Assembly (NCBI GenBank): GCA_002347565.1 | Contig: DDXR01000049.1 | Span: forward strand, 42,302-106,301 | Source of the DNA: a bacterium UBP2_UBA2255 | GTDB lineage: Bacteria; Edwardsbacteria; AC1; EtOH8 | Length of the DNA: 64,000 nucleotides | Direction of reading: 5' to 3' | In this document: one piece after another, positions 1 to 64,000 of the stretch | Numbering within the stretch: the first letter of the stretch is position 1 | Layout: each line of letters begins with the position of its first letter | Notes under the pieces: generated by a model | What the model was told of the DNA's origin: nothing | Seen by the model: only the letters and a program-made list of their open reading frames with translations | Database searches by the model: none | Position numbers and translations under genes: made by a program

Positions 1-744
1 AAGCTGGCCGAGGGCGCCGACGGCCTGGTGCTGGACGTCAAGACCGGCAGCGGGGCCTTCATGCGCCGGCCCGAGGACGCCCGGGCGCTGGCCGAGACGA
101 TGGTCGCCATCGGGAACGGCCTGGGGCGGAAGATGCGGGCGGTGATCACCGACATGAGCCAGCCGCTGGGGCGGACGGTCGGCAACGCGCTGGAGATCGG
201 AGAATGCGTCGAGTGCCTGCGGGGCGACGGCCCGGCCGACCTGATGGCGGTCACCTACGAGCTGGGCGCCGAGATGCTGGTGATGGGCGAGCGGGCCGCC
301 GACCTGGATGCCGCCCGCCGGGCCCTGCGCGGCATCGTCGACTCCGGCCAGGGCCTGGAAAAGTTCCGCGAGATGGTGGCCGCCCAGGGCGGCGACCCCG
401 CCGTGGCCGACGAGCCCTCGCGACTGCCGCAGGCACGGCTGGCGGTCGAGGCGCCGGCCGAACGGGACGGGTTCGTATCGGCGATGGACACCCGGGAGGT
501 GGGCATGGCGGCGGTCGGGCTGGGCTGCGGCCGGCTGACGATGGAGGATGCGATCGACCATGCCGCCGGATTCGTCTTCCACAAGAAGATCGGCGACCAG
601 GTGGCGCAGGGCGAGCCGCTGGTGACCGTGCGCGCCAACGACCGGCCCCGGGCCGAGGCGGTTGCGGCCAGGCTGTCCCGGCTGATCCGGATAGCGCACG
701 AACCGCCGGCAATCCCCGAGCTGATACGGGAGCGGCTGCCGTGA
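1..744 (+). CDS. thymidine / pyrimidine-nucleoside phosphorylase, C-terminal ~247 codons (5' end lies outside window)
   Basis: Open frame from nt 1 (KLAEGADGLVLDVKTGSGAFM...); C-terminal alpha/beta domain sequence typical of DeoA/Pdp family; stop at 742-744. Confidence 0.8.
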   Translation, partial: KLAEGADGLVLDVKTGSGAFMRRPEDARALAETMVAIGNGLGRKMRAVITDMSQPLGRTVGNALEIGECVECLRGDGPADLMAVTYELGAEMLVMGERAADLDAARRALRGIVDSGQGLEKFREMVAAQGGDPAVADEPSRLPQARLAVEAPAERDGFVSAMDTREVGMAAVGLGCGRLTMEDAIDHAAGFVFHKKIGDQVAQGEPLVTVRANDRPRAEAVAARLSRLIRIAHEPPAIPELIRERLP

Positions 745-767
745 GACGGCTGAGGGGAGCTACGGTG

Positions 768-1511
768 ATGATCACCGGAGCCTCCAGCGGCTTCGGGCTG
801 GCCTGCGCCCGCGCCTTCTCCGCCCGGGGCGCCCGCCTGATCATCGCCGCCCGGCGGCGCGCGCGCCTGGCGCAGCTGGCACGCGAACTGGGGCGGAGGC
901 GCGGCGCCGAAGTACGGACGATGATGCTGGACGTCCGCGACCGCCGCGCGGTGTCGACGGCCGTCGCTCGGCTGCCGCGCGGCTGGAGGAACATCGACAT
1001 CCTGGTGAACAATGCCGGGCTGTCGCGCGGACTGAACCCCCTCCAGACGGGCGAAGTCCGCGACTGGGAGGAGATGATCGACACCAACGTCAAGGGCCTG
1101 CTGTACGTCACCCGCGCCGTGCTGCCCGGCATGGTCGCGCGCGGCCGCGGGCACGTGGTCAACGTCGGGTCGATCGCCGGGCACGAGACCTACCCGTCCG
1201 GCAACGTCTACTGCGCCACCAAGGCCGCGGTGCGCGCGCTGAACAAGGCGCTGCGGATGGACCTGTCCGGCGCCGGCGTCCGGGTCACCAGCGTCGACCC
1301 CGGCCTGGCCGAGACCGAGTTCTCGGTGGTCCGCTTCCGCGGCGACCGGGAGCGGGCGCAGAAGGTCTACCAGGGGCTGCGGCCGCTGGACGCGGCCGAC
1401 GTCGCCGAGGCCGTGGTCTGGGCCTGCGAGCGCCCCGCCCACGTCGACATCGAGACCATCGTGATCATGCCGACCGCCCAGGCATCGGCGACGATCGTCC
1501 ACCGCACATGA
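768..1511 (+). CDS. short-chain dehydrogenase/reductase, YdfG-like NADP-dependent 3-hydroxy acid dehydrogenase
   Basis: MITGASSGFG...NAGL...Y..K SDR motifs; near colinear similarity to E. coli YdfG (NIDILVNNAGL, MIDTNVKGL, AVLPGMV); the longer ORF from 204 is a GC-frame extension, ATG at 768. Confidence 0.85.
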   Translation: MITGASSGFGLACARAFSARGARLIIAARRRARLAQLARELGRRRGAEVRTMMLDVRDRRAVSTAVARLPRGWRNIDILVNNAGLSRGLNPLQTGEVRDWEEMIDTNVKGLLYVTRAVLPGMVARGRGHVVNVGSIAGHETYPSGNVYCATKAAVRALNKALRMDLSGAGVRVTSVDPGLAETEFSVVRFRGDRERAQKVYQGLRPLDAADVAEAVVWACERPAHVDIETIVIMPTAQASATIVHRT

Positions 1512-1537
1512 TCGAAACACCACACGCAGGGGAATGA

Positions 1538-2176
1538 ATGAAGATCATCGGGGTCACCAGCCTGGCCATCCCCGACGTCAAGGTGATCCGCTACCAGCGG
1601 TTCGCCGACCACCGGGGCTACTTCACCGAGACCTACCGCCGCAGCGACTTCGAGCGCCTGCCGGAGCTGGACTTCATGCGGGGCGTCTCGTTCGGCCAGT
1701 GCAACGAGAGCCGGTCGCGGCCCGGCACGGTGCGCGGCCTGCACTTCCAGTGGAACCCCTACATGGGCAAGCTGGTGCGCACCACGTCCGGCCGGATGGT
1801 GGACCTGTTCCTCGACATCAGGAAGGGATCACCGACCTTCGGCCAGGCCGCAGCCTGCGACCTGCCCGACGATCCCGCCGCGCCCCACGGCGAGTGGATC
1901 TGGGTGCCGGCCGGCTTCGCCCACGGCAATTACTTCACGGCCGAGAGCCGGATCGAGTACTTCTGCTCCGGCGAGTACAGCCCGGGCTGCGAGGCCGGCA
2001 TCTCGCCGCTGGCCGCGGACCTCGACTGGTCGCGGTGCGACCCGGCGCTGAAGCGGGAGTTCGACGCGCTGGCCGCCGCCGGCGCCCTGATCACCGACAA
2101 GGACCGCGACGGGTTCACGCTGGCGTCCTGGCAGGCCGACCCCCGGTCCGACAACTTCATCCACGGGAAGTGCTGA
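1538..2176 (+). CDS. rmlC: dTDP-4-dehydrorhamnose 3,5-epimerase family (RmlC-like cupin)
   Basis: VRGLHFQ, GKLVR, DIRKGSPTFGQ, WIPAGFAHG-type motifs characteristic of RmlC; AGGGGA RBS before ATG 1538. Confidence 0.7.
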   Translation: MKIIGVTSLAIPDVKVIRYQRFADHRGYFTETYRRSDFERLPELDFMRGVSFGQCNESRSRPGTVRGLHFQWNPYMGKLVRTTSGRMVDLFLDIRKGSPTFGQAAACDLPDDPAAPHGEWIWVPAGFAHGNYFTAESRIEYFCSGEYSPGCEAGISPLAADLDWSRCDPALKREFDALAAAGALITDKDRDGFTLASWQADPRSDNFIHGKC

Positions 2177-2180
2177 CGCG

Positions 2181-3290
2181 GTGCTGTCGTTCCGCTGCAC
2201 GGTGATCGGCGCGGGCGCGGTCGGCTTGGCCGTGGCCCGCGCGCTGGCATCGCGCCACCGCGGCGAGAACGACGTGCTGGTGGTCGAGCAGGGCCGGTCG
2301 TTCGGCACCGGGATCTCCAGCCGCAACAGCGAGGTGGTCCATTCGGGGCTCTATTATCCCAACGGCAGCCTCAAGCACCGGCTGTGCGTCGAAGGGCGGC
2401 GCGCCCTGTACCAGTACTGCGAGGCCAAGGGCGTCCCGTTCAACAAGTGCGGGAAACTGGTCGTCGCGGCCGATGCCGCCGAGGAGCCGGAGCTCGATAT
2501 CCTGTTCGAGCAGGGCCGCCGCAACGGGATCGAGAACGTCGAGCGTCTGACCGGCGGACAGGCGGCGGCGCTGGAGCCGGACGTGCGGGCCAGCGCGGCG
2601 CTGTTCCTGGCCGAGACCGGCATCTTCGACACCCATTCCTACATGAAGGCGCTGGAATCGGACATCGCCGCGGACAACGGGACCGTTTCGTACGACTCCG
2701 AGGTGGTGGCGCTCGAGCGCAGCGGCTCCGGGTACGTGCTGCGGCTGCGCTCCGGCGAGGAGTTCGGGTCGGCGATCGTGGTCAACTGCGGCGGGCTGGG
2801 CGCCCCGGACATCGCCCGAATGGTGGGGCTGGAGCCTGAGGCCATGCACCCCTGCAAGGGCTCGTACTTCGCCTACTCGGGCGGACACCGGGTCACCCAC
2901 CTGGTTTACCCGATCCCGGAGAAGGGGTTGACCGGCCTGGGCGTGCACGCCACCATCGACCTGGCCGGCCGGCTGCGGTTCGGGCCGGATGTGGAGTACG
3001 TGGCATCGACCGACGACTTCACGGTGGACGAGCGCAAGCTGGAAGCGTTCCAGGGCGCGGCGCGGCGGCTGTTCCCCGCCATCGACGCCGCCCGGCTGGC
3101 GCCGGACCAGGCCGGGGTCCGCCCCAAGCTGCAGGGGCCGGGCGATGGCGAGGTCCGGGACTTCGTCATCCGGGACGAGATCGGCCGCGGGTTCCCGGGA
3201 TTCGTCGACCTGCTGGGGATCGAGTCGCCAGGCCTGACGGCCAGCCTGGCGATCGGGGAGCAGGTGGCTGTTCTCCTCGAAAAGGCATGA
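2181..3290 (+). CDS. FAD-dependent oxidoreductase, L-2-hydroxyglutarate oxidase/dehydrogenase-like
   Basis: N-terminal GAGxxG dinucleotide fold (VIGAGAVGLAVA), HSGLYY motif, overall LhgO/L2HGDH-family architecture; GTG start. Confidence 0.7.
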   Translation: MLSFRCTVIGAGAVGLAVARALASRHRGENDVLVVEQGRSFGTGISSRNSEVVHSGLYYPNGSLKHRLCVEGRRALYQYCEAKGVPFNKCGKLVVAADAAEEPELDILFEQGRRNGIENVERLTGGQAAALEPDVRASAALFLAETGIFDTHSYMKALESDIAADNGTVSYDSEVVALERSGSGYVLRLRSGEEFGSAIVVNCGGLGAPDIARMVGLEPEAMHPCKGSYFAYSGGHRVTHLVYPIPEKGLTGLGVHATIDLAGRLRFGPDVEYVASTDDFTVDERKLEAFQGAARRLFPAIDAARLAPDQAGVRPKLQGPGDGEVRDFVIRDEIGRGFPGFVDLLGIESPGLTASLAIGEQVAVLLEKA

Positions 3291-3303
3291 CACCTCCCTT
3301 GAC

Positions 3304-3328
3304 CCTCCCCGAAAGCGTTCGGGGAGGG
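3304..3328 (+). terminator. GC-rich hairpin directly after the oxidoreductase stop (CCCTCCCCGAA-AGCG-TTCGGGGAGGG), no U-tract
   Basis: 11-bp perfect stem seen in sequence; lacks T-run so could be a factor-dependent terminator or stability element. Confidence 0.3.
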
Positions 3329-3359
3329 TAGGGTGGGGTCAAGATATTGCATTAAGTGC

Positions 3360-3388
3360 TTGACAAATCAGGCATTCTGATGTAAAAT
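3360..3388 (+). promoter_or_regulatory. sigma70-like promoter TTGACA-17nt-TAAAAT with an ATCAG-N5-CTGAT palindrome in the spacer (operator-like)
   Basis: TTGACA 3360-3365, TAAAAT 3383-3388, 17-nt spacer containing inverted repeat ATCAGgcattCTGAT. Confidence 0.45.
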
Positions 3389-3394
3389 ATCCCA

Positions 3395-3584
3395 GAATTA
3401 TTAATCCAAGGGAGCGTACGGGCGAGAGCGTTAAAGTCGGCGGTTTTCGGACATTCTGACATACCTTCGAAAGCTCGGGATTGCTCGAAACCCCGCTTTG
3501 GCGCCCCGTATCCAAGCTTCTTTGGAGACAAAGGATCGCGTATTCCTTTGCCGGGCGCCGTTTAGCGGCCGCCCGGTTTTTTTA
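3395..3584 (+). ncRNA. candidate ~190-nt small RNA or cis-regulatory leader (promoter to intrinsic terminator) upstream of polysaccharide locus
   Basis: Bounded by the promoter above and a strong intrinsic terminator; no plausible ORF with RBS; internal hairpin CAAAGGA-N8-TCCTTTG; identity unknown. Confidence 0.2.
3551..3584 (+). terminator. rho-independent terminator (CCGGGCG...CGCCCGG stem followed by TTTTTTT)
   Basis: GC stem-loop plus 7-T run on + strand at 3577-3583. Confidence 0.6.
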
Positions 3585-3760
3585 TCCTATGAACTGCAGT
3601 GCATCGAGCAGCCCGCCGCAGGTCGAGTGGCCGCCATCTCGATATGAACCGGTATAGGTTCTACTCGATGTGCGGCTGTATCGAGACCCGGCGGGCATAT
3701 CGAGAGGCGCGGCCAACAACTATCACCGGAGAGAACATGCCTAAACACAGGGATTTGATC

Positions 3761-4690
3761 ATGAGACATCGCATCATTGTTGTCGCATCGATAGCCTTGA
3801 TGCTCGTCCTGGCCGTGCCGGCGTTCTCCCAGAAGACGATCATCCCCCAGATCGGCCTGGACTGGACCCGGGAGCGACCGGCGATCAAGGTGCAGGTGCT
3901 GGGCCAGGTGCGCAACCCCGGGCTCCACACCCTGCAGGCGTACGACCGGCTGGCCAGCGCCGTGGGCGCGGCCGGCGGGCCGAACGAGCAGGCGTCGATC
4001 CGCTCGGTGATCCTGATGCGCGACGGCAAGGCGATCGATACGCTCGACCTGTACCAGTACATGACCCAGAACGACCAGTCCCAGAACCCCGAGGTCAAAG
4101 ACGGGGACATCGTGTTCTTTCCCCTGGCCACCAACATGGTCACGGTCTTCGGCCAGGTGTTCAAGCCGGGGAAGTACGAGATCAAGCCGGGCGAGCGGCT
4201 GATGGACCTGGTCATCATGGCCGGCGGTTTCACGCCATTCTCGACCCGCGAGGACATCAAGGTCCAGAACATAGCCCGGCCGGACAGCGTGATAAGCATC
4301 AACGTCAAGCGGTTCGCCCTGGACCGCGACCCGGCGTTGAACATCGAGCTCAAGGCCGGCGACATCGTTACCGTGCCGACCACCCCGACCACCGTTACCG
4401 TGGTGGGACAGGTGCAGAAGGGCGGCACCTTCCCGTACGAGCCGGGAACGCTGCTGTCGTACTACCTGGGCATGGCCGGCGGGTACGCCGAGCGGGCCAG
4501 CACCGGGAACATCCGCATCAACCGCTGGGGCGGCAAGACGGTCAAGGGCAGGGAGAGCACCATCATGGAGCCGGGCGACGTGGTTGTGGTGGGGGAGATG
4601 CAGATCAAGGGCTGGCGCGACTACATCAACCTGATCGCCCAGGTGGCGACCACGGGTTTCATTGTATGGCAAGTTGCACGGGTACAATAG
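3761..4690 (+). CDS. polysaccharide export protein, Wza-like (SLBB domains) with signal peptide
   Basis: Signal peptide MRHRIIVVASIALMLVLAVPAFSQ; soluble-ligand-binding beta-grasp repeats (GDIV.VP...V.V.G.V..PG.Y); start chosen at signal peptide; ORF extends upstream to 3599. Confidence 0.7.
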   Translation: MRHRIIVVASIALMLVLAVPAFSQKTIIPQIGLDWTRERPAIKVQVLGQVRNPGLHTLQAYDRLASAVGAAGGPNEQASIRSVILMRDGKAIDTLDLYQYMTQNDQSQNPEVKDGDIVFFPLATNMVTVFGQVFKPGKYEIKPGERLMDLVIMAGGFTPFSTREDIKVQNIARPDSVISINVKRFALDRDPALNIELKAGDIVTVPTTPTTVTVVGQVQKGGTFPYEPGTLLSYYLGMAGGYAERASTGNIRINRWGGKTVKGRESTIMEPGDVVVVGEMQIKGWRDYINLIAQVATTGFIVWQVARVQ

Positions 4691-4698
4691 GAGGGACT

Positions 4699-5898
4699 AT
4701 GTTCAACAGCTTCTACGACGTCCTGGTGGTACTGGTCAAGAACCGGCGGATGATCCTCTGGAACACTGCTGGATTCACGGTCTTAGCTCTCGTACTGAGC
4801 CTGGTGATTCCTAACAAATATAAAGCCACGGCCACCTTGATGCCTCCGGTTTCACAAGGATCGAACAATTTAATGTCGATGGCGTTGCGGGGGAATTTCA
4901 TGTCCGCTGATCCCGAGATCGGCGGCACCGGGTTCATGCCGGGCATGGTCACACCATCGGACGTGTTTGCCTTCATGCTCGAGAGCGGTACTGTAGCTGA
5001 CATCGTCATCCGGGAATGCGATTTGGTCAACCACTACAAGCAGACGAAAACCTTCGTTAATAAACAGGACAAGGCGATGTACAACATCGCCAAGAAACTG
5101 AAGAAAGCCACCAAGGTCAAGGTCACGGACGAACGGTTCATCATCATCACGGTCGAGGACAAGAGCAAGACCAAGGCGGCCGAGATCGCCAACAAGTACG
5201 GCGAGGCGCTGGACCGGGTCTACGCCAAAATGACCATGACCCAGGGCGGCAAGATGCGGGAGTTCATCGAGAGAAGGTTGGGGCAGGAGGAACTCCTGCT
5301 GCGACAGACCGAGGACTCACTAAAACGGTTCCAGCAGCGTTACCGGACAATCTCGTTGGGCGACGAAATGAAGGCCGTTATCGAGATGTCGGCCACGCTG
5401 GAGGCCAAGATCATCAGCCAGAAGATCGAGCTGGACGCCATCAAGTCGTACGCCACAGCGGACAATACCCAGGTGAAAGTGATGGAGAACCAGATCCAGA
5501 AATCTCAACAGGAGCTGAACCAGCTGGTCGGCGGCAGCCGTGGCAACACGCTGTTCGTCTCGTTCGCCAAGGCCCCCGAGATCGGTGCCATGATGGGCCA
5601 GCTGACCCGGGATGTGCGGATCCACCAGGAGCTGTATGCGCTGCTGGTGCAGCAGCTGGAGCAAGCGAAAATATTGGAGGCCAAGGATACGCCCAAGGTT
5701 CAGTTCCTGGAACGCGCGGCGCCGCCGTACCGGAAGAGCTGGCCCAAGCGGTCGCTTCTAACGGCACTGGGATTAATCGCTGGACTGGTGAGCAGCATCG
5801 TCGCGATACTGGTGGCTCGCAGAATTGAGGCGTTCTTGACGGATTCCGGCCGCAGAGGTCAATTGGCGGAATTCAAGAAGATGCTTACAGCCAAGTGA
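4699..5898 (+). CDS. Wzz-like chain-length determinant / polysaccharide co-polymerase (no BY-kinase domain)
   Basis: N- and C-terminal TM helices flanking coiled-coil periplasmic region; AGGAGGGA RBS before ATG 4699; AT-rich codon usage. Confidence 0.65.
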   Translation: MFNSFYDVLVVLVKNRRMILWNTAGFTVLALVLSLVIPNKYKATATLMPPVSQGSNNLMSMALRGNFMSADPEIGGTGFMPGMVTPSDVFAFMLESGTVADIVIRECDLVNHYKQTKTFVNKQDKAMYNIAKKLKKATKVKVTDERFIIITVEDKSKTKAAEIANKYGEALDRVYAKMTMTQGGKMREFIERRLGQEELLLRQTEDSLKRFQQRYRTISLGDEMKAVIEMSATLEAKIISQKIELDAIKSYATADNTQVKVMENQIQKSQQELNQLVGGSRGNTLFVSFAKAPEIGAMMGQLTRDVRIHQELYALLVQQLEQAKILEAKDTPKVQFLERAAPPYRKSWPKRSLLTALGLIAGLVSSIVAILVARRIEAFLTDSGRRGQLAEFKKMLTAK

Positions 5899-5938
5899 TG
5901 CGACTGGAAGTACAATCGCCGTGCCCTTCTATCGAGCG

Positions 5939-7282
5939 ATGATGAAACGATTTCGGCACACCGTTGCTATTGCCTTGGGGTCCGCCCTGCTGCTGCTCGC
6001 TGTCTTTCAACAGTGGATCGTGCTGGGACTATTGTTCGGCATTAGCATCGCAGTGTCGCTTTTCTTAAAGATGCACACCAGACCGGAAATCATCCTTACG
6101 GTTTGCATGATACTTGGATTTGCACCTTCGCCATCGCGGTATTTCGGGTATGTGCTTTTTATGCTTGTCGCATTTGAACTGCTGTCTCGTCGCGGACCGA
6201 ATGCTCCGTGGAGGAACACGATTGATGTCGTTACTGTCGCCTGGTCTTGCATTGTTCTGTTTGGTCTCTTAACCGTACCACGGTGGCAGTTGCCTTTGGA
6301 AGGAATACAGTGGTCGCTGTCATTAGGATTGATGCCTCTTATTACTTATCTCATGGTCGGAGGTGGTATTTTGCGACCTGAGGAGTTGCGATGGATATTG
6401 GACAGGGGATTGCCGCTCGTATTTTTGTTCGTTGTTGGTGAGACACTTATCGCTGCGATAATCATCGCTGTTCAACAGCAATCCCTCAATAACTGGGTAG
6501 GTATTTATAGTTTTAGGAAACTGATGATACCGGACAATGGCAGCAACAGGCTGGCCGCACTGCTCGTCTTTATATCGGTGTTCAATTACACCAAGAACGT
6601 CACATGCCGCCGTGAGATGGCAAGTGAAACAAGAACAGTGATAGTATCGCTCGTAGCATTGGGACTGTCATTGTTGATCATGTCGCGCGGAGCGATCGTC
6701 GGCCTTGGTGTCGCAATAGCGGCATTCGTGTTGGGAAAGATTATCAAAGATAGACGGATCAGCGTAGTGCCGATAATTGTAATGATGCTGGTCCTATTTG
6801 TGGTTGCGAAGCCCTTCATTGATGAAGTAATATTCCGAATGCAGAACGTTCGATTTGACATGTCAACGCTCTATCGTCTCGGCATGTGGCAGCAAAGCAT
6901 TCTGTCTATCGGCAGGAACCTGGTGATCGGGTCGGGGCCCGGTCAACGGTCGTACGATATCATGAACGAGCAGCACGAGGACCCCCATAACATGGTGCTA
7001 CGCTATGGCGTAGAATACGGCGGCATAGCGGCACTGCTGATAGTGGTCATCCTGCTCTACCCGGTGATCCTTTACATAAGGCTGTTCCGCCGCGACCCTT
7101 CGTACGCGAAAAAACTATTTCTTGTGTTCAGCCCCGCGTTACTCGGTGTCACCGTTCACGCCCAGATGGATTTTGTGATAACGTCAAAGAGTTTCGGCCC
7201 GCTTTATTGGTTGGTTTGGTCGATGCAATTGCGGGCATTGCGAGACCATGATGACGGACGACTGATCAATACGTCGTCGTAG
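5939..7282 (+). CDS. Wzy-type polysaccharide polymerase / O-antigen ligase family membrane protein
   Basis: ~11 predicted TM helices, large periplasmic loop with GSGPGQ...H..N motif region typical of Wzy_C; start ambiguous (GTG 5921 or ATG 5939). Confidence 0.6.
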   Translation: MMKRFRHTVAIALGSALLLLAVFQQWIVLGLLFGISIAVSLFLKMHTRPEIILTVCMILGFAPSPSRYFGYVLFMLVAFELLSRRGPNAPWRNTIDVVTVAWSCIVLFGLLTVPRWQLPLEGIQWSLSLGLMPLITYLMVGGGILRPEELRWILDRGLPLVFLFVVGETLIAAIIIAVQQQSLNNWVGIYSFRKLMIPDNGSNRLAALLVFISVFNYTKNVTCRREMASETRTVIVSLVALGLSLLIMSRGAIVGLGVAIAAFVLGKIIKDRRISVVPIIVMMLVLFVVAKPFIDEVIFRMQNVRFDMSTLYRLGMWQQSILSIGRNLVIGSGPGQRSYDIMNEQHEDPHNMVLRYGVEYGGIAALLIVVILLYPVILYIRLFRRDPSYAKKLFLVFSPALLGVTVHAQMDFVITSKSFGPLYWLVWSMQLRALRDHDDGRLINTSS

Positions 7283-7289
7283 TATTGCG

Positions 7290-8549
7290 ATGAAAGCCTA
7301 CAGAACTATTTGGGAAAACCTGCTGTCGTTGCTGGGTCTCCAGGTCGTTAATTACCTGCTGCCGTTGGTGTCTTTCCCGTACATCGTGCGAGTTGTGGGG
7401 ATCGATGGATTTGGGTTGTTCTCATTCATATTTTCGATAAACCAGTACTTTGTCATTCTAACCGATTACGGATTTAACCTGACAGCGACGCGTGATATTT
7501 CGATAGCTCGGCATGAACCGCAAAGGGTCTCGGAGATATTTTCGGCAGTGATCATCATTAAGTCTTTGTTCTTGCTTGCCAGCATAATATTGATGACCGG
7601 CGCAGTGCTGATGGTCCCAAAACTTCACGAGCATTGGACGTTGTACATGCTGTCGATGCTCAGCGTACTAGGGAATGTTTTATTTCCGGTATGGTTCTTC
7701 CAAGGCGTCGAACTTACCAAATACATCGCGGTCATCAATGGCGCAGTTAAACTGGTAGCAACGGCCTGTATCTTTTTATTTGTAAAGGTGGGCAGTGATC
7801 TCTCGGTGTTAGTGTTCATCCAGTCAGTTGGCGTTGTCGTGGCCGGTGTGGCATCGCTTCTCCTGATCTGGCGGCAGCGATCGGTGCGATTGGTGTGGCC
7901 GAGCAGCGGGACGATCACGCGGATGATGCGGTCCGGTCGCGAAGTGTTCCTGACGATCATATCCTCGACCTTGGTCAACAACACCAACATATTTTTACTC
8001 GGCATGTTAACGGACAACATGACGGTAGGGTTCTTTTCGATCGCCGATCGGATCGTTCGGGTGTTCATATCGCTTTGCGCACCGGTCAGCACCGCAATAT
8101 TCCCTTACGTGAGTAAAGGCTTTGGCGAAGATCGAAAGAAGACGATGTCTTTCCTGCGGCGAGTATTGACCATCGGGGGGTTAGCTTTCGGTTGTTTTGT
8201 AATGGTCCTATTGATTGCGCCGGACCTGCTGGTGCGAATCGTCACCGGCAGTGATTCGTCGCGGATAAGCCTGCTGGTAAGAATCATGTCTGTGGTGCCG
8301 CTCAGCATATTCATTGACAACCTATATGGAACACAAATATTGATCAACGTCGGAAGGACATCTGATTTTCTCAAAGCGGTCTTCATTCCTGGTGTGTTAT
8401 CAGTATTGGCCGCTTTGGTAGTGTACCCTGTCTTTAAGGATCTCGGGGCGGCAGTGGTATTCACTGTCGCTGAGCTGATGATCTTGGTATTCATGATTCA
8501 CTATGTGCGAGGGCAGCAGCTGTACCTGGTTCGGGATGGGTGGTTATGA
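7290..8549 (+). CDS. wzx: Wzx oligosaccharide flippase (MOP superfamily)
   Basis: Typical Wzx N-terminus (LLSLLGLQVVNYLLPLVSFPYIVRVVGIDGFG), 12 TM helices. Confidence 0.8.
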   Translation: MKAYRTIWENLLSLLGLQVVNYLLPLVSFPYIVRVVGIDGFGLFSFIFSINQYFVILTDYGFNLTATRDISIARHEPQRVSEIFSAVIIIKSLFLLASIILMTGAVLMVPKLHEHWTLYMLSMLSVLGNVLFPVWFFQGVELTKYIAVINGAVKLVATACIFLFVKVGSDLSVLVFIQSVGVVVAGVASLLLIWRQRSVRLVWPSSGTITRMMRSGREVFLTIISSTLVNNTNIFLLGMLTDNMTVGFFSIADRIVRVFISLCAPVSTAIFPYVSKGFGEDRKKTMSFLRRVLTIGGLAFGCFVMVLLIAPDLLVRIVTGSDSSRISLLVRIMSVVPLSIFIDNLYGTQILINVGRTSDFLKAVFIPGVLSVLAALVVYPVFKDLGAAVVFTVAELMILVFMIHYVRGQQLYLVRDGWL

Positions 8550-9793
8550 AGATCGCCGTCTGGCACAACCTGCCGCATGGTGGAGGGCGTCGCGCCCTGC
8601 AGGACCATATCGCCGGACTTGCCTCGCGAGGGCATACCGTCAAAATCTGGCAGCCATCGGATGTGGCGCCACTCAATCTGCGAAAGGGGATAGCAGCTGA
8701 GCTCACACTTGTCGATCATCATTCCACATACCGGTCGGATGCTCCCTCGCCGAGAGGACTCATGCGACTGGTGGCGTATCAGCAGACCATTGCGACCCTC
8801 AATCGGAACGCGGCCGTAACCGCGTCGATGATACACCGGTCCGGTTGCGATGTACTCTTCGCCAATACCTGCCGGTTTATGGGTTCCCCGTTCATTGGAA
8901 GGCATGTGGAAATACCCTCGCTGCTGTACCTACAAGAGCCGTGCCGCGTACACTATGAAGCTATGCCTGAGAACCCATGGGCGGCCCCAGGCAGATTGAC
9001 ACGTGCCGGGAATTCGGCTCATGCGCTCGCCCGGCGTATGGAGAACGCCGTCAAGGTCTATGCTTACCGGCGAAAAGTGCGCGAGGAGATTGAGAACGCG
9101 CGGTCGTACCACCGAATCTTGGTCAACTCGTGCTATAGCCGCGAAAGCATCCTACGGGCTTATGGCATTGAAGCATCTGTGTGCTACCTGGGGGTTGATA
9201 CCGAGTTGTTCCATATGCAAGGTTCCCCGAATCGCCTGCACATGATCCTGACGGTCGGATCGGTCACCCGGCTGAAGCGCATCGATGCGGTTCTTGATGC
9301 TTTGGCCCTGGTGAGGCATCCGAGGCCGCGGTATGTGATCGTCGCCAGTACCTACGATGAGGATTATTGCCGGGAGCTCGTGAGGAACGCATCAAGGCAC
9401 GGCATCGAGTTCGAGTTGCGACGGAACGTCCCAGACGATGAACTTGTATCGTTGCTCTGCCGGGCCAAGGCGGTCGTGTACGCACCACGATTGGAACCGT
9501 TCGGGTACGGACCTCTTGAAGCCAACGCGTGCGCCACACCTGCGATCGGTATTGATGAAGGCGGGCTGCGGGAGACAATCGTCAACGGCGAGACTGGTGT
9601 GCTCGTCGAAAATGAACCCCGACATATCGCAGATGCTATCGAGATGTTGTGCCAGGACAGAGAGGCTCGCGAACGCCTCGGCGCACGAGGCAGAGAGTAC
9701 GTTATGGAGCGGTGGACGCTCCAGGCCGCGAACGAAAGACTCGCGGCTCATCTGGATCAGATCGTGGTACGATTTCCCGCAGGTGGAAGATGA
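8546..9793 (+). CDS. glycosyltransferase family 4 (GT-B fold)
   Basis: C-terminal E-x7-E region (EPFGYGPLEANACATPAIG...GETGVLV); 4-nt overlap with wzx stop. Confidence 0.75.
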   Translation: MKIAVWHNLPHGGGRRALQDHIAGLASRGHTVKIWQPSDVAPLNLRKGIAAELTLVDHHSTYRSDAPSPRGLMRLVAYQQTIATLNRNAAVTASMIHRSGCDVLFANTCRFMGSPFIGRHVEIPSLLYLQEPCRVHYEAMPENPWAAPGRLTRAGNSAHALARRMENAVKVYAYRRKVREEIENARSYHRILVNSCYSRESILRAYGIEASVCYLGVDTELFHMQGSPNRLHMILTVGSVTRLKRIDAVLDALALVRHPRPRYVIVASTYDEDYCRELVRNASRHGIEFELRRNVPDDELVSLLCRAKAVVYAPRLEPFGYGPLEANACATPAIGIDEGGLRETIVNGETGVLVENEPRHIADAIEMLCQDREARERLGARGREYVMERWTLQAANERLAAHLDQIVVRFPAGGR

Positions 9794-9797
9794 CGCT

Positions 9798-10742
9798 ATG
9801 GCGAATCATGCGACGGTTATAACAGTCTATCATGATGGGATGCCTGCGCTGCTCCAAATGATCGCAAGCGTCTACACACACCACGCGTTGATTGCTGATG
9901 TGATCATCGTGAATAACTCTAACGAAAGAATCGATCATCTGTCTCAGAAGAGGCACGGCGCGCCGTTCCGGGTCCGCATCATCGAGTCAGGCCGTAACAT
10001 CGGATTCGGTGCCGCGAACAACCTCGCACTACGCAGGACCCAGACCGATTACGTGCTGTTGCTAAACCCTGACGCGCAATTAACCGGTGGATTTCTAGAA
10101 GCCGCGATAGTCATGATGGACGAACGACCGGAGATAGCGGCGGTAGGCCCGAAACTGGTCGATTTCTATGGCAACCCTCATGCATCCGCGTTCACTTCCC
10201 CTTCCTGCGCATCGTACTTTATCGATGCGTTCGCGCTGGGACGCTTTGTCGATAGAAGGCGTACGCCCGCGCGCGAAATCAACCTCTGCGGTTACCTGTG
10301 CGAGACAGCTGATTGGCTGTGTGGCGCAGCGGTGGTCCTCCGGCGAAAAGTTCTCGACCAGATAGGGAGGTTCGATGAAGACTATTTCCTGTATTATGAA
10401 GACACCGACCTGTTCATGCGCATCCGAATGAACGGATCAGTTGTGATGCATTGCCCCCAGTTTATAGTGCGGCACGTTGGCCGGAACGAGGATGGGCTTT
10501 ATTGCGACAAGTTCAATTCAAGCACACGGATCGTGCACCATAGCAGAAGCGTGCTGACATATTGGCGTAAGCACGGCCGACAGCAAATGCCGATCGTTCG
10601 GGCTATCTTGTGCGCCAGCTCCATCTTCAAGTTTTGGACATGGGCGTTGTTGATGCTGATCTCGAGAAAGACTGGATTCACGGCTGTGCGCCAGCGCCTG
10701 CGGGGGTATGCCGAAGCCGCTGCGATCGCCTTGTTCGAATGA
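9798..10742 (+). CDS. glycosyltransferase family 2
   Basis: GT-A signatures (VITVYHDG, NIGFGAANN, LLNPDA, YYEDTD); AGGTGGAAGA RBS. Confidence 0.75.
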   Translation: MANHATVITVYHDGMPALLQMIASVYTHHALIADVIIVNNSNERIDHLSQKRHGAPFRVRIIESGRNIGFGAANNLALRRTQTDYVLLLNPDAQLTGGFLEAAIVMMDERPEIAAVGPKLVDFYGNPHASAFTSPSCASYFIDAFALGRFVDRRRTPAREINLCGYLCETADWLCGAAVVLRRKVLDQIGRFDEDYFLYYEDTDLFMRIRMNGSVVMHCPQFIVRHVGRNEDGLYCDKFNSSTRIVHHSRSVLTYWRKHGRQQMPIVRAILCASSIFKFWTWALLMLISRKTGFTAVRQRLRGYAEAAAIALFE

Positions 10743-10870
10743 TACACCCATAAAAAGCCCACGTCATTGTTCTGGAATACGTGCCCGTTTGGGAAATCTG
10801 CAAACGACACGAGCGAAGATACCTATGGTTTTTCGGCTGTAGTGCGCCACCAGCCTATAGCAGTATAGCT

Positions 10871-11068
10871 ATGATAGTGATCGACGCCCGGAAAAACTGC
10901 GATTCCGGTATAGGCATCTAGCTGCGTAGCCTCATCGACCATCTTAATGGCCGGCACGATCTGACCGTTCTGATGGCTCGCGATATGGTGTTGTCGGACA
11001 AGTTCGCGGAAACGTACATATATTCTCGTCAGCAGCCAACCCAACACCATGAAGACGTATTGAAATAA
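10871..11068 (+). pseudogene. truncated glycosyltransferase-4 N-terminal fragment with in-frame TAG (MIVIDARKNCDSGIGI*LRSLIDHL...)
   Basis: First ~65 codons resemble N-terminus of the GT4 gene at 12505 (MIAFDARMSERSGIGSYVRNLL); amber codon at 10919-10921 replaces the conserved aromatic; frame ends at TAA 11066-11068 with no remaining catalytic domain. Confidence 0.5.
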
Positions 11069-11289
11069 TGTGGAAGTGCTCGGTCTGCGATGTGTTTATC
11101 TTACCATGCAACAACATCCCGTTGCTGACAATGCCGACGAGGCGGCTGATCGTGTTCATTCAGGATATCCAGCATCTGCCGGCGAGCGCTGGGTATGGGC
11201 CGCAAAACAGGCGTGTGCTAGAATCATGATCAACTTGTTATTCCCGTTGGTCTTTGCCAAAGGGTAACCGCTTGAATGGATACAGTAAA

Positions 11290-12153
11290 ATGAACGCGAA
11301 TATGAATGACCCATGCATCGCTTGTAAAAGCAAATATTACAGAGTGGTTTTTAACGAATTTGGGATTGATATAGTTCAATGCAAATGCTGCGGCCATTTG
11401 TTCTCAACATTCCCGGGTGATCAAAACTACAACGGTTATTTCGGTGAGCAACAGATCGAATCATGTAAGCAATTCTGGTGGGACGATGCGCATCGCGATA
11501 TGTATGCTGACTTCTACCGACGATTTATAAACAAGAAAACAGGTACATTGCTGGATGTCGGCTGTGGCCTGGGCTATTTTGTCAAAAATATGTCAGTAAT
11601 ACCGTGCTGGGAGGTCTACGGTTGTGAAATATCTCGGGTAGCAGTAGCCTATGCCCGCAACAAACTTGGACTCAAGAACATTTATGAGGGGAAAATAGAG
11701 GAAATTGATTTCGGGTGCAGGACCTTTGATATCATAACACTGTGGGATGTTATTGAACACATTCCGAATCCCTATCCTCTTCTTGTCCGAATCTATTCGT
11801 TACTCAAGCAGGGAGGCATGCTATTCCTTCACACCCCCAATGCCCGCATCCAGTTGCCGAAAGCACGGATGAAACAGCTGATCATGCGCAGAAACCCGCA
11901 CGCCCATTTTCTTGAGGCAAAAGACCACATGAACATCTATACCGACAAATCGATATCTGCCGTACTCGGACGAAGTGGTTACATCTCGGTACAATTTCTG
12001 CATCTTAAACCATTGCAGAGTGTCGCTGGCAGTCGGAATGCTCTATTCGTCATCATCAAGAACTTATGGGCGTCTCTCTCAAGAATAATATACGTTTTAT
12101 CGAAGAGACGAATCAACATCGGGAATTTGTTCGTCGTCGCGTATAAACAATAG
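11290..12153 (+). CDS. class I SAM-dependent methyltransferase with N-terminal Cys4 zinc ribbon
   Basis: CIACKS...CKCCGH zinc ribbon, LLDVGCGLGYF SAM motif I, DIITLWDVIEH motif; very AT-rich; start ambiguous (TTG 11254, ATG 11290/11302). Confidence 0.7.
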   Translation: MNANMNDPCIACKSKYYRVVFNEFGIDIVQCKCCGHLFSTFPGDQNYNGYFGEQQIESCKQFWWDDAHRDMYADFYRRFINKKTGTLLDVGCGLGYFVKNMSVIPCWEVYGCEISRVAVAYARNKLGLKNIYEGKIEEIDFGCRTFDIITLWDVIEHIPNPYPLLVRIYSLLKQGGMLFLHTPNARIQLPKARMKQLIMRRNPHAHFLEAKDHMNIYTDKSISAVLGRSGYISVQFLHLKPLQSVAGSRNALFVIIKNLWASLSRIIYVLSKRRINIGNLFVVAYKQ

Positions 12154-12504
12154 CGAACGATTATCCCATCAGCTCAGGAACACCCGGGGAAAGCCATTTA
12201 CGGTCAGTTCGACTTCTCTCGATGACCGGGAATACGCACCCCGAGCGGAGTCGAGAAATGCAGTAACGTGCCATCCTGAATATATGGGATAATCACTCAA
12301 TAGAGATATGCCACCCGCAGGCTATTTCTTCTGTTCGCCGCGGCGGCATCGGATGGTCGGTTTGATGAAGAAGCACGAGAGTTACAACTCAATGAACTAC
12401 AATTCTCTTGATATCCGGTTGCAGGTTATACATAGCGCCACGAAATAGTAATGACAAGCTAGTTCTATAAAAGAAATGCAGTTTAAAAAAGTGATGGTGC
12501 CGGC

Positions 12505-13602
12505 ATGATCGCCTTTGACGCAAGAATGTCAGAGCGTTCTGGTATCGGTTCGTATGTGCGAAACTTGTTGGCACAATTCGCGGCAATGGACCGGCCGCCA
12601 AAGCTGACCGTGATCGGTGACCAAGATATCCACCGCTACTGGCGGCGACCGATTGTCTGCCGTAGCCCGATATACAGTATTCAGGAGCAACTGTCTATTC
12701 CAGTGGTGGCGCATAATTGCAACGTCTTTCATGCGCCGCATTACAACGCCCCGCTGCTGTTCCGCGGCCGTCTGGTCGTGACTATCCACGACCTCAATCA
12801 TCTCACGTTTTATGATGAATTGCCGACCATCGCCCACAAACTGTATGCCCGTCTGATGATGACGTTAGCCGTCCGGCGGGCCGACCACATCATGACGGAT
12901 TCCGAGTGGACACGGCGCGACCTCCTCCGACGATGGCCCGACGCAGCGACGAAGACGGAGGTTGTACATAACGGTATTGATCCACAATTGCGACGGACGA
13001 TCGAACCGGCTGTGCCAGCGAAATATGGCATCACCAAACCATACGTTCTTTATCTGGGACTGCTGAAACGGCATAAAAACATCACGCGACTGATCGAAGC
13101 TTTCCTGGCGGCCCAAGACGAATTGAAGGGTGAGTTCCAATTGGCCATCGCGGGAGATCCGACCAGCGACGATATCGGCCTTCGTGATTTTATCGTGCGA
13201 CGGCGATCATCCGAAATCGTACGGTTGATAGGATTCATTGCGCCGGGTGACATCGCCCCGTTGTATAGCGGCGCGAAGGTGTTCGCCTTCCCATCGCTGG
13301 CCGAGGGCTTCGGCTTGCCGCCGCTGGAGGCGATGGCCTGTGGCACGCCGGTGATCGCCAGCAACGCGAGCTGCCTTCCCGAGGTCCTGGGCGGCGCACC
13401 GCGTTTCTTCGACCCCCGCGACGTGGCTGACATGGCGGCGTCGATCGTGTCCGCCGTCCGGGACGAAGCCTGGCGGTTCGCAGCCATCGAGCGCGGCTAT
13501 CGCACCACGGCCAAGTACCGGTGGGAGGATACGGCGCTGGCCTGCATACGCGCATATAGTGCAGCCGATACGACGGTTGCCAATGGGAGTGGTGGGCGGT
13601 GA
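12505..13602 (+). CDS. glycosyltransferase family 4
   Basis: GT4 C-terminal motif (FPSLAEGFGLPPLEAMACGTPVIASN). Confidence 0.8.
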   Translation: MIAFDARMSERSGIGSYVRNLLAQFAAMDRPPKLTVIGDQDIHRYWRRPIVCRSPIYSIQEQLSIPVVAHNCNVFHAPHYNAPLLFRGRLVVTIHDLNHLTFYDELPTIAHKLYARLMMTLAVRRADHIMTDSEWTRRDLLRRWPDAATKTEVVHNGIDPQLRRTIEPAVPAKYGITKPYVLYLGLLKRHKNITRLIEAFLAAQDELKGEFQLAIAGDPTSDDIGLRDFIVRRRSSEIVRLIGFIAPGDIAPLYSGAKVFAFPSLAEGFGLPPLEAMACGTPVIASNASCLPEVLGGAPRFFDPRDVADMAASIVSAVRDEAWRFAAIERGYRTTAKYRWEDTALACIRAYSAADTTVANGSGGR

Positions 13603-14747
13603 CCCGCGAACGGAACAACCGGGTTTATAAATGGCTGGACGGACACATTGGACCGCCGATCATCGCGATGAAGGCAGCGCTTGATATGCGGCAACGGCCT
13701 TGCGATCAGCGTGTGTCCAACCGATCACCCAGGATCGCATTGGTGAAAACGGAATCCATAGGCGATACGTTGCTGACCGAACCGCTGATTAAAAGCATCA
13801 AACATGTCCATCCCGCGGGTGCGATCACGTACATCTGCATGTCGAACAACGTTGACGCGGTCAGGGGTCTGGATGGGATCGATGAGATCATCATCTTTGA
13901 TCTCGGGGCACCGCTACGATCGCTGTGTCGATTGACGAGGCTGCGACCGTTCGACGTGGTGATTGACTGCGGTTCCTGGGCCAGGATCAACAGCGTGATT
14001 GCAACCACAGTGCCCGCCGCATGCCGTGTGGGCTTCCGTACCGCCAGCATGCACCGGCACTATGCCTACGATATCGTCGTTGACCATGATTCCGGCATCC
14101 ATGAACTTGACAACTATCGCAACCTGCTACGGGCCGCCGGCATCACCCCGCAGCGGTCGGCACCGCGCTATGTCATCGGCCGGCAAGCTGCCGGGGCACC
14201 GGTGTTCCCGTTGCCGTCGCTGGGTGAATACGTCGTCCTGCACATTCATCCCGGCGGCGCCCAGCGGCATCTGAAGTGCTGGCCGGATGCCCAATGGATC
14301 GAACTGGGGAGGCGTCTGATCGGCGCCGGGATCCGCATCTATATTAGCGGCGGTCGCGGCGATGCCGTTGGTGCAGGGCGCATTGCGAACCTGATCGACG
14401 GCGTCCACTGCGCGTCGCTGGCTGGTCAGCTGTCTCTGGATCAAACCGCGCAGCTGATCGCGGGATCCCGTCTGCTGGTCACCGTTGACACCGGTATCAT
14501 GCACCTCGGAGCAGCCGTCGGGGCGAATGTCATCAGTCTACATGGACCGACCTCGCCACGACGGTGGGGCGGCATCGGCCGATCGGTCACGCCAGTTTGC
14601 ACGACGGCCAGCTGTGCCCCATGCATCAACCTGGGCTTCGATTCACCCTGTCGGCACGGCGGCTGCATGGACCTCATCACTGTTGATGCCGTGTTCACTC
14701 AGGCAGCCGAACACCTGAAACGCACCGGACGCGGACGGCCATCGTAG
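13599..14747 (+). CDS. glycosyltransferase family 9 (heptosyltransferase-like)
   Basis: GT9 features: KTESIGDTLLTEPL, ISGGRGD, VTVDTGIMHLGAAVG, LHGPTS; start uncertain (GTG 13599 overlapping, or downstream ATG 13668). Confidence 0.65.
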   Translation: MTRERNNRVYKWLDGHIGPPIIAMKAALDMRQRPCDQRVSNRSPRIALVKTESIGDTLLTEPLIKSIKHVHPAGAITYICMSNNVDAVRGLDGIDEIIIFDLGAPLRSLCRLTRLRPFDVVIDCGSWARINSVIATTVPAACRVGFRTASMHRHYAYDIVVDHDSGIHELDNYRNLLRAAGITPQRSAPRYVIGRQAAGAPVFPLPSLGEYVVLHIHPGGAQRHLKCWPDAQWIELGRRLIGAGIRIYISGGRGDAVGAGRIANLIDGVHCASLAGQLSLDQTAQLIAGSRLLVTVDTGIMHLGAAVGANVISLHGPTSPRRWGGIGRSVTPVCTTASCAPCINLGFDSPCRHGGCMDLITVDAVFTQAAEHLKRTGRGRPS

Positions 14748-14761
14748 CCGGGAGCGAAGTT

Positions 14762-15736
14762 ATGAGCGGCACTAACGCCGGTACAGCGTACCTGGTCACC
14801 GGCGGCAGCGGGTTCATCGGCGGGCACCTGATCGTCGACCTGCTACGGGACCCGGGCACCGCCCGGGTGGTCAATATCGACCTGCGCCCGTACCCGGGCG
14901 CGGTCGACCCTCGCCTGGAGACGGTGATTGCGGACATCAGAAAGCCGCTGGCGGCCGGCCTGCCGGCGGGGGTCGGCACCTGCTTCCACCTGGCCGCGGT
15001 CTGCCGCGAGCCGGGCCACCGGCGGGAGGAGTACTTCGAGACCAACCATCGCGGGACCGGCAACGTGATCGACCTGTGCCGGCGACAGGGCATCCACAGC
15101 ATCGTCTTCACCAGCACCATCATGGTCTATTCGCCCGGGGACGCCCCGTGCGACGAGTCGGCGACCACTCGGCCCAACACTGCTTACGGGGAATCGAAGC
15201 TGCTGGCGGAGCGCGAGCTGGAGCGGTGGGGGGCGGAGGGGCGACACCTGCGGATCGTACGGCCCGGCGTGGTGTTTGGTCCGGGCGACTACGGCAACTT
15301 CATCCGATTGCACCGCGCGCTGCGGAGCAACCTGTTCTGCTACGTCGGCCGCCGCACCACAGTCAAGGGCAGCGTCTACGTCCGTGACGTGGTGTCGTGC
15401 CTGCGGTTCATGGAGACGGCGGCGGCGCGGAGCGCTGTCTACAACTGCGTGTTCCCGGGGCGGTACACCATCGGCGAGATCGTCGCCGCCATCTGCACCG
15501 CCGAGGGATGGCGGCGTTGGGTGCCGGTTCTGCCGTACCGGCTGATGCGGGCCCTGGCGGCGGTCGGGCCCTGGCTGGACGCGGCCGGGCTGCGCAACGG
15601 GCTCCATCCCCGCCGCATCGACAAACTGTACCAGTCAACTGACGCGGTGCCGCAGGCGCTGGCGCGCGATGGGTTCGGGTTCCGGTACGATCTGCGTGCC
15701 GCTGTCCGGGAGTGGCTGTGCGGCGCGGCATCCTGA
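14762..15736 (+). CDS. NAD-dependent sugar epimerase/dehydratase (extended SDR)
   Basis: TGGSGFIGGHL Rossmann motif, YGESK catalytic Y-x3-K. Confidence 0.75.
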   Translation: MSGTNAGTAYLVTGGSGFIGGHLIVDLLRDPGTARVVNIDLRPYPGAVDPRLETVIADIRKPLAAGLPAGVGTCFHLAAVCREPGHRREEYFETNHRGTGNVIDLCRRQGIHSIVFTSTIMVYSPGDAPCDESATTRPNTAYGESKLLAERELERWGAEGRHLRIVRPGVVFGPGDYGNFIRLHRALRSNLFCYVGRRTTVKGSVYVRDVVSCLRFMETAAARSAVYNCVFPGRYTIGEIVAAICTAEGWRRWVPVLPYRLMRALAAVGPWLDAAGLRNGLHPRRIDKLYQSTDAVPQALARDGFGFRYDLRAAVREWLCGAAS

Positions 15737-15795
15737 ACGGCTGGATCTCCGGTGGCAGCACAGTTGCTGTATCGGAGTAGCCATTCGACGGCTGT

Positions 15796-17193
15796 ATGCG
15801 ATGGGGGCATTCAATGCTGAGGGATAAACGTACGGTCCTCCGCTTGTCGATGATGGCCATCGATATGGTGATCACCGTGGCCGCCTTCTTCACGGCGTAC
15901 TGGCTGCGGGTGGCGCTGCCGGTGCCGTGGTTCCAGGAGGGCGGCGTCTACCCGCTGGCGGTCACCATGAAGGCGCTGCTGCTGCTGCTGCCGCTGTGGT
16001 GGTCCCTGTATCAGCGCCTGGGCCAGTACCATCCGATCAAGATCCTGGGCCGCTACACCCTGCCGCTGCTGCCGGCCTACCGCGCCAACCTGATCGGCTT
16101 GGCGGTGGCCATCATCATCGCCTACTTCCTGAAGCTGGCGTCGGTCAGCCGGGCGCTGGTGCTGCTGTTCTTCATCGTCAACTGCCTGCTGCTGACCCTG
16201 TGGCGCCTGCTGCTGCTGTTCTCCCCCCGGCTGTCTTCCAGCAGCCGCGACAGCCGGCACGTGCTGCTGGTCGGGGACGCGGGCCGCCTGCCGCAGCTCG
16301 GGGCGTTCGAGCGCCTGGGAGAGGAGTGGGGCGTCACGGTGGTGGAAACCCTGGAACGTCGCGATCCGGAGCGGCTGGGCGCGGCGCTGCAGTCGATGGT
16401 GGTCGACGACGTGGTGTTCACCCTCGGCCGGACCAAGCTGCACGACCTCGAACCGGACATCCTGCTGTGCGAGGAGCGGGGGGTGGCCATCCACATCGTG
16501 ACCGACTGGTTCCGGGACCGCACCGGCCGGGCCAGGATGGACGAGTTCTACGGCATCCCTGTGATCTCCATCGATTCCACCAAGCGGCGGGCCTGGGAGG
16601 TGGTGGCCAAGCGGACCATCGACCTGCTGTGCTCCGGCCTGGCGCTGATCGCGCTGGCGCCGCTGCTGGCGGTGATCGCCGCGCTCATCAAGCTGACGTC
16701 GCCCGGGCCGGTGCTGTTCGCGCAAACACGGGCCGGCCTCAACGGGCGGCCGTTCCGGCTCTACAAGTTCCGTTCGATGATCCAGGGCGCAGAAAAACTG
16801 CAGGACAAGCTGCAGGACCGGAACGAGATGTCCGGCCCGGTGTTCAAGATCGCCAACGACCCGCGGCTGACGCGCGTCGGGAGGTTCCTGCGCCGCACCA
16901 GCCTGGACGAGCTGCCCCAGCTGTGGAACGTCCTGCGGGGCGACATCAGCCTGGTGGGCCCGCGGCCCCTGCCGGCCTACGAGGTCAAGAAGTTCAAGCT
17001 GCGCGAGCAGCGCCGCCTCAGCGTCATGCCGGGCATCACCTGCCTGTGGCAGATCAGCGGCCGGAACGAGGTCGGTTTCGACGAATGGATGCGTCTCGAC
17101 ATGCGGTACATCGACACCTGGTCGCTGTGGCTGGACATCAAGATACTGCTGCTGACGATCCCCGCCGTGCTGGTGCAGCGGGGGGCGAGGTAG
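15796..17193 (+). CDS. undecaprenyl-phosphate hexose-1-phosphate transferase (WbaP/WcaJ/EpsL family initiating enzyme)
   Basis: N-terminal TM block, C-terminal bacterial sugar transferase domain (RPFRLYKFRSM, DELPQLWNVLRGDISLVGPRP). Confidence 0.85.
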   Translation: MRWGHSMLRDKRTVLRLSMMAIDMVITVAAFFTAYWLRVALPVPWFQEGGVYPLAVTMKALLLLLPLWWSLYQRLGQYHPIKILGRYTLPLLPAYRANLIGLAVAIIIAYFLKLASVSRALVLLFFIVNCLLLTLWRLLLLFSPRLSSSSRDSRHVLLVGDAGRLPQLGAFERLGEEWGVTVVETLERRDPERLGAALQSMVVDDVVFTLGRTKLHDLEPDILLCEERGVAIHIVTDWFRDRTGRARMDEFYGIPVISIDSTKRRAWEVVAKRTIDLLCSGLALIALAPLLAVIAALIKLTSPGPVLFAQTRAGLNGRPFRLYKFRSMIQGAEKLQDKLQDRNEMSGPVFKIANDPRLTRVGRFLRRTSLDELPQLWNVLRGDISLVGPRPLPAYEVKKFKLREQRRLSVMPGITCLWQISGRNEVGFDEWMRLDMRYIDTWSLWLDIKILLLTIPAVLVQRGAR

Positions 17194-17248
17194 CGGGACG
17201 GCGGCGCGGCCCGGGACGGCCGCCGGCACACGGAACGAGGAGGGATGG

Positions 17249-19010
<1,762 letters not shown>

Positions 19011-19068
19011 GACCGGCATGAAGGCACGGCGATCCCGGGCCGCCGGCCGGCCCGGCAGGGGCGGCTGA

Positions 19069-20352
19069 ATGCCATTCCCCAGGATCGGCGCCCACCTGCG
19101 AAACATCCTGCTGCTCGGCGGCGGCACGGTGCTGGGTCAGGCGCTGGCGGTCGGGGCGATGCCGGTCGTCACCCGGATGTACCGGCCGGACCAGCTGGGC
19201 CAGCTGGGGCTGTTCCTGTCGTTCCTGGGTTTCGCCGGGATCGCGGTGACCCTGCGCCTCGAGATGGCGATCGCCTCGGAAACCAGCCAGCGCAGCGCCG
19301 ATTACCTGCTGGCGATCTCGTTCGCCATGGCCCTGCCGGTGTCCGTGCTGGCCGGGCTGGTCCAGCTGCTGATGATCAAGTGCGACATCCTGTCGTACGG
19401 GAGCCTGCCGGCCTGGACCGCAGCCGCGATGGCGGCGACGCTGGCGGCAACGGGCGTGTTCGTGTCCCTGCGGTATTGGTTCGTCCGGCAGCAGCGGTTC
19501 GCCGAGATCAGCCGGGCGATGGTCGCGCAGGGCGCGGCGCGGGCGGTCGTCCCGATCGCGCTCGGCGCGGCGGGCTGTGGCTGGATCGGCCTGCTGGCTG
19601 GTGAAATTGCGGGGCGCGCGATGGGCCTGTACCGGATGCTGGTCCTGGCCTGGCCGAGGCTGGCGGACGTGGTCCGCGGCTGGGACCGGACCGAGGCCGC
19701 CGCGGTGCTGGGGCGCAACGTCAAATTGCCGTTGATCGGCCTGCCGTCGTCGTTGCTGGACGCGCTGGCCGCGGCGCTGCCATTGCCGCTGATCGCCAGC
19801 CTGCACGGGATGGAGGCGGCGGGCCAGTTTCTGCTGGTGCACCGGCTGGCCGCGCTTCCGGCGGGACTGGTGATCGCCAGTGTCAGCGACGTTTACCACC
19901 CGGTGCTCGCCCAGACCCACCGCGACCAGCCGGCGTTGCTGCGGCCGACCGTATTGCGGATCGCCGGGCGGATGCTCCTGGTCGCCAGCGCGATCTATCT
20001 GCCGCTTTGCGCGGCGGCGCCGGCGATGTTCGCCCCGCTGTTCGGCAGCCAGTGGGCCAGGGCCGGCGTGATCATGGCGATCGTCGCCCCGGTTCATCTC
20101 GCAGCCCTGACGGTCAGCCCCCTCAGCCGGGTCCTGTACATCGTTGATCGGATCGAATACAAACTGGTGTTCGATGTGTTCAGCTTATTGGTGCCGGTCG
20201 TCAGCCTGTATGGATTCCATCTGATGGGATGGGGCCTCTACCGGTGTTTGGCCGTGTACAGCGTGCTGCATCTCTGCTCCAGCTGCATCTACTTCGGACT
20301 GATATGGAAGGCCAGCGGCAGCGCCTGCCCCGGGGGAGCGCCCCGGTGCTGA
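19069..20352 (+). CDS. second Wzx-like flippase / polysaccharide biosynthesis protein (MOP superfamily)
   Basis: 12-14 TM helices, N-terminal LLLGGGTVLGQALAVGAMPVVTRMY motif typical of Wzx/MurJ-like exporters. Confidence 0.65.
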   Translation: MPFPRIGAHLRNILLLGGGTVLGQALAVGAMPVVTRMYRPDQLGQLGLFLSFLGFAGIAVTLRLEMAIASETSQRSADYLLAISFAMALPVSVLAGLVQLLMIKCDILSYGSLPAWTAAAMAATLAATGVFVSLRYWFVRQQRFAEISRAMVAQGAARAVVPIALGAAGCGWIGLLAGEIAGRAMGLYRMLVLAWPRLADVVRGWDRTEAAAVLGRNVKLPLIGLPSSLLDALAAALPLPLIASLHGMEAAGQFLLVHRLAALPAGLVIASVSDVYHPVLAQTHRDQPALLRPTVLRIAGRMLLVASAIYLPLCAAAPAMFAPLFGSQWARAGVIMAIVAPVHLAALTVSPLSRVLYIVDRIEYKLVFDVFSLLVPVVSLYGFHLMGWGLYRCLAVYSVLHLCSSCIYFGLIWKASGSACPGGAPRC

Positions 20353-21713
20353 CGAGGATCACGGCGGCCGCGGCGGTGTCCGCGTACGCCGCAACATTCG
20401 CCTGGGCCTACGGTGCCCATGTCGCGCCATACTATGCATTCTGGGGGCTGGACAGCCGGGCGATACCGTCCCCGTTCCTGGCGCTGTCGGTGATGCTGGC
20501 CGTTGCGCCGGCGCTCTGGCTGCCGAGGGGGATCGGCAGGCCGTCGCTGCTGCTGTTCCTCGTGCAGTATCTGGTGCTTTTCGTGCCTGGGTGCTTCGTG
20601 CTGTACCAGACGTCGGCCCCGGTGCTGGCGCCGGCGGCATCGGCCCGGCTGCTGCTGGTGATGTTCGCCGGCCTGACGGTGATGCAGGCGTTCTACCTGC
20701 TGCCGACGGTGGCGCTGCCCCGCCCGGCCATTCCGCCGCGCGCCTACACGGCCCTGTTCTCATCGCTGACGGCCGGCCTGATGCTGTACGTGCTGTCGCA
20801 GTACGGGTCCAACTTCGCGATTACGGATTTCCGCGGCATCTACGCCGTCCGCCAGGCGCTGGCAGAGCGCATGGGAGGAGGCCCGGTGCTGGCCGGGCAA
20901 TACGCGATCATGTGGCTGTCCGGATTCTGCCTGCCGGCGGCGATGGCATTCGGTCTGCAGACCCGGCGGCTCCCGCTGCTGATCGCGGCTGCCGCCGGGT
21001 ACGTGGCCCTGTACGGCATCGCCGGGAACAAGCTGACGCTCCTGGCCATCGTCTTCATCCCCGCGCTCCACTGCTGGGCGCGGTGGGCCGCCCGGGCTGC
21101 GGTGCCCGCGTTCGCCGCCGGCATCACCCTGTTGCTGGCCGCGCCAGCCGCGCTGCCCGCGCTGCGGCTGGAGCCCCTGGGCCGGTGGTTCGTCGCGGTC
21201 GTGCACCAGCGCATTTTCAGCATTCCGTCGCTGCTGATCGCCCAGTATCACGGCTTTTTTGAGGGCCATCCCTTGACCTATTTTTCGCACATCCGGGGCA
21301 TCCACCTGGTGGTGCCATTCCCGTTCGGGATGGACCTTTCCCGGACGGTCGGCCTGCACTACTACGGTGAGCTGGTCGGTTCCAACGCCAATTTCTGGGC
21401 AGGCGACGGGCTGGCAGGTTTCGGGATGCCCGGCGTGATCCTGATGTCGCTGGCGTGCGGCCTGTTGTTCTGGGCCTTCGACAGTGTGGCGCGCGGCCTC
21501 AAGCCGGGTTTTGTGATGGCGGCTGCCGGATTCGCCGCGGCGTCCTTCGCCAACATCCCCCTGCCGACCCTGGTGCTGAGCGGCGGATTCGGCCTGCTGC
21601 TCCTCGCACTTTGGCTGCTGCCGCGGGAGGGCATGTACGCGTCGCTCTGGCAGACCGCTGCGGCCGGGGACCCGCCCCTTGCGCACGGCACCGCCGGACG
21701 GGGGCAACGCTGA
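20346..21713 (+). CDS. polytopic membrane protein, probable Wzy-like polymerase (no confident family match)
   Basis: ~12 TM helices with large loop; genomic context next to Wzx; start uncertain (GTG 20346 overlapping wzx stop or later Met). Confidence 0.4.
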   Translation: MLTRITAAAAVSAYAATFAWAYGAHVAPYYAFWGLDSRAIPSPFLALSVMLAVAPALWLPRGIGRPSLLLFLVQYLVLFVPGCFVLYQTSAPVLAPAASARLLLVMFAGLTVMQAFYLLPTVALPRPAIPPRAYTALFSSLTAGLMLYVLSQYGSNFAITDFRGIYAVRQALAERMGGGPVLAGQYAIMWLSGFCLPAAMAFGLQTRRLPLLIAAAAGYVALYGIAGNKLTLLAIVFIPALHCWARWAARAAVPAFAAGITLLLAAPAALPALRLEPLGRWFVAVVHQRIFSIPSLLIAQYHGFFEGHPLTYFSHIRGIHLVVPFPFGMDLSRTVGLHYYGELVGSNANFWAGDGLAGFGMPGVILMSLACGLLFWAFDSVARGLKPGFVMAAAGFAAASFANIPLPTLVLSGGFGLLLLALWLLPREGMYASLWQTAAAGDPPLAHGTAGRGQR

Positions 21714-23689
21714 TGTGCGGCATTCTGGGTCTGATCCAGCGGCCCGACCGGGCGGTCGACGTCGGCCGGTTCGCGGAATCCCTGCAGTCGATGCGCCACC
21801 GCGGGCCCGATGGCGAGGGCATCTACCTGCTGAACTCGGCCTCCGGCGCCGGCGCAGCCTGGGCTGGCAGCGACACCGATCCCCGGCTCCGGCTGCCGGC
21901 GGTGGCCGGTGCCGCCGGCAGCCGGGCCAATATCGCGCTGGGGCACCGCCGCCTGGCGATCATCGACCTGTCCCCCTCGGGCCATCAGCCGATGGCCAGC
22001 CGGGACCGCCGGCAGTGGATCGTCCTGAACGGTGAGGTTTACAATTACCGCGAATTGCGGAGCGAGCTGCGCGGCCGCGGCCATTCCTTCGTGTCATCAT
22101 CCGATACCGAGGTCGTGCTGGCCGCCTACCGGGAGTGGGGGCCGCTGTCGGTCGGGCGGTTCGTGGGGATGTTCGCCCTGGCGATCATCGACATCCCGCG
22201 GCGCGCTGTTTTCCTAGCGCGCGATCATTTCGGCATCAAGCCGCTCTACTACGCATTCGACGGCCGGCAGCTGGCGTTCGCATCCGAGATCGGGCCGCTG
22301 CTGCGGCTGCGCGGCGGGCGGCCCCGGATCGATCCCCGGCGCACCTACGAATACCTGCGGTACAACCTGTCGGACTACGGCGATGCCACCATGTTCCAGG
22401 GGATCTCCCAGTTGCCGACGGCGAGCACCATGGAGCTGTCCTGGGAGGACATGCGGCTGTCCGGGCCGACCGCCTACTGGCGGATCGACGGCGTTGCGCC
22501 GAGCGACATCGGCCGGCCGGAGGCGGCGCGCGAGCTGCGGCGGCTGCTCGAGGAGAGCGTCGGGTACCATCTCCGAAGCGATGTGCCGGTCGGATCGTGC
22601 CTGTCCGGCGGCCTGGACTCCAGCGCCATCGTCGCCATGATGCGCCAGCGCCTCGGGCCGCGGCGGTCGATCCAGACGTTCAGCTACGTCAGCGATGACC
22701 GCCTGTTGTCCGAGGAACGCTACATCGACATGGTCAACGGCGCCAACGCCTGCGTCCCCCACAAGACGACGATCTCACCGGACGAGCTGGCCAGGGACCT
22801 GGACAGCTTGATCCGGGTGCAGGAGCTGCCGTTCATGAGCACCAGCATCTACGCCCAGTACCGGGTCTTCCGGCTGGCGGGTGAATGCGGCATCAAGGTG
22901 ATGCTGGACGGGCAGGGAGCGGATGAGCTGTTCGCTGGCTACCTCAACCTGCTGGGGGCCAGGATCACGGCGCTGCTGGCCGGCCGCGACTGGTCCGGGG
23001 CCCGGCGGCTGTGTCGCGCGGTGCCGCTGAACATGGGCGGCTATCGCTTCGGCATGCTGGCGACAGCGCTCGGCCGGCTGGCGCCGGCCAGGCTCCATGG
23101 CCAGATGATGGCGGCGGCCGGGCAGCCGATCTGGCCGTCATGGCTGAACCCCGGATGGTTCGCCGAACGGGGCGTGGCGGCGGCGCCCCGGGCTTATGGG
23201 CGGGGGAGACAGGCGCTGCGCGAGGAGCTGCGACTGGCGATCGAGCAGGCGAGCCTCCCCAACCTGCTGCGCTTCGAGGACCGGAATTCAATGGCCCATT
23301 CGATCGAAAGCCGAGTTCCGTTCTGCAACCACCGGCTGGCGGAGTTCGCTTTCTCGCTGCCCGATGATTACCTGATCGACGGCAGCGGGACGACCAAGGC
23401 GATCCTCAAGCAGAGCCTGGGGGGGGTGCTGCCGGAGGAGATCCTCAACCGGGAGAAGGTCGGGTTCGCCGTGCCGGAGCGCCGCTGGGCGGTGCAGCTG
23501 GCCCCGTGGATCGAGCGCATCCTGGCCGGCGCCCACGACGATGGATTTCCGATGCTCGATCTGCCCAAGGTCAGGAAAACCGTGCGGCGGCAGATGGAGG
23601 ACGGACGCCGACACCTGCTGGGGGAGAGCTGGCGGATCGTGCTTTTCATCCGCTGGGCGGCGATCTGGGGCGCCGATGTCGCTGCCTGA
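21713..23689 (+). CDS. asnB: asparagine synthase (glutamine-hydrolysing) family amidotransferase, AsnB/WbpS-like
   Basis: N-terminal MCGI nucleophile, class II GATase domain, SGGLDSS PP-loop; ATG overlaps upstream stop (TGATG). Confidence 0.85.
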   Translation: MCGILGLIQRPDRAVDVGRFAESLQSMRHRGPDGEGIYLLNSASGAGAAWAGSDTDPRLRLPAVAGAAGSRANIALGHRRLAIIDLSPSGHQPMASRDRRQWIVLNGEVYNYRELRSELRGRGHSFVSSSDTEVVLAAYREWGPLSVGRFVGMFALAIIDIPRRAVFLARDHFGIKPLYYAFDGRQLAFASEIGPLLRLRGGRPRIDPRRTYEYLRYNLSDYGDATMFQGISQLPTASTMELSWEDMRLSGPTAYWRIDGVAPSDIGRPEAARELRRLLEESVGYHLRSDVPVGSCLSGGLDSSAIVAMMRQRLGPRRSIQTFSYVSDDRLLSEERYIDMVNGANACVPHKTTISPDELARDLDSLIRVQELPFMSTSIYAQYRVFRLAGECGIKVMLDGQGADELFAGYLNLLGARITALLAGRDWSGARRLCRAVPLNMGGYRFGMLATALGRLAPARLHGQMMAAAGQPIWPSWLNPGWFAERGVAAAPRAYGRGRQALREELRLAIEQASLPNLLRFEDRNSMAHSIESRVPFCNHRLAEFAFSLPDDYLIDGSGTTKAILKQSLGGVLPEEILNREKVGFAVPERRWAVQLAPWIERILAGAHDDGFPMLDLPKVRKTVRRQMEDGRRHLLGESWRIVLFIRWAAIWGADVAA

Positions 23690-24950
23690 TGGGGGCCGCC
23701 TGGTCGCGGCACCGCGGCGCTCCCCGATCCGCGTCGCCGTACTGACCGAGACCTTTGCCAAGGGCATGGGCTATGCTGGCAGCATGCTGCCGAAGTACCT
23801 TGCCCGGCTCGGGGCCGACGTCCACGTCATCACCATGGACCTGTCGCCGTACCATTCCCTCGCCGAGTTCCAGCAGATCTACGGCGGGATCACCGGCGCC
23901 GACGCCATCAAGCCCGGCACGGTCGAGCGATACGATGGCTATCACCTTCATGTGCTGGGGCACGCCCGGGTGATGGGATACATGCGGATGGTGGGGCTGG
24001 GGCCGGTGATCGCCGAGCTCAGGCCGGATGTCGTTCAGACCTTCGCCGCCATCGGGCCGATCCCGATGGATGCGGCCCTGCTGCGGCTCCGGTTCGGCTA
24101 CAAGCTGTTCACCGGAAACCACACCACGGCATCGGTGTTCCCGCTGGCGCAGGCGGCCCTGCCCTGCTGGCACCGCCGGCGGCTGCAGTGCCTCGCCCTG
24201 CGCAGCGCCCCCGGGCGCGTGATCAGCTGGTTCACCGAGCGCTGCTACGGCGCCACCGTCGACTGCGGGGAGGTCGCGGTCAAGTTCTTCGGCGTCCCGC
24301 GCCGAAAACTGACCGTCTGCCCGCTGGGCGTCGACAGCGAGGTATTCCACCCGGCGCCGGTGGCGGAAGGCGCTGAACGAGCCGCCCTGCGGCGGGAACT
24401 CGGGTTCGCAGACCACGAGATCGTCTGCATCTACACCGGCCGCTTCACCGAAGCCAAGAACCCGGCGCTGCTGGCCGAGGCCGTCGCCCGGCTGGCGCGG
24501 CAGGGCCGGCCATTCCGCGGGCTCTTCCTTGGGAGCGGCCCCCAGCAGGAACGGTTGCAGGGCAGCCCGGCCTGTTCGGTGCTGCCGTTCCGGCCGGTCA
24601 ACGAGCTCGGCAGGTACTTCCGGGCCAGCGAGATCGGCGTCTGGCCCACCCAGGAATCGACCTCGATGCTGGATGCGGCCGCCTGCGGTCTGCCGATCGT
24701 TGTCAACGACACGCTGCAGGCCGGGGAACGGGTCGAGGGGAACGGGCTGCGCTACCGGTTGAACGACCTTGACGACCTGGTCGCTGCGCTGCGCCGGCTG
24801 GAGGATCCAGCGCTGCGGTCCCGGCTGGGTTCAGCGGGAGCCGAGAAGATGCGGCGGGAGTACAGCTGGGAGAGCATCGCCCGCAGGCGCCTCGCGGATT
24901 ACCAACGGGCGCTCGAACCGCAGCCGGCCGCATGCGCCGGAACCGAATAG
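23676..24950 (+). CDS. glycosyltransferase family 4
   Basis: GT4 C-terminal half (FTEAKNP...ESTSMLDAAACGLPIVVND); ORF extends upstream to 23541 but start chosen after asnB. Confidence 0.7.
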   Translation: MSLPDGGRLVAAPRRSPIRVAVLTETFAKGMGYAGSMLPKYLARLGADVHVITMDLSPYHSLAEFQQIYGGITGADAIKPGTVERYDGYHLHVLGHARVMGYMRMVGLGPVIAELRPDVVQTFAAIGPIPMDAALLRLRFGYKLFTGNHTTASVFPLAQAALPCWHRRRLQCLALRSAPGRVISWFTERCYGATVDCGEVAVKFFGVPRRKLTVCPLGVDSEVFHPAPVAEGAERAALRRELGFADHEIVCIYTGRFTEAKNPALLAEAVARLARQGRPFRGLFLGSGPQQERLQGSPACSVLPFRPVNELGRYFRASEIGVWPTQESTSMLDAAACGLPIVVNDTLQAGERVEGNGLRYRLNDLDDLVAALRRLEDPALRSRLGSAGAEKMRREYSWESIARRRLADYQRALEPQPAACAGTE

Positions 24951-24959
24951 CACGAAGAC

Positions 24960-25736
24960 ATGTTCGTCCGCAACCTGAAGAAAATAGCCAACCGGTTGGG
25001 GTTCGAGGTCCGCCGCACGCCCGCGGTGCCCTATGACGACCAGGCATCAGCCGAGCGGGCCATCGCGGTGGTCGCGCCGTACACCATGCTCCCGTGGGAG
25101 CGTCTGGTGACGCTGTACCAGAAGGTGGCCTTTTGCGAGCGGTCGGGGCTGGACGGCGATTTGGTGGAATGCGGCGTCTGGAAAGGCGGTGCCGCGGCGC
25201 TAATGGCCCTGGCCAACATCGAATTGGGCCGAACGCGGCGCCACCTCCACCTGTTTGATTCGTTCCAAGAGATCTGCGCGCCGGATCAGGCGGTCGACGG
25301 CGAGCAAGCGGTGCGTGAGGCGCGCCGTCACGGCAGCGACTGCCTGGGCCAGCTCCGTCCGGTCACGGGGATCTATGACGCCGTTGGCGGTCCGGGGACC
25401 CTTCCCGGGAATCGCCGGCTGCTGGAGCAGGTTGTCGGCTATGACCCGGGATTCCTCCACTATCACGCCGGGTGGTTCCAGGAGACCCTGCCCCGGGACG
25501 CCCCCGGCATGGGGCCGATCGCGATCCTGCGGCTGGACGGTGATTGGTACGCTTCCACCAAAACCTGCTTGGCGCACTTGTACGATAAGGTCGTGTCCGG
25601 AGGTTTCGTGGTCATCGACGACTACGGCGCCTATCAGGGGTGCCGACGGGCGGTGGATGAGTTCATGGCGGAACGGCGCGTCAGCGCGTTTCTCCATTAC
25701 GACGATCGCATCTGCCGGTACTGGGTCAAGCCGTGA
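24960..25736 (+). CDS. TylF/MycF-family sugar O-methyltransferase
   Basis: LVECGVWKGGAA SAM-binding motif, DGDWYAST, VIDDYG motifs of macrocin-O-methyltransferase family. Confidence 0.8.
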   Translation: MFVRNLKKIANRLGFEVRRTPAVPYDDQASAERAIAVVAPYTMLPWERLVTLYQKVAFCERSGLDGDLVECGVWKGGAAALMALANIELGRTRRHLHLFDSFQEICAPDQAVDGEQAVREARRHGSDCLGQLRPVTGIYDAVGGPGTLPGNRRLLEQVVGYDPGFLHYHAGWFQETLPRDAPGMGPIAILRLDGDWYASTKTCLAHLYDKVVSGGFVVIDDYGAYQGCRRAVDEFMAERRVSAFLHYDDRICRYWVKP

Positions 25737-25792
25737 GCCGGCGGCGCGCGCCAGGCCGCGGAAGCGGCGGCACCACCAAGCGCGGAGGGACG

Positions 25793-26524
25793 ATGCTCAT
25801 CCTCAACCTAGGCTGCGGCCTGCGGACCAGCCCGGATCCTGATGTCGTCAACATCGACCGCTCGCCGTACCTCAGGATCAAACGGAATTTCCTGTTGCGG
25901 CTGCTGGTACCGGTGCTGCTGCGGGGCGAGCGGGCGGAGCGGTATTCCCGCATCCCGGACAACGTCGTCCTCCATGACCTGCGCCGGGGCATCCCGTTCG
26001 GTCCCGATAGTGTCGATGCGGTCTATCATTCGCACCTGCTGGAGCATCTCTCCCGAGCTGAAGCCGAGCATTTCCTGCTTGAGATCCGACGGGTGCTCAA
26101 GCCCGGCGGCATCCAGCGCATCGTTGTCCCCGATCTGGAGCGATCCTGCCGCCGCTGCCTGTCGCATCTCGCGCGGTGCGACGCAGACCCGTCACAGGCC
26201 GGCGAGCACGACCGCTATGTGGCGGCGATCATCGAGCAGTGCGTCCGCCGCGAGGCCGCCGGAACTGGCCGCCAAGGCCCGCTGCGGCGGTTTGCCGAGA
26301 ACCTGCTGGTGGGAGACGCCAGCAGGCGGGGCGAGGCCCACCAGTGGCTCTACGACCGGGCCAATCTCGCAGCTTTGCTGGCACGCACGGGCTACGTCAA
26401 TTTCTGCGTGCAGCGCCATGACACCAGCTTGATCCCGGGTTGGACCAGGTACGGACTGGACGGGGACCACCTGGGGGTCGAGCATCTGACCGATTCGCTG
26501 TTCGTCGAAGCGCGCAAGGGGTGA
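25793..26524 (+). CDS. class I SAM-dependent methyltransferase
   Basis: LNLGCGL motif I, LKPGGI motif; strong GGAGGG RBS before ATG 25793 (ORF extends to GTG 25733). Confidence 0.7.
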   Translation: MLILNLGCGLRTSPDPDVVNIDRSPYLRIKRNFLLRLLVPVLLRGERAERYSRIPDNVVLHDLRRGIPFGPDSVDAVYHSHLLEHLSRAEAEHFLLEIRRVLKPGGIQRIVVPDLERSCRRCLSHLARCDADPSQAGEHDRYVAAIIEQCVRREAAGTGRQGPLRRFAENLLVGDASRRGEAHQWLYDRANLAALLARTGYVNFCVQRHDTSLIPGWTRYGLDGDHLGVEHLTDSLFVEARKG

Positions 26525-26552
26525 CCGCTTGCCTCAGACGAGCAGGGCCCCG

Positions 26553-27815
26553 ATGCGGGCGTTGATCCTGAGCACCCACGACAGCGGGGGCGCCGGGATC
26601 GCAATCCACCGGCTGCACCGCAGCCTGCTGCGCCGGGGGATGTCATCCGCGATGGTAGTCTCGACGAAACGGACAGCGGACGAAACGGTGCTCGAGGCTC
26701 CCCGGGGAACGGCATTCTCGCGATGCTCCGCCCTTGCTGTCAGGGCGGCGTTGCGGCTGGCGACCCGCCAGGATTATCACTTCCAGCAGCAGCTGCTGGA
26801 GACGGGCCCGTCCGCCGCGGCGTTGCTGCGGACGCTGCCGTTCAGGCCGAACGTCATCATCGCCGGTTGGATATCGCGGTTCGTTTCGCCGCGGCTGCTG
26901 CGCGAACTGTCTCGGATCAGCGGCGCACCGGTGCTGTGGTATCTGATGGACATGGCCCCCCTGACCGGCGGCTGCCATTACGCCTGGGACTGCACCGGCT
27001 ACCAGCGCAGCTGCGGGAACTGCCCGGCGCTGCCGGTGCGGCATCCGGGGGACCTCTCCCACCGGATCATGCGCGGCAAGCGGCGGGAGCTGAAGGACTG
27101 CGACCTGACCATGGTCGCGGCCAGCGGCCAGCTGCAGCAGCAGTGCGCCCGATCGAGTCTCTGCCGCGGCAGGAGGGTGGAGCGGATCATGCTGTCGGTC
27201 GATCCCGACATCTTCCGTCCCGGCGACCGCCGCCTGGCCAGGAACGCTGTCGGACTTCCCGCCGCCGGCAAGGTTGTCCTGATCGGGGCCCAGTCGCTGT
27301 CGGTGCGCCGCAAAGGAACGGGACAGCTCGTTGACGCGCTCCGCCGCCTGGGGCCGATGCTCGGGGGCGCGGCCAAGTTGGTGACGATCGCGGCCATCGG
27401 TCCGGCCGCGGGACTGCGGGGCATGCTGCCATCGGTATTCGGTTTCCGGGCGCTCGGGTTCATGCACGGCGACCGGTCGCTGGCGGAGTGCTATCGGGCC
27501 GCTGATGTGTTCGTCTGCCCTTCAATCCAGGACTCGGGCCCCATGATGATAAATGAGGCGATCATGTCGGGCACGCCGGTGGTCTCGTTCGACATCGGCG
27601 TGGCGGCCGACTTGGTGGCGACCGGCAGCACCGGCTACCGTGCTGTTTCGCCGGACGCCCGCGACCTGGCCGCCGGCATCGCGGCGGTGCTTGACCTTGA
27701 TGCGCCGCGTGCGGACGCAATGGCGGCCCGCTGCCGGGATCTCGGTTTGCGGATGTGCCATCCCGCGGTCCAGGCCGGGGCATTCCGCGACCTGATGCGG
27801 GAGGTGACGGCATGA
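26553..27815 (+). CDS. glycosyltransferase (GT-B, GT4-like)
   Basis: C-terminal GT-B nucleotide-sugar-binding region (VFVCPSIQDSGPMMINEAIMSGTPVVSFD); start uncertain (TTG 26529 or ATG 26553). Confidence 0.6.
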   Translation: MRALILSTHDSGGAGIAIHRLHRSLLRRGMSSAMVVSTKRTADETVLEAPRGTAFSRCSALAVRAALRLATRQDYHFQQQLLETGPSAAALLRTLPFRPNVIIAGWISRFVSPRLLRELSRISGAPVLWYLMDMAPLTGGCHYAWDCTGYQRSCGNCPALPVRHPGDLSHRIMRGKRRELKDCDLTMVAASGQLQQQCARSSLCRGRRVERIMLSVDPDIFRPGDRRLARNAVGLPAAGKVVLIGAQSLSVRRKGTGQLVDALRRLGPMLGGAAKLVTIAAIGPAAGLRGMLPSVFGFRALGFMHGDRSLAECYRAADVFVCPSIQDSGPMMINEAIMSGTPVVSFDIGVAADLVATGSTGYRAVSPDARDLAAGIAAVLDLDAPRADAMAARCRDLGLRMCHPAVQAGAFRDLMREVTA

Positions 27816-28561
27816 GCAGCTCCGGCGGCGAAAATGACCGCGGCTACCGCCTACTTGAATGGGACAGCGGCTTCTTCGGGTTCGGCGTGGCGAGGCTCAC
27901 GGTGCCGACCGCAGACACCGCCGGGATGGCGGGGATCATTGATATGCTCCGGTCCCGCGGGGTGTCGCTCGCCTACTGGGCGACTGATCCGGGTGATGCC
28001 GGCGCACAACTGGCGGCTTGCAGCAACGGCGGCTGGCTGGCAGACGAGAAGGCGACGTACGTGATCGGGCTCCGCGCCCTCCCGCCGGACGGCATCCCGC
28101 CGCCGGAGGCCGAGATCAGCGAATACCGGTCGAACGAGGTTGACGATGCCCTGTACCGCCTGGCGCTCCAGAGCGGCGTCCATTCGCGTTTCCGCATTGA
28201 TCCCCGTTTCCCCCCGGGGGCCTTCGAACGGCTCTACCGGGAATGGATGCGGCGGTCGGTCGGCGGGGAGCTGGCCCGAGCCGTGCTGGTGGCGGGACCG
28301 GCCGGGCGGATATCGGGGATGCTGACCGTCGGCGAACAGGGCGGCCGCGGAGACATCGGGCTGGTGGCGGTCGATCAGGCCGCGCGAGGCCGCCATGTCG
28401 GGACCTCGCTGGTCCGCGCGGCGTTGAGGTGGTTCGTCGGCAACGGCTACCAGTCGGCGCAGGTGGTGACCCAGCGGGCCAATGTCCACGCCTGCCGGCT
28501 GTATCGGGCGTGCGGATTCGAGATCGAGCAGATCAGGAACGTCTATCATTTTTGGCTATGA
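27812..28561 (+). CDS. wecD: dTDP-fucosamine (dTDP-4-amino-4,6-dideoxygalactose) N-acetyltransferase, WecD/RffC-like GNAT
   Basis: LEWDSGFFG N-terminus and GNAT core (GLVAVDQAARGRHVGTSL) resemble E. coli WecD; ATGA overlap with upstream stop, GGAGGTGA RBS. Confidence 0.7.
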   Translation: MSSSGGENDRGYRLLEWDSGFFGFGVARLTVPTADTAGMAGIIDMLRSRGVSLAYWATDPGDAGAQLAACSNGGWLADEKATYVIGLRALPPDGIPPPEAEISEYRSNEVDDALYRLALQSGVHSRFRIDPRFPPGAFERLYREWMRRSVGGELARAVLVAGPAGRISGMLTVGEQGGRGDIGLVAVDQAARGRHVGTSLVRAALRWFVGNGYQSAQVVTQRANVHACRLYRACGFEIEQIRNVYHFWL

Positions 28562-29691
28562 CCATTCCGTTCAACAAACCGTACCTGACCGGCCGGGAGA
28601 CCGATTACATCCGGCAGGCGGTGGAATCGGGGAAGATATCCGGCGACGGCATGTTCACCAAGCGCTGCCACCGGTTCTTCGAGCAGCGCTACGGCATCCC
28701 CAGGGCGCTGCTGACGACCTCTTGCACCGACGCCCTGGAGATGGCCGCCATCCTGGCCGACATCGGGCCCGGCGACGAGGTGATCGCGCCCAGCTTCACC
28801 TTCGTCTCGACGGTCAACGCCTTCGTGCTGCGGGGCGCCCGCATCGTTTTTGCCGACAGCGGAGACGAAACGCCGAACATCGACACGTCACGGCTGGAAG
28901 GGCTGGTCACGCCCCGCACCAGGGTGATCGTGCCAGTCCACTACGGCGGCGTGGCCTGCGACATGGACGTCATCCTCTCGATCGCCGAGCGCCACGGGCT
29001 GCTGGTGGTAGAGGACGCCGCCCAGGCCGTGGAAGCCGCCTACCGCGGCCGCCAGCTGGGGACGATCGGCCACTTGGGAGCATTTTCGTTCCATGAGACC
29101 AAGAACGTCATCGCCGGCGAGGGGGGGATGCTGGCGGTCAATGACCAGCGTTTCGCGGCGCGCGCCGAGATCATCAGAGAGAAGGGAACCAACCGCGCTG
29201 CGTTTTTCCGGGGAGAGGTCGACAAGTACGGCTGGGTGGACATCGGCTCGTCCTTTCTGCCGTCGGACATCGTCGCCGCATTCCTGTACGCCCAGCTGGA
29301 GAACATCGACCGCATCCAGCGGCGGCGACTCGAGATCTGGGAACAGTACCGCCGGGGCCTGGCCGATCTGGCGGCCGACGGTTGCTGTCGCCTGCCGGTC
29401 CTTCCGGCGTATGCCAGCAACAACGCCCATCTGTTCCATTTGGTATGCGACAGCCTGAAGCAGCGGACTGAGCTGATAGAATGGCTGAAGGGCCGGGGCG
29501 TCATGGCGGTGTTCCACTACCTGTCGCTCCACCGGAGCAGCTTCTTCAAGGACAGGCACGACGGCCGGCCGCTTCCCTGCGCTGACCGGTTCAGCGATTG
29601 CCTGGTCAGGCTGCCGCTGTTCTTCGAGCTGACGGACGGCCAGGTCGAAGCGGTGATCGCCGGCGTGCGCTCGTTCTATGGCCGCGGCTGA
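28558..29691 (+). CDS. wecE: dTDP-4-amino-4,6-dideoxygalactose transaminase (DegT/WecE family, PLP-dependent)
   Basis: Near colinear similarity to E. coli WecE (IPFN.P...GSGK..GDG.FT.RC, VIMPS/APSFTFVSTVNAF, VPVHY.GVAC.MD, FSFHETKN, EIIREKGTNR, QNAHMF/NNAHLF, MAVFHY). Confidence 0.9.
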   Translation: MTIPFNKPYLTGRETDYIRQAVESGKISGDGMFTKRCHRFFEQRYGIPRALLTTSCTDALEMAAILADIGPGDEVIAPSFTFVSTVNAFVLRGARIVFADSGDETPNIDTSRLEGLVTPRTRVIVPVHYGGVACDMDVILSIAERHGLLVVEDAAQAVEAAYRGRQLGTIGHLGAFSFHETKNVIAGEGGMLAVNDQRFAARAEIIREKGTNRAAFFRGEVDKYGWVDIGSSFLPSDIVAAFLYAQLENIDRIQRRRLEIWEQYRRGLADLAADGCCRLPVLPAYASNNAHLFHLVCDSLKQRTELIEWLKGRGVMAVFHYLSLHRSSFFKDRHDGRPLPCADRFSDCLVRLPLFFELTDGQVEAVIAGVRSFYGRG

Positions 29692-29719
29692 AGCGGGGCG
29701 GCGCGACGGCGCCGCGGGG

Positions 29720-30991
29720 ATGCGGATCACGATCGTCTGCCAGCTGTACCCGCCGGAGGTCGCACCGATCGGCGTGATGGTCTCCGAGCTGGCCCGGGAT
29801 CTGGCACGGGCCGGGCACGAGGTGACGGTCGTCACCGCATTCCCCAACCATCCCCGGGGCGTGGTGTTCCCCGGATTCAGGCAGCGGCTCGTCCGCCGCG
29901 AACGGGCCGGCGGCATCACCGTGCTCCGCTGCTACATGTTCGTCACCCCCGGCCGGTCGCCCGCCGCGCGGATCGCCGGCTACCTGACGTTCGGGCTGGC
30001 CGCGGTGCTGGCGGCGCTGCGGCTGCCGCGGCAGCACGCCGTACTGGTCCCGTCGCCGCCGCTGACGAACGGCATCGTTGCGCTGGTGCTCCGCCGGCTG
30101 CTCCGTACACCCTGTGTGCTCAACATCCAGGACGTCTTCCCGGACGCGGCGATCGCCGCCGGCGTCATCAGGAATGCGGCGCTGATCAGCGCGATCCGTC
30201 GGATGGAGCTGGCCATCTACCGCGGCTGCCGCCGGATCGTAGTGATCTCTGACGGTTTCAGGCAGAACCTGGAAGCGAAGGGGGTGGCGGGCGGGAAGAT
30301 CGAAGTGATATACAACTGGCTGGACACCGCGGAGATCACGCCATTGTCGCGGGACAATCCGTTCGCCCGCCGCCATGCGCTGGCCGGCAAGTATGTCGTC
30401 CTCTACTCCGGCACCATCGGCTTGATCTCCGGCGCAGAGCTGTTGCTCGATTGCGCGCAGCGGCTGTCCGGACTGCCGGACATCCTGCTGCTGATCGTCG
30501 GGGAGGGCGTCGCCAGGGACGCCCTGGTGCGCGGCGCCGGGCAACGGGGGCTGGACAACATGCGGTTTCTCCCGTTCCAGCCACGCGAACTGCTGTCCCA
30601 AGTGCAGTCCAGCGCCGACGTGTCGGTGGTGACCCTCAAGCCGGCGATGGGGAGGACCTCGGTCCCCAGCAAGGTGCTGGGATACATGGCGGCGGCCCGT
30701 CCGGTGATCGCCAGCGTCGATCGGGACTGCGACACCAGCCGCATGATAGCGCTGGCCGACTGCGGCATCGTGACCCCGGCCGGGGATGCCCCGGCATTGA
30801 CCGCGGCGATGCTGGCGCTCTACCGGAACCGGGTGCTGGCCCGTCGGCTGGGAGCGAACGGCCGGGCGTTCATCGAGCGACACTGCTCCCGCGCAGCCGC
30901 CACTGCGGCCTACGGACGAGTACTGCGCGAGGCAGGCTGCTCCGGGTACGGGGGATGGGCAGGAGGAACGGACGATGGTGAACACCGCTAA
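29720..30991 (+). CDS. glycosyltransferase family 4 (WcaI-like)
   Basis: MRITIVCQLYPPE N-terminus typical of WcaI-type GT4; ORF extends upstream to 29678. Confidence 0.75.
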   Translation: MRITIVCQLYPPEVAPIGVMVSELARDLARAGHEVTVVTAFPNHPRGVVFPGFRQRLVRRERAGGITVLRCYMFVTPGRSPAARIAGYLTFGLAAVLAALRLPRQHAVLVPSPPLTNGIVALVLRRLLRTPCVLNIQDVFPDAAIAAGVIRNAALISAIRRMELAIYRGCRRIVVISDGFRQNLEAKGVAGGKIEVIYNWLDTAEITPLSRDNPFARRHALAGKYVVLYSGTIGLISGAELLLDCAQRLSGLPDILLLIVGEGVARDALVRGAGQRGLDNMRFLPFQPRELLSQVQSSADVSVVTLKPAMGRTSVPSKVLGYMAAARPVIASVDRDCDTSRMIALADCGIVTPAGDAPALTAAMLALYRNRVLARRLGANGRAFIERHCSRAAATAAYGRVLREAGCSGYGGWAGGTDDGEHR

Positions 30992-31991
30992 TCTTCAGCG
31001 ACGGGGGACTGCAATGCAGCATGCCAGGATCCTTTCGACAGGGAGCGGACTTCCTGAGCGGATCGTGCGGAACGAGGACCTGACACAATTCCCGCGGCAT
31101 ACCCTGGGCCTGATCGAAGAGAAGACGGGCGTCAGGGAGCGGCGTTTCGCGGACCCGTCACAGTGCACCTCGGACATCGCCGCGTTGGCGGCCTCGGCTT
31201 GCCTGAAGCGGATCGGCTTCGATCCCCTGCGCGTCGACGCGATCATCCTTGCCACTTCCTCGCCGGACCGGATCCAACCGGCGACCGCCACCCGCCTGCA
31301 GCAGCTGATCGGCGCCGCCAATGCGTTTTGCTTCGACATCAACTCGGTGTGCAGCGGCGGCGTCTACGCCCTGGCGCTGGCCGAGTCGATGATCCGTGCG
31401 GCGCGCTGCGCGACCGTGCTGGTGGTGGCGTCCGAGGTGTACTCGCGGATCCTCAACCCGGCGGATTTCTCGACATATCCTTACTTCGGCGACGGCGCCG
31501 GTGCGGTGCTGCTGGGCGCCGGTGACGCCGGACCCGAGGTGGTGGGTGCGGTGCTGCGGACCGACGGCGCCGGCGCCGATGTCATCCAGATCCCGGCCGG
31601 CGGCACGATGCTGCCCTTCCACCAGCTGCAGCAGCCGAAGGACGCCTTTTTCCGGATGAAGGGGAGGGAGGTCTTCGATTTCGCAGTCGACAAGGGTTCA
31701 CGGGTGATCGGCGAGCTGCTGGCAAGCACCGGAACACCGCGCGAAAGCATCCGTTGGGTGATCCCGCACCAGGCCAACCTCAAGATCATCGCGGAACTGT
31801 CACAACGCTGCGGCATTCCGCTGCACAAGTTCGTCATCAATCTTGACCGCTACGGCAACACGGCCGGCGCCTCGGTACTGATCGCGTTCGACGAGCTGTG
31901 CGGCAGCGGGGAACCCAGGCCGGGCGACCACGTCGTCCTCGTCGCCTTCGGCGGCGGGCTGTCGTGGGGCGCGGCGCTGATAACCATGTAA
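30975..31991 (+). CDS. 3-oxoacyl-[ACP] synthase III family (FabH-like KAS III)
   Basis: Active-site Cys context (FDINSVCSGGVYAL), His/Asn region (IPHQANLKII, YGNTAGAS); AGGAGG RBS 8 nt before ATG 30975. Confidence 0.8.
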   Translation: MVNTANLQRRGTAMQHARILSTGSGLPERIVRNEDLTQFPRHTLGLIEEKTGVRERRFADPSQCTSDIAALAASACLKRIGFDPLRVDAIILATSSPDRIQPATATRLQQLIGAANAFCFDINSVCSGGVYALALAESMIRAARCATVLVVASEVYSRILNPADFSTYPYFGDGAGAVLLGAGDAGPEVVGAVLRTDGAGADVIQIPAGGTMLPFHQLQQPKDAFFRMKGREVFDFAVDKGSRVIGELLASTGTPRESIRWVIPHQANLKIIAELSQRCGIPLHKFVINLDRYGNTAGASVLIAFDELCGSGEPRPGDHVVLVAFGGGLSWGAALITM

Positions 31992-32044
31992 CGGGCCGGC
32001 TGATCGGCCGGCGTACGAAAGGAGTGCAATCCATCATGGAAGCC

Positions 32045-32284
32045 CAGACCAAACAGCGGCTGATCGCCGCCATCAGCTCCGTGTTCGACCGCTTCAATCC
32101 CGACCAGTTCAGCGAGGAACTGATGCTGGGCGACATCCCGGACTGGGACTCGATGAACGGCATCAATCTCCAGATGGCCGTCGAATCGGAGTTCTCGGTC
32201 GAGCTCAAGGACGCGTCCCTCGCCGGCACCGACCGCGTCGCGGACATCCTGCGGCTGCTGCGCGGACAGGGTGTCGCGGTCTGA
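32045..32284 (+). CDS. acyl carrier protein
   Basis: 79-aa acidic protein with phosphopantetheine attachment DSM motif (GDIPDWDSMNGINL). Confidence 0.8.
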   Translation, partial: QTKQRLIAAISSVFDRFNPDQFSEELMLGDIPDWDSMNGINLQMAVESEFSVELKDASLAGTDRVADILRLLRGQGVAV

Positions 32285-32350
32285 CGGCCGCGGCCTGGTC
32301 GCCGCCAGAATCAGGGCAAGCCAACCGTCCCATCTAAGCGGGCTGGAGCG

Positions 32351-33013
32351 ATGCTGAAGCAACTCTACCTGTCCCCCCTGGGGTATTTCGCGTCGTTGAT
32401 GATGAATCTCGCGGCAGTGGCGCACCGCCCCTTCATGGTGTACGGCTACTACAACCGGGTGACCGGATCGTTCCACCGGCGGACCCGGATCAGCTCCACC
32501 GCGGCGCTGATCGCGAGGCGCAACCTGGACATCGCCGACAATGTCTGGGTATGGCACCATTCCATCCTCGACGCCAGCAACGGGCTGACGATCGGCCAGG
32601 GATGCCAGATCGGCGCCTGGGTGGGGATCTTCACCCACAGCAGCCATGTCGCGATCAGGCTGCTGGGCGACCGTTTCCTCCACATTGACCGGGATCAGCG
32701 CGCCGGATACCAGCGGGGCCCGGTGGCGATCGGCGAGTTCACTTTCATCGGCGCGTCATCGCTGGTCCTGCCGGGGGTGACGATCGGCAGAGGGTGCCTG
32801 ATCGCTGCCGGGTCAGTCGTCTCCCGATCGGTGCCCGACGGCTCGATCGCCGCCGGCAACCCGGCGCGGGTGGTCGGCAGGACCGCCGCGCTCGACGGCC
32901 GGCACCTCGCGGATCCCGAGGTCCAACGGACGTATTACGACCAGTCCGCCGCCGGCCGATTTCGGACCGCAGCCGGTGACACGGGGCGCGGGGGCGCCGG
33001 CGAGGGGCGATGA
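32351..33013 (+). CDS. left-handed beta-helix (hexapeptide-repeat) acyltransferase
   Basis: Repeated [LIV]-G-x-x-x-x hexads (IGQGCQIGAWVGIF..., IGEFTFIGASSLVLPGVTIGRGCLIAAGSVV). Confidence 0.75.
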   Translation: MLKQLYLSPLGYFASLMMNLAAVAHRPFMVYGYYNRVTGSFHRRTRISSTAALIARRNLDIADNVWVWHHSILDASNGLTIGQGCQIGAWVGIFTHSSHVAIRLLGDRFLHIDRDQRAGYQRGPVAIGEFTFIGASSLVLPGVTIGRGCLIAAGSVVSRSVPDGSIAAGNPARVVGRTAALDGRHLADPEVQRTYYDQSAAGRFRTAAGDTGRGGAGEGR

Positions 33014-34248
33014 GCGGCGCCAGGGCTGATGCGTGGCTGGCCGGCGCCGTCCGCGCCCTGACCCTGCTGTTTGCGTTCAGCCTGCCGGTCGGCATCGCCT
33101 TCACCCAGATCACGCTGTTGGTCGCCATCGCCGCCTGGCTGGTGCGTTGCATCGCCGCGCGCCGCTGGCCCCTGCACGCGACGCCGCTCGACGGCTGGAT
33201 CGGCCTGTTCCTGGCCGCCTCCATCGTGGCGACGCTGTTCTCGGTGCGGCCGGCCGAGAGCGCCGTCGCCCTCAAGAAATTCTACCTGGTCACCCCCGCA
33301 TACCTGCTGGCCTACGCCGTGACGGACCTGCGCCACCTGAGGATGGTGATCGCCTCGTTCCTGTTGGGGGCCGCCTTGACGGCGGGGTGGGGCTTGGCAA
33401 GGTACGCGGCGGGAATCGATCCCCGGTTGCTGGGAACGCAGACCATGGCGTTGACCTCGGGCGGCATCTACATGATGGCCGGCCTGCTGTCCCTGTCGAT
33501 GCTCTGGTCCGCGTTGGATCGGAGAAGCCATGCCGGACTGGCCGCTGCCGCGGCCCTGCTGATCACCGCGGGACTGGTGCTCACCAAGGCCGTCAGTTCG
33601 TGGCTCGGCTGGCTGGCGGGATCGCTGGCATTCATTCGCGGCCGGCGACGGGCCGCCGCCGCGGCCTCGATCGCCGTGGCCGTCCTGCTGGTCTGCCTGG
33701 TATCGTTCCGTTCGTCTTCCGCGGAATTCCTGACCGTCGACAAGGCGGGGTCGTGGCAGGTGAGGGTCAACCTGTGGCGCCTGGGATGGCAGCTGTTCCA
33801 GGACCGCCCGCTTACCGGACACGGCCTGCTGTCCCTGCAGGGGTTCTACCGGGGGATTCCCTATGACAACCCGTATTGGCACGAGGCCATCCAGACCGGG
33901 CACATGCACAACAACTTCATCCAGGTCGCCGTCACGACCGGGTTGCTGGGACTGGTCGCGTTCCTGGCGATGTGGGGCGCGATCATCGGGGTCATGTTCC
34001 GCGCGCTGTCCGCCACGCCCGGCGGCAGGCCGTACGCCCTGGGCGCCCTCGGCTGCGTCGTCGGCTTCCTCGTCAACGGCATGGCGGAGTACAATTACGG
34101 CGACTCGGAGGTTGTCACCGTGCTGTGGATGGCCGTCGGCCTGGCTCTGGCGCTGTGCCGGATGCGCCCCGGCCTGCCCTGCGGCTGCGGCGGGGCGCCG
34201 ATCCCCTCCGCACCTGCTGGCCGGCAGGACTGCGGTCATCTCGTTTGA
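33010..34248 (+). CDS. O-antigen ligase (WaaL) / Wzy_C-domain membrane protein
   Basis: Multi-TM protein with periplasmic loop carrying GHGLLS...HMHNNFIQV motif typical of O-antigen ligase/O-oligosaccharyltransferase family; ATGA overlap with upstream gene. Confidence 0.65.
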   Translation: MSGARADAWLAGAVRALTLLFAFSLPVGIAFTQITLLVAIAAWLVRCIAARRWPLHATPLDGWIGLFLAASIVATLFSVRPAESAVALKKFYLVTPAYLLAYAVTDLRHLRMVIASFLLGAALTAGWGLARYAAGIDPRLLGTQTMALTSGGIYMMAGLLSLSMLWSALDRRSHAGLAAAAALLITAGLVLTKAVSSWLGWLAGSLAFIRGRRRAAAAASIAVAVLLVCLVSFRSSSAEFLTVDKAGSWQVRVNLWRLGWQLFQDRPLTGHGLLSLQGFYRGIPYDNPYWHEAIQTGHMHNNFIQVAVTTGLLGLVAFLAMWGAIIGVMFRALSATPGGRPYALGALGCVVGFLVNGMAEYNYGDSEVVTVLWMAVGLALALCRMRPGLPCGCGGAPIPSAPAGRQDCGHLV

Positions 34249-34251
34249 CCG

Positions 34252-34280
34252 TTGATTTCCTTTCCCCGTTGTGCTATAAT
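34252..34280 (+). promoter_or_regulatory. sigma70-like promoter TTGATT-17nt-TATAAT upstream of hisC
   Basis: TTGATT 34252-34257, TATAAT 34275-34280, 17-nt spacer. Confidence 0.4.
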
Positions 34281-34312
34281 AATCGCTTGCGCCATCGATC
34301 GGAGGGCTGTAC

Positions 34313-35416
34313 ATGATCCCCCAGGCCAGGAAGAATATCCGGGAAATCAACCCCTACGTCCCGGGCAAGCCCATCGAGGAGGTGCGGCGCGAGCTGAAGC
34401 TGCGGGGTTCGATCCTCAAGCTGGCCTCGAACGAGAACCCGCTGGGGCCGTCCCCCAGGGCCATGGCCGCCCTGCGCCGCGGGATCCGGGACGTCCATCT
34501 CTACCCCGACGACAACTGCTTCTACCTCAGCCGGGCCCTGGCGGATCGTTTGGGCGTTGCCCAGGACCGCCTGATCTTCGGCAACGGCTCGGTGGACATC
34601 ATCGACTTCATCGTCAAGAGTTTCGTGGCTCCCGGCGACCACGTGGTCTACTCCCAGGGGGCGTTCATCATGTACGCCATCGCGGCCAAGATGGCGGATG
34701 CCAGGGCGTCAGCGGTCCCGCTGCGGGAGTATGCCCACGACCTTGACGCCATGGCCGCCGCGGTCACGCCGCGGACCAGGGTGGTGTTCGTCGCCAACCC
34801 CAACAACCCGACCGGGACCATGGTCGACGCCGCCCAGGTCGGGCGCTTCCTGGGGCGGATCCCCGGCACCTGCGTCGTGGTGTTCGACGAGGCGTACTAC
34901 GAGTACCTCGACCGCAATGATTTTCCCGACACCATCCGGCTGATTGACCGGCACCCCAACGTCATGGTGCTGCGGACATTCTCCAAGATCTACGGCCTGG
35001 CCGGGCTGCGGGTGGGCTTCGGCGTCGGCCACCCGGAGATGATCGCCACCATCCGCAAAGTCCGGCTGCCGTTCAACGTGGGGCTGCTGTCGCAGATGGC
35101 CTGCCTGGCGGCGATCGGCGACACCCGGCACGTGGCGGCCAGCCGGGCGATGAACGCTGCCGGCAAAAAATACCTCTACGGCCAGTTCGACGCCATGGGA
35201 TTGCCATATGTCCGGTCCGAGGGCAACTTCGTCCTGATCGACGTCCGGACCGATTCCCGCGCCGTGTTCGACGCACTGCAGCGCCTGGGCGTTATCGTCC
35301 GCCCGGTGAAGAACTACGGGTTCCCGACCCATTTGCGGGTGACGGTGGGCACGCCTCCCCAGAACCGGCGGCTGGTCGCCGGCCTCAAGCGGGTGCTGGC
35401 CGGACCGCCGCGGTAG
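34313..35416 (+). CDS. hisC: histidinol-phosphate aminotransferase
   Basis: NENPLGPSP, PDDNCFYL, NPNNPTG, SKIYGLAGLRVG (PLP-lysine) motifs; GGAGGG RBS. Confidence 0.9.
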   Translation: MIPQARKNIREINPYVPGKPIEEVRRELKLRGSILKLASNENPLGPSPRAMAALRRGIRDVHLYPDDNCFYLSRALADRLGVAQDRLIFGNGSVDIIDFIVKSFVAPGDHVVYSQGAFIMYAIAAKMADARASAVPLREYAHDLDAMAAAVTPRTRVVFVANPNNPTGTMVDAAQVGRFLGRIPGTCVVVFDEAYYEYLDRNDFPDTIRLIDRHPNVMVLRTFSKIYGLAGLRVGFGVGHPEMIATIRKVRLPFNVGLLSQMACLAAIGDTRHVAASRAMNAAGKKYLYGQFDAMGLPYVRSEGNFVLIDVRTDSRAVFDALQRLGVIVRPVKNYGFPTHLRVTVGTPPQNRRLVAGLKRVLAGPPR

Positions 35417-35432
35417 GCCCGCGGCTCCGGAA

Positions 35433-36122
35433 ATGCGCATGCCCCGCCAGCTGGTGATCGCCATCGACGGGCCGGCCGCGTCGGGCAAAAGCACCACGGC
35501 CCGGCTGGTGGCCGAGCGGCTGGGATACCTCTACATCGACACCGGCGCCATGTACCGGGCGCTGGGACTGAAGGCGCGGCGGCTCGGCATCCCCCTGTCC
35601 GACCTGGCGGCCGTCGCCGCCGTGGCCGAAGGCACCGAGATCCGGCAGGAGCAGGTCGCCGGCGGGGTGGCGACGTTCCTGGACGGCGAGGACGTCAGCG
35701 TGGCGATCCGCAGCCCGGAGATCTCGCAGGCCGCGTCCGACATCTCCACCATACCGGCGGTGCGCCGCCGTCTGGTGGCGTTGCAACAGGCCATGGGACG
35801 GTCGGGCGGGGTGGTGATGGAGGGCCGCGACATCGGGACCGTGGTGTTCCCGGACGCCGAGGTCAAGGTGTACATGGAGGCGTCGCTGGCCGAGCGCGCC
35901 AGGCGGCGCGGGTCGGAGCTCTCCGCCCGCGGCATCGCGGCCCGGGCCGACGAGCTGGAGTCGCAGATCGCCGCCCGCGACCACCAGGACAGTCAGCGGG
36001 AGGACAGCCCGCTGGCCGTCGCGCCCGGCGCGGTGGTGATCGACACCACGGGGCTGACGGTGGCGCAGCAGGTCGACCGGGTGGTGGCGCTGGCCGGCGA
36101 CGCCGCGGGGGGCCGGAGGTGA
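35433..36122 (+). CDS. cmk: cytidylate kinase
   Basis: IAIDGPAASGKST P-loop, DTGAMYRA motif. Confidence 0.9.
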   Translation: MRMPRQLVIAIDGPAASGKSTTARLVAERLGYLYIDTGAMYRALGLKARRLGIPLSDLAAVAAVAEGTEIRQEQVAGGVATFLDGEDVSVAIRSPEISQAASDISTIPAVRRRLVALQQAMGRSGGVVMEGRDIGTVVFPDAEVKVYMEASLAERARRRGSELSARGIAARADELESQIAARDHQDSQREDSPLAVAPGAVVIDTTGLTVAQQVDRVVALAGDAAGGRR

Positions 36123-36766
36123 TCTGGGAGAGCCGGGCGTTCCAGTCGCGGGCGTTCCGGCTGTCGTGGCATGTCCTCAACTTCTTCATCCCGCGGCTGT
36201 TCGATTGGCGGGTGTCCGGGCGCGCGCATGTCCCGCACAACGGGGTGTTCCTGGTGGCCGCCAACCACATCGCGCTGCTCGATCCGCCCTATGCCGGCGC
36301 CTGTCTGCCCCGCGAGTGCGGATACCTTGCCAAACGGGAGCTGTTCGCCAACCCGTTCCTGCGCTGGCTGATCGAGGCGCACAACGCAGTCCCGATACGC
36401 CGCGGCGGATGGGACACGGCCGCGTTCCGTCACGTGAAACGAAAGCTGGCCCGGGGGATCCCGGTGATGGTCTTCCCCGAGGGCACGCGCAGCCGCGGCG
36501 ACCGGTTCCTCGCTGCCAAGCCGGGACTGGGCCTGCTGGCGATCAAGCTGGGCATGCCGATCCTGCCGATGTACATCGACGGTACCCAGCGCCGGCTGGC
36601 GGACCTGCTGCTGCGACGGCAGCCGCTGGTGTGCCGGATCGGGACCATGATCCCGGTCGGGGCGGTCCGCGAATTCTCCGATGACAAGGACGGGTACCAG
36701 TCATTGAGCGACTATACGATGGAGCGGATCGGCCGGTTGCGGGACGGGACGGAGGCGGCCGGATGA
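36119..36766 (+). CDS. plsC: 1-acyl-sn-glycerol-3-phosphate acyltransferase
   Basis: NHIALLD (HxxxxD) and FPEGTRS motifs of LPLAT family; GTG start overlapping cmk stop. Confidence 0.8.
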   Translation: MIWESRAFQSRAFRLSWHVLNFFIPRLFDWRVSGRAHVPHNGVFLVAANHIALLDPPYAGACLPRECGYLAKRELFANPFLRWLIEAHNAVPIRRGGWDTAAFRHVKRKLARGIPVMVFPEGTRSRGDRFLAAKPGLGLLAIKLGMPILPMYIDGTQRRLADLLLRRQPLVCRIGTMIPVGAVREFSDDKDGYQSLSDYTMERIGRLRDGTEAAG

Positions 36767-37647
36767 GGATCGAGGTCGCCCGCAGCGCCGGTTTCTGCTT
36801 CGGCGTGAAGCGGGCGGTGCAGCTGGCCTTCGAGGCCGCGCGGACCACTGGCGGCCCGGTGTACACGCTGGGGCCGATCATCCACAACCCGGAGGTGGTG
36901 GCGGAGCTGGCCCGGCGCGGGGTGCGGGCGGTCGGCGATCCGCGCCGGATCAAGAACGGCGCGGTCATCATCCGCTCGCACGGCGTGCACCCCCGGGTGC
37001 TGGCCTCGCTGCAGCGGCGCGGACTGGCCATCATCGACGCCACCTGCCCGTTCGTGACCAAGGCCCAGCGGGCGGCCGCCGCCCTGCGGGACGAGGGGCG
37101 CCAGGTGGTGATCGTGGGCGAGCCCCACCATCCCGAGGTGGTGGCGCTCAAGGGATACGCCGGCCGCAATTCGCTGATCTGCGACCGCCGGCCGGTCCGC
37201 GTCAAGTCCCGGATCGGCGTGCTGTCGCAGACCACCGTCTCGCAGGAAGATTTCATCGGCGCCCTGCTGTCGTTCGGCCGGCAGGCGGCCGACATCCACA
37301 TCTTCAACACCATCTGCAACGCCACCCAGATCCGGCAGCAGGAGACCATGGATCTGGCGCAGCGCTCCGACCTGATGATCGTGGTGGGCGGGCGCAACTC
37401 GGCCAACACCTCGCGCCTGGCGGAACTGTGCCGGACCGTCGGCAAGCCGACCCGCTCGGTGGAGACCGAGCAGGAGCTGCGGCCGGCCTGGTTCGCCGGC
37501 GTGCGCAAGGTCGGCGTGGCCGCCGGCGCCTCGACCCCGGCGTCTACGGTCGAGCGGGTGGTGCGCCGGATCCGGGGACTCACTACCGGGAAAACGAAGG
37601 CGGAAAGCCGAAAACGAGGCGGGAAACACTCCGTCCGGGGCAACTGA
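36763..37647 (+). CDS. ispH: 4-hydroxy-3-methylbut-2-enyl diphosphate reductase
   Basis: GFCFGVKRAV, IIHNPEV, DATCPFV, VVGGRNSANTSRL motifs of IspH/LytB. Confidence 0.9.
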   Translation: MRIEVARSAGFCFGVKRAVQLAFEAARTTGGPVYTLGPIIHNPEVVAELARRGVRAVGDPRRIKNGAVIIRSHGVHPRVLASLQRRGLAIIDATCPFVTKAQRAAAALRDEGRQVVIVGEPHHPEVVALKGYAGRNSLICDRRPVRVKSRIGVLSQTTVSQEDFIGALLSFGRQAADIHIFNTICNATQIRQQETMDLAQRSDLMIVVGGRNSANTSRLAELCRTVGKPTRSVETEQELRPAWFAGVRKVGVAAGASTPASTVERVVRRIRGLTTGKTKAESRKRGGKHSVRGN

Positions 37648-37729
37648 CGGGTTCGTTTTCGCGATCTGTTTCTTGTTTTGACGGCCGGCATTGGTCGGCC
37701 GATCCTAGGAAAAGGAGCGTACCCAAACC

Positions 37730-39499
37730 ATGGCAAAATCCAACAAACTGCGTTCAGAGGACCTGAACGACGACCTCGTCATGGACGAGCAGGAGGCACT
37801 GGCGGCGGCGGAGTTCCGCCAGCTGCTGGACCAGTCACTCCACCACAAGAAGTTCGAGGAGGGGGAGGTGGTCCAGGGCACCGTGCTGCGGATCTCGGGC
37901 GACTCGGTGATCGTGGACATCGGCTTCAAGTCCGAGGGAGTGGTGCCGACCAACGAGTTCTCCGACATCACCACGGTCAAGCCCGGCGACAAGCTGGACC
38001 TGTACCTGGAAAAGGTGGAGGACGACGAGGGCCAGATCGTCCTGTCGAAGCAGCGGGCCGATTTCATCCGGGTGTGGGACAAGGTCAAGGAGTCGCTGGA
38101 CGGCGAGCAGGTGGTGGAGGGCAGGGTGGTGCGGCGGGTCAAGGGCGGCATGATCATCGACCTGATGGGCGTGGACGCCTTCCTGCCGGCTTCGCAGATC
38201 GGACTGCGACCGCTGGAATCGCAGGATTCGCTGGTGGGGACGGCGATCCCGCTCAAGGTGATCAAGATCAACAAGAAACGGCGCAACATCGTGGTTTCGC
38301 GGCGGGTGGTGATGGACGCCGAGCGCGCCAAGCTGCGCGACGTGATCCTGGCCGAGATCGACAAGGGCCAGGTGCGCGAGGGCGTGGTCAAGAACATCAC
38401 CGATTTCGGGGCCTTCATCGACCTGGGCGGCCTGGACGGCCTGCTCCACATCACCGACATTTCATGGGGCCGGATCAACCACCCCACCGAGGTGCTCAAG
38501 ATCGGGCAGCGGGTGAAGGTCAAGATCCTGGAGTACGACCGCGAGCGGTCGCGGGTGTCGCTGGGGCTCAAACAGCTGACGCCGCACCCCTGGGAGAACA
38601 TCGAGACCAAGTTCCCGGTGGCCGCCACCATCAAGGGCAAGATCGTCTCCATCGTCGACTACGGCGCCTTCATCGAGCTGGAGAAGGGCGTGGAGGGCCT
38701 GATCCACATCTCCGAGATGTCGTGGACCAAGCAGGTCAAGCACCCCTCCAAGATCCTCTCGATCGGGGACATCGTGGATGCGGTGGTGCTGAAGATCGAC
38801 AAGAACGAGCAAAAGATCAGCCTGGGGCTGCGCCAGCTGGAACCCGATCCCTGGTTCACCATCGACCGCAAGTACCCGGTGGGGAGCACGGTGGAGGGGC
38901 GGGTGCGCAACATCACCAACTTCGGCATCTTCGTCGAGATCGAGGAGGGGATCGACGGCCTGATCCACATCTCGGACATCTCCTGGACCAAGCGGATCAA
39001 GCATCCCTCCGAGGTCGTCAAGAAGGGCGACCTGGTCAAGTGCGTGGTCACCAACATCGACAAGGACAACCGCCGCATCTCGCTCGGCATCAAGCAGCTG
39101 GATGAGGACCCCTGGATGCTGATCGGATCCCGCTTCAAGCTGGGACAGCGCATCACGGCCGTGGTCAACCGGCCGCTGGACCGGGGCCTGTTGGTGGACA
39201 TGGACTACGGCTTCGAGGGCTTCGTGCCGGCGGCGGAGCTGGAGGGCGTGGAGGAATCCAAGCTGGCCGAGGCCTTCAAGGGCGGGGAGTCGCTGGACCT
39301 GCTGATCATCGAGATCGACCAGGTCAACCGGCGGATCGCGCTGTCGCAGAAGGCCTACCAGAAGTCGCAGGACAACCAGGACGTCAAGCCCTTCCTCAAG
39401 GATACTGCCGCCCCGGCCGGCACGGCCATGGGAGAGGCGCTGAAGGAGGCCCTGCAGAAGCAGGAGGAGAGCAAGCCCGAGGCCCCGCCCCAGGCGTAA
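37730..39499 (+). CDS. rpsA: 30S ribosomal protein S1
   Basis: Six tandem S1 domains (G..V.G.V..I...G.F...G..GL.H.S......), acidic C-terminus. Confidence 0.92.
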   Translation: MAKSNKLRSEDLNDDLVMDEQEALAAAEFRQLLDQSLHHKKFEEGEVVQGTVLRISGDSVIVDIGFKSEGVVPTNEFSDITTVKPGDKLDLYLEKVEDDEGQIVLSKQRADFIRVWDKVKESLDGEQVVEGRVVRRVKGGMIIDLMGVDAFLPASQIGLRPLESQDSLVGTAIPLKVIKINKKRRNIVVSRRVVMDAERAKLRDVILAEIDKGQVREGVVKNITDFGAFIDLGGLDGLLHITDISWGRINHPTEVLKIGQRVKVKILEYDRERSRVSLGLKQLTPHPWENIETKFPVAATIKGKIVSIVDYGAFIELEKGVEGLIHISEMSWTKQVKHPSKILSIGDIVDAVVLKIDKNEQKISLGLRQLEPDPWFTIDRKYPVGSTVEGRVRNITNFGIFVEIEEGIDGLIHISDISWTKRIKHPSEVVKKGDLVKCVVTNIDKDNRRISLGIKQLDEDPWMLIGSRFKLGQRITAVVNRPLDRGLLVDMDYGFEGFVPAAELEGVEESKLAEAFKGGESLDLLIIEIDQVNRRIALSQKAYQKSQDNQDVKPFLKDTAAPAGTAMGEALKEALQKQEESKPEAPPQA

Positions 39500-39512
39500 G
39501 CGAACCAACCCC

Positions 39513-39543
39513 AAGCCCCTCTCTGGTGAGAGGGGCTTTTTTA
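39513..39543 (+). terminator. rho-independent terminator after rpsA (AAGCCCCTCTC-TGGTG-AGAGGGGCTT + TTTTTT)
   Basis: 11-bp perfect stem and 6-T run. Confidence 0.75.
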
Positions 39544-39566
39544 CAAGCCCGGGCCGCGGACGGCTC

Positions 39567-39595
39567 TTGACTTTTTACCTGGTTGGGGCTACACT
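39567..39595 (+). promoter_or_regulatory. sigma70-like promoter TTGACT-17nt-TACACT upstream of S8 peptidase gene
   Basis: TTGACT 39567-39572, TACACT 39590-39595. Confidence 0.4.
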
Positions 39596-39624
39596 ACTTC
39601 ATTCAAGCGGAAAGGACCTGACCC

Positions 39625-41385
39625 ATGAGGGCGTTGAAAACGATCGTCCTGCTGAGCGGCCAGCTGTGGACGTTGGCGGCCCCGGCGTCCATGGCGCATG
39701 CAGCCGAAGCTGATCGCCAGCCATCGGCGTTTGCAGCAACAGTGGCTGACAGCCGTCTGCCGGTGATGGTATATTTCACCGATAAGGGGATCCAGGGCAA
39801 AGGCGGGCTGCAGGCCGCGCTCGATGCCCGCCGGGCGCAATTCAGCGCGCGCGCCCTGAAACGCCGGGCCAAGATGGGTTTGGTGGGAATGACCTTCCAA
39901 GATCTCCCGGTGTGTGCCGCCTATGCGCAACAGATCGAAGCCCTGGGCGCGAGGCGCCGGCAGGCCTTGAACTGGTTCAACGCCGCCAGCTTCGAGATGA
40001 CCAAAGATCAGATCGCGGCCTGCGCCGGGTTTGTCTTTGTGGAGAGGATCGAGTTTTTAAGAAACCGCAGGCGCTCCGATATCACTGTACCCAAGCAGGG
40101 GGATGACATTCCGGCCGGGCCGGGCCCGGCCAAGGATCACCTGCTGAACTACGGCAACTCGCACGCCCAGCTGCACCTGATCAAGGCCGACGTCTGCCAC
40201 GATTCGGGCTACTCCGGCGCCGGCGTGCTGGTGGCGGTGCTCGACAACGGGTTCCGCAAGGATCACCAGGCGTTCGACTCGATCCGGATCTCAGGCCGGC
40301 TGATCGACACCTGGGACTTCGTCCATGGTGTTGACACCGTCGAATGGGCCGCCCACGGCACCGGCACCTGGTCGCTGGCCGGCGGGCACGTTCCGGGACA
40401 GCTGGTCGGACCGGCGTACCGGGCGCACTGGGCGATCTACCACACCGAGGACAATGCGCAGGAGATGCCGGTGGAGGAGGACCATTGGGCGGCGGCGCTG
40501 CAGCGGGCCGACTCCATCGGCGCCGACATCGTCACCAGCTCGCTGGGCTACCGCACGTTCGACGATCCGCAGTACTCCTACGACTACCAGGACCTGGACG
40601 GCAACACCGCCGTCAGCACCCTCGCGGCCCGCCATGCGGCGGCGCTGGGCATCATCGTCTGCAACGCCATGGCCAACAGCGGACCGTCGCTCGGCAGCCT
40701 GGCCGCGCCGGCCGACGCCGATTCCATCCTCTCGGTCGGGGCCACCGACTCGCTGGGCAATCTTTCCAGCTACAGCTCGCGCGGCCCGACTTACGACGGC
40801 CGGCCCAAGCCCGAGGTCTGCGCCCAGGGCTCGCAGACCTGGTGGGCGAGCTGGAACACCACCGCCTCATACGGACGGGCCACCGGCACCTCCTGCGCCA
40901 CGCCGCTGGTGGCCGGCGCCTGCGCCCTGGTGCTGGAGGCGCATCCCGAGTGGACGCCGCTGCAGGTAAGGGAGGCCCTGATGATGACCGCCAGCCGGGC
41001 GTCCAACCCGGATAGCTCGGCCTACGGCTGGGGCGTGATCGACGCCTGGGCGGCCATCCACTACGGTGGCAGCGGCGTGGGCCACGATCATCCCGGGATT
41101 ACGGCGAGTCCGGCGCTGTCGCTGTCCTGCCGGCCGAACCCGGCCCGGACGGGCACGGTGCTGAGCTTCGTGATGCCCAGAAGCGGGGAAGCATCCGTGT
41201 CGGTGTACGATATCGCCGGCCGGCTGGTGCGGGAGCTCCCCGCCGTCCGTCTTTCCGCGGGGCCGGGCGAGGTCCGCTGGGACGGCCGCGACCGGGCAGG
41301 GTACCCGGCCCGCAGCGGCGTCTATGTCTGCCGGATCGACGCCGCGGGCGCGGCGGCGGCGGCCAAGGTCCTGCTGCTGCGGTGA
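39625..41385 (+). CDS. secreted subtilisin-like serine peptidase (S8 family) with T9SS-type C-terminal sorting domain
   Basis: Signal peptide; catalytic triad contexts VAVLDNGF (Asp), HGTGTWS (His), ATGTSCATPLVAG (Ser); C-terminal ~80 aa beta-sandwich (PNPARTGTVLSF...VSVYDIAGRLVREL...GVYVCRI) resembling Por/T9SS secretion-signal domain. Confidence 0.8.
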   Translation: MRALKTIVLLSGQLWTLAAPASMAHAAEADRQPSAFAATVADSRLPVMVYFTDKGIQGKGGLQAALDARRAQFSARALKRRAKMGLVGMTFQDLPVCAAYAQQIEALGARRRQALNWFNAASFEMTKDQIAACAGFVFVERIEFLRNRRRSDITVPKQGDDIPAGPGPAKDHLLNYGNSHAQLHLIKADVCHDSGYSGAGVLVAVLDNGFRKDHQAFDSIRISGRLIDTWDFVHGVDTVEWAAHGTGTWSLAGGHVPGQLVGPAYRAHWAIYHTEDNAQEMPVEEDHWAAALQRADSIGADIVTSSLGYRTFDDPQYSYDYQDLDGNTAVSTLAARHAAALGIIVCNAMANSGPSLGSLAAPADADSILSVGATDSLGNLSSYSSRGPTYDGRPKPEVCAQGSQTWWASWNTTASYGRATGTSCATPLVAGACALVLEAHPEWTPLQVREALMMTASRASNPDSSAYGWGVIDAWAAIHYGGSGVGHDHPGITASPALSLSCRPNPARTGTVLSFVMPRSGEASVSVYDIAGRLVRELPAVRLSAGPGEVRWDGRDRAGYPARSGVYVCRIDAAGAAAAAKVLLLR

Positions 41386-41388
41386 CGG

Positions 41389-41814
41389 GTGACCGATCAC
41401 GATCAAGTTGTGACCACGCTGCCGGTCGTCATTGCGATCGCCCTCCTGCTCCTCTGTTGCGCAGGCGGAGCGACCTGCGGCGATCGTCAATCGGCCGATG
41501 CCGGCAGCGACACGCTGCGGCTCGACCTGGGCTGTGCCACGGCGCGGAGCCGCAGCCTGGTGCGGCTGCTGTCGCAGGACGGGATCGCGGTCACCGCCAT
41601 CGATATCGGCAGGTCCGGCGAGACTGCGGTCCGCGTGGCGATGACGGCGGAACGGTTCCGGTCGTTGTTCGGCGGCACGGTTGCTGCACGGAACGTCGCC
41701 CGCAGTTCGGGTGACGGCTTCGTCAGCCAGCGGTATATCGTGGGATACTCGGCCCCCCAGCGCTACCGGCGTGCACTGCGCTGGATCCGCCTGCCCGACC
41801 CGCAGCTGGAATGA
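41389..41814 (+). CDS. hypothetical lipoprotein
   Basis: Signal peptide with LLLCC lipobox-like sequence; no family recognised; GTG start 4 nt after peptidase stop. Confidence 0.45.
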   Translation: MTDHDQVVTTLPVVIAIALLLLCCAGGATCGDRQSADAGSDTLRLDLGCATARSRSLVRLLSQDGIAVTAIDIGRSGETAVRVAMTAERFRSLFGGTVAARNVARSSGDGFVSQRYIVGYSAPQRYRRALRWIRLPDPQLE

Positions 41815-41829
41815 CGCAGCGCCCGGCGA

Positions 41830-41862
41830 TAAAAAACCCCGATGATCGCTCATCGGGGTTTC
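41830..41862 (+). terminator. intrinsic terminator (AAAAAA-CCCCGATGA-TCGC-TCATCGGGG-TTT), potentially bidirectional
   Basis: 9-bp perfect stem flanked by A-run and short T-run. Confidence 0.6.
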
Positions 41863-41876
41863 CCAGTTGAGAACCG

Positions 41877-42056
41877 GGTGGCTAGCTCCGGGCCTAGGTG
41901 TTTCCAGAGTACCGGATACCGAAGCACCGTTTCTCCAGAGTCCCAAGTCACCGGATTCCGGGGTACCGGGGAAGGTACCACACTCCAACGTTAGGTTGAT
42001 TCACGGGTTGCCGTAACGACCAGTGTCCCACCAGTAGTACATTGGAGCTAGCCACC
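41877..42056 (+). ncRNA. candidate structured non-coding RNA (~180 nt) closed by a perfect 13-bp helix GGTGGCTAGCTCC / GGAGCTAGCCACC; identity unknown (6S-like size)
   Basis: Exact 13-nt inverted repeat 41877-41889 vs 42044-42056 enclosing a region with local hairpins (CCGGattCCGG, ACGGgttgCCGT); no ORF with RBS; lies between terminator and ispG; strand not established. Confidence 0.3.
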
Positions 42057-42193
42057 ATCCAATCGCATTATAGCCACGGATCGCCGCTTTGTCAAGTGGC
42101 ATTCGTCCGATTTTTCACTTTTTCCCTGCATCGCCGCCAACCTGTTCTATCTGTGAGTTTTCTGTTGCAAACCCGGTGCGGAAGGTCTATAAT

Positions 42194-43318
42194 ATGACGA
42201 TGAGTCGAAACGATGGGACCGTGCGCCGGCGCTCCGCGACCGTCCGGATCGGATCGGTGACCATCGGCGGCGGCCGGCCGGTGGCGATCCAGTCGATGGC
42301 CAGCACCGACACCAGGGATGTCCGGGCCACGCTGGCCCAGATCCGGCGCCTGCAGAGGGCCGGCTGCGAGATCGTCCGCCTGGCGGTGCCCGACCGCGCG
42401 GCCGCCGCCGCCCTGAAGCAGATCCGCGCGGGGACCGCGGTCCCCCTTGTTGCGGACATCCACTTCGATCACCGGCTGGCGCTGGCGGCGCTGGATGCCG
42501 GAGTGGACAAGCTGCGGATCAATCCCGGGAACATCGGGCCGATTGAAAATGTTCGAGAGGTTGTAAAGGCTGCAAAGGTTCGCAAGGTTCCAATTAGAAT
42601 AGGGGTCAATGCCGGGTCGCTGGAGCGGGACATCCTGCGCAAGCACGGGCGCCCGACCGCGGCCGGCATGGTGGAAAGCGCCCTGCGGCATGCCCGGATG
42701 CTGGAGCGGCTGGACTTTCGCGGCATCGTGCTGTCGCTCAAGGGCTCGGACGTGCCGATGACCATCGCCGCCTGCCGGCTGATCGCCGGGAAGGTCCCCT
42801 ATCCCCTGCACCTGGGCGTCACCGAGGCGGGGACGGCCTTCGCCGGTGCGGTGCGATCGGCAGTGGGCATCGGGACCCTGCTGGCCGAGGGCATCGGCGA
42901 CACCATCCGCGTGTCGCTGTGCGGCGACCCGGTCAGGGAAATGGAGGCCGCCAAGCTGATCCTGCAGTCGCTGGGCCTGCGCAGCTTCGGCCCGACCGTG
43001 ATCGCCTGCCCCACCTGCGGCCGCTGCAGCATTGACGTCGAGAAGATCGCCCGGCGCGTGGAAGCGGCGGTCAAAGGGATCGGGCGGCCGCTGAAGATCG
43101 CGGTGATGGGCTGCGCGGTCAACGGGCCGGGCGAGGCGCGGGAGGCCGACGTCGGCATCTGCGGCGGCCGGGGCCGCGGCGCGCTGATCCGCAGGGGGAG
43201 GGTCGTGGCGACGGTGCGGGAGCGGGAGCTGGTGCCGGCCCTGCTGCGGGAGATCGCGGCACTGTCCCGGGGACGCCGCGCGTCCCCGAAGAACCAGAAC
43301 CAACGAACGACGGGATAA
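42194..43318 (+). CDS. ispG: 4-hydroxy-3-methylbut-2-en-1-yl diphosphate synthase (flavodoxin)
   Basis: GcpE motifs (IQSM, RINPGNIG, CPTCGRC, VMGCAVNGPGEA); ORF extends upstream to 42089, ATG 42194 chosen. Confidence 0.9.
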   Translation: MTMSRNDGTVRRRSATVRIGSVTIGGGRPVAIQSMASTDTRDVRATLAQIRRLQRAGCEIVRLAVPDRAAAAALKQIRAGTAVPLVADIHFDHRLALAALDAGVDKLRINPGNIGPIENVREVVKAAKVRKVPIRIGVNAGSLERDILRKHGRPTAAGMVESALRHARMLERLDFRGIVLSLKGSDVPMTIAACRLIAGKVPYPLHLGVTEAGTAFAGAVRSAVGIGTLLAEGIGDTIRVSLCGDPVREMEAAKLILQSLGLRSFGPTVIACPTCGRCSIDVEKIARRVEAAVKGIGRPLKIAVMGCAVNGPGEAREADVGICGGRGRGALIRRGRVVATVRERELVPALLREIAALSRGRRASPKNQNQRTTG

Positions 43319-43324
43319 CGAACC

Positions 43325-44440
43325 ATGTTCAAGACCAACGAGGGCAGCACCGGCCGGCTGGTGCAGCTGTGCCTGGCCTACCTGTTGACGTACGTGGTCT
43401 ACAGCGTGGCCACCAAGTACTACACCGGACCGGCCGCCAGGGGGCTGCCCGGGGTGGACAACTGGGAGTTCCTGGTCTACAGCACATTGGGCGGCAGCCT
43501 GGTGTGCCTGGCGGTGGTGTCCGCCTTCCGCTGGGCGCGGATGGAGTCGGCCAACATGATCGCCTGGGGCCCGGTCAGGTTCCCCGCGGAATACCTCTAC
43601 ATCATCCCGTCGGGCATCTGCACCGCGGTGGTCATTCCCACCACCACCCTGCTCTACATGCTGCTGCGCTCGGTGATGGTGGCCATGCTGATCATGCGCG
43701 GTTCGGTGATCATCTTCTCACGGATCATCGACGCCATCCAGATCAGGCAGGGCATCCTCCACAAGAAGGTCTACTGGGAGGAGGAGGTGGCGGTGCTGTT
43801 CGCCATCGCCGCGGTCGGGCTGCAGATGTTCTTCGTCAAGGAGGCCGGGGGCAGCGACCTCGTCAAGAACACACTGGCCATGCTGGTGCTGGGGAGCTAC
43901 CTGCTGGCCTATTTCATCCGCATCTACATCATGAACTACTACAAGAACACCCGGGGCAAGGGATGCCGGCAGGACAACAAGGCCTTCTTCGGCGTGGAGC
44001 AGCTGGCGGCATCGGCCACCATCCTGCTGGCGCTGGCGGCGCTGCTGCTGCTGCCCGCGGGTTCCGGCAAGGTCCTGGATTCGCTGCACCGCGGCTACCT
44101 GGCGGCCTCGGCCCACTGGCCGATGGTGGTGGCGTCCGGCGGCGTGTTCGGCGTCGTGGCGTTCTTCTCGGTGTTCATATTCATGTTCAAGGGGCGGACC
44201 GCCACGTTCGCCGGGCTGTCCAACCGGCTGACCTCGCTGGTGGCCGGCACCCTGGCCACCCTGCTGTTCGCGCTGTTCTTCGGGGGCAAGTATCCCCAGG
44301 CCGGGGACTGGGTGGCGCTGGTGTTCATCTTCGCCGCCGTGGCTTTCATGACCAGGGCCGAGTCCAAGCGGGCGGCGGAGCTCAAGCGCGAGGGCGATAT
44401 CTGCGGCCCGGAGAATCCGGCGGCGCCGGCCAAGGCGTGA
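43325..44440 (+). CDS. hypothetical polytopic membrane protein (~10 TM helices)
   Basis: Hydrophobic segments throughout; no family recognised. Confidence 0.5.
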   Translation: MFKTNEGSTGRLVQLCLAYLLTYVVYSVATKYYTGPAARGLPGVDNWEFLVYSTLGGSLVCLAVVSAFRWARMESANMIAWGPVRFPAEYLYIIPSGICTAVVIPTTTLLYMLLRSVMVAMLIMRGSVIIFSRIIDAIQIRQGILHKKVYWEEEVAVLFAIAAVGLQMFFVKEAGGSDLVKNTLAMLVLGSYLLAYFIRIYIMNYYKNTRGKGCRQDNKAFFGVEQLAASATILLALAALLLLPAGSGKVLDSLHRGYLAASAHWPMVVASGGVFGVVAFFSVFIFMFKGRTATFAGLSNRLTSLVAGTLATLLFALFFGGKYPQAGDWVALVFIFAAVAFMTRAESKRAAELKREGDICGPENPAAPAKA

Positions 44441-44677
44441 CCCCGCCCCCGCCGTTCCGGGAACGCGCCCCCTCCCCTGAGCAAAACAGGAGAGGGGGTC
44501 GTCGTCAGGCAAGGCCGCAAGCCGTCATGGTCTTGCCGCCGCAACCCTGTGACGTACGCGCCCCGGTCCCGGTTACTGGGAATCACCAGGGCCATAAGAT
44601 TGCAGCACACGGGGTAGCCGCTGCCAGGGTCGCCCGTCGCGAACGCCGGGTCATTGCATTTCCTGAAAAGGTTTTAG

Positions 44678-44706
44678 TTGAATTGTTCGGCGATTTCGTG
44701 TAAAAT
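44678..44706 (+). promoter_or_regulatory. sigma70-like promoter TTGAAT-17nt-TAAAAT upstream of birA-coaX
   Basis: TTGAAT 44678-44683, TAAAAT 44701-44706. Confidence 0.4.
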
Positions 44707-44741
44707 ACTACGTTCACAAGCGTTACCCCTTATGCCAGGCC

Positions 44742-45527
44742 ATGAAGTTCCTGCAGATCGACTATATCACGGAAAACCTCCACACCCGGTCCATCGGAAA
44801 GAAACTGACCTATTTCGAGCGGCTGGACTCGACCAGCGCCAGGCTTTCCGCGCTGGCCGCCGATGGCGCCGCCGAGGGGACGGTGATCATCGCCGAGCAG
44901 CAGACGGCGGGCCGGGGCCGCACGGGCAGCGCCTGGTACTCGCCCCCCGGCGCCGGCCTGTACTTCTCCGTCCTGCTGCGGCCGGGGCTGCCGCTGATCA
45001 AGCTGTCCGGGTTGACCCTGGCGCTCGGCCACGCCGCGGCCACGGCCGTCGAGGCGGCCGCCGGCGCCGTGATCCAGGTCAAGTGGCCCAACGACCTCTA
45101 CTGCAACGGGCGCAAGTGCGGGGGCATCCTGGCCGAGGCCGGCGCCGGCGACGGGCCGCCGGTCGTGGCCGGGATCGGCATCAACGTCAACAACGACTTC
45201 CTGCCGCTCGAGCTCTGCGAGAGCGCGACCTCGCTGCGGCTGGAAACGGGCCAGTCGGTGTTCCGCGAGGGGCTGCTGGTGGCGCTGCTGGCCGCGATCG
45301 AGCGCGACTACGGCCTGTTCCGCAGCGACGGGCTGGCGCCGTTCCTGGAGCCGCTGCAGGCGAGGTCCTTGCTGGCCGGCCGCCGGGTGGTGGTCGAGGG
45401 CGAGGGCGGGGTCGCGGCCGCCGGCGTGGCGACCAGGTTCGACGGCCATGGCGCGCTGCTGCTGATCAATGAAAAGGGGGAGACGATGCGAATGACATCC
45501 GGCACCGTGCGGGAGGTCGGCGAATGA
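44742..45527 (+). CDS. birA: biotin--[acetyl-CoA-carboxylase] ligase (group I, no HTH domain)
   Basis: GRGRTGSAWYSP biotin-binding loop motif (GRGRxG), C-terminal SH3-like domain. Confidence 0.85.
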   Translation: MKFLQIDYITENLHTRSIGKKLTYFERLDSTSARLSALAADGAAEGTVIIAEQQTAGRGRTGSAWYSPPGAGLYFSVLLRPGLPLIKLSGLTLALGHAAATAVEAAAGAVIQVKWPNDLYCNGRKCGGILAEAGAGDGPPVVAGIGINVNNDFLPLELCESATSLRLETGQSVFREGLLVALLAAIERDYGLFRSDGLAPFLEPLQARSLLAGRRVVVEGEGGVAAAGVATRFDGHGALLLINEKGETMRMTSGTVREVGE

Positions 45528-46288
45528 ACCTGTGCCTCGACATCGGCAACACCAAGGTCGCCATGGCGGTGTTCTCCGGCGACAAACTGATCCGCCAGTC
45601 GCGGATGGAGCACGGCGGGTCGCTGACCCACGAGGCCTTCTTCAGCTACATGGAGAAGGTGATCGGGGTGCGGTCCATCAAGAAGGCGGCGCTGATCTCG
45701 GTCGTGCCCGAGATGACCAAGATCGTCAGCGGGGTGGTGCGGGAGCTGCTGGCCGTCAATCCGCTGGTGATCCATTCGCGCCTGCTGCCGGGGTTCAAGA
45801 TCGGGTACCGCAGGCCCGACCAGCTGGGCGCGGACCGAATGATGAACGCCTTCGCCGCCTGGAAGCTGTACCGCGGGCCGGCCCTGGTGGCCGACATCGG
45901 CACCGCGGTCACCTGGGACGTCGTCGACGCCCGGGGCGTGTTCCGGGGCGGGGCCATCGCGCCGGGGCCCGGACTGATGATCAGGGCGCTGGCCGAGCGG
46001 ACCGCGCAGGTCAAGGAGGTCGCGTTGCGCAAAACGCCGCCGGCCGCCGGGCGCGACACTGCCGAGTGCGTCCGCTCGGGCGTGTACTGGGGCACGGTCG
46101 GGATGATCGAGGACCTGGCCCGGCGCATCTCCGCCGAGCTGGGCATCAGGCCCCGGCTGGTGCTGACCGGGGGGCTGGGCCCGCTGTACTCGCCGGCGCT
46201 CAAGGGCTGGACCCACGACCCGCTGCTGTCGCTGAAGGGGATCAACGCCGTGCTGGCGGGGATAGAGATCAGGGAGAAGAAACGATGA
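45524..46288 (+). CDS. coaX: type III pantothenate kinase
   Basis: LCLDIGNTK N-terminus, ADIGTAVT and GGL motifs of CoaX; ATGA overlap with birA. Confidence 0.85.
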   Translation: MNLCLDIGNTKVAMAVFSGDKLIRQSRMEHGGSLTHEAFFSYMEKVIGVRSIKKAALISVVPEMTKIVSGVVRELLAVNPLVIHSRLLPGFKIGYRRPDQLGADRMMNAFAAWKLYRGPALVADIGTAVTWDVVDARGVFRGGAIAPGPGLMIRALAERTAQVKEVALRKTPPAAGRDTAECVRSGVYWGTVGMIEDLARRISAELGIRPRLVLTGGLGPLYSPALKGWTHDPLLSLKGINAVLAGIEIREKKR

Positions 46289-46339
46289 CCCCGCGCTGCG
46301 CCGCCGCTGGTGCGGCAGCCGGAATGGACGGGACCGCCG

Positions 46340-47839
46340 ATGCCGTTTGACATCATCGTCAACGCGATGCCGGCGGAGACGCGGATCGCGGTGCTCGAGG
46401 ACGGGCTGCTGACCGAATTCTGGATGGACCGCGAGACCACCCGGGCGTCGGTGGGCGATATCTACAAGGGACGGGTGGAGAAGGTGCTGCCAGGCCTGCA
46501 AGCGGCCTTCGTCGACATCGGCACCGGCAAGAGCGGTTTCCTGTCCCTGGACGACGTCGCGTTCGACCCGGCGGACTTCGATGACGATGACGGCGGGAAG
46601 GCGAAACGGCCGCGCCGGCTGGAGCAGCTGCTCAAGGCCGGCCAGGAGATACTGGTCCAGGTCACCAAGGAGCCGATCTCGGCCAAGGGACCGCGGCTGA
46701 CCGCCCAGGTGTCGCTGCCGGGGCGGCTGTGCGTGCTGGTGCCGGCCGAGTCGGGCATCGGGGTGTCGCGCCGCATCGAGAACCGCGAGGAGAGGCGCCG
46801 GCTGAAGGAGGCGGTCCGCGGGCTGCTGCCGCCGGGTTGCGGCGCCATTGTCCGCACCGCGGCCCAGGGCGAGCCGGACAAGAAACTGAAGGTCGACCTT
46901 TCCTGGCTGGCCAAGGCCTGGGACGGCGTCGCCGGGGCCGCCAAGAAGGTCCGGGCGCCGGCGCGGGTCCACGCCCAGCCGCCGCTGGTGATCGGCCTGC
47001 TGCAGGACCTGGCGTCCTACGACATCAAGCGGGTGGTGGTGGACGACAAGGGGATGCAGAAGCTGCTCGCCGACCAGCTGGGGAAGACCGATCCCGACCT
47101 CAGGCGCAAACTGCAGCTGCACAAGGGCGACCGGCCGGTGTTCGAGGCCTACGATGTCGAGGGCCAGCTGGAGAAGGCCGTGCAGCGCAAGGTCTGGCTC
47201 AAGGGCGGCGGCCACCTCACCATCGAGCAAACCGAGGCCCTGGCCGCCATCGACGTCAATTCCGGCAAGTTCGTCGGCCGCTCCAACCCCGAGGACACCG
47301 TGTTCAAGGTCAACCTGGTCGCGGCCCGCGAGGTGGCCCGCCAGGTCCGGCTGCGCGACATGGGCGGCATCATCGTGATCGACTTCATCGACATGGAGAA
47401 GCGCAGCCACCGCCAGGCCGTGGTCGACGAGTTCAAGAAGGCCCTCGCCAGCGACCGTTCCCGGCCCAAGGTGTACGACATCTCGCCGCTGGGCCTGGTG
47501 GAGATGAGCCGTAAGCGGGTGCGCCCCAGCCTGTGGCAGAGCCTGTCGCAGGAATGCCCCGCCTGCGGTGGCACCGGCCGGGTGCTGTCGCCGCTGACCA
47601 TGGCGCTCAAGCTGGAGCGATGGCTGGCCGGCCGGGGAGAGGGGCTGAAGCGGAGGAAGATCCAGATCGCGGTGAATCCGGCGTTCCTCGACCACTTGCG
47701 GGGCGACGGCGCCCACGTGATCAGCAACCTGCGGCGGCAGCAGCGGACCGAGGTGTACCTGGTGGCCGACAAGCAGCTGCCGATGTCCGAGTTCGCGGTG
47801 ACCGACCTGGACGGCGGGCAGCTGCTGACCGACCAGTGA
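46340..47839 (+). CDS. rng: ribonuclease E/G family endoribonuclease (Rng/CafA-like)
   Basis: S1 domain (GDIYKGRVEKVLPGLQAAFVDIG), DNase I-like and Zn-link (CPACGGTG) regions; ORF extends to 46310. Confidence 0.85.
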   Translation: MPFDIIVNAMPAETRIAVLEDGLLTEFWMDRETTRASVGDIYKGRVEKVLPGLQAAFVDIGTGKSGFLSLDDVAFDPADFDDDDGGKAKRPRRLEQLLKAGQEILVQVTKEPISAKGPRLTAQVSLPGRLCVLVPAESGIGVSRRIENREERRRLKEAVRGLLPPGCGAIVRTAAQGEPDKKLKVDLSWLAKAWDGVAGAAKKVRAPARVHAQPPLVIGLLQDLASYDIKRVVVDDKGMQKLLADQLGKTDPDLRRKLQLHKGDRPVFEAYDVEGQLEKAVQRKVWLKGGGHLTIEQTEALAAIDVNSGKFVGRSNPEDTVFKVNLVAAREVARQVRLRDMGGIIVIDFIDMEKRSHRQAVVDEFKKALASDRSRPKVYDISPLGLVEMSRKRVRPSLWQSLSQECPACGGTGRVLSPLTMALKLERWLAGRGEGLKRRKIQIAVNPAFLDHLRGDGAHVISNLRRQQRTEVYLVADKQLPMSEFAVTDLDGGQLLTDQ

Positions 47840-47984
47840 ACAGCCGCGGGGAACCGCGCGTTCGACTGATCGCGATCTCCGGCCGGTGGTTTTCAACGGT
47901 CAGCACCGAGTGGCGCGGGTGGCGCTGGCTGACCGGCGATCGGGGCGGAAAACAGGCTCGGCCGTTTATTTTCCCGGTTTGGGA

Positions 47985-48014
47985 TTGACAGCACCAGCGG
48001 TTTTACGTTACAAT
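47985..48014 (+). promoter_or_regulatory. sigma70-like promoter TTGACA-18nt-TACAAT upstream of tRNA-Leu
   Basis: TTGACA 47985-47990, TACAAT 48009-48014. Confidence 0.45.
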
Positions 48015-48077
48015 CATGCAGGGTTGAGGCATTCCGACAGGCTTGCAATTGAACGGGTTAGCAAATCGGGTCACTGT

Positions 48078-48164
48078 GCCGGGATGGTGGAATTTTGGTA
48101 GACACGTACGTTTGAGGTGCGTATGGCGCAAGCCATGTGGGTTCAAGTCCCACTCCCGGCACCA
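48078..48164 (+). tRNA. tRNA-Leu (anticodon GAG), class II with long variable arm
   Basis: Manual fold: 7-bp acceptor GCCGGGA/TCCCGGC, 3-bp D stem, anticodon stem TACGT/GCGTA with loop TTGAGGT (U33, G37), variable arm ATGGC-GCAA-GCCAT, T arm GTGGG-TTCAAGT-CCCAC, discriminator A, encoded CCA. Confidence 0.8.
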
Positions 48165-48270
48165 TGTCATCGGCCGCAGGCCAGGCTCTTGCCCATGCTC
48201 GGCCGCGCGCGAAACCCCCAGGGTTCGGCTCTTTCCCGGCCACTCCCGTCGTTAACCGCGAGATGATTCC

Positions 48271-49233
48271 ATGACCTTCGTTGACCTGATCATCGAGCGC
48301 CATTCGTGCGACCACGCGCTGCAGCAGGCGGTCGCCCTTATCAACGCGCGGCGGTACCGCCAGGCCATCCCCATTCTGGATGCGCTCCACCGCCGAGAGC
48401 CGCAGGGCTGCATCCAGAGCAGCGAGGTGGTGCAGTTCTACCTGATCGAGTCGCGCATGGCGCTGGCCCGCCGGGCGGCGCAGCGACGGGCGCTGGCCGA
48501 GGCGATCCGCGAGTACGGCGCGGCCGCGAAGCTGGCGCCGCGGTATGCCGACCTGCGCCATGCGCTGGGGATGATCGAGTACGAGCGGAGGCGCTACGCG
48601 GCAGCCGCCGCCGAGTTCCGCCGGGCGCTGCGGATCAACCCCCGGTACCAGGCGGCGCGCGTCCAGCTCGGGCTGACGATGCTCCGGCAGCGCCGGTACC
48701 GGGCCGGCCTGCGCCTGTTCGCCGGCCTGGCGCGCGACTGCAGCCTGGTCGACCAGGAGCGATACGACCGCGCCGTGGCCGCGGCGCAACGCCGCCGGTA
48801 CCGGGAGGCCGAGGGCGGTTTCGCGGCGGCGTTCCGGTCGAGGCCCGACCGGGGAAGGGCCCTCTGCGCCATGGGCCAGGACGCCTATCGGGAGAGCCGT
48901 TACGACGAGGCCATCCGCCATTTCCGGCAGGCGCAGCGGCTGGCACCGGGCTATGCGGATGTTTACAACAATCTCGGCGCCTGCTACAGCCGGAAAGGGA
49001 ACTGGGGCAGGGCGGCCCGCTGTTTCGCCATGGCGGCATCGCTGGCTCCGCGCTTCACCCGCGCCTGGCTCAACCTGGCGTATGTCTGTGACCGGCTGGG
49101 CGACCGCGAACGGGCGGCGAGGGCGGCCCGTAGCGCCCTGCGGCTGGACCCGGCGAACAAGCTGGCGACCGCCATCCTGCGCCGCGACGGCGCAACCAGG
49201 ACGGCGGCACTGAAGGACCGGCAGCATGGCTGA
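48271..49233 (+). CDS. tetratricopeptide-repeat protein
   Basis: Multiple TPR-like A/R/Y-rich helical repeats. Confidence 0.65.
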   Translation: MTFVDLIIERHSCDHALQQAVALINARRYRQAIPILDALHRREPQGCIQSSEVVQFYLIESRMALARRAAQRRALAEAIREYGAAAKLAPRYADLRHALGMIEYERRRYAAAAAEFRRALRINPRYQAARVQLGLTMLRQRRYRAGLRLFAGLARDCSLVDQERYDRAVAAAQRRRYREAEGGFAAAFRSRPDRGRALCAMGQDAYRESRYDEAIRHFRQAQRLAPGYADVYNNLGACYSRKGNWGRAARCFAMAASLAPRFTRAWLNLAYVCDRLGDRERAARAARSALRLDPANKLATAILRRDGATRTAALKDRQHG

Positions 49234-49882
49234 GTTCAAGGATTACTACGCAGTCCTGGGTGTCGGCCGCACGGCCGCGGAGCAGGAGATCAAGGCCGCC
49301 TACCGGCGGCTGGCGGTGAGGCTCCATCCCGACAAGAACCCGGCCGAGAGCAAGCAGGGATTCGCCAGCAGCCAGTTCCAGGACGTCAACGAGGCCTATC
49401 ATACCCTGGTCGACCGCAGAAAGCGAGACGCCTACAACAAGCAGCTGCTGGCCCGCCAGACCGGCATGTCCGACGGTCACACGTACGAGGCCAACCAGGC
49501 CGAAATGGTGTACCGCCAGGGGGTCAAGGCCTACAACGAACAGAATTTCAAGCGGGCGGTGGAGTACTTCAAGGCCGCAGTCAGGCTCAATCCCAAAAAG
49601 GCGTCCTACTACGACCGGCTGGGGATCGCCATCGTGAAATCCGGCGGATCGATCGAGGACGCCCGCGCCCAGTGCGAAAAGGCCCAGCAGATGGAGATGT
49701 ACAACCCCGAGCACTACCTGTCGATGGGCATCATCTACCAGCTGGCCGGGCTGGGGGACAAGGCCCGGGAGCAGTTCCGGGAGGCCCTCAAGTGGGATCC
49801 CGCCAACGCCGCCGCCAAGCAGCGCCTGGAGCAGCTCGGCCGGAGCAAGAAGGGGTTCTTCGGCAAGATGTTCGGCGGGTGA
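49226..49882 (+). CDS. J-domain (DnaJ-like) protein with TPR-like C-terminal region
   Basis: DYYAVLGV...YRRLAVRLHPDKN J-domain with HPD motif. Confidence 0.8.
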   Translation: MAEFKDYYAVLGVGRTAAEQEIKAAYRRLAVRLHPDKNPAESKQGFASSQFQDVNEAYHTLVDRRKRDAYNKQLLARQTGMSDGHTYEANQAEMVYRQGVKAYNEQNFKRAVEYFKAAVRLNPKKASYYDRLGIAIVKSGGSIEDARAQCEKAQQMEMYNPEHYLSMGIIYQLAGLGDKAREQFREALKWDPANAAAKQRLEQLGRSKKGFFGKMFGG

Positions 49883-49940
49883 CCGACCCTCCCGTTGAAC
49901 GCGCCGCCTCCCGAGCCAACATCACGAAGGTAACCGTCCA

Positions 49941-50318
49941 ATGGACATGGCGAACTACGAGCAGCGGTTGAAGGAGCTGGTTGACAGCATCCCGGGTGCG
50001 GCGTCGGCCAACCTGACCGGCATCGACGGCATCGGGATCGCGGCCAGCAGTCTCGATCCGACGCTGGACCCGACGCTGGCCGACGCCGAGTTCGCCACCA
50101 TGCTGGCCACCGCCAACCGCGCCGCGGGCAACCTGCAGGTGGGTGACATCTCCGAGCTGATCTTCGCCACCGACAGGATCATGATCATCCTCAAGATGGT
50201 GGGCCAGGATTTCTACCTAGCGGTGGGGCTGCCGGCGGCCGCCGGCAACCTGGGGATGGCCCGGCTACAGATGCGCTGGGCGGTGGACGATTTCGCCAAG
50301 ATGCTGTACGCCGCGTGA
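49941..50318 (+). CDS. roadblock/LC7 (MglB-like) domain protein
   Basis: ~125 aa with alternating hydrophobic pattern (ISELIFATDRIMIILKMVGQDFYLAVGL) typical of roadblock/LC7 fold. Confidence 0.6.
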   Translation: MDMANYEQRLKELVDSIPGAASANLTGIDGIGIAASSLDPTLDPTLADAEFATMLATANRAAGNLQVGDISELIFATDRIMIILKMVGQDFYLAVGLPAAAGNLGMARLQMRWAVDDFAKMLYAA

Positions 50319-50328
50319 GGAGGCTTTT

Positions 50329-50673
50329 GTGACGAACCACCAAAATGGATACCACGACCAGGCGTCCGAGATCATCAGGTCGCTGGCCGAGCGCGAGCGC
50401 GAGCTGTCCCGTTCGCTGGAGTCGGCCGAGGCCGAGGCCCGGCAGGCGATCGAGCGGGCCGAGGCGGCTGCGTCCGGCATTCGCGCAGCCGCTGCCGAGT
50501 CCGAGCGCCGCCTGGCGGCCGAGCATGCCGGGAGCTTGGCGGCGCTGGCAGATCAGATCGCCGCTGCCCGGGCGGCCCGGGCCGGGCAGGAGGCCGAGGC
50601 CCTGGCGGCCGCTGCCGCGGCCCGGATGGAGGCGGCCGTGTCGGAAGTCGTCAGGCGCGTGCTGCCGGAGTAG
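50329..50673 (+). CDS. coiled-coil protein, probable A/V-type ATPase peripheral-stalk subunit (G/H-like)
   Basis: 114-aa Ala/Glu/Arg-rich predicted coiled coil immediately upstream of subunit I, matching position of subunit G in Thermus-type operons; GTG start with GAGGAGG RBS. Confidence 0.5.
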   Translation: MTNHQNGYHDQASEIIRSLAERERELSRSLESAEAEARQAIERAEAAASGIRAAAAESERRLAAEHAGSLAALADQIAAARAARAGQEAEALAAAAAARMEAAVSEVVRRVLPE

Positions 50674-50679
50674 CCGCCG

Positions 50680-52578
50680 ATGATCGTCCCCATGCTCAGG
50701 GTGCTGGTGGCTGGTCCCAAACCGCTGATGGCCGCCGTGATCGAGACCATCCAGCGGCAGGGGCGGGTCCACATCGCGGCCGCGCGGGGCCAGGAGCAGG
50801 GCGTTTGCGCCGGCGGGCTGGCCGAGGCCGAGGCCGGGCGCCGGCAATCGGTCGAACGGGCCGCTTCCGAGATCGACGGCCTGCTGGCCCTGCTTGGGTT
50901 CCGGGGAAGGCCGGCACGACAGACCGGGGAACCGGACTGGGGCGCGCTGGAGGCCGGGCTGCGCGAACGCCAGGAGCGCGTGCGGGCGCTGGTGCGGCGG
51001 CGGCTGGAGCTGGAGGATGAGCTGGCGCTGATAGCCAGTTACCAGCAGGCGTTCGAGGCGCTCTCGCCGCTGCTGTCGCGGCTGGAGGGGAGCGCCAGGC
51101 TCCGGGCCTTCGGGTTCATCATCAAGGGGACCGATGCCACGGCTGCCGAACCGCTGCGCCGCGAGCTGGGCAGGGCCACGAGCGGCCGGTGCGAGGTGTT
51201 CGCCCAGGCGCTGGGCGACGGCCGGGTCGCCGTGCTGGCGGCGCACCACGCCGGGGACACCGACCGGGTGCGGGGGTTCTTCGCCAAGCTTGGCGTCAGC
51301 GAGCTGAAATTGCCGTCGACCGTTACCGGCCTGCCGATGGCAGAGGCGGTGCGGCAGCTCAAGGGAAAGCTGCGCGACCTGCCCGGGCAGATCCGGGCCG
51401 CGCAGGAGGATATCGGCAGCCTGGCCGGGCAGTGGGGGCCGGAGCTGGCGGGGCTGCGCCTGCTGGCGGGCGACGTGCTGGCGAGGCTGGCCGTGCGGGC
51501 CCAGGTCGGGGAAAGCCGGTTCACCTTCCTGCTGCAAGGTTACCTGCCGCAGGACGACCTGCCCGGCCTCCGCGACGCCCTGCGCGCCGCCTACCAGGAC
51601 CGGGTCACGGTGCAGACGATAGAGATCGGACACCGCGACGCGGCGCAGGTCCCGGTGATGCTGAAGAACAACCGGCTGGTCAAGCCGTTCGAGATGATGC
51701 TGTCGATCTTCAACCCGCCGCGCTACGGGACTGTCGACCCCACGCCGTTCATCGCGTTCTTCTTCCCGCTGTACTTCGGCTTCATCGTCGGCGACCTCGG
51801 CTACGGCCTGGTGATGCTGGCGCTGGCGCTGGCGCTGCGCTGGAAGCTCGGTCAGCGGCCGTTGGTCAGGCCGCTGACCACCATTTTCGCGCTGTGCGCC
51901 GCCTGGACCGCCGCGTTCGGCGTCGTCTACGGCGAGCTGTTCGGCGACCTGGGCGAGCACATGCACTGGCTGCATCCCATGGCCGACGCGGTCAACCGCA
52001 TGAGGCCGGAGTCGCTGATGCCGCTGTTCTGGTCATCGATCGCCGTCGGCGCGTTCCAGGTGATGGCCGGGTTCGGGATCATGCTCTACCAGGGTCTGAG
52101 GCATCGCGACCGGCACCATATCCTTGAGCCGCTGGCCTTCGTCATCGGCATCGCCGGCGTGGCCGGCTTCGCAGCCTCCTGGATGTTCGGGGTCATCCCG
52201 TCCTCCTTCATGGCGCCGTCGCTGGCCCTGCTGGTCGCCGGCGCCGGCCTGCTTGGGTGGCTGGCCGGCGTGGCAGGGCCGATCGAGATCTTCGGCGCGG
52301 TCGGCAACATTCTGTCCTTCGCCCGTTTGTTCGCGATCGGATTGTCCGCGGCATATCTGGCGTATGCGGCCAACCTGATCGGCCGCACCATCGGCGGCAT
52401 TCCGGGGATTCTGGTGGCGGCCCTGGTAGTGCATCCGCTGTTCTTCGCCCTGGGCCTGATCAGCCCCATCATGCAGTCGTTCCGTCTCCAGGTCGTGGAG
52501 TTCTTCACCAAGTTCAAATACCACGATTATCCCGGCAAACAATACAAACCATTCAAAACCACAGGAGAGACCCCATGA
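50680..52578 (+). CDS. atpI: A/V-type ATP synthase subunit I (a-subunit)
   Basis: ~630 aa: N-terminal hydrophilic coiled-coil half, C-terminal 7-8 TM half. Confidence 0.8.
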   Translation: MIVPMLRVLVAGPKPLMAAVIETIQRQGRVHIAAARGQEQGVCAGGLAEAEAGRRQSVERAASEIDGLLALLGFRGRPARQTGEPDWGALEAGLRERQERVRALVRRRLELEDELALIASYQQAFEALSPLLSRLEGSARLRAFGFIIKGTDATAAEPLRRELGRATSGRCEVFAQALGDGRVAVLAAHHAGDTDRVRGFFAKLGVSELKLPSTVTGLPMAEAVRQLKGKLRDLPGQIRAAQEDIGSLAGQWGPELAGLRLLAGDVLARLAVRAQVGESRFTFLLQGYLPQDDLPGLRDALRAAYQDRVTVQTIEIGHRDAAQVPVMLKNNRLVKPFEMMLSIFNPPRYGTVDPTPFIAFFFPLYFGFIVGDLGYGLVMLALALALRWKLGQRPLVRPLTTIFALCAAWTAAFGVVYGELFGDLGEHMHWLHPMADAVNRMRPESLMPLFWSSIAVGAFQVMAGFGIMLYQGLRHRDRHHILEPLAFVIGIAGVAGFAASWMFGVIPSSFMAPSLALLVAGAGLLGWLAGVAGPIEIFGAVGNILSFARLFAIGLSAAYLAYAANLIGRTIGGIPGILVAALVVHPLFFALGLISPIMQSFRLQVVEFFTKFKYHDYPGKQYKPFKTTGETP

Positions 52579-52919
52579 AGAAGTTCCTGGCGATCGTGAT
52601 GCTGTCCGTCATCGCGATGACCTTCGCCTCGGTGGCGTTGGCCCAGCATGCCGCACCGGCCGCGGAACAGCAGAAGGCGGACTCCCCGGCCAAGCCGCTG
52701 GACAACATCGTGATCTGGAAGGCCCTCGGCGCGGCGCTGGCCATCGGCGCCGCCGCTTTCGCCACGGCCTGGGCCCAGAGCAAGATCGGATCGGCCGCGG
52801 CCGGCGCCATCGCCGAGAAGCCGGAGATCGGCGGCGTGATGATCGTGCTGGAGGCCCTGCCCGAGACCATCATCATCCTGGGCTTCGTGATCGCCATCAT
52901 GATCGTGGGGATGAAGTAG
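52575..52919 (+). CDS. atpK: A/V-type ATP synthase proteolipid subunit K (c-subunit), single hairpin with N-terminal signal-like segment
   Basis: Gly/Ala-rich TM hairpin (GAALAIGAAAFATAWAQSKIGSAAAGAIAEKPE / LEALPETIIILGFVIAIMIVG) with conserved Glu; ATGA overlap with atpI. Confidence 0.75.
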   Translation: MKKFLAIVMLSVIAMTFASVALAQHAAPAAEQQKADSPAKPLDNIVIWKALGAALAIGAAAFATAWAQSKIGSAAAGAIAEKPEIGGVMIVLEALPETIIILGFVIAIMIVGMK

Positions 52920-52968
52920 CCGCTGCGCCGGGCCCCGGAACCGGCGGCATCTGGCACGATCTGACGAT

Positions 52969-53541
52969 ATGAATTCCGAACTACTGAAGGTCATCGAGGC
53001 CGAGGCCGCGGCCGAGCGCCAGCGGATCACGGACGCGGCCCGGGAGCGGGCCGGCGAGATCATCTCCTCGGCCGAGACCGCGGCCCGGCGGCTGCGCGAC
53101 AGCGGCGAGCGCGCCCGGGATGAGCAGGAACGCGCGGTCAGGCTCAAGACGGCCGCGGCCGCGGAACTGGCGGCATCGGCGCTGCGGCTGGAAGCCAAGC
53201 GCCGGGTGCTGGATTCGGTGTTCGACGCCGCCCGTCGGCGTCTGGCGCAGCTGTCCGGCCCGGAGTACCGGCGCGTCCTGAAGTCGCTGATCGCCGAGGC
53301 GGCGGCGGGCTTCGATGGGCAGTTCCGGCTGCGGGTGCGCCGGCAGGACGCCAAGCCGGCCGCCGAGATACTGAAGGAGTTGGGTCTGGAGGCGGAGGCC
53401 GAGGCCGAGGGCGCGGATGACGGCGGCGTGGTCGCGTCCGACCCCCAAGGCCGGATGATGGTCTGCAACAGGTTCGCCGACCGCCTGGAGCGCGCCCGTC
53501 CCGAGCTGCTGCCCGCGCTGTCGCGCATCCTGTGGGGATGA
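52969..53541 (+). CDS. atpE: A/V-type ATP synthase subunit E
   Basis: 190-aa charged helical N-terminus plus C-terminal globular part, operon position. Confidence 0.7.
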   Translation: MNSELLKVIEAEAAAERQRITDAARERAGEIISSAETAARRLRDSGERARDEQERAVRLKTAAAAELAASALRLEAKRRVLDSVFDAARRRLAQLSGPEYRRVLKSLIAEAAAGFDGQFRLRVRRQDAKPAAEILKELGLEAEAEAEGADDGGVVASDPQGRMMVCNRFADRLERARPELLPALSRILWG

Positions 53542-53544
53542 GCG

Positions 53545-54603
53545 ATGCCGTCGGACTACGGGTACATCAACGCCCGGATCAAGGGATGGCACAGCCGCCT
53601 GCTGACGGCCGGCGCAGTGACCGAGATCGCCGACCTGCCTGATTTTCCGGCTTTTCTGAAATGGATGGCCGCCGGTCCGTACGCGGCCGATTGGCAGCTG
53701 GCCCGTGCCCGGTTCGAGGGATTGGAAGCGGTCGAGCAGGCGCTGGAAGCGAATTTCGGCCAGACCACCCGGCGGTTGTTGGCGGTCTCGGACGGCGCCC
53801 CGCGCCGCCTGATCGGGATCATGCTGCGGCGCTGGGACCTGGCCAACCTCAAGACGGTGGTCCGTGGCATCGCCCGCCAGCACGGTTCGCAGGAGATCGC
53901 CCGCAACCTGTGGCCGGCCGGCAACCTGGTGATGGTCCGCCTGAGGGAGCTGGCCCAGCAGCGCGACCTGCGCGGCGTGGCGGACGTGCTGGCCACCTGG
54001 CGCGACCCGCTGGCGCAGCCCCTGATTGAATGCCTGGCAGGGTTCGACCGGGACCACGACCTGGTGCCGGTCGAACTGGCGCTGGACCGGTTCCATTTCC
54101 GCGACTCGCTGCGGCGGCTGCGAGGCCCGGAGAGCAACCGCAGCCTGATGGCGGGCCTGCTGCGGCGGGAGATCGACCTGGCCAATGCCAAAACGGCCAG
54201 GAGGCTGGCCGGTCAGGCCGCGGATCAGGCGCGGGATCCCCGGGCCTATGTGATCGACGGCGGCGAAGTCATCGATGCCGAGGCCGTGGCCGAATTGCTC
54301 GATCCCAGGACGCGCAGCCGCCGGCTGCGTGCCCTGCGGGCATCGCCCTACCACGGCTATCTGGCCGGCACCGGCGACCCGGTCCGGCTGGAGGATGAAC
54401 TCGACCATTCGTTCTGGCGCCACTGCGCCCGGCTGTACCGGGCCCGGCCGCTGGCGATCGACGTGGCCGTCGGCTTCATCTGGCGGAAACAGTACGAGCT
54501 GGTCAACCTGCGCCTGCTGGCCCGGTCCAAGTTCTACGGGCTGCCGCCGGAAGAGATACGCAGCCAGCTGTTCCTGGACGTTGCGGGCGGCCGCTGCGGC
54601 TGA
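53545..54603 (+). CDS. atpC: A/V-type ATP synthase subunit C (d-subunit)
   Basis: YGYINARIKG N-terminus and all-helical ~350 aa like Thermus AtpC. Confidence 0.75.
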   Translation: MPSDYGYINARIKGWHSRLLTAGAVTEIADLPDFPAFLKWMAAGPYAADWQLARARFEGLEAVEQALEANFGQTTRRLLAVSDGAPRRLIGIMLRRWDLANLKTVVRGIARQHGSQEIARNLWPAGNLVMVRLRELAQQRDLRGVADVLATWRDPLAQPLIECLAGFDRDHDLVPVELALDRFHFRDSLRRLRGPESNRSLMAGLLRREIDLANAKTARRLAGQAADQARDPRAYVIDGGEVIDAEAVAELLDPRTRSRRLRALRASPYHGYLAGTGDPVRLEDELDHSFWRHCARLYRARPLAIDVAVGFIWRKQYELVNLRLLARSKFYGLPPEEIRSQLFLDVAGGRCG

Positions 54604-54675
54604 CGACGGCTGGCGGTTTCCGCGCCGCATCCCGGGCATCCACCCAACCCCACCACGACAGCGAAAGGGGACGGT

Positions 54676-55884
54676 ATGAACCGCATCGCACTCGGCGCCA
54701 TTGCCCTGGTCCTGACGGCCGGACTGGCCGGCGCGGCGCCGGAAGCGCCGCCGGCCGCGCCGCCCGGTGAGGCGTCTGCCGCCGGACTGACGGCGGTCGA
54801 CACTCCCAACGACGAGGGGCGGTCGATCACCGTCACCTGGGCCCGGTCGCCCCGGGACATCGGCGATGCCGCCGTGTTCAAGGGCTACCAGATCCTGCGG
54901 GCCGACCACGCCGATGGGCCGTTCGCCGAGGTCGGGTTCGTCATCGGCGGCAAGACGGAGTTCCGCGACAACGTGGCCGAGGGCGCGGCGCACTGGTACC
55001 GCGTGCGCGCCGTGGCCGGCAGCGATTCATCGGAAACGGGGACGGCCGGTCCGGTCCGGGCGTCGGCCCAGTGGTTCGACGCCGGCCGCAGCAACGTGCT
55101 GATCGTGACCGTCCTGCTGGCGTTCCTGATGATCTGGTACATCGAGCGGGCCAAGAAGGGCGAGGAGCTGTTCATCCGGAAGATCCACGGCCTGGACGCC
55201 ATCGACGAGGCGGTGGGGCGGTCCACCGAGCTGGGCAAGCCGGTGCTGTTCTCGTTCGGCCTGGGCGAGATCAAGGACATCGTGACCGTGGCCGCGCTGT
55301 CAATCCTGCGCCAGGTCGCGGTGCGCTGCGCCCAGCACGGCACCGAGCTGCTGGTCCCGAACTGGGACCCGCTGGTGATGGCCGCGGCCCAGGAGACCAT
55401 CCAGCAGGCCTACTCCGAGCCGGGCCGGCCCGACCTGTACAAGGAGGGCAACGTCAGCTTCCTGACCTCGGATCAGTTCGGGTACGCCGCGGGCGTCGAC
55501 GGCATGATGATCCGGCAGAAGCCGGGGGCGGTGTTCTTCATGGGCTACTTCTATGCCGAGGCCCTGCTGATGTCGGAGACCGGCCACTCGGTGGGCGCGA
55601 TCCAGATCGCCGGGACCACGGCGGTCACCCAGCTGCCGTTCTTCATCGCCTCCTGCGACTACACCCTGATCGGCGAGGAGATGCTGGCTGCCAGCTGCTA
55701 CCTGAAGCGCGATCCCCAGCTGCTGGGGTCGATCAAGGGCGAGGATTTCGTCAAGGCCATCCTGATCGTCGGGTTCGCGGCGCTGGCCGTGGTCGGCACC
55801 GCCGGCGCCCTGCTGGCCGGCGCCGGGCGTCCCTGGCTGTCCGGCGTGTTCCAGGCCATCATCCAGTGGTTCGTGACCGCATGA
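54676..55884 (+). CDS. hypothetical bitopic membrane protein: signal peptide, FN3/Ig-like exodomain, TM helix, ~270-aa C-terminal domain
   Basis: Cleavable signal (ALVLTAGLAGAAP), beta-rich segment (SITVTWARSP...HWYRVRAV), TM (VLIVTVLLAFLMIWYI), C-terminal domain ending in second hydrophobic segment; no family recognised. Confidence 0.5.
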   Translation: MNRIALGAIALVLTAGLAGAAPEAPPAAPPGEASAAGLTAVDTPNDEGRSITVTWARSPRDIGDAAVFKGYQILRADHADGPFAEVGFVIGGKTEFRDNVAEGAAHWYRVRAVAGSDSSETGTAGPVRASAQWFDAGRSNVLIVTVLLAFLMIWYIERAKKGEELFIRKIHGLDAIDEAVGRSTELGKPVLFSFGLGEIKDIVTVAALSILRQVAVRCAQHGTELLVPNWDPLVMAAAQETIQQAYSEPGRPDLYKEGNVSFLTSDQFGYAAGVDGMMIRQKPGAVFFMGYFYAEALLMSETGHSVGAIQIAGTTAVTQLPFFIASCDYTLIGEEMLAASCYLKRDPQLLGSIKGEDFVKAILIVGFAALAVVGTAGALLAGAGRPWLSGVFQAIIQWFVTA

Positions 55885-55921
55885 CGCGCGCGTCACTGAT
55901 CGAAATGAAGGAGCGGCGCCC

Positions 55922-56554
55922 ATGAAAAAAGAGATCCCATTGGCCATCACCTTCCTGACCGGCCTGATCATCGTGGTCACGTTCTTCATCCCCCACCAGC
56001 CGCTGGGGACGATGCAGCAGCGGCTGCTGATCTGGTACTCGATCGTGCTGGGGTTCACCATGCTGCTGGGCGTGGACAGCTTGCTGCGCAGCAACCTCAA
56101 GCGGCTGGTGGGGCGCACCCCGGGATGGCCGTACGCCGCAGTGCTGCTCGCCGGGTTCGCGTTCACCCTGGCGGCCGGGATCTACAACTGGGCCACCACC
56201 AGGTCGCTGCTGACCCTGGGGTCGCCGTTCATGTTCGTCTACACCTTCGTGATCGTGCCCCTGCAGGCGACCATGTTCGCGGTGCTGGCGTTCTTCATCG
56301 CGTCGGCCGCCTACCGCGCCTTCCGGGCCCGCACCCTGGAGGCGACCCTGCTGCTGGTCACCGCCGCCATCGTCATGATCGGGCGGGTGCCGGTGGGGGC
56401 CGAGCTGTGGGACAAGCTGCCGGTCCTGGCCGACTGGATCATGGAGGTCCCCCAGATGGCGGCCAAGCGGGGCATCGTCATCGGCGTGGCCCTGGGGACC
56501 ATCGCCATGTCGCTGCGGGTGATCCTGGGCCTGGAACGGACCTACCTGTCATGA
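55922..56554 (+). CDS. hypothetical polytopic membrane protein (~6 TM)
   Basis: Hydrophobicity pattern; no family recognised. Confidence 0.5.
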   Translation: MKKEIPLAITFLTGLIIVVTFFIPHQPLGTMQQRLLIWYSIVLGFTMLLGVDSLLRSNLKRLVGRTPGWPYAAVLLAGFAFTLAAGIYNWATTRSLLTLGSPFMFVYTFVIVPLQATMFAVLAFFIASAAYRAFRARTLEATLLLVTAAIVMIGRVPVGAELWDKLPVLADWIMEVPQMAAKRGIVIGVALGTIAMSLRVILGLERTYLS

Positions 56555-56576
56555 AGCGCAGCAGAGGAGAACGACG

Positions 56577-57398
56577 ATGAGATTCTTCGAGCGGATCGCC
56601 GCCATCGACCGGCGGCTGATCTACCTGGCGCTGGCGCTGTCGGTGCTCATCCCCCTGCTGTTCAAGATGGTGCTCCCGACCCGCGTCTCCGAGCCGGTGC
56701 GGGCCGCCTACCGGTCGATCGATGACCTGCCCGAAGGTTCCGTGGTGATGATCTCGGTCGACTACGACGCCTCGTCGGCGCCGGAGCTGCAGCCCATCTA
56801 TCTCGGCATCCTGCAGCACTGCTTCGCCAAGAAGCTCAAGGTGCTGGTGCTGGGGCAGTGGGTGATGGGGACCCCCTTCGGCGAGCTGGGCTTGGGCCGG
56901 ATCGCGCCGCTGTACGACGCCGTCTACGGCGTCGACTACGTCAACCTGGGGTACCGGCCCGGCTACCGCGCCCAGATGGTGGGGCTGGGCCGCGAGATTC
57001 GCGACTTCTTCGCGGTCGATTCCCGCGGCATCACCCTCGACAGCTTGCCGATGATGGCCGGGGTCCACAATTACAACCAGATCGACCTGCTGGTGGGTCT
57101 CGAGGCCGGCCAGGCCGGCGACGAGTGGATCCAATTCGCCGGCGCCCGCTACGGCGTCGACATCGTGATCGGCGCCACCGGCGTGGTGGCCCCCGACAAG
57201 TTCCATTACCTGCAGGCCCGGCAGATCCGCGGGCTGATCGGCGGCCTGCAGGGCGCGGCCGAGTACGAGACCCTGATCGGCAAGCCGGGCGCCGCCATCG
57301 CCGGCATGGTCGCCCAATCCTGGGCGCACCTCCTGCTGCTGGCGTTCATCGTCCTGGGCAACGTCGGATATTTCGTGATGCGGAGGGCCAAGCCATGA
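56577..57398 (+). CDS. hypothetical membrane-anchored protein (N- and C-terminal TM helices, central soluble domain)
   Basis: TM at residues ~14-32 and ~245-265; no family recognised. Confidence 0.5.
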   Translation: MRFFERIAAIDRRLIYLALALSVLIPLLFKMVLPTRVSEPVRAAYRSIDDLPEGSVVMISVDYDASSAPELQPIYLGILQHCFAKKLKVLVLGQWVMGTPFGELGLGRIAPLYDAVYGVDYVNLGYRPGYRAQMVGLGREIRDFFAVDSRGITLDSLPMMAGVHNYNQIDLLVGLEAGQAGDEWIQFAGARYGVDIVIGATGVVAPDKFHYLQARQIRGLIGGLQGAAEYETLIGKPGAAIAGMVAQSWAHLLLLAFIVLGNVGYFVMRRAKP

Positions 57399-58018
57399 CG
57401 CAGATCATCGGCACCTGGATCGCGGCCGGGCTGACCCTGGCCATCTTCTCCTTCCTCTACAAGGACAACCCGTTCTACAAGGTGGCGGAGCACCTCTACG
57501 TCGGTGTCTCGGCGGCCTACGCCGTGCTGTACGCCTGGGCCAACGACGTCTACCCGATGCTGGTCGAACCGATGTTCCTGGGCCGGGGCGCCGTCACCAC
57601 GGCCGACCGCTGGATCCTGCTGGTGCCGCTGCTGTTCGGCCTGATGATGCTGGCGCGGTGGGTGCCGAGGATCGCCTGGCTGTCGCGCTGGTCCATCGCA
57701 CTGACGGTAGGCATCGCGGCGGGCCTGGGCATCACCGGCCAGATCCAGGGCATTCTGCTGCCGCAGGTGGCCGGCACCCTGGTGCCGCTGACATCGGCCA
57801 ACAACGTTCTGATGGTGGCCGGCGTCATCGCCACGCTGGTGTACTTCTATTTCTCGATCGCCCAGAAGGGCGCGGTCAAAGTGGGCAGCCGGCTGGGCAT
57901 GGTGTTCATCATGGTCGCGTTCGGCGCCTCGTTCGGCTATACGGTGATGGCCAGGATCTCGCTGTTGATCGGGCGCCTGCAGTTCCTGGTGTTCGACTGG
58001 CTCCACGTGGTCAAGTGA
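57398..58018 (+). CDS. hypothetical polytopic membrane protein (~6 TM)
   Basis: ATGA overlap with upstream gene; hydrophobic throughout. Confidence 0.5.
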   Translation, partial: TQIIGTWIAAGLTLAIFSFLYKDNPFYKVAEHLYVGVSAAYAVLYAWANDVYPMLVEPMFLGRGAVTTADRWILLVPLLFGLMMLARWVPRIAWLSRWSIALTVGIAAGLGITGQIQGILLPQVAGTLVPLTSANNVLMVAGVIATLVYFYFSIAQKGAVKVGSRLGMVFIMVAFGASFGYTVMARISLLIGRLQFLVFDWLHVVK

Positions 58019-58052
58019 CGGCCGCCCCAACCGTCGAGAGGAGGATCCTGCG

Positions 58053-58355
58053 ATGAACGACCTGACCGCTGTCAAGGGGGTGCGGGCCTGGGCGGTGTTC
58101 GCCAACGACGCGCCGGTGGAGGGCGAGGCCAAGGGCGAGCTGGGGGACAAGGCGGGCGAGATCGAGCAGTTCTGGGTGAACGCGGCCTCGGTGATCGCCA
58201 GCAACTTCCGGCTGGGCCAGCTGCGCGAGGTGGCCGTGGCCGGCCCCGACCGGCAGGTGCTGATGCTGCTGGCCGGCGACCGGACCGTGGTGTGCGAGGT
58301 CGATCCCGCCGCCGACTGGAAGGCGCTGGCGGGCGAGATCCGGAGGAAGATGTAG
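58053..58355 (+). CDS. small soluble protein, possibly roadblock/LC7-like
   Basis: 100 aa; alternating hydrophobic pattern (VRAWAVFAND..., VLMLLAGDRTVVCEV) reminiscent of roadblock fold; tentative. Confidence 0.4.
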   Translation: MNDLTAVKGVRAWAVFANDAPVEGEAKGELGDKAGEIEQFWVNAASVIASNFRLGQLREVAVAGPDRQVLMLLAGDRTVVCEVDPAADWKALAGEIRRKM

Positions 58356-58356
58356 C

Positions 58357-58905
58357 ATGGCACTTGCAGACGCGATAGCTGCTGGCAGGGTGGCGGGCCT
58401 CAAGGGCGCGTTCCTGGTGCCGGCCGGCGGCGACATCCAGGCGCAGGGCTGCGACCAGTCGGCCGCGACCCCCAGCGCCGAGCTGGCCCGCCAGATCCAG
58501 GACATCGTCGGCCTGCCGACGCTGGACACCGTGTGGCTCGCCGCCGAGGGCGGCATCGCCGGCCTGCGGCTGGCCGCCGGGGCGACGGCCGGGGTGCTGC
58601 TGGGGCCGGACGGGGCGGCCGGGCCCGCCCGCAAGCTGCTGGACGCGTTGCTGGCAGCCCCGGCGGCCGGAACGGGCGGCGGCGACGCCATCAACCAGAT
58701 CCGCAAGGTCGCCACCGAGTACCTCACCGACTTCGCCGAGACCGCGCTGATGATCCAGATCAAGCAGTCGGGTCTGGACGAGAAGAACCCCAGCCCCGAA
58801 AGCCTGGCCAAGCTGGCCGGCGGCCTGGAGAAGGCGGCGCTGATGATCATCGGCCCCTCGCGAGCCAAGGAGATGGGCGAGAGGCTGAAGAAGGCGATAT
58901 CATGA
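58357..58905 (+). CDS. hypothetical soluble protein (Gly/Ala-rich N-terminal half, possibly roadblock-like; helical C-terminus)
   Basis: Starts 2 nt after the preceding stop; no family recognised. Confidence 0.4.
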   Translation: MALADAIAAGRVAGLKGAFLVPAGGDIQAQGCDQSAATPSAELARQIQDIVGLPTLDTVWLAAEGGIAGLRLAAGATAGVLLGPDGAAGPARKLLDALLAAPAAGTGGGDAINQIRKVATEYLTDFAETALMIQIKQSGLDEKNPSPESLAKLAGGLEKAALMIIGPSRAKEMGERLKKAIS

Positions 58906-58998
58906 TGCGGGACGCGGATCGACGCAGATCATATCGATCGGTTGTCCCGGCCGTCCGAACAGCGGATGTCTGCGTGAATCAGCGTCCGGAAGTGTCGG

Positions 58999-59322
58999 AT
59001 GAATAGGCTGGCCGTCATCACCGACAGCGGCACCGCCACCGGGTTCCGGATGGCGGGGGTGGACACCTTCGAGGTCGCCTCCGAACCGCAGCTCCAGGCC
59101 AAGCTGGCCGAGCTGATCGCGACGGGCGACTACGGGCTGATCGCCGTCAACCAAGACCTGGCGGCGGACCTGGGCGAGGAGGTCGACCGCATCATGAAGA
59201 ATCGCGCCCTGCCGGTGATCCTGCCGTTCCCGGTGCCCAAGGGCGGGACGGTGGAGAGCGGCGAGGCCTACCTCAATAAGCTGGTCAAGGACGCCATCGG
59301 GTTCTACGTCAAGCTGAAGTGA
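58999..59322 (+). CDS. atpF: A/V-type ATP synthase subunit F
   Basis: 107 aa with VITDSGTATGFRMAGV and LPVILPFP motifs matching Thermus/Enterococcus subunit F. Confidence 0.8.
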   Translation: MNRLAVITDSGTATGFRMAGVDTFEVASEPQLQAKLAELIATGDYGLIAVNQDLAADLGEEVDRIMKNRALPVILPFPVPKGGTVESGEAYLNKLVKDAIGFYVKLK

Positions 59323-59336
59323 CCGCGGTGAAATCG

Positions 59337-59807
59337 ATGACGTTCCTGGGATACCTCTTCGTCGCGTGCTGCTTCGCCGGTTGCAGCAAGGACCCGGCCG
59401 CGCCTGGAGCGACCCCCACGTTGGACACTGCCACGCTGACGGATTCCCTGCATGCAGTCGCCATCGGCATGTCGCGCCGGGAATGCCAGATCGACATCCA
59501 GCTGGCGTATTCGATCAATCGTTACCCGCTGATCAAGGCCGGCTCCGACTCGGATATGGTGACCGTCTACCTGCACAACGGCAAGGCGATATCGACCGAC
59601 ACCCCATACAACGCTGGCGCGATCGTCAGGCAGGATTACCGGAACGGTGACCTCCTGGCGAGATCGGTGCAAGGGGGATGGGGCTCGGACACGACGGCAC
59701 ACGTCCTGATGGCTTCCGATACCCTGACCACCATCGACAGTGCCACGGTCGACGTGTGGTGGTGGTTTGATGGCGGCCGCCAGGTGCACCACCGGCTTTT
59801 CCCGTAG
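59337..59807 (+). CDS. hypothetical lipoprotein
   Basis: Signal peptide with FAGCS lipobox; no family recognised; ORF extends to GTG 59319. Confidence 0.45.
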
Positions 59808-59851
59808 ACCACAGCACAGCAACCATCGAATATATCCTTCGGGGAGAACCT

Positions 59852-61594
<1,743 letters not shown>

Positions 61595-61680
61595 CTGCCG
61601 ACGAACGGTATCCACTATATCGTAGACGCTATCCAGTAGAGGATACTGAGTAGTGAATACTGAATAGGGAAGGCAACAGT

Positions 61681-62595
61681 ATGCGTTTAGTCACCCGCTC
61701 CGATTTCGACGGTTTGATCTGCGGCGTCCTGCTGCAGGAGGCCGGCATCGTCGACTCGTCCCTGTTCGTCCACCCCAAGGACGTCCAGGACGGCAAGGTC
61801 GAGGTCACGGCCAACGACGTGCTGGCCAACGTGCCCTACGCCAAGGGCTGCGGCCTGTGGTTCGACCACCACATGTCCGAGGAGGAGCGCGCCGCCTTCC
61901 CCCACGACTTCAAGGGCGCGTCCCTGCCGGCGAAGAGCTGCGCCCGGGTGATCTACGAGTACTACGGCGGCCGGGAGAAATTCCCGCGGTTCGAGGACAT
62001 GCTCAAGGCGGTGGACAAGTCCGACTCCGGCGGCCTGTCGCTGGAGGAGGTGGCCCAGCCCACCGGCTGGCTGCTGCTGGCCTTCCTGATGGACCCGCGC
62101 ACCGGCCTGGGCCGCTTCTCGGACTACCGCATCAGCAACCTGCAGCTGATGCAGGACCTGATGGAGCGATGCCGCACCATGGCGATCGCCGAGATCCTGG
62201 AGCTGCCCGACGTCACGGAGCGGATCAGGCGCTACCGCGAGTCGGAGTGGCTCTACAAGGAGATGATCAAGAGCAACGCCAAGGTCCACGGCAACGTGCT
62301 GGTGGTGGACCTGCGCAACGTGGAGAACATCGCCACCGGCAACCGCTTCGTGGAGTACGGCATGTTCCCGGCCATCAACATCTCGGTGCGGGTGATGTGG
62401 GGCGTCAAGAAGCAGAACGTGGTGTTCGCCGTGGGACACAGCATCCTCAACCGCACCTCCAAGACCAACGTCGGCTCGCTGATGCTGAAGCACAACGGCG
62501 GCGGCCATCCCAAGGTGGGCACCTGCCAGGTGCCGACCGACCAGGCCGACGCGGTGCTGGCCGAGCTGGTCAGGAAGATGAACGCCGACGGCTGA
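61681..62595 (+). CDS. DHH-family phosphoesterase (DHH + DHHA1-like, GGGH motif)
   Basis: DFDGLICGVLL (DxD), LWFDHHM (DHH), MLKHNGGGHPKVGTCQV (GGGH) motifs. Confidence 0.7.
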   Translation: MRLVTRSDFDGLICGVLLQEAGIVDSSLFVHPKDVQDGKVEVTANDVLANVPYAKGCGLWFDHHMSEEERAAFPHDFKGASLPAKSCARVIYEYYGGREKFPRFEDMLKAVDKSDSGGLSLEEVAQPTGWLLLAFLMDPRTGLGRFSDYRISNLQLMQDLMERCRTMAIAEILELPDVTERIRRYRESEWLYKEMIKSNAKVHGNVLVVDLRNVENIATGNRFVEYGMFPAINISVRVMWGVKKQNVVFAVGHSILNRTSKTNVGSLMLKHNGGGHPKVGTCQVPTDQADAVLAELVRKMNADG

Positions 62596-62607
62596 GGGGC
62601 CTCCCGA

Positions 62608-62946
62608 ATGACCGGTCCAGACCACGATACTTTCCGCACACTGTACAAGATCGTCGGGGGCCTCGATAAAAAATTCCCCGGCGGGAACGACCCGTTCCGG
62701 ATCTTGTCCCGCCTGATGGAGGAATCCGGGGAACTGGCGAGCGAGATACACCACTTCGAGGGCCTGAAACGCCATCGCCGGCAGGACCCGCCGGACAAGG
62801 GCCATCTCGCGAAGGAGTGCATGGACATCTTCACCGCGGTGCTCCATATCGCGAAGCACTACGGGATCGAAAAAGAGCTGTCCGCCCGGATCGACAAGCA
62901 CTACCGCATGGTCATTTCCGAGGGATTGGTCGAACCTCTTGAATGA
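62608..62946 (+). CDS. MazG-like nucleotide pyrophosphohydrolase (small all-alpha NTP-PPase)
   Basis: EExGELA.E motif (LMEESGELASEIHHFEG) and downstream acidic helix (LAKECMDIFTAVLHIAKHYGI). Confidence 0.6.
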   Translation: MTGPDHDTFRTLYKIVGGLDKKFPGGNDPFRILSRLMEESGELASEIHHFEGLKRHRRQDPPDKGHLAKECMDIFTAVLHIAKHYGIEKELSARIDKHYRMVISEGLVEPLE

Positions 62947-63061
62947 TGTATGTTTTCAGGCTGAACCATGACCACGATACTATGCGGCATTCTATTTCTG
63001 ACGAGCTATCGTTGCATCGCAGCGTAGCGATCGACTGAACGACTACAGATTTGGAACTACA

Positions 63062-63508
63062 ATGGCACCGTTCAACAAGACCAAGAAATTCGGCAAGCCG
63101 TCCTTCAGCCGGCCGGACAGCCGGGCCCCGCGGAAGTTCGGCGCCGGACCGCGCCCGGCGGGCGGGCCCAAACGCTTCGGCGGGGGGCCGCGCGCAGCGG
63201 GCGCCCGGACGTTCGGCAAGCCGCCCTTCGACAAACAGCTGTTCAAGGCCACCTGCGCCAGCTGCGGCAATCCCTGCGAGGTGCCGTTCCGGCCGTCCGG
63301 CGAGAAGCCGGTCTACTGCCGCGACTGTTTCCGCCGGCAGGAGGGCGACGGCCCGGCACGCCCCGCGTTCCGCCGCGACGACGCGCCCCGGCCGATGCGC
63401 CCCGCGTTCCGCCGTCCCGAGCCGGCCGGCCCCGGCAACCTGGAGAAGGAGCTGGAGCGCATCAACCTCAAGCTGGACCGGATCCTGCGGGCACTAGAAG
63501 GCAATTGA
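63062..63508 (+). CDS. Arg/Gly-rich basic protein with C4 zinc ribbon (CxxC-x17-CxxC)
   Basis: N-terminal repeats FGKP/FGAGPRP/FGGGPRA, CASCGNPCEVPFRPSGEKPVYCRDC zinc ribbon, C-terminal helix. Confidence 0.5.
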   Translation: MAPFNKTKKFGKPSFSRPDSRAPRKFGAGPRPAGGPKRFGGGPRAAGARTFGKPPFDKQLFKATCASCGNPCEVPFRPSGEKPVYCRDCFRRQEGDGPARPAFRRDDAPRPMRPAFRRPEPAGPGNLEKELERINLKLDRILRALEGN

Positions 63509-63524
63509 TTCATAAGGAACCGAC

Positions 63525-64000
63525 ATGGACCTGACCACCAAGAAATACCAGAGCATCTCCTACGTCTCCGGGCCGCTGTTGTTCGTCGACAACGCCAAGG
63601 GCCTGTCCTACGGCGCCATCGTCGAGATCGAGCTGCCCGACGGGTCGACCAAGGGCGGCCAGACCATCGAGGTCTCGGAGAAATACGCCGTGATCCAGGT
63701 GTTCGAGGAGACCCGCGGCCTGGACCTGGCCAAGAGCTCGGTGTCCCTCAAGGAGGACGTGGCCCGGATCCCGGTGAGCCGCGACATGATCGGCCGCCGC
63801 TTCAACGGACTGGGCGAGCCCATCGACGGCCTGCCGCCGATCGTGCCCGAGCAGCGCCTGGCCATCATCGGCGAGCCGATGAACCCCACCTCGCGGGCCA
63901 AGCCCGAGGCCTTCATCCAGACCGGCATCTCCACCATCGACGGCTTCGCCACCCTGGTGCGCGGACAGAAGCTGCCGATATTCTCCGGCGCCGGCCTGCC
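63525..64000 (+). CDS. atpB: A/V-type ATP synthase subunit B, N-terminal 158 codons (3' end outside window)
   Basis: Manual translation MDLTTKKYQSISYVSGPLLFVDNAKGLSYGAIVEI...GQKLPIFSGAGLP closely matches V-type B subunits; not in supplied ORF table because it runs off the window. Confidence 0.9.
   Translation, partial: MDLTTKKYQSISYVSGPLLFVDNAKGLSYGAIVEIELPDGSTKGGQTIEVSEKYAVIQVFEETRGLDLAKSSVSLKEDVARIPVSRDMIGRRFNGLGEPIDGLPPIVPEQRLAIIGEPMNPTSRAKPEAFIQTGISTIDGFATLVRGQKLPIFSGAGL

What the first reader, a model, noticed from the sequence alone, without database searches (positions are those of the whole stretch)
3761..34248. Two tandem Wzx/Wzy/Wzz sets in one locus: two polysaccharides, or a hybrid locus
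The locus encodes:
- two Wzx flippases (7290, 19069);
- two Wzy-like polymerases (5939, 20346) plus a third Wzy_C/O-antigen-ligase-like protein (33010);
- two Wzz-like co-polymerases (4699, 17249);
- only one initiating phosphotransferase (15796) and one Wza exporter (3761).
One copy of each duplicated function lies in the AT-rich island and one in the GC-rich native part. Either two different repeat units are built on one primer, or one set is a non-functional passenger.
Basis: partly seen in the sequence, partly recalled or inferred. Interest (0 to 1): 0.55.

Follow-up and report, generated by a model that had tools for sequence, protein, structure and literature searches.

The report
Two adjacent surface-polysaccharide gene modules
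This 31-kb stretch holds two unrelated, intact gene sets for building two different cell-surface sugar polymers around one shared starter enzyme; the AT-rich part is a strain-swappable "serotype cassette", which is an ordinary arrangement for bacteria.

Summary
The two sets are not duplicates: Wzx1/Wzx2, Wzy1/Wzy2/Wzy3 and Wzz1/Wzz2 show no pairwise BLASTP similarity.

- **Module A (3.7-15.7 kb):** an SLBB exporter, a PCP, a Wzy_C polymerase, a Wzx flippase and glycosyltransferases.
- **Module B (17.2-34.2 kb):** a short Wzz-like protein, Wzx, a Wzy of an unannotated family, sugar-modifying enzymes (WecE/WecD-like, AsnB-like, methyltransferases) and a WaaL-like protein. It looks like an O-antigen/ECA-type pathway.
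- **Between them:** a conserved core, Epi1-PGT-(Wzz2)-Epi2.

The AT-rich "island" is not a foreign insertion. A near-identical strain (L023) is 98-100% identical on both flanks but carries a different wza-wzz-wzy-wzx-GT cassette, and a gene remnant marks the right-hand junction. A Candidatus Edwardsbacteria MAG keeps the same bipartite layout with different cassettes on both sides. More distant relatives show no module B within ~5-10 kb after the PGT.

Both modules are intact, and module B is under purifying selection except for Wzz2. So two glycans is the best reading and a non-functional passenger is unlikely. Sharing of the single PGT is plausible but unproven.

This is a new member of a known kind, of low-to-moderate interest. 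A ~100-bp inverted hairpin in the wza leader is a side observation.

The parts
3360..3736 (+). Sigma-70-like promoter (TTGACA-17-TAAAAT, 3360-3388) and a ~350-nt structured leader. The leader has a terminator-like hairpin plus U7 (3551-3583) and an inverted-repeat-flanked hairpin segment (~3613-3714).
   Evidence: Promoter matches 11/12 and is conserved in L008, L009 and L010. Fold z-score -5.75. No Rfam family. The segment is inverted relative to L007/L008/L023.
3737..4690 (+). Wza-like outer-membrane/periplasmic exporter (OPX-like): signal peptide, three SLBB domains, hydrophobic C-terminal helix. No PES domain and no lipobox.
   Evidence: Pfam SLBB/SLBB_2. NCBIfam EpsE and XrtA/PEP-CTERM exporter hits are partial and below cut-off. 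P0017 is 100% identical, 317 aa. Sequence.
4699..5898 (+). Wzz1: polysaccharide co-polymerase (PCP) with Wzz and GNVR domains, 2 TM helices, no kinase domain.
   Evidence: Pfam, both domains above cut-off. 73% identical to the orthologues in L008 and L023.
5939..7282 (+). Wzy1: Wzy_C-family polymerase of module A. ~10 TM helices, low GC (GC3 0.59).
   Evidence: Pfam Wzy_C 55 bits. TM count and GC3. Same position in L008, L009 and L023 but only 27-35% identical.
7290..8549 (+). Wzx1: MOP-family flippase (Polysacc_synt), 12 TM helices.
   Evidence: Pfam 176 bits over the full profile. 39-46% identical to the positional orthologues.
8546..12153 (+). Cassette-specific enzymes of module A: GT4a (8546-9793), GT2 (9798-10742) and methyltransferase MT1 (11290-12153, 44% GC). 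MT1 is flanked by non-coding gaps.
   Evidence: Pfam. GC. No nucleotide similarity to L023 over 5753-12312.
12317..12445 (+). Remnant of the C-terminus of a 406-aa gene that is intact in strain L023. It is a recombination scar at the right-hand junction of cassette A.
   Evidence: tblastn: 67% identity over 43 aa, E 3e-12. blastn: 81% over 12312-12433.
12505..15736 (+). Conserved 3' block of module A: GT4b (12505-13602), GT9 heptosyltransferase-family GT (13599-14747) and SDR epimerase/reductase Epi1 (14762-15736).
   Evidence: Pfam and NCBIfam. 97-100% identical in L023. Epi1 is 82% identical in L017.
15796..17193 (+). The only initiating enzyme: a WbaP/WcaJ-type polyprenyl-phosphate glycosyl-1-phosphate transferase (the start may be 15814).
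   Evidence: Bac_transf 229 bits; TIGR03025 379 bits, above its cut-off. P0096 is 100% identical, 459 aa. 79% identical in L017. No paralogue in the window.
17249..18022 (+). Wzz2: short (257 aa), fast-evolving, 2-TM protein. Probable Wzz-like co-polymerase of module B, below family thresholds.
   Evidence: Only 39% identical in L017, and absent in L018.
18063..19010 (+). Epi2: GDP-L-fucose-synthase-like SDR, part of the conserved core.
   Evidence: NCBIfam Fcl 310 bits, below its cut-off. 82-84% identical in L017 and L018.
19069..20352 (+). Wzx2: MOP flippase (Polysacc_synt_3), 13 TM helices. No detectable similarity to Wzx1.
20304..21713 (+). Wzy2: ~11-TM membrane protein, the putative repeat-unit polymerase of module B. 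It belongs to a large family without a Pfam model.
   Evidence: AF2 pLDDT 86.8. No PDB fold or sequence match. 4005 cluster representatives. 12 of 45 distant members hit TIGR04370. It is the only unassigned polytopic protein in the homologous L006 cluster.
21713..33013 (+). Module B enzymes:
- AsnB-like amidotransferase
- GT4c
- TylF O-methyltransferase
- MT2
- GT4d
- WecD-like GNAT
- WecE-type dTDP-4-amino-4,6-dideoxygalactose transaminase (28558-29691)
- GT4e
- FabH-like KAS III
- small ACP-like ORF (32036-32284, unsupported by Pfam)
- hexapeptide acyltransferase
   Evidence: WecE model NF008687 scores 559 bits against a cut-off of 375.
33010..34248 (+). Wzy3: Wzy_C protein most similar to the solved O-antigen ligase WaaL. 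Putative ligase (or O-oligosaccharyltransferase) that ends module B.
   Evidence: Pfam Wzy_C 71 bits. phmmer hit to 7TPG, E 9.8e-8, with the Arg and His-x-His-Asn loop motifs aligned.

Best explanation
The locus is two independent Wzx/Wzy-dependent glycan assembly lines placed head to tail on one strand, on either side of a conserved core (GT4b-GT9-Epi1-PGT-[Wzz2]-Epi2).

**Module A**
- Genes: wza-like, wzz1, wzy1, wzx1, GT4a, GT2 and MT1, followed by the conserved GT4b, GT9 and Epi1.
- Proposed role (inferred): an exopolysaccharide or capsule. The repeat unit is built on undecaprenyl phosphate, flipped by Wzx1, polymerised by Wzy1, and passed through the PCP (Wzz1) and the SLBB exporter.
- Its 5' ~9 kb (about 3.6-12.5 kb) is a strain-variable cassette exchanged by homologous recombination between conserved flanks. 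That explains the low GC.

**Module B**
- Genes: wzz2, epi2, wzx2, wzy2, three GT4s, and enzymes for dTDP-Fuc4N(Ac)-type, amidated, methylated and acylated sugars, ending in a WaaL-like protein.
- Proposed role (inferred): a second, O-antigen/ECA-like polymer. It is flipped by Wzx2, polymerised by Wzy2 and finally ligated by the WaaL-like protein to lipid A-core or another acceptor.

**The single PGT**
- The WbaP-type PGT is ancestrally the initiator of module A. It most likely also primes module B.

**Shown versus inferred**
- Shown: gene content, non-paralogy of the two sets, intactness, the cassette swap, conservation of the bipartite layout in a related species, and purifying selection on module B.
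- Inferred: the products, the acceptor of the ligase, and the sharing of the PGT.
For: - **Domain assignments:**
- **No similarity between the paired functions:**
- **Composition:** GC3 is 0.51-0.70 for 5.9-14.7 kb against 0.86-0.96 elsewhere.
- **Cassette swap in a near-identical strain:** L023 is 100%/98% identical (nt) up to 3572 and 98.8% identical over 12491-14870. In between it is 78.5% identical over wza-wzz1 and shows no similarity over 5753-12312. A gene remnant lies at the junction.
- **Same gene order in other relatives:** L008 and L009/L010 have the same wza-wzz-Wzy_C-wzx order. Identities are 81/73/27/46% and 68/61/35/46%, each with its own GC dip.
- **Bipartite layout in a related species:** L017, on the same MAG contig as L008, has Epi1 82%, PGT 79%, Wzz2 39% and Epi2 82%. 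These are followed by a different second Wzx (fused to a methyltransferase), DegT, GNAT and FabH.
- **More distant relatives end at the PGT:** in L020 and L022 the PGT (48% and 61% identical by tblastn) is followed by housekeeping genes; the L021 contig (57%) ends ~0.6 kb after it. GT9 lies near the PGT in L022 and near the 3' end of cassette A in L023.
- **Module B core is a coherent unit elsewhere:** AsnB, GT4, Wzy2, GT4, GNAT and DegT are 42-58% identical and co-linear in L006, alongside a Wzx, a WecA-type initiator and a Wzz.
- **Wzy2:** linked to TIGR04370 through family members.
- **Wzy3:** matches WaaL 7TPG at E 9.8e-8.
- **Selection on module B:** 22 synonymous and 10 non-synonymous differences outside Wzz2.
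- **Transcription signals:** one strong conserved promoter lies upstream of wza, and no intergenic terminator was found between the modules.
- **Experimental precedent for two Wzx/Wzy polymers sharing a PGT and a Wza:** A. tumefaciens UPP (bioRxiv 10.1101/2021.04.22.440995).
Against: - No product, transcript or phenotype is known; the organism is uncultured.
- Wzz2 is below family thresholds, evolves fast (6 non-synonymous, 0 synonymous changes) and is absent in L018, so it may be decaying.
- Wzy2 has no direct family hit and no structural match.
- Wzy_C proteins can be polymerases, ligases or O-oligosaccharyltransferases, so the ligase role of Wzy3 is not proven.
- The homologous module-B core in L006 uses a WecA-type initiator rather than a Bac_transf PGT, which weakens the shared-primer inference.
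- The Wza-like protein lacks the PES domain that defines OPX proteins.
- No BY-kinase is present for the PCP.
- Only 64 kb of the genome was visible.
Confidence: 0.62

Rival explanations
1. There are two glycans but not one primer. The PGT serves only module A, and module B is initiated by an unlinked WecA-type or small PGT enzyme encoded elsewhere in the genome.
For: - The homologous module-B core in L006 lies next to a PF00953 (WecA-type) transferase.
- The PGT and GT9 lie at the 3' end of a single-module locus in more distant relatives.
- In E. coli the O-antigen initiator wecA is likewise unlinked (textbook knowledge).
Against: - No WecA or second Bac_transf gene is found in six frames of the window.
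- The PGT is directly followed by Wzz2, Epi2 and Wzx2 with 40-60-bp gaps on the same strand.
- That adjacency is conserved in L017 and L018.
Confidence: 0.25
2. Module B is a protein O-glycosylation or S-layer glycan pathway. The terminal Wzy_C protein would then be an O-oligosaccharyltransferase (PglL/TfpM-like) rather than WaaL.
For: - Wzy_C is shared by WaaL and O-OTases.
- There is a weak NCBIfam hit to TfpM (E 1.9e-4, 20.6 bits).
- Relatives belong to an FCB-like lineage with T9SS components (SprA and Por_Secre_tail in L020), a group in which general O-glycosylation is common (own knowledge).
Against: - The best solved-structure relative is WaaL (34.7 bits, E 9.8e-8).
- The presence of a Wzy and a Wzz-like protein argues for a polymer of regulated length.
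- LptF/G in a relative shows that the lineage has LPS.
Confidence: 0.12
3. One set is a non-functional passenger, either the recently imported low-GC cassette or a decaying module B.
For: - Low GC and two non-coding gaps around MT1, plus a gene remnant at 12317-12445.
- Wzz2 shows 6 non-synonymous and 0 synonymous changes and is dispensable in L018.
Against: - All Wzx, Wzy, PCP and GT ORFs are full length with full-profile domain matches.
- The promoter, the leader and the four-gene head of module A are conserved in five relatives.
- Module B genes other than Wzz2 show mostly synonymous change.
Confidence: 0.07
4. Both sets cooperate on one complex polymer, for example a block or branched polysaccharide needing two flippases and two polymerases.
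For: All genes lie on one strand with no predicted intergenic terminator, and there is a single initiator and a single exporter.
Against: - The two halves vary independently between strains and species. Cassette A is swapped in L023 while GT4b, GT9 and Epi1 stay the same, and L017 has a different module B.
- More distant relatives have only one module.
- The module-B core occurs on its own in L006.
Confidence: 0.05

Closest known systems
Group 1-type capsule / K-locus architecture (Klebsiella, E. coli group 1 and Acinetobacter baumannii K loci; own knowledge)
   Same: - Conserved export genes (wza, PCP) sit at the 5' end.
- The centre is low-GC and strain-variable, with wzx, wzy and GTs.
- A conserved initiating transferase and sugar-nucleotide genes sit at the 3' end.
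- Whole cassettes are exchanged by recombination in conserved flanks.
   Different: - The exporter lacks the PES domain and lipidation.
- The PCP has no kinase domain, and no Wzb or BY-kinase is present.
- wza and wzz themselves are part of the swapped segment.
- A second complete Wzx/Wzy module follows directly after the initiator.
Shared-initiator dual pathways: WecA for ECA plus O-antigen in Enterobacterales, WbpL for CPA plus OSA in P. aeruginosa (own knowledge), and UppE for the two unipolar polysaccharides of A. tumefaciens (bioRxiv 10.1101/2021.04.22.440995)
   Same: One polyprenyl-phosphate sugar-phosphate transferase can feed two polymers, each with its own polymerase or flippase. In Agrobacterium the Wza and PGT are shared while two Wzy and two Wzx homologues are involved.
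   Different: - Here sharing is only inferred.
- In the known cases the pathways are scattered or use a WecA-type enzyme. Here both modules abut a WbaP-type PGT in one 31-kb co-directional array.
Enterobacterial common antigen / O-antigen Wzx-Wzy-Wzz-WaaL pathway
   Same: Module B has a WecE-type transaminase above its curated cut-off, a WecD-like acetyltransferase (the Fuc4NAc branch), a Wzx, a Wzy, a short Wzz-like protein whose best (non-significant) hits are WzzE, and a WaaL-like Wzy_C protein.
   Different: - No WecA, WecG or WecF, and no WzyE-family polymerase.
- It has extra AsnB-like amidotransferase, methyltransferases and FabH/hexapeptide acyl-modification genes.
- Wzz2 is only 257 aa and below threshold.
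Adjacent O- and K-antigen loci of Vibrio species, and cps next to rfb in Klebsiella (own knowledge)
   Same: Two surface-polysaccharide gene clusters lie side by side at one chromosomal site, and each varies between strains.
   Different: Different gene families and flanks. This case is from an uncultured lineage whose relatives are labelled Candidatus Edwardsbacteria.

Membership tests
Wzx/Wzy-dependent polysaccharide pathway (module A) | MOP-family flippase, integral-membrane polymerase, polyprenyl-phosphate initiating transferase, and PCP plus OPX for export | tested here: met
   Wzx1 PF01943 176 bits; Wzy1 Wzy_C 55 bits; PGT Bac_transf 229 bits; Wzz1 Wzz plus GNVR; SLBB exporter.
Wzx/Wzy-dependent polysaccharide pathway (module B) | Its own flippase and its own polymerase | tested here: inconclusive
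   The flippase is met (PF13440, 52 bits). The polymerase has no direct family hit and is linked to TIGR04370 only through 12 of 45 distant homologues, with one weak PF14296 hit. There is no PDB fold match.
OPX (Wza) outer-membrane polysaccharide export proteins | N-terminal Poly_export/PES domain (PF02563) | tested here: not met
   No PF02563 hit. Only ~18 residues separate the signal peptide from the first SLBB domain. More distant homologues of 411-449 aa do carry PF02563.
OPX (Wza) outer-membrane polysaccharide export proteins | SLBB (soluble-ligand-binding beta-grasp) repeats | tested here: met
   SLBB 104 bits (3 stretches) and SLBB_2 76 bits.
OPX (Wza) outer-membrane polysaccharide export proteins | Lipoprotein signal (lipobox Cys) and a C-terminal membrane-spanning helix, as in E. 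coli Wza | tested here: inconclusive
   The signal peptide ends ...VPAFS/QK with no Cys, so the protein is not lipidated. A hydrophobic C-terminal stretch, DYINLIAQVATTGFIVWQVARVQ, is present but its role is untested.
PCP (Wzz/Wzc) co-polymerases - Wzz1 | Wzz N-terminal domain, GNVR/Pro-rich motif before TM2, and two TM helices flanking a periplasmic coiled region | tested here: met
   Wzz 30.1 bits (cut-off 25.5), GNVR 43.6 bits (cut-off 27.7), 2 TM helices...PPYRKSWPKRSLL... before TM2.
PCP (Wzz/Wzc) co-polymerases - Wzz2 | Same features as for Wzz1 | tested here: inconclusive
   - Wzz 23.7 bits, below the 25.5 cut-off; GNVR 17.2 bits, below the 27.7 cut-off.
- PDB best hits are WzzE and Wzc at E 0.6-1.1.
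- hhalign against the Wzz1 family gives E 0.069 over 40 residues.
- tblastn with the L006 Wzz gives E 0.003.
- 2 TM helices and [11 protein letters not shown] before TM2.
- The single-sequence AF2 model is unusable.
O-antigen ligase WaaL - Wzy3 | Wzy_C domain with the conserved periplasmic-loop Arg and His residues, and similarity to a solved WaaL | tested here: met
   Wzy_C 71 bits. Hit to 7TPG at E 9.8e-8, with qvRvnlW aligned to gvRlkiW and GHMHNN aligned to EHAHND. These features are shared with some Wzy and O-OTases, so they do not prove ligase activity.
O-antigen ligase WaaL - Wzy3 | Transfers Und-PP-linked glycan to lipid A-core | not testable with these tools
   Needs biochemistry or genetics. 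LPS in the lineage is suggested only by LptF/G in relative L020.
Mobile genomic island | Integrase or transposase, tRNA or att-site direct repeats at the borders, insertion into an otherwise continuous locus | tested here: not met
   No such Pfam hit in 3.5-15 kb. The only tRNA is at 48078. No flanking repeats. Relatives have a low-GC cassette at the same place.
Serotype-variable polysaccharide cassette | Near-identical flanks with a divergent or non-homologous centre between closely related genomes | tested here: met
   L023 against the window: 98-100% identity at both flanks, 78.5% over wza-wzz1, and none over 5753-12312. A gene remnant lies at the junction.

The most novel reading that the evidence does not exclude
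A 'dual-cassette' antigenic-variation locus. One conserved WbaP-type PGT core primes two independently swappable Wzx/Wzy cassettes: an exported EPS on its 5' side and a ligated O-antigen-like polymer on its 3' side. The whole array would be driven from one conserved promoter and leader that contains an invertible ~100-bp hairpin acting as a phase switch. This would be in an uncultured lineage labelled Candidatus Edwardsbacteria.
Probability: 0.2. Interest if true: 0.5.

Novelty: new member of a known kind. Interest (0 to 1): 0.27.

Why it matters
It shows that an uncultured, poorly known bacterial lineage organises and diversifies its surface glycans by the same rules as well-studied pathogens: conserved export and initiation genes, swappable low-GC serotype cassettes, and neighbouring capsule-like and O-antigen-like modules.

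In practice, low GC plus 'duplicate' wzx/wzy genes should not be read as a foreign island or as redundancy.

The work also flags a large family with no Pfam model (about 4000 cluster representatives) as probable repeat-unit polymerases. It also identifies an SLBB-only exporter that lacks the PES domain. Both are worth annotating.

If the single PGT really primes both polymers, the locus would be a compact natural example of substrate partitioning between two Wzx/Wzy lines.

Tried and rejected
- **Exact-sequence look-up of the 465-aa PGT:** nothing on record, because the start codon called in the collection differs.
- **PGT-based scans of genome contigs and metagenome contigs:** only distant hits (28-56% identity), no syntenic loci. 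Relatives were found instead through the search for homologous proteins followed by the look-up of encoding contigs.
- **Wzy2:** no hit with Pfam or NCBIfam on the protein or its 15 close homologues. A PDB profile search gave noise only. Foldseek of a confident model against the PDB gave TM-scores of 0.14 or less.
- **Wzz2:** the single-sequence AlphaFold model was too poor to use (pLDDT 49.5). hhalign against the Wzz1 family was weak.
- **Paralogy or duplication hypothesis:** rejected, since BLASTP finds no similarity between the members of any pair.
- **Mobile-island hypothesis:** rejected; no tRNA, repeats or integrase.
- **Teichuronic-acid reading:** the only support is a 31.6-bit TuaB hit for Wzx2, far below the 580-bit cut-off. 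An exporter, a WaaL-like protein and LptFG in a relative point to a diderm organism instead.
- **ACP assignment for 32036-32284:** not supported by Pfam or NCBIfam.
- **Leader:** no Rfam family. The inverted-repeat motif occurs nowhere else in the window. Flipping the hairpin segment does not change the predicted RNA fold.

Full report
**Setting.** The window is about 68-70% GC, and every gene between 0.2 and 40 kb lies on the + strand. GC falls to 46-57% between roughly 5 and 13.5 kb. The polysaccharide locus runs from a promoter at 3360 to the stop codon at 34248.
- Upstream lie thymidine phosphorylase, an SDR, an RmlC-like epimerase and a DAO-family oxidoreductase. The RmlC-like gene is 1538-2176, not the 1534-2205 frame.
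- Downstream lie a class I/II aminotransferase (hisC-like by position and length; not tested beyond Pfam), cmk, plsC, ispH, rpsA and, further on, a V-type ATPase operon.
- The closest database relatives are MAG proteins that submitters labelled Candidatus Edwardsbacteria.

**Observation check.**
- Module A side: an SLBB-domain exporter (3737-4690), a Wzz+GNVR co-polymerase (4699-5898), a Wzy_C polymerase (5939-7282), a Polysacc_synt flippase (7290-8549), GT4, GT2, a methyltransferase, GT4, GT9 and an SDR.
- Centre: a WbaP/WcaJ-type phosphoglycosyl transferase (15796-17193; TIGR03025 379 bits, above its cut-off).
- Module B side:
  - a 257-aa two-TM protein with sub-threshold Wzz similarity (17249-18022);
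  - an Fcl-like SDR, a Polysacc_synt_3 flippase (19069-20352) and an 11-TM protein with no family hit (20304/20346-21713);
  - an AsnB-like amidotransferase, three GT4s and two methyltransferases;
  - a WecD-like GNAT and a WecE-type transaminase (559 bits against a cut-off of 375);
  - a FabH-like KAS III, a hexapeptide acyltransferase and a second Wzy_C protein (33010-34248).
- All ORFs are uninterrupted.
- No other Bac_transf or WecA-type gene is detectable in six frames of the window.

**The two sets are not duplicates.** All-against-all BLASTP finds no similarity between Wzx1 and Wzx2, among Wzy1, Wzy2 and Wzy3, or between Wzz1 and Wzz2. They are analogous components from different subfamilies, not a tandem duplication.

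**The two doubtful members.**
- *Wzy2.* It gives a confident AlphaFold model (pLDDT 86.8). It has no PDB match by sequence or by fold. A profile search of 1.84 billion representatives shows a large family: 4005 at E ≤ 1e-3 and 1018 at E ≤ 1e-30. Of 45 sampled members, 12 hit TIGR04370 'oligosaccharide repeat unit polymerase' (best 7e-10), one weakly hits PF14296, and two are fused to a GT4 or a methyltransferase. In locus L006 its homologue is the only unassigned polytopic protein in a Wzx+Wzz+WecA cluster. I therefore accept it as a probable Wzy, on indirect evidence.
- *Wzz2.* It is weaker. Its Pfam Wzz score is 23.7 bits against a cut-off of 25.5. Its best PDB hits are WzzE (N-terminus) and Wzc (TM2 region), at E about 1. 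hhalign against the Wzz1 family gives E 0.069. The genuine Wzz of L006 finds it at E 0.003. It has the two-TM topology and a Pro-rich motif before TM2. It also evolves unusually: 6 non-synonymous and 0 synonymous differences against two 99.7%-identical contigs, only 39% identity to the L017 orthologue while its neighbours are about 80% identical, and absence in L018.

**What the AT-rich 'island' is.** GC3 is 0.51-0.70 for the genes from wzy1 to GT9. It is 0.78 for wzz1, 0.88 for wza, and 0.86-0.96 elsewhere. Related loci settle its nature.
- A JGI contig (L023) comes from a near-identical strain.
  - Nucleotide identity is 100% over 3079-3279, 98% over 3415-3572 and 98.8% over 12491-14870. GT4b is 98.6% and GT9 96.9% identical at protein level.
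  - In between, identity is only 78.5% over wza-wzz1, and there is no similarity at all over 5753-12312.
  - There L023 carries a different Wzy_C (28%), Wzx (39%), GTs and a 406-aa gene.
- The window's non-coding gap at 12317-12445 still encodes a 43-residue remnant of that 406-aa gene (67% identity, E 3e-12). This is a recombination scar.
- The Edwardsbacteria MAG (L008) and a third lineage (L009/L010) have the same wza-wzz-Wzy_C-wzx-GT order. They show the same identity gradient (81/73/27/46% and 68/61/35/46%) and their own GC dips, down to 30% in L009.
- There is no tRNA, integrase or flanking repeat.
- The low-GC block is therefore the strain-variable centre of a conserved locus, as in classical capsule and O-antigen loci. 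wza and wzz1 travel with it.

**The bipartite layout is conserved.** L017 overlaps L008 on the same MAG contig. It shows Epi1 (82%), PGT (79%), the Wzz2 orthologue (39%) and Epi2 (82%). These are followed by a different second flippase (fused to a methyltransferase), DegT, WbqC, GNAT, FabH, KR and GT2s.
- A second Wzx-containing module after the PGT core is thus shared by a related species, but with different content. Module B is a second variable region.
- In more distant relatives (PGT 48%, 57% and 61% identical by tblastn: L020, L021, L022), no second module follows the PGT. In L020 and L022 it is followed by housekeeping genes (PGI, NTP-transferase, metK, ahcY, LptFG); the L021 contig ends ~0.6 kb after it.
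- GT9 lies just upstream of the PGT in L022, and next to Epi1 at the 3' end of cassette A in L023.
- This suggests that the PGT is ancestrally the 3' anchor of module A and that module B was added later. The inference is tentative because the flanks are rearranged.
- The module-B core (AsnB, GT4c, Wzy2, GT4d, GNAT, DegT) is co-linear and 42-58% identical in an unrelated ~50% GC contig (L006). There it sits with a Wzx, a WecA-type initiator and a Wzz. It is a coherent, transferable glycan unit.

**Functionality.** Module B differs from contigs L005 and L019 (99.7% nt identity) by 22 synonymous and 10 non-synonymous substitutions outside Wzz2, which indicates purifying selection. Module A's promoter (TTGACA-17-TAAAAT, 11/12), its leader and its four-gene head are conserved across relatives. 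No intergenic terminator-like site separates the modules, although the scan is crude. The 'non-functional passenger' alternative is therefore unlikely.

**Likely mechanism** (inferred from established knowledge of Wzx/Wzy pathways).
- The PGT makes Und-PP-hexose.
- *Module A.* GT4b and GT9 (conserved) and GT4a and GT2 (cassette-specific) complete a repeat unit. Wzx1 flips it and Wzy1 polymerises it. Wzz1 (a kinase-less PCP) and the SLBB exporter move it to the surface as an EPS or capsule.
- *Module B.* It builds a second unit containing a Fuc4N(Ac)-type sugar (WecE/WecD-like), probably an amidated uronic acid (AsnB-like), and methylated and acylated residues. Wzx2 flips it and Wzy2 polymerises it.
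- *Ligation.* The WaaL-like Wzy3 hits the solved WaaL 7TPG at E 9.8e-8, with the loop Arg and the HxHN motif aligned. It would ligate the polymer to lipid A-core, or possibly to protein.
- Whether module B uses the same PGT is open. Adjacency argues for it; the WecA in L006 argues against it.
- Sharing has precedent: WecA and WbpL (own knowledge), and UppE/UppC with two Wzy and two Wzx in Agrobacterium.

**Comparison and novelty.** The closest known systems are K-locus-type capsule loci, dual pathways that share an initiator, the ECA/O-antigen pathway, and adjacent O/K loci of Vibrio and Klebsiella. Departures from these are:
- an OPX-like exporter without a PES domain or lipobox;
- a PCP without a kinase;
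- a Wzy from a family with no Pfam model;
- two variable cassettes abutting one PGT core.

None of these changes the category. This is a new member of a known kind in an uncultured lineage. A specialist would not be surprised by two neighbouring Wzx/Wzy clusters or by a single linked initiator.

**Side observation.** The ~350-nt leader upstream of wza is strongly structured (z -5.75). It contains a terminator-like hairpin followed by U7 (3551-3583) and has no Rfam match.
- A ~100-bp quasi-palindromic segment (about 3613-3714) is bounded by imperfect inverted repeats.
- In the window it is in the opposite orientation to both the near-identical strain L023 and the other species L007/L008. Local alignment scores are 97-146 for the reverse complement against 20-37 for the direct orientation.
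- This could be a DNA inversion switch or a template-switch inversion of a quasi-palindrome.
- Flipping it does not alter the predicted RNA fold. No recombinase gene was seen, and the repeat motif occurs nowhere else in the window.
- It was not resolved here.

Noticed in passing
window 3600-3714 (compare L008 9777-9896 and L023 399-481): A ~100-bp quasi-palindromic segment in the wza leader, flanked by imperfect inverted repeats (TGCATCGAGCAGCCCGCCG / CGGCGGGCATATCGAGAGGCGCGGCC). In the window it is inverted relative to a near-identical strain and to a related species. Alignment scores are 97-146 for the reverse complement against 20-37 for the direct orientation. It is either a candidate invertible switch or a quasi-palindrome template-switch inversion.
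   Followed up: partly
window 3360-3736: A conserved sigma-70-like promoter (TTGACA-17-TAAAAT) is followed by a ~350-nt highly structured leader (z -5.75). The leader has a terminator-like hairpin plus U7 at 3551-3583, and an analogous hairpin plus U-run exists in L009. There is no Rfam family. It may be an attenuation or antitermination element for the polysaccharide operon.
   Followed up: partly
window 12317-12445: The non-coding gap before GT4b retains a 43-aa remnant (67% identity, E 3e-12) of the C-terminus of a 406-aa gene that is intact in strain L023 (7480-8700). This is a scar of the cassette exchange.
   Followed up: yes
window 17249-18022: The Wzz2 gene carries 6 non-synonymous and 0 synonymous differences against 99.7%-identical contigs, while neighbouring genes show 22 synonymous and 10 non-synonymous. 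Its orthologue in L017 is only 39% identical (neighbours about 80%), and it is missing in L018. Selection on it is either relaxed or diversifying.
   Followed up: partly
window 20304-21713: The putative polymerase belongs to a large family (4005 cluster representatives at E ≤ 1e-3) with no Pfam model. A confident AlphaFold model (pLDDT 86.8) has no Foldseek match in the PDB. Only some distant members reach TIGR04370.
   Followed up: partly
window 3737-4690: The Wza-like exporter has three SLBB domains but no Poly_export/PES domain and no lipobox. Homologues of 411-449 aa in more distant relatives do carry PF02563.
   Followed up: partly
window 10743-12504: The methyltransferase gene (11290-12153, 44% GC, GC3 0.51) is the lowest-GC gene. 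It sits between two AT-rich non-coding gaps of ~550 and ~350 bp inside the cassette, which looks like a later insertion or replacement.
   Followed up: no
window 1534-2205 versus 1538-2176: The longest ORF here (1534-2205) is in the wrong frame (GC1 0.95, GC3 0.50, no Pfam hit). The real gene is 1538-2176, an RmlC-like dTDP-4-dehydrorhamnose 3,5-epimerase. With the neighbouring SDR and DAO genes it is conserved upstream of wza in relatives.
   Followed up: yes
window 32036-32284: A small ORF lies between the FabH-like gene and the hexapeptide acyltransferase and has a DWDSM motif reminiscent of an acyl carrier protein. It has no Pfam or NCBIfam support.
   Followed up: partly
L005 (starts at window 16657) and L019 (starts at window 15534): Two independent ENA assemblies, 99.7% identical to the window, both break just downstream of cassette A, inside PGT or Epi1. 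This is consistent with co-existing strains that differ in the cassette, but it was not tested with reads.
   Followed up: no
window 39625-41385 and 50680-61594: A subtilase with a C-terminal FlgD_ig domain, and a V-type ATPase operon with an embedded DUF6754 gene. Relatives carry SprA and Por_Secre_tail (T9SS) and LptFG. This is context suggesting an FCB-like diderm.
   Followed up: no

What the first reader, a model, noticed from the sequence alone, without database searches (positions are those of the whole stretch)
4699..12504. AT-rich island inside a high-GC polysaccharide locus: laterally acquired serotype cassette
Base composition drops sharply from ~68-70% GC in the flanks to roughly 40-55% between ~4.7 and 12.5 kb. 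The drop is most extreme in the methyltransferase gene 11290-12153 and the wzx gene. The island carries its own wzz, wzy, wzx, GT4, GT2 and methyltransferase genes. It is bounded on the right by a 350-bp AT-rich non-coding gap (12154-12504) before GC-rich genes resume. This is the signature of a horizontally exchanged O-antigen/EPS central region from a lower-GC donor.
Basis: seen in the sequence. Interest (0 to 1): 0.6.

Follow-up and report, generated by a model that had tools for sequence, protein, structure and literature searches.

The report
Swappable low-GC surface-polysaccharide gene cassette
The AT-rich stretch is the hypervariable core of a surface-polysaccharide gene cluster in an uncultured Candidatus Edwardsiibacteriota bacterium; a sister strain carries a different core between near-identical flanks, which is the textbook serotype-cassette pattern seen here in a little-studied phylum.

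Summary
The GC drop is real: 0.52 for 4699-12504 against 0.68 elsewhere, with gene GC3 z-scores of -4.4 to -8.2. The gene content (wzz, wzy, wzx, GT4, GT2, methyltransferase) is confirmed. The edges need correcting. By GC3 the atypical block runs from about 5750 to 14747, so the GT4 and GT9 genes after the '350-bp gap' are still GC-depressed. That gap holds a relic of a glycosyltransferase-like gene.

A sister strain with 98.8-100% identical flanks has wza-wzz only 78.5% identical and no DNA similarity across 5753-12312.

No integrase, tRNA or flanking repeats border the island, and there is no plasmid or phage match.

The 'lower-GC donor' claim is only partly supported. The best homologues (55% or less for Wzx, 57% or less for the methyltransferase) lie in Edwardsbacteria/TA06 genomes within the same locus architecture. 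All seven loci examined show a wzy-wzx GC deficit of 11-27 points. The swapped segment also carries a wza with native GC3 (0.91), so the immediate donor was probably a high-GC relative.

Verdict: an ordinary, well-known phenomenon in a new lineage.

Side finds: a conserved structured leader RNA with a terminator upstream of wza, and an 82-bp inverted hairpin segment.

The parts
3360..3388 (+). Sigma-70-like promoter TTGACA-17-TAAAAT upstream of the locus
   Evidence: 11 of 12 consensus matches. The same CTTGACAA...TAAAAT box lies upstream of wza in L005, L025, L026, L029 and L033; the L032 box has CTTGACAAAC.
3403..3586 (+). Conserved structured leader RNA ending in a bulged intrinsic terminator (about 3550-3586)
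   Evidence: RNA fold z-score -5.0. In an 8-sequence alignment, 94% of cells are paired and 13 of 29 pairs show compensatory change, against 5.1 +/- 1.6 in shuffles. No Rfam match. One copy per locus.
3613..3694 (.). 82-bp segment inverted relative to L005 and L014, bracketed by imperfect inverted repeats (core GCCCGCCG / CGGCGGGC); part of a long 5'-UTR hairpin
   Evidence: Local alignment score to L005 is 146 in reverse against 88 forward, with about 93% reverse identity. The segment is only 56% identical to its own reverse complement, and it folds equally well in either orientation.
3737..4690 (+). wza-like outer-membrane polysaccharide export protein (SLBB domains); conserved arm of the locus with native GC3 of 0.91
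   Evidence: Pfam SLBB and SLBB_2. 77-82% aa identity to L014, L005, L032, L033 and L034, and about 62% to L025, L026 and L029.
4699..5898 (+). wzz-like chain-length regulator (Wzz plus GNVR, no kinase domain). DNA similarity to every relative ends at about 5744-5753.
   Evidence: Pfam. Breakpoints. Identity profile. The family is nearly restricted to Edwardsbacteria/TA06.
5921..7282 (+). wzy-like polymerase (Wzy_C); hypervariable core, GC 0.50, GC3 0.59
   Evidence: Pfam. 26-30% identity to near relatives and 41% to the low-GC genome L025.
7290..8549 (+). wzx flippase (Polysacc_synt); GC 0.49, GC3 0.63
   Evidence: Pfam. Best non-self homologue is 55% identical, from candidate division TA06. 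38-46% identity to L014 and L005.
8546..9793 (+). GT4 glycosyltransferase (GT4a)
   Evidence: Pfam Glycos_transf_1. 42-44% identity to L005 and L025 homologues, and non-orthologous in L014.
9798..10742 (+). GT2 glycosyltransferase
   Evidence: Pfam Glycos_transf_2. Gene start taken from the call in L001.
10743..11289 (.). 547-bp non-coding spacer upstream of the methyltransferase; GC 0.50 measured over 10743-11253
   Evidence: No similarity to relatives and no Pfam hit in any ORF.
11290..12153 (+). Class I SAM-dependent methyltransferase; the most AT-rich gene (GC 0.44, GC3 0.51). Likely a secondary module insertion.
   Evidence: Pfam Methyltransf_23, _11 and others. The best homologue (57%) lies in the same locus type next to a GT9 gene in L029.
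12154..12504 (+). Spacer containing a gene relic at 12312-12433 (C-terminus of a hyp406/GT-A-like gene that is intact in L014), plus the right recombination junction (12434-12491)
   Evidence: blastn 81% identity and tblastx 72.5% over 40 aa (E 7e-15) to L014 positions 8450-8574; the reading frame then ends in stop codons. L014 hyp406 gives a weak Nucleotid_trans hit.
12505..13602 (+). GT4 glycosyltransferase (GT4b); conserved between sister strains but GC-depressed (GC3 0.68)
   Evidence: Pfam. 98.6% aa identity to L014. 50-53% to L029 and L026.
13599..14747 (+). GT9 (heptosyltransferase-family) glycosyltransferase; GC3 0.70; marks the right end of the compositional island
   Evidence: Pfam Glyco_transf_9. 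97.1% aa identity to L014 and 44% to L029.
14762..17193 (+). Native-GC right flank: NAD-dependent epimerase (14762-15736) and Bac_transf initiating sugar-phosphate transferase (15814-17193)
   Evidence: Pfam. GC3 0.89 and 0.94.

Best explanation
The region is the hypervariable core of a Wzx/Wzy-dependent surface-polysaccharide locus that is ancestral to the Candidatus Edwardsiibacteriota/TA06 lineage. The gene order is promoter, leader, wza, wzz, wzy, wzx, GT4, variable glycosyltransferases and modifying enzymes, and then (in most of the relatives examined) an initiating transferase.

The inferred function is as follows. Glycosyltransferases (GT4a, GT2, GT4b, GT9) build a repeat unit on a lipid carrier. 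It is probably primed by the adjacent Bac_transf enzyme. The methyltransferase decorates it, Wzx flips it, Wzy polymerises it, Wzz sets chain length and Wza exports it.

Different strains carry different cores, which would give different glycans ('serotypes'). The cores are exchanged by homologous recombination in the conserved arms. In this strain pair the exchanged unit runs from the leader/terminator region (about 3.6 kb) to just upstream of GT4b (12.43-12.49 kb).

The low GC is a standing property of the core gene pool throughout the lineage. It is partly ameliorated here (GC3 0.5-0.66, against about 0.3 in lower-GC relatives and 0.9 in the host). It is not the footprint of a recent import from a foreign low-GC organism. 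The methyltransferase is a later module that replaced most of a GT-A-like gene and left a relic.

Shown directly: composition, gene families, strain-level replacement, breakpoints, incongruent similarities and the relic. Inferred: the biochemical pathway, the direction and age of transfers, and the antigenic consequence.
For: Composition: (GC3 z-scores -4.4 to -8.2).

Internal control: a second polysaccharide cluster in the same window has a wzx (19069-20352) and a wzy (33010-34248) with GC3 of 0.90. Low GC is therefore not a membrane-protein effect.

Gene families.

Strain replacement: L014 has 98.8-100% identical flanks, 78.5% identical wza-wzz and no similarity across 5753-12312.

Common breakpoint: DNA similarity ends at 5744-5753 in five independent comparisons.

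Same architecture with different GT sets in L005, L025, L026, L028, L029, L032, L033 and L034.

Incongruence: Wza and Wzz are 81-82% and 72-73% identical to the high-GC relatives L014 and L005, and about 62% to L025, L026 and L029. Wzy and Wzx are 41% and 54% identical to low-GC L025, against 26-30% and 38-46% to L005 and L014.

A wzy-wzx GC deficit of 0.11-0.27 occurs in 7 of 7 loci.

Relic of the replaced gene.

There is no integrase, transposase or adjacent tRNA, and there are no flanking repeats. There is no plasmid or phage match.

The same pattern is documented for Salmonella O-antigen clusters (PMC3715488).
Against: Only one sister-strain contig family (L014-L017, from related samples) documents the swap, and which strain carries the derived allele is unknown.

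The right flank of the nearest named genome (L005) was not reached.

Wza and Wzz are as similar to those of roughly 48%-GC genomes (L032, 78-80%) as to the sister strain's. The 'conserved arm follows species' picture is therefore only approximate, and the arms themselves are probably exchanged too.

No glycan chemistry, expression data or reads were available. The Bac_transf enzyme next to the island is only 29-31% identical to the one that closes the locus in relatives, so its assignment as the priming enzyme is an inference.
Confidence: 0.8

Rival explanations
1. Recent lateral acquisition of the whole 4.7-12.5 kb block from an unrelated, lower-GC donor organism.
For: Strongly atypical GC, GC3 and codon usage. 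The methyltransferase family is spread over many phyla, including CPR, Planctomycetota and Endomicrobiia. Wzy and Wzx are closest to a lower-GC genome, L025.
Against: No homologue exceeds 57% identity in a 5.8-billion-protein search. The best hits lie in the same locus type within the Edwardsbacteria/TA06 lineage. The core GC3 (0.5-0.66) is far from the roughly 0.3 of those relatives, which implies long residence at high GC. The swapped segment includes a wza with native GC3 of 0.91. The same GC deficit appears in all 7 loci.
Confidence: 0.08
2. No transfer: the core diverged in situ, and its low GC is kept by selection or mutational bias, for example rare codons limiting wzx/wzy expression.
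For: The GC deficit of the core is universal in the lineage and scales with host GC (Spearman 0.74, p = 0.058, n = 7). Reeves et al. note that the consistently lowest GC of wzx/wzy 'needs explanation' (PMC3715488).
Against: A strain with 98.8-100% identical flanks has a non-homologous core. Similarities of Wzy and Wzx are incongruent with those of Wza, Wzz and the flanks. A gene relic marks a replacement event. The second cluster's wzx and wzy have native GC3 of 0.90. Selection may still help maintain low GC alongside exchange.
Confidence: 0.1
3. A self-mobile genomic island (integrative element, transposon or phage-borne cassette).
For: Sharp composition change and non-coding spacers around the methyltransferase.
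Against: The 64-kb window has no integrase, transposase or recombinase. The only tRNA is 35 kb away. There are no meaningful flanking direct or inverted repeats. There is no DNA match in plasmid or phage collections. The junctions lie in homologous sequence.
Confidence: 0.02

Closest known systems
Enterobacterial O-antigen gene clusters (e.g. Salmonella enterica rfb/O-antigen locus; Reeves et al. 2013, PMC3715488)
   Same: A Wzx/Wzy-dependent pathway occupies a fixed chromosomal locus. Flanks are conserved and the centre is non-homologous between strains. [quoted passage not shown] There is a composition and divergence gradient towards the arms, donors are unidentified, and exchange occurs by recombination in the flanks.
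   Different: The host is an uncultured candidate phylum with 68% GC. The locus includes wza and wzz as the semi-conserved left arm (more like capsule/EPS loci). It has no galF/gnd-type housekeeping flanks and no JUMPstart/ops element was recognised. The deficit is seen across hosts spanning 49-71% flank GC.
Group 1 capsule / EPS loci with Wza-Wzc (E. coli K30 cps, Klebsiella K loci)
   Same: A conserved 5' export module is followed by a serotype-specific region with wzy, wzx and GTs. K-locus swapping by recombination is well known (my own knowledge).
   Different: The PCP protein here has no tyrosine-kinase domain, and no Wzb phosphatase or separate kinase is present. The Wza homologue matches SLBB domains only.
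Bacteroides capsular polysaccharide loci with invertible promoters and UpxY antitermination
   Same: Variable polysaccharide loci are preceded by a regulatory 5' region. Here that region is a promoter plus a leader with a terminator, and a small IR-flanked segment whose orientation differs between genomes.
   Different: No promoter was found inside the inverted segment. There is no recombinase and no upxY/upxZ nearby. No orientation heterogeneity was seen in 3 assemblies of the same population. The inversion is neutral for the predicted RNA fold.

Membership tests
Wzx/Wzy-dependent polysaccharide biosynthesis locus | Wzx flippase (PST family) present | tested here: met
   PF01943 Polysacc_synt, E 1.4e-51, gene 7290-8549.
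Wzx/Wzy-dependent polysaccharide biosynthesis locus | Wzy-type polymerase present | tested here: met
   PF04932 Wzy_C, E 9e-15 (55 bits against a cut-off of 31.7), gene 5921-7282.
Wzx/Wzy-dependent polysaccharide biosynthesis locus | Polysaccharide co-polymerase (Wzz/PCP) | tested here: met
   PF02706 Wzz and PF13807 GNVR, gene 4699-5898. No kinase domain.
Wzx/Wzy-dependent polysaccharide biosynthesis locus | Initiating polyprenyl-phosphate sugar-phosphate transferase | tested here: inconclusive
   A PF02397 Bac_transf gene at 15814-17193 is adjacent, but it has native GC, lies outside the island and may belong to the second cluster. It is only 29-31% identical to the Bac_transf that closes the locus in relatives.
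Wzx/Wzy-dependent polysaccharide biosynthesis locus | The product is a polymerised surface glycan | not testable with these tools
   Needs chemistry or genetics in an uncultured organism.
Horizontally exchanged serotype (O-antigen/K-locus type) cassette | Closely related strains share flanks but have a non-homologous centre at the same site | tested here: met
   L014 compared with the window: 98.8-100% flanks and no similarity across 5753-12312.
Horizontally exchanged serotype (O-antigen/K-locus type) cassette | Atypical composition of the centre | tested here: met
   GC3 z-scores -4.4 to -8.2.
Horizontally exchanged serotype (O-antigen/K-locus type) cassette | Core genes phylogenetically incongruent with flanks | tested here: met
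   Pairwise identities only, no trees. Wzy and Wzx are closest to L025, whereas Wza, Wzz and DAO are closest to L005 and L014.
Horizontally exchanged serotype (O-antigen/K-locus type) cassette | An identifiable lower-GC donor | tested here: not met
   Best non-self identity is 55-57%. The immediate donor probably has high GC, because wza GC3 is 0.91.
Mobile genomic island (integrative element) | Integrase or transposase, tRNA or att site, flanking repeats | tested here: not met
Invertible promoter (inverton) controlling a polysaccharide locus | Segment flanked by inverted repeats and found in both orientations | tested here: inconclusive
   Imperfect IRs are present and orientation is opposite between genomes. 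Three assemblies of the window population share one orientation. No reads were available.
Invertible promoter (inverton) controlling a polysaccharide locus | Promoter inside the segment and a site-specific recombinase | tested here: not met
   The only promoter-like site in 3200-3800 is at 3360-3388, outside the segment. No recombinase is present in the window.

The most novel reading that the evidence does not exclude
The conserved promoter, structured leader RNA and terminator upstream of wza might form a previously undescribed cis-regulatory RNA. It could be a riboswitch or an antitermination target that gates expression of the hypervariable polysaccharide locus across Edwardsiibacteriota/TA06. 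In the high-GC clade, the IR-flanked 82-bp segment behind it might be a programmed invertible switch, not a neutral hairpin inversion.
Probability: 0.2. Interest if true: 0.6.

Novelty: new member of a known kind. Interest (0 to 1): 0.3.

Why it matters
The finding extends the classic picture of a low-GC, recombining serotype cassette from enterobacteria and other cultured pathogens to an uncultured candidate phylum from anoxic environmental samples.

It also adds a useful data point to an old open question. The wzy-wzx GC deficit persists in every host examined, across flank GC of 49-71%. That argues the deficit is a maintained property of the cassette pool and not simply a mark of a recent foreign origin.

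In practice, it warns that composition alone mislocates the exchange boundaries. The true junctions lie at about 3.6 kb and 12.45 kb, and homology to all relatives is lost at about 5.75 kb. Strain-level glycan diversity exists in these communities, which may be relevant to phage or predator pressure.

Tried and rejected
1. The metagenome-contig scan anchored on DAO found only relatives at 46% identity or less, none from this clade.

2. The genome-contig scan gave one close genome, L005. Its fetched flank ended before the right arm of the locus, so the right junction in that species is unknown.

3. L001-L004 turned out to be 99.99-100% identical to the window. They are the same population and not independent relatives.

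4. The repeat search at the island borders found only chance-level short repeats.

5. Rfam searches (gathering threshold on the whole window and three loci; E-value mode on 3250-3800) found only tRNAs and sub-threshold noise.

6. The spacer at 10743-11289 has no similarity to relatives and no Pfam signal.

7. The idea that low GC reflects the amino-acid composition of membrane proteins was rejected, because the second cluster's wzx and wzy have GC3 of 0.90.

8. The idea that the inversion changes RBS accessibility was rejected, because the native and flipped folds are equivalent.

9. Plasmid and phage DNA searches found no match.

10. The covariance model of the leader found no further copies in the window or the loci.

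Full report
OBSERVATION

The window averages 65.8% GC. The stated interval 4699-12504 is 52.0% GC, the remainder is 67.7%, and 15001-64000 is 68.0%. In 500-bp windows, GC falls from 0.70-0.74 at the left end to 0.43-0.60 inside the interval and returns to 0.65 or more only after about 14.3 kb.

I took 36 other genes of the window as background (GC3 0.904 +/- 0.047, GC 0.685 +/- 0.024). Against that background the genes score as follows:
- wzy: GC3 0.59, z = -6.6
- wzx: GC3 0.63, z = -5.9
- GT4a: GC3 0.65, z = -5.4
- GT2: GC3 0.65, z = -5.3
- methyltransferase: GC3 0.51, z = -8.2
- GT4b: GC3 0.68, z = -4.7
- GT9: GC3 0.70, z = -4.4

Codon-adaptation z-scores for the same genes run from -3.1 to -5.1.

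wza has native GC3 (0.91). wzz is intermediate (0.79), and its GC3 drops in the last ~150 bp of the gene.

It also shows that the two genes after the '350-bp gap' are a GT4 and a GT9 glycosyltransferase.

A second polysaccharide cluster lies at 15.8-34.2 kb in the same window. Its own wzx and wzy have GC3 of 0.90. The low GC is therefore not a by-product of encoding membrane proteins.

However, the compositional island ends at 14747, not 12504.

WHO IS THE HOST

Exact-protein look-ups found the island on four metagenome contigs that are 99.99-100% identical to the window. They represent the same population, not independent relatives.

The closest named genome is a Candidatus Edwardsbacteria MAG (Prado126, locus L005). 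Its DAO protein is 90% identical, and 5.75 kb of collinear DNA is 84.6% identical. NCBI places it in the candidate phylum Edwardsiibacteriota.

The rest of the window is housekeeping: cmk, ispH, rpsA, ispG, RNase G and a V-type ATPase. It has no integrase, transposase or recombinase. The only tRNA is at 48078.

COMPARISON WITH RELATIVES

The decisive comparison is with L014 (identical to L015-L017), found through a 98.6%-identical GT4b. Against the window it shows:
- 100% identity over 3079-3279 and 98.1% over 3415-3572
- 98.8% identity over 12491-14870
- only 78.5% identity over wza-wzz (3746-5753)
- no DNA similarity over 5753-12312

In that central stretch Wzy is 30% and Wzx 39% identical. 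The GT4 and GT2 genes are not orthologous, and a 406-aa GT-A-like gene sits where the window has its methyltransferase.

This is a cassette replacement between near-identical backgrounds. Its left junction lies in the leader region at about 3.6 kb, not at 4699.

The window's 351-bp 'non-coding gap' contains a relic at 12312-12433. It is 81% identical in DNA and 72.5% identical over 40 aa to the C-terminus of that 406-aa gene, and the frame then runs into stop codons. The methyltransferase module therefore replaced most of a pre-existing gene. It is also bounded upstream by a 547-bp featureless spacer.

A LINEAGE-WIDE LOCUS

The best Wzx homologues are 55% identical (candidate division TA06) and 46-50% identical (Edwardsbacteria and unnamed MAGs).

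The best methyltransferase homologue is 57% identical.

Wzz homologues are almost all from Edwardsbacteria/TA06.

Every context I fetched has the same layout: wza, wzz, wzy, wzx, a GT4 or methyltransferase gene, and then a different set of GTs and modifying enzymes. In L025, L026, L028 and L029 a Bac_transf gene closes the locus. The methyltransferase's best homologue sits next to a GT9 gene in such a locus (L029).

DNA similarity of the window to L005, L014, L032, L033 and L034 ends at the same place, 5744-5753, about 145 bp before the wzz stop.

Similarities are incongruent. Wza and Wzz are closest to the high-GC relatives L014 and L005 (81-82% and 72-73%) and about 62% identical to L025, L026 and L029. 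Wzy and Wzx are closest to low-GC L025 (41% and 54%) and only 26-30% and 38-46% identical to L005 and L014. The arms are themselves not strictly vertical. The wza-wzz of L032, a genome with about 49% flank GC, is as close to the window's (78-80%) as the sister strain's.

WHAT THE LOW GC MEANS

In all seven loci where flanks could be measured, wzy plus wzx are 11-27 GC points below their own flanks.

Hosts with 55-59% flank GC have cores of about 30% GC (GC3 0.26-0.33). The two 68-69% GC strains have cores of 49-56% GC (GC3 0.58-0.66). L005 has a core of about 60% GC (GC3 0.81-0.84).

The deficit is thus a standing feature of the core gene pool, partly tracking the host. This is the situation Reeves et al. 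describe for Salmonella, where GT, wzx and wzy genes are 28-37% GC in a 51-52% genome. They note that the especially low GC of wzx and wzy 'needs explanation' (PMC3715488).

The segment that differs between the window and its sister strain includes a wza with native GC3 (0.91 here, 0.83 in L014). The most recent exchange was therefore most likely between high-GC relatives.

An older origin of the core among lower-GC members of the lineage is plausible but unproven. A foreign low-GC donor is not supported.

MECHANISM

There are no mobility genes, no att-like repeats and no plasmid or phage matches. The junctions lie in homologous DNA. Exchange by homologous recombination in the conserved arms is therefore the best-supported mechanism. 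This is an inference from the pattern, not an observed event.

Function is inferred from the families. The locus would assemble a lipid-linked repeat unit, methylate it, flip it (Wzx), polymerise it (Wzy), control chain length (Wzz) and export it (Wza).

SIDE OBSERVATIONS

Upstream of wza there is a strong sigma-70-like promoter (3360-3388, 11 of 12 consensus positions). A box of the same form lies upstream of wza in L005, L025, L026, L029, L032 and L033.

It is followed by a 185-215-nt leader that ends in an intrinsic terminator immediately before the wza ribosome-binding site.

An 8-sequence alignment, representing about three independent lineages, supports three nested helices, a hairpin and the terminator. 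Of all cells, 94% are paired. Thirteen of 29 pairs show compensatory change, against 5.1 +/- 1.6 in shuffles and 0-4 in slid controls. No Rfam family matches.

Only the high-GC clade has an additional quasi-palindromic segment of about 125 bp between the terminator and the RBS. Its 82-bp core (3613-3694) is inverted in the window relative to L005 and L014.

That core folds equally well in either orientation and leaves RBS accessibility unchanged. It contains no promoter-like site. It has the same orientation in three assemblies of this population. A neutral hairpin-mediated inversion is therefore more likely than a programmed switch.

L014 lacks the 3' half of the terminator and the left inverted repeat.

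VERDICT

The boundaries and the 'lower-GC donor' inference need revision.

The phenomenon is well known. The novelty here is limited to the host lineage and to the demonstration that the GC deficit persists across hosts of very different GC.

Noticed in passing
window 3360-3586 (+); also L005 11180-11410, L025 6141-6408, L026 5224-5451, L029 366-768, L032 8843-9050, L033 1078-1294, L034 1-215: A conserved sigma-70-like promoter is followed by a roughly 185-215-nt structured leader RNA that ends in an intrinsic terminator directly upstream of wza. The structure has covariation support, a near-invariant UUAAAGU motif and no Rfam family. It is a candidate cis-regulatory (riboswitch or antitermination) element for the polysaccharide operon.
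   Followed up: yes
window 3597-3722, core 3613-3694: An IR-flanked 82-bp core of a long 5'-UTR hairpin is inverted relative to L005 and L014. It is present only in the high-GC clade. It has no internal promoter and no nearby recombinase, folds equally well in either orientation, and has the same orientation in 3 assemblies of this population.
   Followed up: partly
L014 380-410, compared with window 3560-3625: The sister strain has a roughly 60-bp deletion that removes the 3' half of the leader terminator, the left inverted repeat and the first bases of the invertible core. This might cause constitutive read-through into wza.
   Followed up: no
window 12312-12433: A pseudogene relic (about 40 codons followed by stop codons) of the C-terminus of a GT-A-like 406-aa gene that is intact in L014 (7480-8700). 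It marks replacement of that gene by the methyltransferase module.
   Followed up: yes
window 15796-34248: A second, larger polysaccharide cluster has native GC. It contains Bac_transf, a short Wzz-like gene, epimerases, wzx, asparagine synthase, several GT4 genes, TylF-type and other methyltransferases, a DegT aminotransferase, a KAS-III-like gene, a hexapeptide acyltransferase and wzy. It served as an internal composition control.
   Followed up: partly
window 10743-11289: A 547-bp spacer between GT2 and the methyltransferase (GC 0.50 over 10743-11253) has no similarity to relatives and no recognisable ORF. Its origin is unknown.
   Followed up: partly
window 3290-3345: A GC-rich palindrome (CCTCCCTTGACCC...GGGGTCAAG) lies right after the DAO stop codon. 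It is conserved in L005 and is probably the DAO terminator. It produced a spurious reverse-strand blast match.
   Followed up: no
L029 395-545 and L033 925-1075: These two relatives carry a roughly 170-nt insertion between the promoter and the conserved leader. The insertion is absent from L025, L032 and the window.
   Followed up: no
P0258: A Wzz protein 74% identical to the window's sits on a 6.6-kb contig labelled Rhodocyclaceae in NCBI. All other close homologues are Edwardsbacteria/TA06, so this is probably a mis-binned contig.
   Followed up: no
L032 18308-21191: In this lower-GC relative, the dTDP-sugar isomerase, epimerase and DAO genes lie downstream of the locus. In the window, the isomerase and DAO lie upstream. 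The locus neighbourhood has therefore been rearranged within the lineage.
   Followed up: no

Follow-up and report, generated by a model that had tools for sequence, protein, structure and literature searches.

Background

The A. baumannii K1 capsule contains QuiNAc4N with mixed acetyl and 3-hydroxybutyryl substitution, and 7-N-(3-hydroxybutanoyl)-pseudaminic acids are also known. The structure of AntD, the substrate of which is dTDP-4-amino-4,6-dideoxyglucose, was solved with 3-hydroxybutyryl-CoA. In Flavobacterium psychrophilum, the predicted role of wfpC/D/E/F/G is to assemble 3,5-dihydroxyhexanoyl-ACP and N-acylate UDP-Qui2NAc4N. This predicted wfpC-G module, which follows the same logic, is the closest precedent for the cassette described here (PMC6519341). 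The cassette lies in a 64-kb stretch of DNA (hereafter, the window) from an uncultured high-GC bacterium.

Gene content and organization of the operon

Six tightly packed genes on the + strand (27812-33013) encode, in order, a GNAT acyltransferase, WecE, a GT4 glycosyltransferase, a FabH-like condensing enzyme (KASIII), an acyl carrier protein (ACP) and a left-handed beta-helix (LbH) acyltransferase; they belong to a surface-polysaccharide operon and are followed by a Wzy_C gene (Table 1). The earlier note had described this gene set, with the FabH-like enzyme, a dedicated ACP and the LbH protein downstream from one GT4 gene, and all were found at the positions given and in that order. Adjacent genes overlap by 4 nt (GNAT/WecE and LbH/Wzy_C) or 14 nt (WecE/GT4), with gaps of 44 nt between the KASIII and ACP genes and 66 nt between the ACP and LbH genes. 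Identical copies of the locus were found in the NCBI MAG GCA_002327745.1 and two further assemblies. The gene content is real rather than due to chance.

Table 1. Features of the operon and its downstream flank in the window.
Feature	Position	Strand	Matches and remarks
GNAT acyltransferase, two-domain WecD-like architecture	27812..28561	+	Pfam Acetyltransf_1 2.8e-13
WecE, dTDP-4-keto-6-deoxy-D-glucose 4-aminotransferase	28558..29691	+	NF008687 559 bits (cutoff 375); TIGR02379 507 bits (cutoff 434.85)
GT4 glycosyltransferase, WcaI-like	29678..30991	+	Pfam Glyco_trans_4_4 1e-19, Glycos_transf_1 4e-15
KASIII, FabH-like condensing enzyme	30975..31991 (likely true start 31014)	+	ACP_syn_III 9.3e-24, ACP_syn_III_C 7e-30
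ACP, 82 aa	32036..32284	+	DWDSM motif; upstream ribosome-binding site AAAGGAG
LbH acyltransferase, 220 aa	32351..33013	+	Hexapep 1.9e-12
Wzy_C-family membrane protein (O-antigen polymerase or ligase-like)	33010..34248	+	PF04932 1.3e-19; last operon gene
Terminator-like hairpin	34232..34252	+	End of glycan operon
Promoter-like site	34252-34280		Upstream of hisC, after terminator-like hairpin

A scan of the region from 24 to 36 kb identified four terminator-like sites, below the mean of 5.0 obtained with shuffled sequences. The hairpin at 34232 was the only one at a gene boundary, two others on the + strand falling within wecE, and no gene-boundary terminator was found before it in the region scanned. 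The possibility, raised in the earlier note, of a terminator parting a KASIII/ACP pair with a lipid role from the glycan genes was thus not borne out; with no internal terminator and with glycan genes on both sides, the pair is part of the glycan operon rather than of lipid metabolism. The six genes are best explained as the modification module of a Wzx/Wzy-type polysaccharide operon. The Wzy_C protein is 40% identical to that of an analogous locus (L074), and adjacent LbH and Wzy genes were also found in L019 and L020.

The amino sugar

WecE passed both curated family cutoffs and was colinear over its full length (residues 3-374) with the WecE structures 6blg (4.4e-128) and 4piw (1.3e-127), the next family scoring 1e-54; its translation contains the SFHETK lysine motif. 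Homology therefore identifies it, as had been claimed, as a true dTDP-4-amino-4,6-dideoxygalactose transaminase, with dTDP-Fuc4N as its predicted product. The best NCBIfam match of the GNAT was WecD (NF008212, 82.5 bits, cutoff 219; TIGR02382, 54.7 bits, cutoff 195), and E. coli WecD (2fs5, 1.4e-9) was its sole meaningful match in the PDB. The WecD-like description given previously is therefore correct for the best matches, but the relationship is distant and below both cutoffs, and the protein is a candidate dTDP-Fuc4N N-acetyltransferase. In E. coli, the gene order is rffC-rffA, and the GNAT-wecE order of the window is the same. A true WecE and a WecD-like GNAT together imply that a dTDP-4-amino-4,6-dideoxyhexose is made, consistent with the original prediction. 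No rmlA or rmlB gene was found within the window. The GT4 scored 229 bits against the WcaI family NF007640, below the cutoff of 276; a GT4 gene precedes the LbH gene in most of the related loci.

The condensing enzyme and its carrier protein

KASIII passed the cutoff for NF006829 (319.8 bits, cutoff 249) but missed that for TIGR00747 fabH (278 bits, cutoff 292), and was colinear over its full length with the FabH structures 4ylt and 1ebl (~1e-62). Its catalytic triad, for which inspection had been advised, was complete: the VCSG, HQAN and GNT motifs align to the catalytic Cys, His and Asn of FabH, and C113, H252 and N282 were invariant in 25 subfamily members. The ACP had no Pfam match, reaching neither the Pfam nor the NCBIfam AcpP thresholds. 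Nevertheless, all its matches in the PDB were ACPs (best 8.6e-4), with its serine aligned to DSL, and it matched (BLASTP, 1e-6) an Arcticibacter ACP that passes PF00550. Ser39, in the DWDSM motif, is presumed to be the phosphopantetheine attachment site. This ACP belongs to a subfamily of 32 members, with the conserved motif [WFY]DSM..VNLQ, encoded directly after this type of KASIII. The aligned, invariant triad and the conserved serine motif point to catalytic competence, in favor of the acylation proposed below.

In nearly all of 80 metagenomic KASIII relatives (51-62% identical), a gene for this type of ACP comes next downstream; on this evidence from gene order, the two genes are a conserved, portable unit. 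The unit adjoins PseH-type GNAT N-acyltransferases in three pseudaminic-acid-like loci (L095, L130 and L076, the last with a PseH score of 123 bits, above the cutoff of 93), GNAT and WecE-like genes in L073 and, outside glycan loci, a PhaC-like synthase and FabD. The PseH-type and L073 contexts fit the known 7-N-(3-hydroxybutanoyl)-pseudaminic acids. The PseH-type and PhaC-like contexts suggest a C4 beta-hydroxyacyl product, and the PhaC-like/FabD context points to one of the 3-hydroxybutyryl type formed by true condensation. The cluster lacks genes for a ketoreductase, FabD and PPTase, and a 3-hydroxy product would therefore depend on housekeeping FabG.

The LbH acyltransferase and its family

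LbH passed no NCBIfam cutoff (WbbJ, 62 bits, cutoff 243; NeuD/PglD, 54 bits, cutoff 160.8). The best 120 of 1330 homologues are 49-70% identical to it over the full length and are distributed across phyla, and comparison at this level places LbH in a widespread family without characterized function. Its nearest sequence relatives are the O-acetyltransferases Maa, LacA, WbbJ and WcaF, with which a His-containing loop aligns. The Foldseek neighbors of its AF2 model (pLDDT 94.8) included 3ftt (O-acetyltransferase), Pcryo_0619 (N-acetyltransferase), PerB and AntD. The top match was the S. aureus galactoside O-acetyltransferase, and the closest structure by rmsd (1.6 A) was Pcryo_0619, a sugar N-acetyltransferase. 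The comparison with N-acyltransferase types suggested by the earlier note thus found such enzymes nearby, but tied with an O-acetyltransferase, and the modeled fold agrees equally well with the two activities. The presence of the sugar N-acyltransferases Pcryo_0619, PerB and AntD among the closest structures was counted in favor of N-acylation.

The KAS-ACP-LbH order was found in the window and on the P0122/P0002 contig. Other arrangements were LbH-KAS-ACP with overlapping genes (L074), LbH-KAS-DegT-PglC (L149), ACP-KAS-LbH-DegT-PglC(-PglF) in Bacteroidota (L022, L031, L032 and L148, the last from Flavobacterium plurextorum), in which KASIII is only 30% identical to that of the window, and SDR-AMP ligase-ACP-LbH (L061/62/64); a MaoC hydratase gene adjoins the LbH gene in seven loci. 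Judging from these neighborhoods, the family is tied to carrier proteins with loading systems of three unrelated kinds, and the order of the genes varies. In at least 21 of 58 species-representative loci, the strand of the LbH gene carried a DegT-family gene no more than ~300 nt away, either upstream or downstream; in one of these, L043, it is a true WecE gene (618 bits) that shares 4 nt with the LbH gene. Near the DegT-PglC(-PglF) module, most loci encode no acyltransferase of the LbH or GNAT type other than LbH itself. This double coupling, to carrier proteins and to 4-aminotransferases, favors the N-acylation of an amino sugar from acyl-ACP. Conversely, about 80% of family members have no adjacent ACP, KASIII or MaoC, so that their donor is presumably a CoA thioester, perhaps acetyl-CoA, and no aminotransferase was found within 8-10 kb of the LbH gene in L004, L024, L038 and L074. 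The LbH of the window is closest (59%) to members beside UDP-type (PglE/PseC-like) aminotransferases, not WecE, which counts against the proposal.

Proposed pathway and alternatives

We propose, with about even confidence, that KASIII, ACP and LbH place a C4 acyl group of the 3-oxo- or 3-hydroxybutanoyl type on the 4-amino group of dTDP-Fuc4N. RmlA and RmlB encoded elsewhere would supply dTDP-4-keto-6-deoxyglucose, which WecE would convert into dTDP-Fuc4N. Housekeeping AcpS and FabD would phosphopantetheinylate and malonylate the ACP, and KASIII would perform a single condensation of acetyl-CoA with malonyl-ACP, yielding acetoacetyl-ACP, which FabG may reduce to 3-hydroxybutanoyl-ACP. LbH would then acylate the sugar with the C4 group carried by the ACP, the GNAT producing ordinary dTDP-Fuc4NAc in parallel. 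With the incorporation of the sugar and polymerization of the unit by the GT4 and Wzy_C proteins, the glycan would bear Fuc4N that is N-acylated with both acetyl and 3-oxo- or 3-hydroxybutanoyl groups, either mixed or position-specific. The lack of ketoreductase, FabD and PPTase genes in the cluster and of rmlA/rmlB in the window counts against this scheme. The earlier claim of a non-acetyl N-acyl group transferred from acyl-ACP is thus partly supported, by the family's links to carriers and 4-aminotransferases but not by the O-acetyltransferase sequence matches or the tied fold comparison.

These matches, including the aligned His-containing loop and the top Foldseek hit, are the basis of an unlikely alternative, in which LbH esterifies a hydroxyl group of a nucleotide- or undecaprenyl-PP-linked sugar from C4 acyl-ACP or acetyl-CoA, the GNAT alone N-acetylating Fuc4N. 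The GNAT and WecE genes are translationally coupled, like WecD-WecE of ECA operons, and the GNAT could account for all Fuc4N N-acylation. This, the O-acetyltransferase relatives, the many members without a carrier system and the loci without an aminotransferase count against N-acylation by LbH. Natural DegT-PglC modules without an N-acetyltransferase also exist, yielding free-amine AAT sugars. However, LbH and aminotransferase genes, a true WecE gene among the latter, adjoin and often overlap each other, in either order, across the family's deep branches, and most DegT-PglC(-PglF) loci offer no acyltransferase candidate other than LbH. 3-Hydroxybutanoyl groups are common as N-substituents of amino sugars but rare as O-substituents, and the structure with the lowest rmsd is that of a sugar N-acetyltransferase.

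It is improbable that the divergent GNAT itself takes the acyl-ACP and N-acylates dTDP-Fuc4N with the C4 group, while LbH serves some other purpose, for instance acetylation with acetyl-CoA as donor. The KASIII/ACP unit does lie directly beside GNAT N-acyltransferases (PseH-like or Acetyltransf_3) in L073, L076, L095 and L130, and the score of the GNAT, far below the WecD cutoff, is compatible with an altered donor specificity. In the window, however, the unit is contiguous with LbH, with wecE and the GT4 gene between it and the GNAT; LbH-KAS-ACP trios recur without any GNAT, and carriers loaded by other systems are also linked to the LbH family. A fortuitously placed KASIII/ACP pair serving lipid metabolism (housekeeping fatty-acid initiation or a polysaccharide lipid anchor) is very improbable, because, despite the proximity of KASIII to genuine FabH (solved structures and the NF006829 subfamily) and the relatives in PhaC-like/FabD contexts, it falls below the fabH cutoff, has no plsX/fabD/fabG/acpP/fabF context and no elongating KAS I/II to build a long chain, is partnered by an ACP of a special subfamily, and sits between GT4 and LbH-Wzy_C without a terminator.

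Glycan decoration of the kind proposed here has already been predicted in other bacteria, and the cassette of the window is a variant of it.

Gene content of the glycan locus

Genes were called by ORF listing and profile searches. All six genes from the GNAT to the left-handed beta-helix acyltransferase (LbH), which the earlier note had placed in a glycan neighbourhood with a KASIII-ACP-LbH trio beside WecE and a WecD-like protein, were recovered there on the + strand, followed by a Wzy_C membrane protein. Positions 3.6-34.2 kb of the window form a glycan super-locus (about 31 kb), with the trio at its 3' end. Other products of this super-locus include Wza/Wzz-like proteins and flippases; a WbaP/WcaJ-type initiating transferase and several further transferases (GT4/GT2/GT9); enzymes resembling a GDP-fucose synthase and an AsnB amidotransferase; and methyltransferases of the TylF type and of other types. 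The housekeeping genes hisC, cmk, plsC, ispH and rpsA lie downstream. An identical locus was present in the metagenome-assembled genome GCA_002327745.1 and in two further assemblies.

Features of the window, with the basis of the gene calls
Feature	Position	Strand	Basis
YdfG-like SDR	759-1511		
Low-GC region	4000-14000		
AsnB-like glutamine amidotransferase	21716-23689		
TylF-type O-methyltransferase	24960-25736		
Second methyltransferase	25733-26524		
GNAT	27812-28561	+	ORF listing, profile search
WecE	28558-29691	+	ORF listing, profile search
GT4	29678-30991	+	ORF listing, profile search
KASIII	30975 (probable start 31014)-31991	+	ORF listing, profile search
ACP	32036-32284	+	ORF listing, profile search
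LbH acyltransferase	32351-33013	+	ORF listing, hexapeptide repeats
Wzy_C membrane protein	33010-34248	+	ORF listing, profile search
Terminator-like hairpin	34232-34252		
Subtilisin-like protease	39625-41385		
V/A-type ATPase operon	50680-61594		
DUF6754 protein	54676-55884		

Several other features of the window were recorded. The low-GC region (49-58%, against about 68% for the window) has a separate set of genes for Wza-like (SLBB), Wzz/GNVR and Wzy_C proteins, along with flippase, methyltransferase, GT4 and GT2 genes, and is probably a second polysaccharide cluster, horizontally acquired and fused to the high-GC cluster. The AsnB-like protein resembles the XrtA/PEP-CTERM amidotransferase (329 bits, below the cutoff) and shares its operon with the TylF-type enzyme and the second methyltransferase; the glycan probably also bears O-methyl groups and a uronic acid in amidated form. 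Just past rpsA lies the gene for a secreted subtilisin-like protease of 586 aa with a C-terminal tail of about 80 aa resembling a sorting domain (translation read by eye). The ATPase operon encodes subunit I, subunit C/AC39 and the catalytic A subunit, with the DUF6754 protein embedded in it; ATPases of the V/A type are uncommon in bacteria, and this operon may help to place the organism.

WecE and the WecD-like GNAT

The WecE protein scored above both curated cutoffs (NF008687, 559 bits, cutoff 375; TIGR02379, 507 bits, cutoff 434.85) and was colinear with the solved WecE structures 6blg/4piw over residues 3-374 (about 1e-128), the next aminotransferase family giving 1e-54. An equivalog-level score and an end-to-end match thus confirm the identity proposed for this enzyme, and homology predicts dTDP-Fuc4N (galacto) as its product rather than the gluco sugar Qui4N; the enzyme passes both models, although their product names differ (galactose versus glucose). 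The GNAT has two domains, with the GNAT domain C-terminal, and its gene lies upstream of wecE, which it overlaps by 4 nt. WecD is its best-scoring family, and the only real PDB match was WecD 2fs5 (residues 90-240 against 86-228, 1.4e-9), but the protein falls short of both WecD cutoffs (NF008212, 82.5 bits, cutoff 219; TIGR02382, 54.7 bits, cutoff 195.1). Its description as WecD-like therefore stands for family affinity and gene context, but not at the level of a curated WecD.

The pair recalls wecD (rffC) and wecE (rffA) of the Escherichia coli ECA cluster in combining an equivalog-level WecE with an overlapping upstream GNAT that has WecD as its sole structural relative. The locus differs in other respects. 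The GNAT scores too low for a curated WecD, none of the remaining ECA genes (wecA-G, wzxE, wzyE and rffG/H) is present, and the operon is of the Wzx/Wzy EPS/O-antigen type with a WbaP/WcaJ-like initiating transferase.

Fold and chemistry of the LbH acyltransferase

The route that we favour, and to which we give an even chance as a whole, is one in which LbH places a C4 (3-oxo- or 3-hydroxybutanoyl) acyl group made by the KASIII and ACP on dTDP-Fuc4N. By sequence, the 220-aa LbH protein was nearest to the O-acetyltransferases of the Maa/LacA type (phmmer, 1e-13 to Staphylococcus aureus SACOL2570/3ftt, residues 59-177); an O-acetyltransferase restricted to acetyl-CoA is what the earlier note had named as contradicting its reading. 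Its scores fell below the cutoffs for WbbJ (62.4 bits, cutoff 243), Maa (48.4, cutoff 314), LacA (47.9, cutoff 347) and WcaF (47.2, cutoff 192), and below that for NeuD/PglD (TIGR03570, 54 bits, cutoff 160.8), the last match covering residues 123-173 only. In the AlphaFold model, based on a 123-sequence alignment (pLDDT 94.8; an earlier version with 24 sequences and a pLDDT of 63 was discarded), the N-terminus consists of two helices and a beta-hairpin rather than the Rossmann-like domain of PglD/NeuD/VioB, and the protein shares the fold of Maa/LacA/WbbJ/WcaF, a helix broken by an extended loop bearing the catalytic His.

Two Foldseek neighbours of the model were virtually tied: the O-acetyltransferase 3ftt (E-value 1.2e-9, rmsd 3.0 Å) and the sugar N-acetyltransferase Pcryo_0619 of Psychrobacter (8vr6/8vr7/8vrm; E-value 1.4e-9, rmsd 1.6 Å). 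PerB and AntD came next. The sugar N-acyltransferases Pcryo_0619 and AntD thus belong to the same fold class as the Maa/LacA-type O-acetyltransferases. AntD, from the anthrose pathway of Bacillus cereus (PDB 3vbi-3vbp), is deposited as a “galactoside O-acetyltransferase” and yet N-acylates dTDP-4-amino-4,6-dideoxyglucose with 3-hydroxy-3-methylbutyryl-CoA; its structure was determined with 3-hydroxybutyryl-CoA. Resemblance to O-acetyltransferases in sequence therefore does not settle whether LbH acylates oxygen or nitrogen. AntD is a fold neighbour of LbH (about 1e-7), but their sequence likeness is confined to the C-terminal repeats (residues 118-175), the rmsd to the model (4.5-5 Å) is worse than that for Pcryo_0619 or Maa, and AntD uses CoA thioesters, with no associated ACP or KASIII.

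A search for LbH homologues yielded 1330 proteins at E≤1e-5. The best 120 of these were 49-70% identical over their full length and came from Geobacteraceae, Rhodocyclaceae, Deltaproteobacteria, Bacteroidota and others. The family is unnamed, all its members scoring below the curated cutoffs of NCBIfam. We retained one genome per species, giving 58 loci, and assigned the genes around LbH by means of a BLAST panel. The prevailing architecture was GT4 - LbH - DegT-family aminotransferase - small PglC-like phosphoglycosyltransferase, in some cases followed by a PglF-like 4,6-dehydratase, and is a route to UDP-2-acetamido-4-amino-2,4,6-trideoxyhexose. Trichlorobacter thiogenes is a cultured carrier of the plain GT4-LbH-DegT-PglC form. 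On the same strand and within about 300 nt of LbH, no fewer than 21 of the 58 loci had a DegT-family gene, located 3' of LbH in one branch of the family and 5' of it in the deep branch. At one locus (L043, from a Gastranaerophilales MAG, 189-3045), a true WecE (618 bits) lies upstream of the LbH gene with a 4-nt overlap. A radical SAM/SPASM protein comes next at this locus, a hint that a Fuc4N-type sugar undergoes further modification. Within 10 kb of the aminotransferase module, the family member was usually the sole acyltransferase, as judged by phmmer with GNAT detection limited to relatives of two queries. By analogy with vioA/vioB, perA/perB, pglE/pglD and wecE/wecD, this pattern would be expected for an N-acyltransferase completing a 4-amino-sugar pathway.

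We consider it rather unlikely that LbH instead O-acylates a sugar. Its proximity to Maa/LacA and the WbbJ/WcaF models would fit such an activity, and three observations weigh against N-acylation of dTDP-Fuc4N: the window contains no rmlA or rmlB, its LbH is nearest to members accompanying UDP-type aminotransferases, and no aminotransferase lies within 8-10 kb of LbH at the L074 locus and a few others. The AntD precedent and the recurrent pairing with aminotransferases speak for N-acylation.

Acyl-donor genes adjacent to LbH

Genes that could provide an acyl donor adjoined LbH in only a minority of family members. Among the 58 species-representative loci, a KASIII was found beside LbH in four and a MaoC in seven, which rules out an LbH that always travels with a KASIII/ACP pair. 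The KAS-ACP-LbH order of the window recurred on another contig (carrying P0122/P0002), the LbH of which is 70% identical. At L074, the order is LbH-KAS-ACP, with overlapping genes and a Wzy_C 40% identical to that of the window; at L050, it is LbH-KAS, and at L149, LbH-KAS-DegT-PglC. No ACP was detectable at the L149 block. Just upstream (6800-8000), minus-strand fragments resembling a transposase were noted in translations read by eye, and an insertion may have removed the ACP. The order ACP-KAS-LbH-DegT-PglC(-PglF) was observed in Arcticibacter, Pedobacter and two Flavobacterium species, with a KASIII only 30% identical to that of the window, indicating that it was recruited separately.

Other donor genes were also found. 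In three Bacteroidetes MAGs (L061, L062 and L064), LbH follows an SDR, an AMP-binding ligase and a PP-binding ACP, and is a divergent member of the family (36-39% identical). The L061 set (7882-10588, with an adh_short SDR) stands alone beside RNase HII, outside any obvious polysaccharide cluster. Its architecture resembles that of Vibrio cholerae O1 rfbK-rfbO, which encode an ACP, an acyl ligase, dehydrogenases and the LacA/NodL-like LbH RfbO for N-tetronyl perosamine. In that system, a carrier, its loading enzymes and a LacA-like hexapeptide transferase have been proposed to N-acylate a 4-amino-4,6-dideoxyhexose. It differs from the window in that an adenylating ligase, rather than a KASIII, loads the carrier, and in that the sugar is GDP-perosamine. 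A MaoC hot-dog hydratase (132-135 aa) directly adjoins LbH at its seven loci, upstream in L006 (9590-10651), L020, L021 and L026, and downstream in L025, L027 and L029. By analogy with PhaJ-type hydratases, it is possible that this enzyme makes 3-hydroxybutyryl-CoA from crotonyl-CoA for sugar acylation. The repeated, independent juxtaposition of donor genes argues that members of the LbH family can use acyl thioesters other than acetyl, also when these are bound to a carrier.

The KASIII and its ACP

The KASIII aligned from end to end with structures of true FabH enzymes (about 1e-62), with VCSG, HQAN and GNT on the catalytic residues, and C113, H252 and N282 were invariant in an alignment of 25 close relatives. 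The Cys-His-Asn triad, the inspection of which the earlier note had proposed, is thus in place, and homology predicts a catalytically complete protein. It matched PF08545, PF08541 and NF006829 (319.8 bits, cutoff 249), but remained below the TIGR00747 fabH cutoff (278 bits, cutoff 292.1). This shortfall, together with a gene context of GT4, ACP, LbH and Wzy_C rather than plsX-fabH-fabD-fabG-acpP-fabF, led us to reject a housekeeping FabH of fatty-acid initiation. The ACP carries a DWDSM motif, in which D38-S39 was at least 90% conserved in 32 relatives; all its PDB matches were ACPs, with the Ser aligned, and it matched a Bacteroidota ACP that passes PF00550 (BLASTP, 1e-6). It gave no Pfam match at E≤0.01, and scored 23.1 bits with NF002148 (cutoff 71). 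From these comparisons, the protein is a carrier protein by homology, and belongs to a divergent subfamily.

Close homologues of the KASIII (56-68% identity) occur within polysaccharide loci. A scan of metagenome contigs with the subfamily alignment gave 80 KASIII loci, nearly all with an ACP of the same special subfamily directly 3' of the KASIII ([WFY]DSM..VNLQ conserved), so the two genes form a conserved, portable unit. Its commonest partners were a PhaC-like synthase (548 aa, with a PhaC_N domain and a GYCIGG box) and FabD, followed by an S41 peptidase and a TPR protein. The FabD neighbour argues for a true malonyl-dependent condensation, and the PhaC-like partner for a C4 product of the 3-hydroxybutyryl type. 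The complete order KASIII - ACP - PhaC-like synthase - FabD - S41 peptidase - TPR was seen in 29 of about 64 KASIII loci (for example L117, L122, L123 and L126, the last at 8001-15141), and points to an ACP-dependent pathway, not described so far, that leads to a polyhydroxyalkanoate-like polymer or ester. An SDR with a polysaccharide deacetylase formed another context.

The unit also occurs beside PseH-type GNAT N-acyltransferases in three pseudaminic-acid-like loci (L076, L095 and L130; PseH in L076, 123 bits, cutoff 93), and, at L073, beside a WecE-like aminotransferase, a GNAT, a CmcI methyltransferase and an RmlC-like protein. The 4-amino group acylated by PseH becomes N7, and the PseH contexts therefore fit the known 7-N-(3-hydroxybutanoyl)-pseudaminic acids. 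PseH-like GNATs beside the unit appear to be users of the acyl-ACP, and the GNAT of the window might be one too, in place of LbH; the ACP gene is followed here by LbH, and we judge this improbable. A lipid role for the KASIII/ACP pair is more improbable still, as the pair lies within the glycan operon: the junctions between the glycan genes overlap or span at most 66 nt, and the sole terminator-like hairpin at a gene boundary directly follows Wzy_C, with a promoter-like site next, 5' of hisC. Inside the operon, the scan for terminators and promoters gave nothing above shuffle expectation, and the separation from the glycan genes by a terminator that the earlier note had envisaged for a lipid pair was not found.

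Comparison with known and predicted acylation systems

The closest published counterpart is the O-polysaccharide cluster of F. psychrophilum, which includes wfpC (KASIII), wfpD (ACP), wfpE (KASIII), wfpF (ketoreductase) and wfpG (acyltransferase), together with pglE/pglF (Cisar et al. 2019, PMC6519341). In the predicted Wfp route, a type II FAS-like unit builds a short hydroxyacyl-ACP, and the hexapeptide transferase, WfpG, termed a PglD homologue, puts the acyl group on the 4-amino nitrogen of a nucleotide-linked 4-amino-4,6-dideoxyhexose (PMC6519341). The logic of acylation by KASIII and ACP (with a ketoreductase) in an O-antigen cluster is therefore already published as a prediction, and both systems combine, in one glycan operon, a sugar 4-aminotransferase and a hexapeptide acyltransferase with a KASIII and its dedicated ACP. 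New in the window are the dTDP-Fuc4N pathway through WecE, as opposed to UDP-Qui2NAc4N through PglF/PglE, a minimal module with one KASIII and no cluster ketoreductase where Wfp has a second KAS and a ketoreductase, a transferase from a different, unnamed Maa/LacA-like LbH family, and a co-resident WecD-like GNAT. With one KASIII and no ketoreductase, a C4 chain would be expected rather than the C6 dihydroxy chain of Wfp. The best 120 relatives of a Flavobacterium LbH member included no F. psychrophilum protein; this, and the description of WfpG as a PglD homologue, argue against WfpG as a member of the LbH family of the window, and the Wfp transferase is an analogous, not a homologous, precedent.

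In Acinetobacter baumannii, the qhbC/qhbA-qhbB-gdr modules acylate QuiNAc4N with 3-hydroxybutanoyl or acetyl groups, and psaG/H and lgaH/I give 7-N-3-hydroxybutanoyl nonulosonic acids. These modules share with the window a 4-aminotransferase and an alternative acyltransferase choosing between acetyl and 3-hydroxybutanoyl at the 4-amino position, but no ACP or KASIII is reported there, and central metabolism presumably provides the acyl groups as CoA thioesters. Acyltransferase swaps between acetyl and 3-hydroxybutanoyl are on record for Acinetobacter, Hafnia and E. coli O103.

Proposed route and its implications

In the route that we favour, housekeeping AcpS and FabD would prepare malonyl-ACP, and a single KASIII condensation with acetyl-CoA would yield acetoacetyl-ACP, which housekeeping FabG may reduce. 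The housekeeping FabG is invoked because the glycan locus of the window contains no ketoreductase; FabD and PPTase genes were likewise not found in this locus, and the stretch at 3.6-34.2 kb contains no adh_short gene. The SDR about 2 kb upstream of the locus, considered as the missing ketoreductase, was rejected as YdfG-like (285 bits, cutoff 411); an L-2-hydroxyglutarate-oxidase-like FAD enzyme comes after it. LbH would then acylate the 4-amino group of dTDP-Fuc4N with this C4 unit, and the WecD-like GNAT would supply Fuc4NAc in parallel, for which the A. baumannii K1 capsule, with its documented mixture of acetyl and 3-hydroxybutyryl on QuiNAc4N, provides a precedent.

More tentatively, the family and locus data may be read together. 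LbH would then be a large, phylum-spanning family of 4-N-acyltransferases able to draw acyl groups from a phosphopantetheine carrier, and would act as a general “acyl-diversification socket” for the surface glycans of bacteria, into which two unrelated KASIII+ACP pairs, the SDR+AMP-ligase+ACP set and MaoC would repeatedly have been plugged. In the window, the family would have shifted from UDP-QuiNAc4N to dTDP-Fuc4N (WecE), with N-(3-oxo/3-hydroxybutanoyl)-Fuc4N as the product, a sugar of which we know of no description.

Among the antigenic determinants of O-antigens and capsules, the N-acyl groups of 6-deoxy-amino sugars are dominant, and, to our knowledge, the origin of the non-acetyl acyl groups on such sugars is rarely known. 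The cassette has cultured carriers, Flavobacterium plurextorum, Arcticibacter svalbardensis MN12-7 and Pedobacter anseongensis, and the proposal is therefore testable. If it is correct, an LbH with a KASIII/ACP, MaoC or ligase/ACP signature would allow non-acetyl N-acyl decorations to be predicted from genomes, the two-protein unit would be a minimal generator of C4 acyl-ACP, reusable in glyco-engineering, and a very widespread, uncharacterized family of acyltransferases would be defined.
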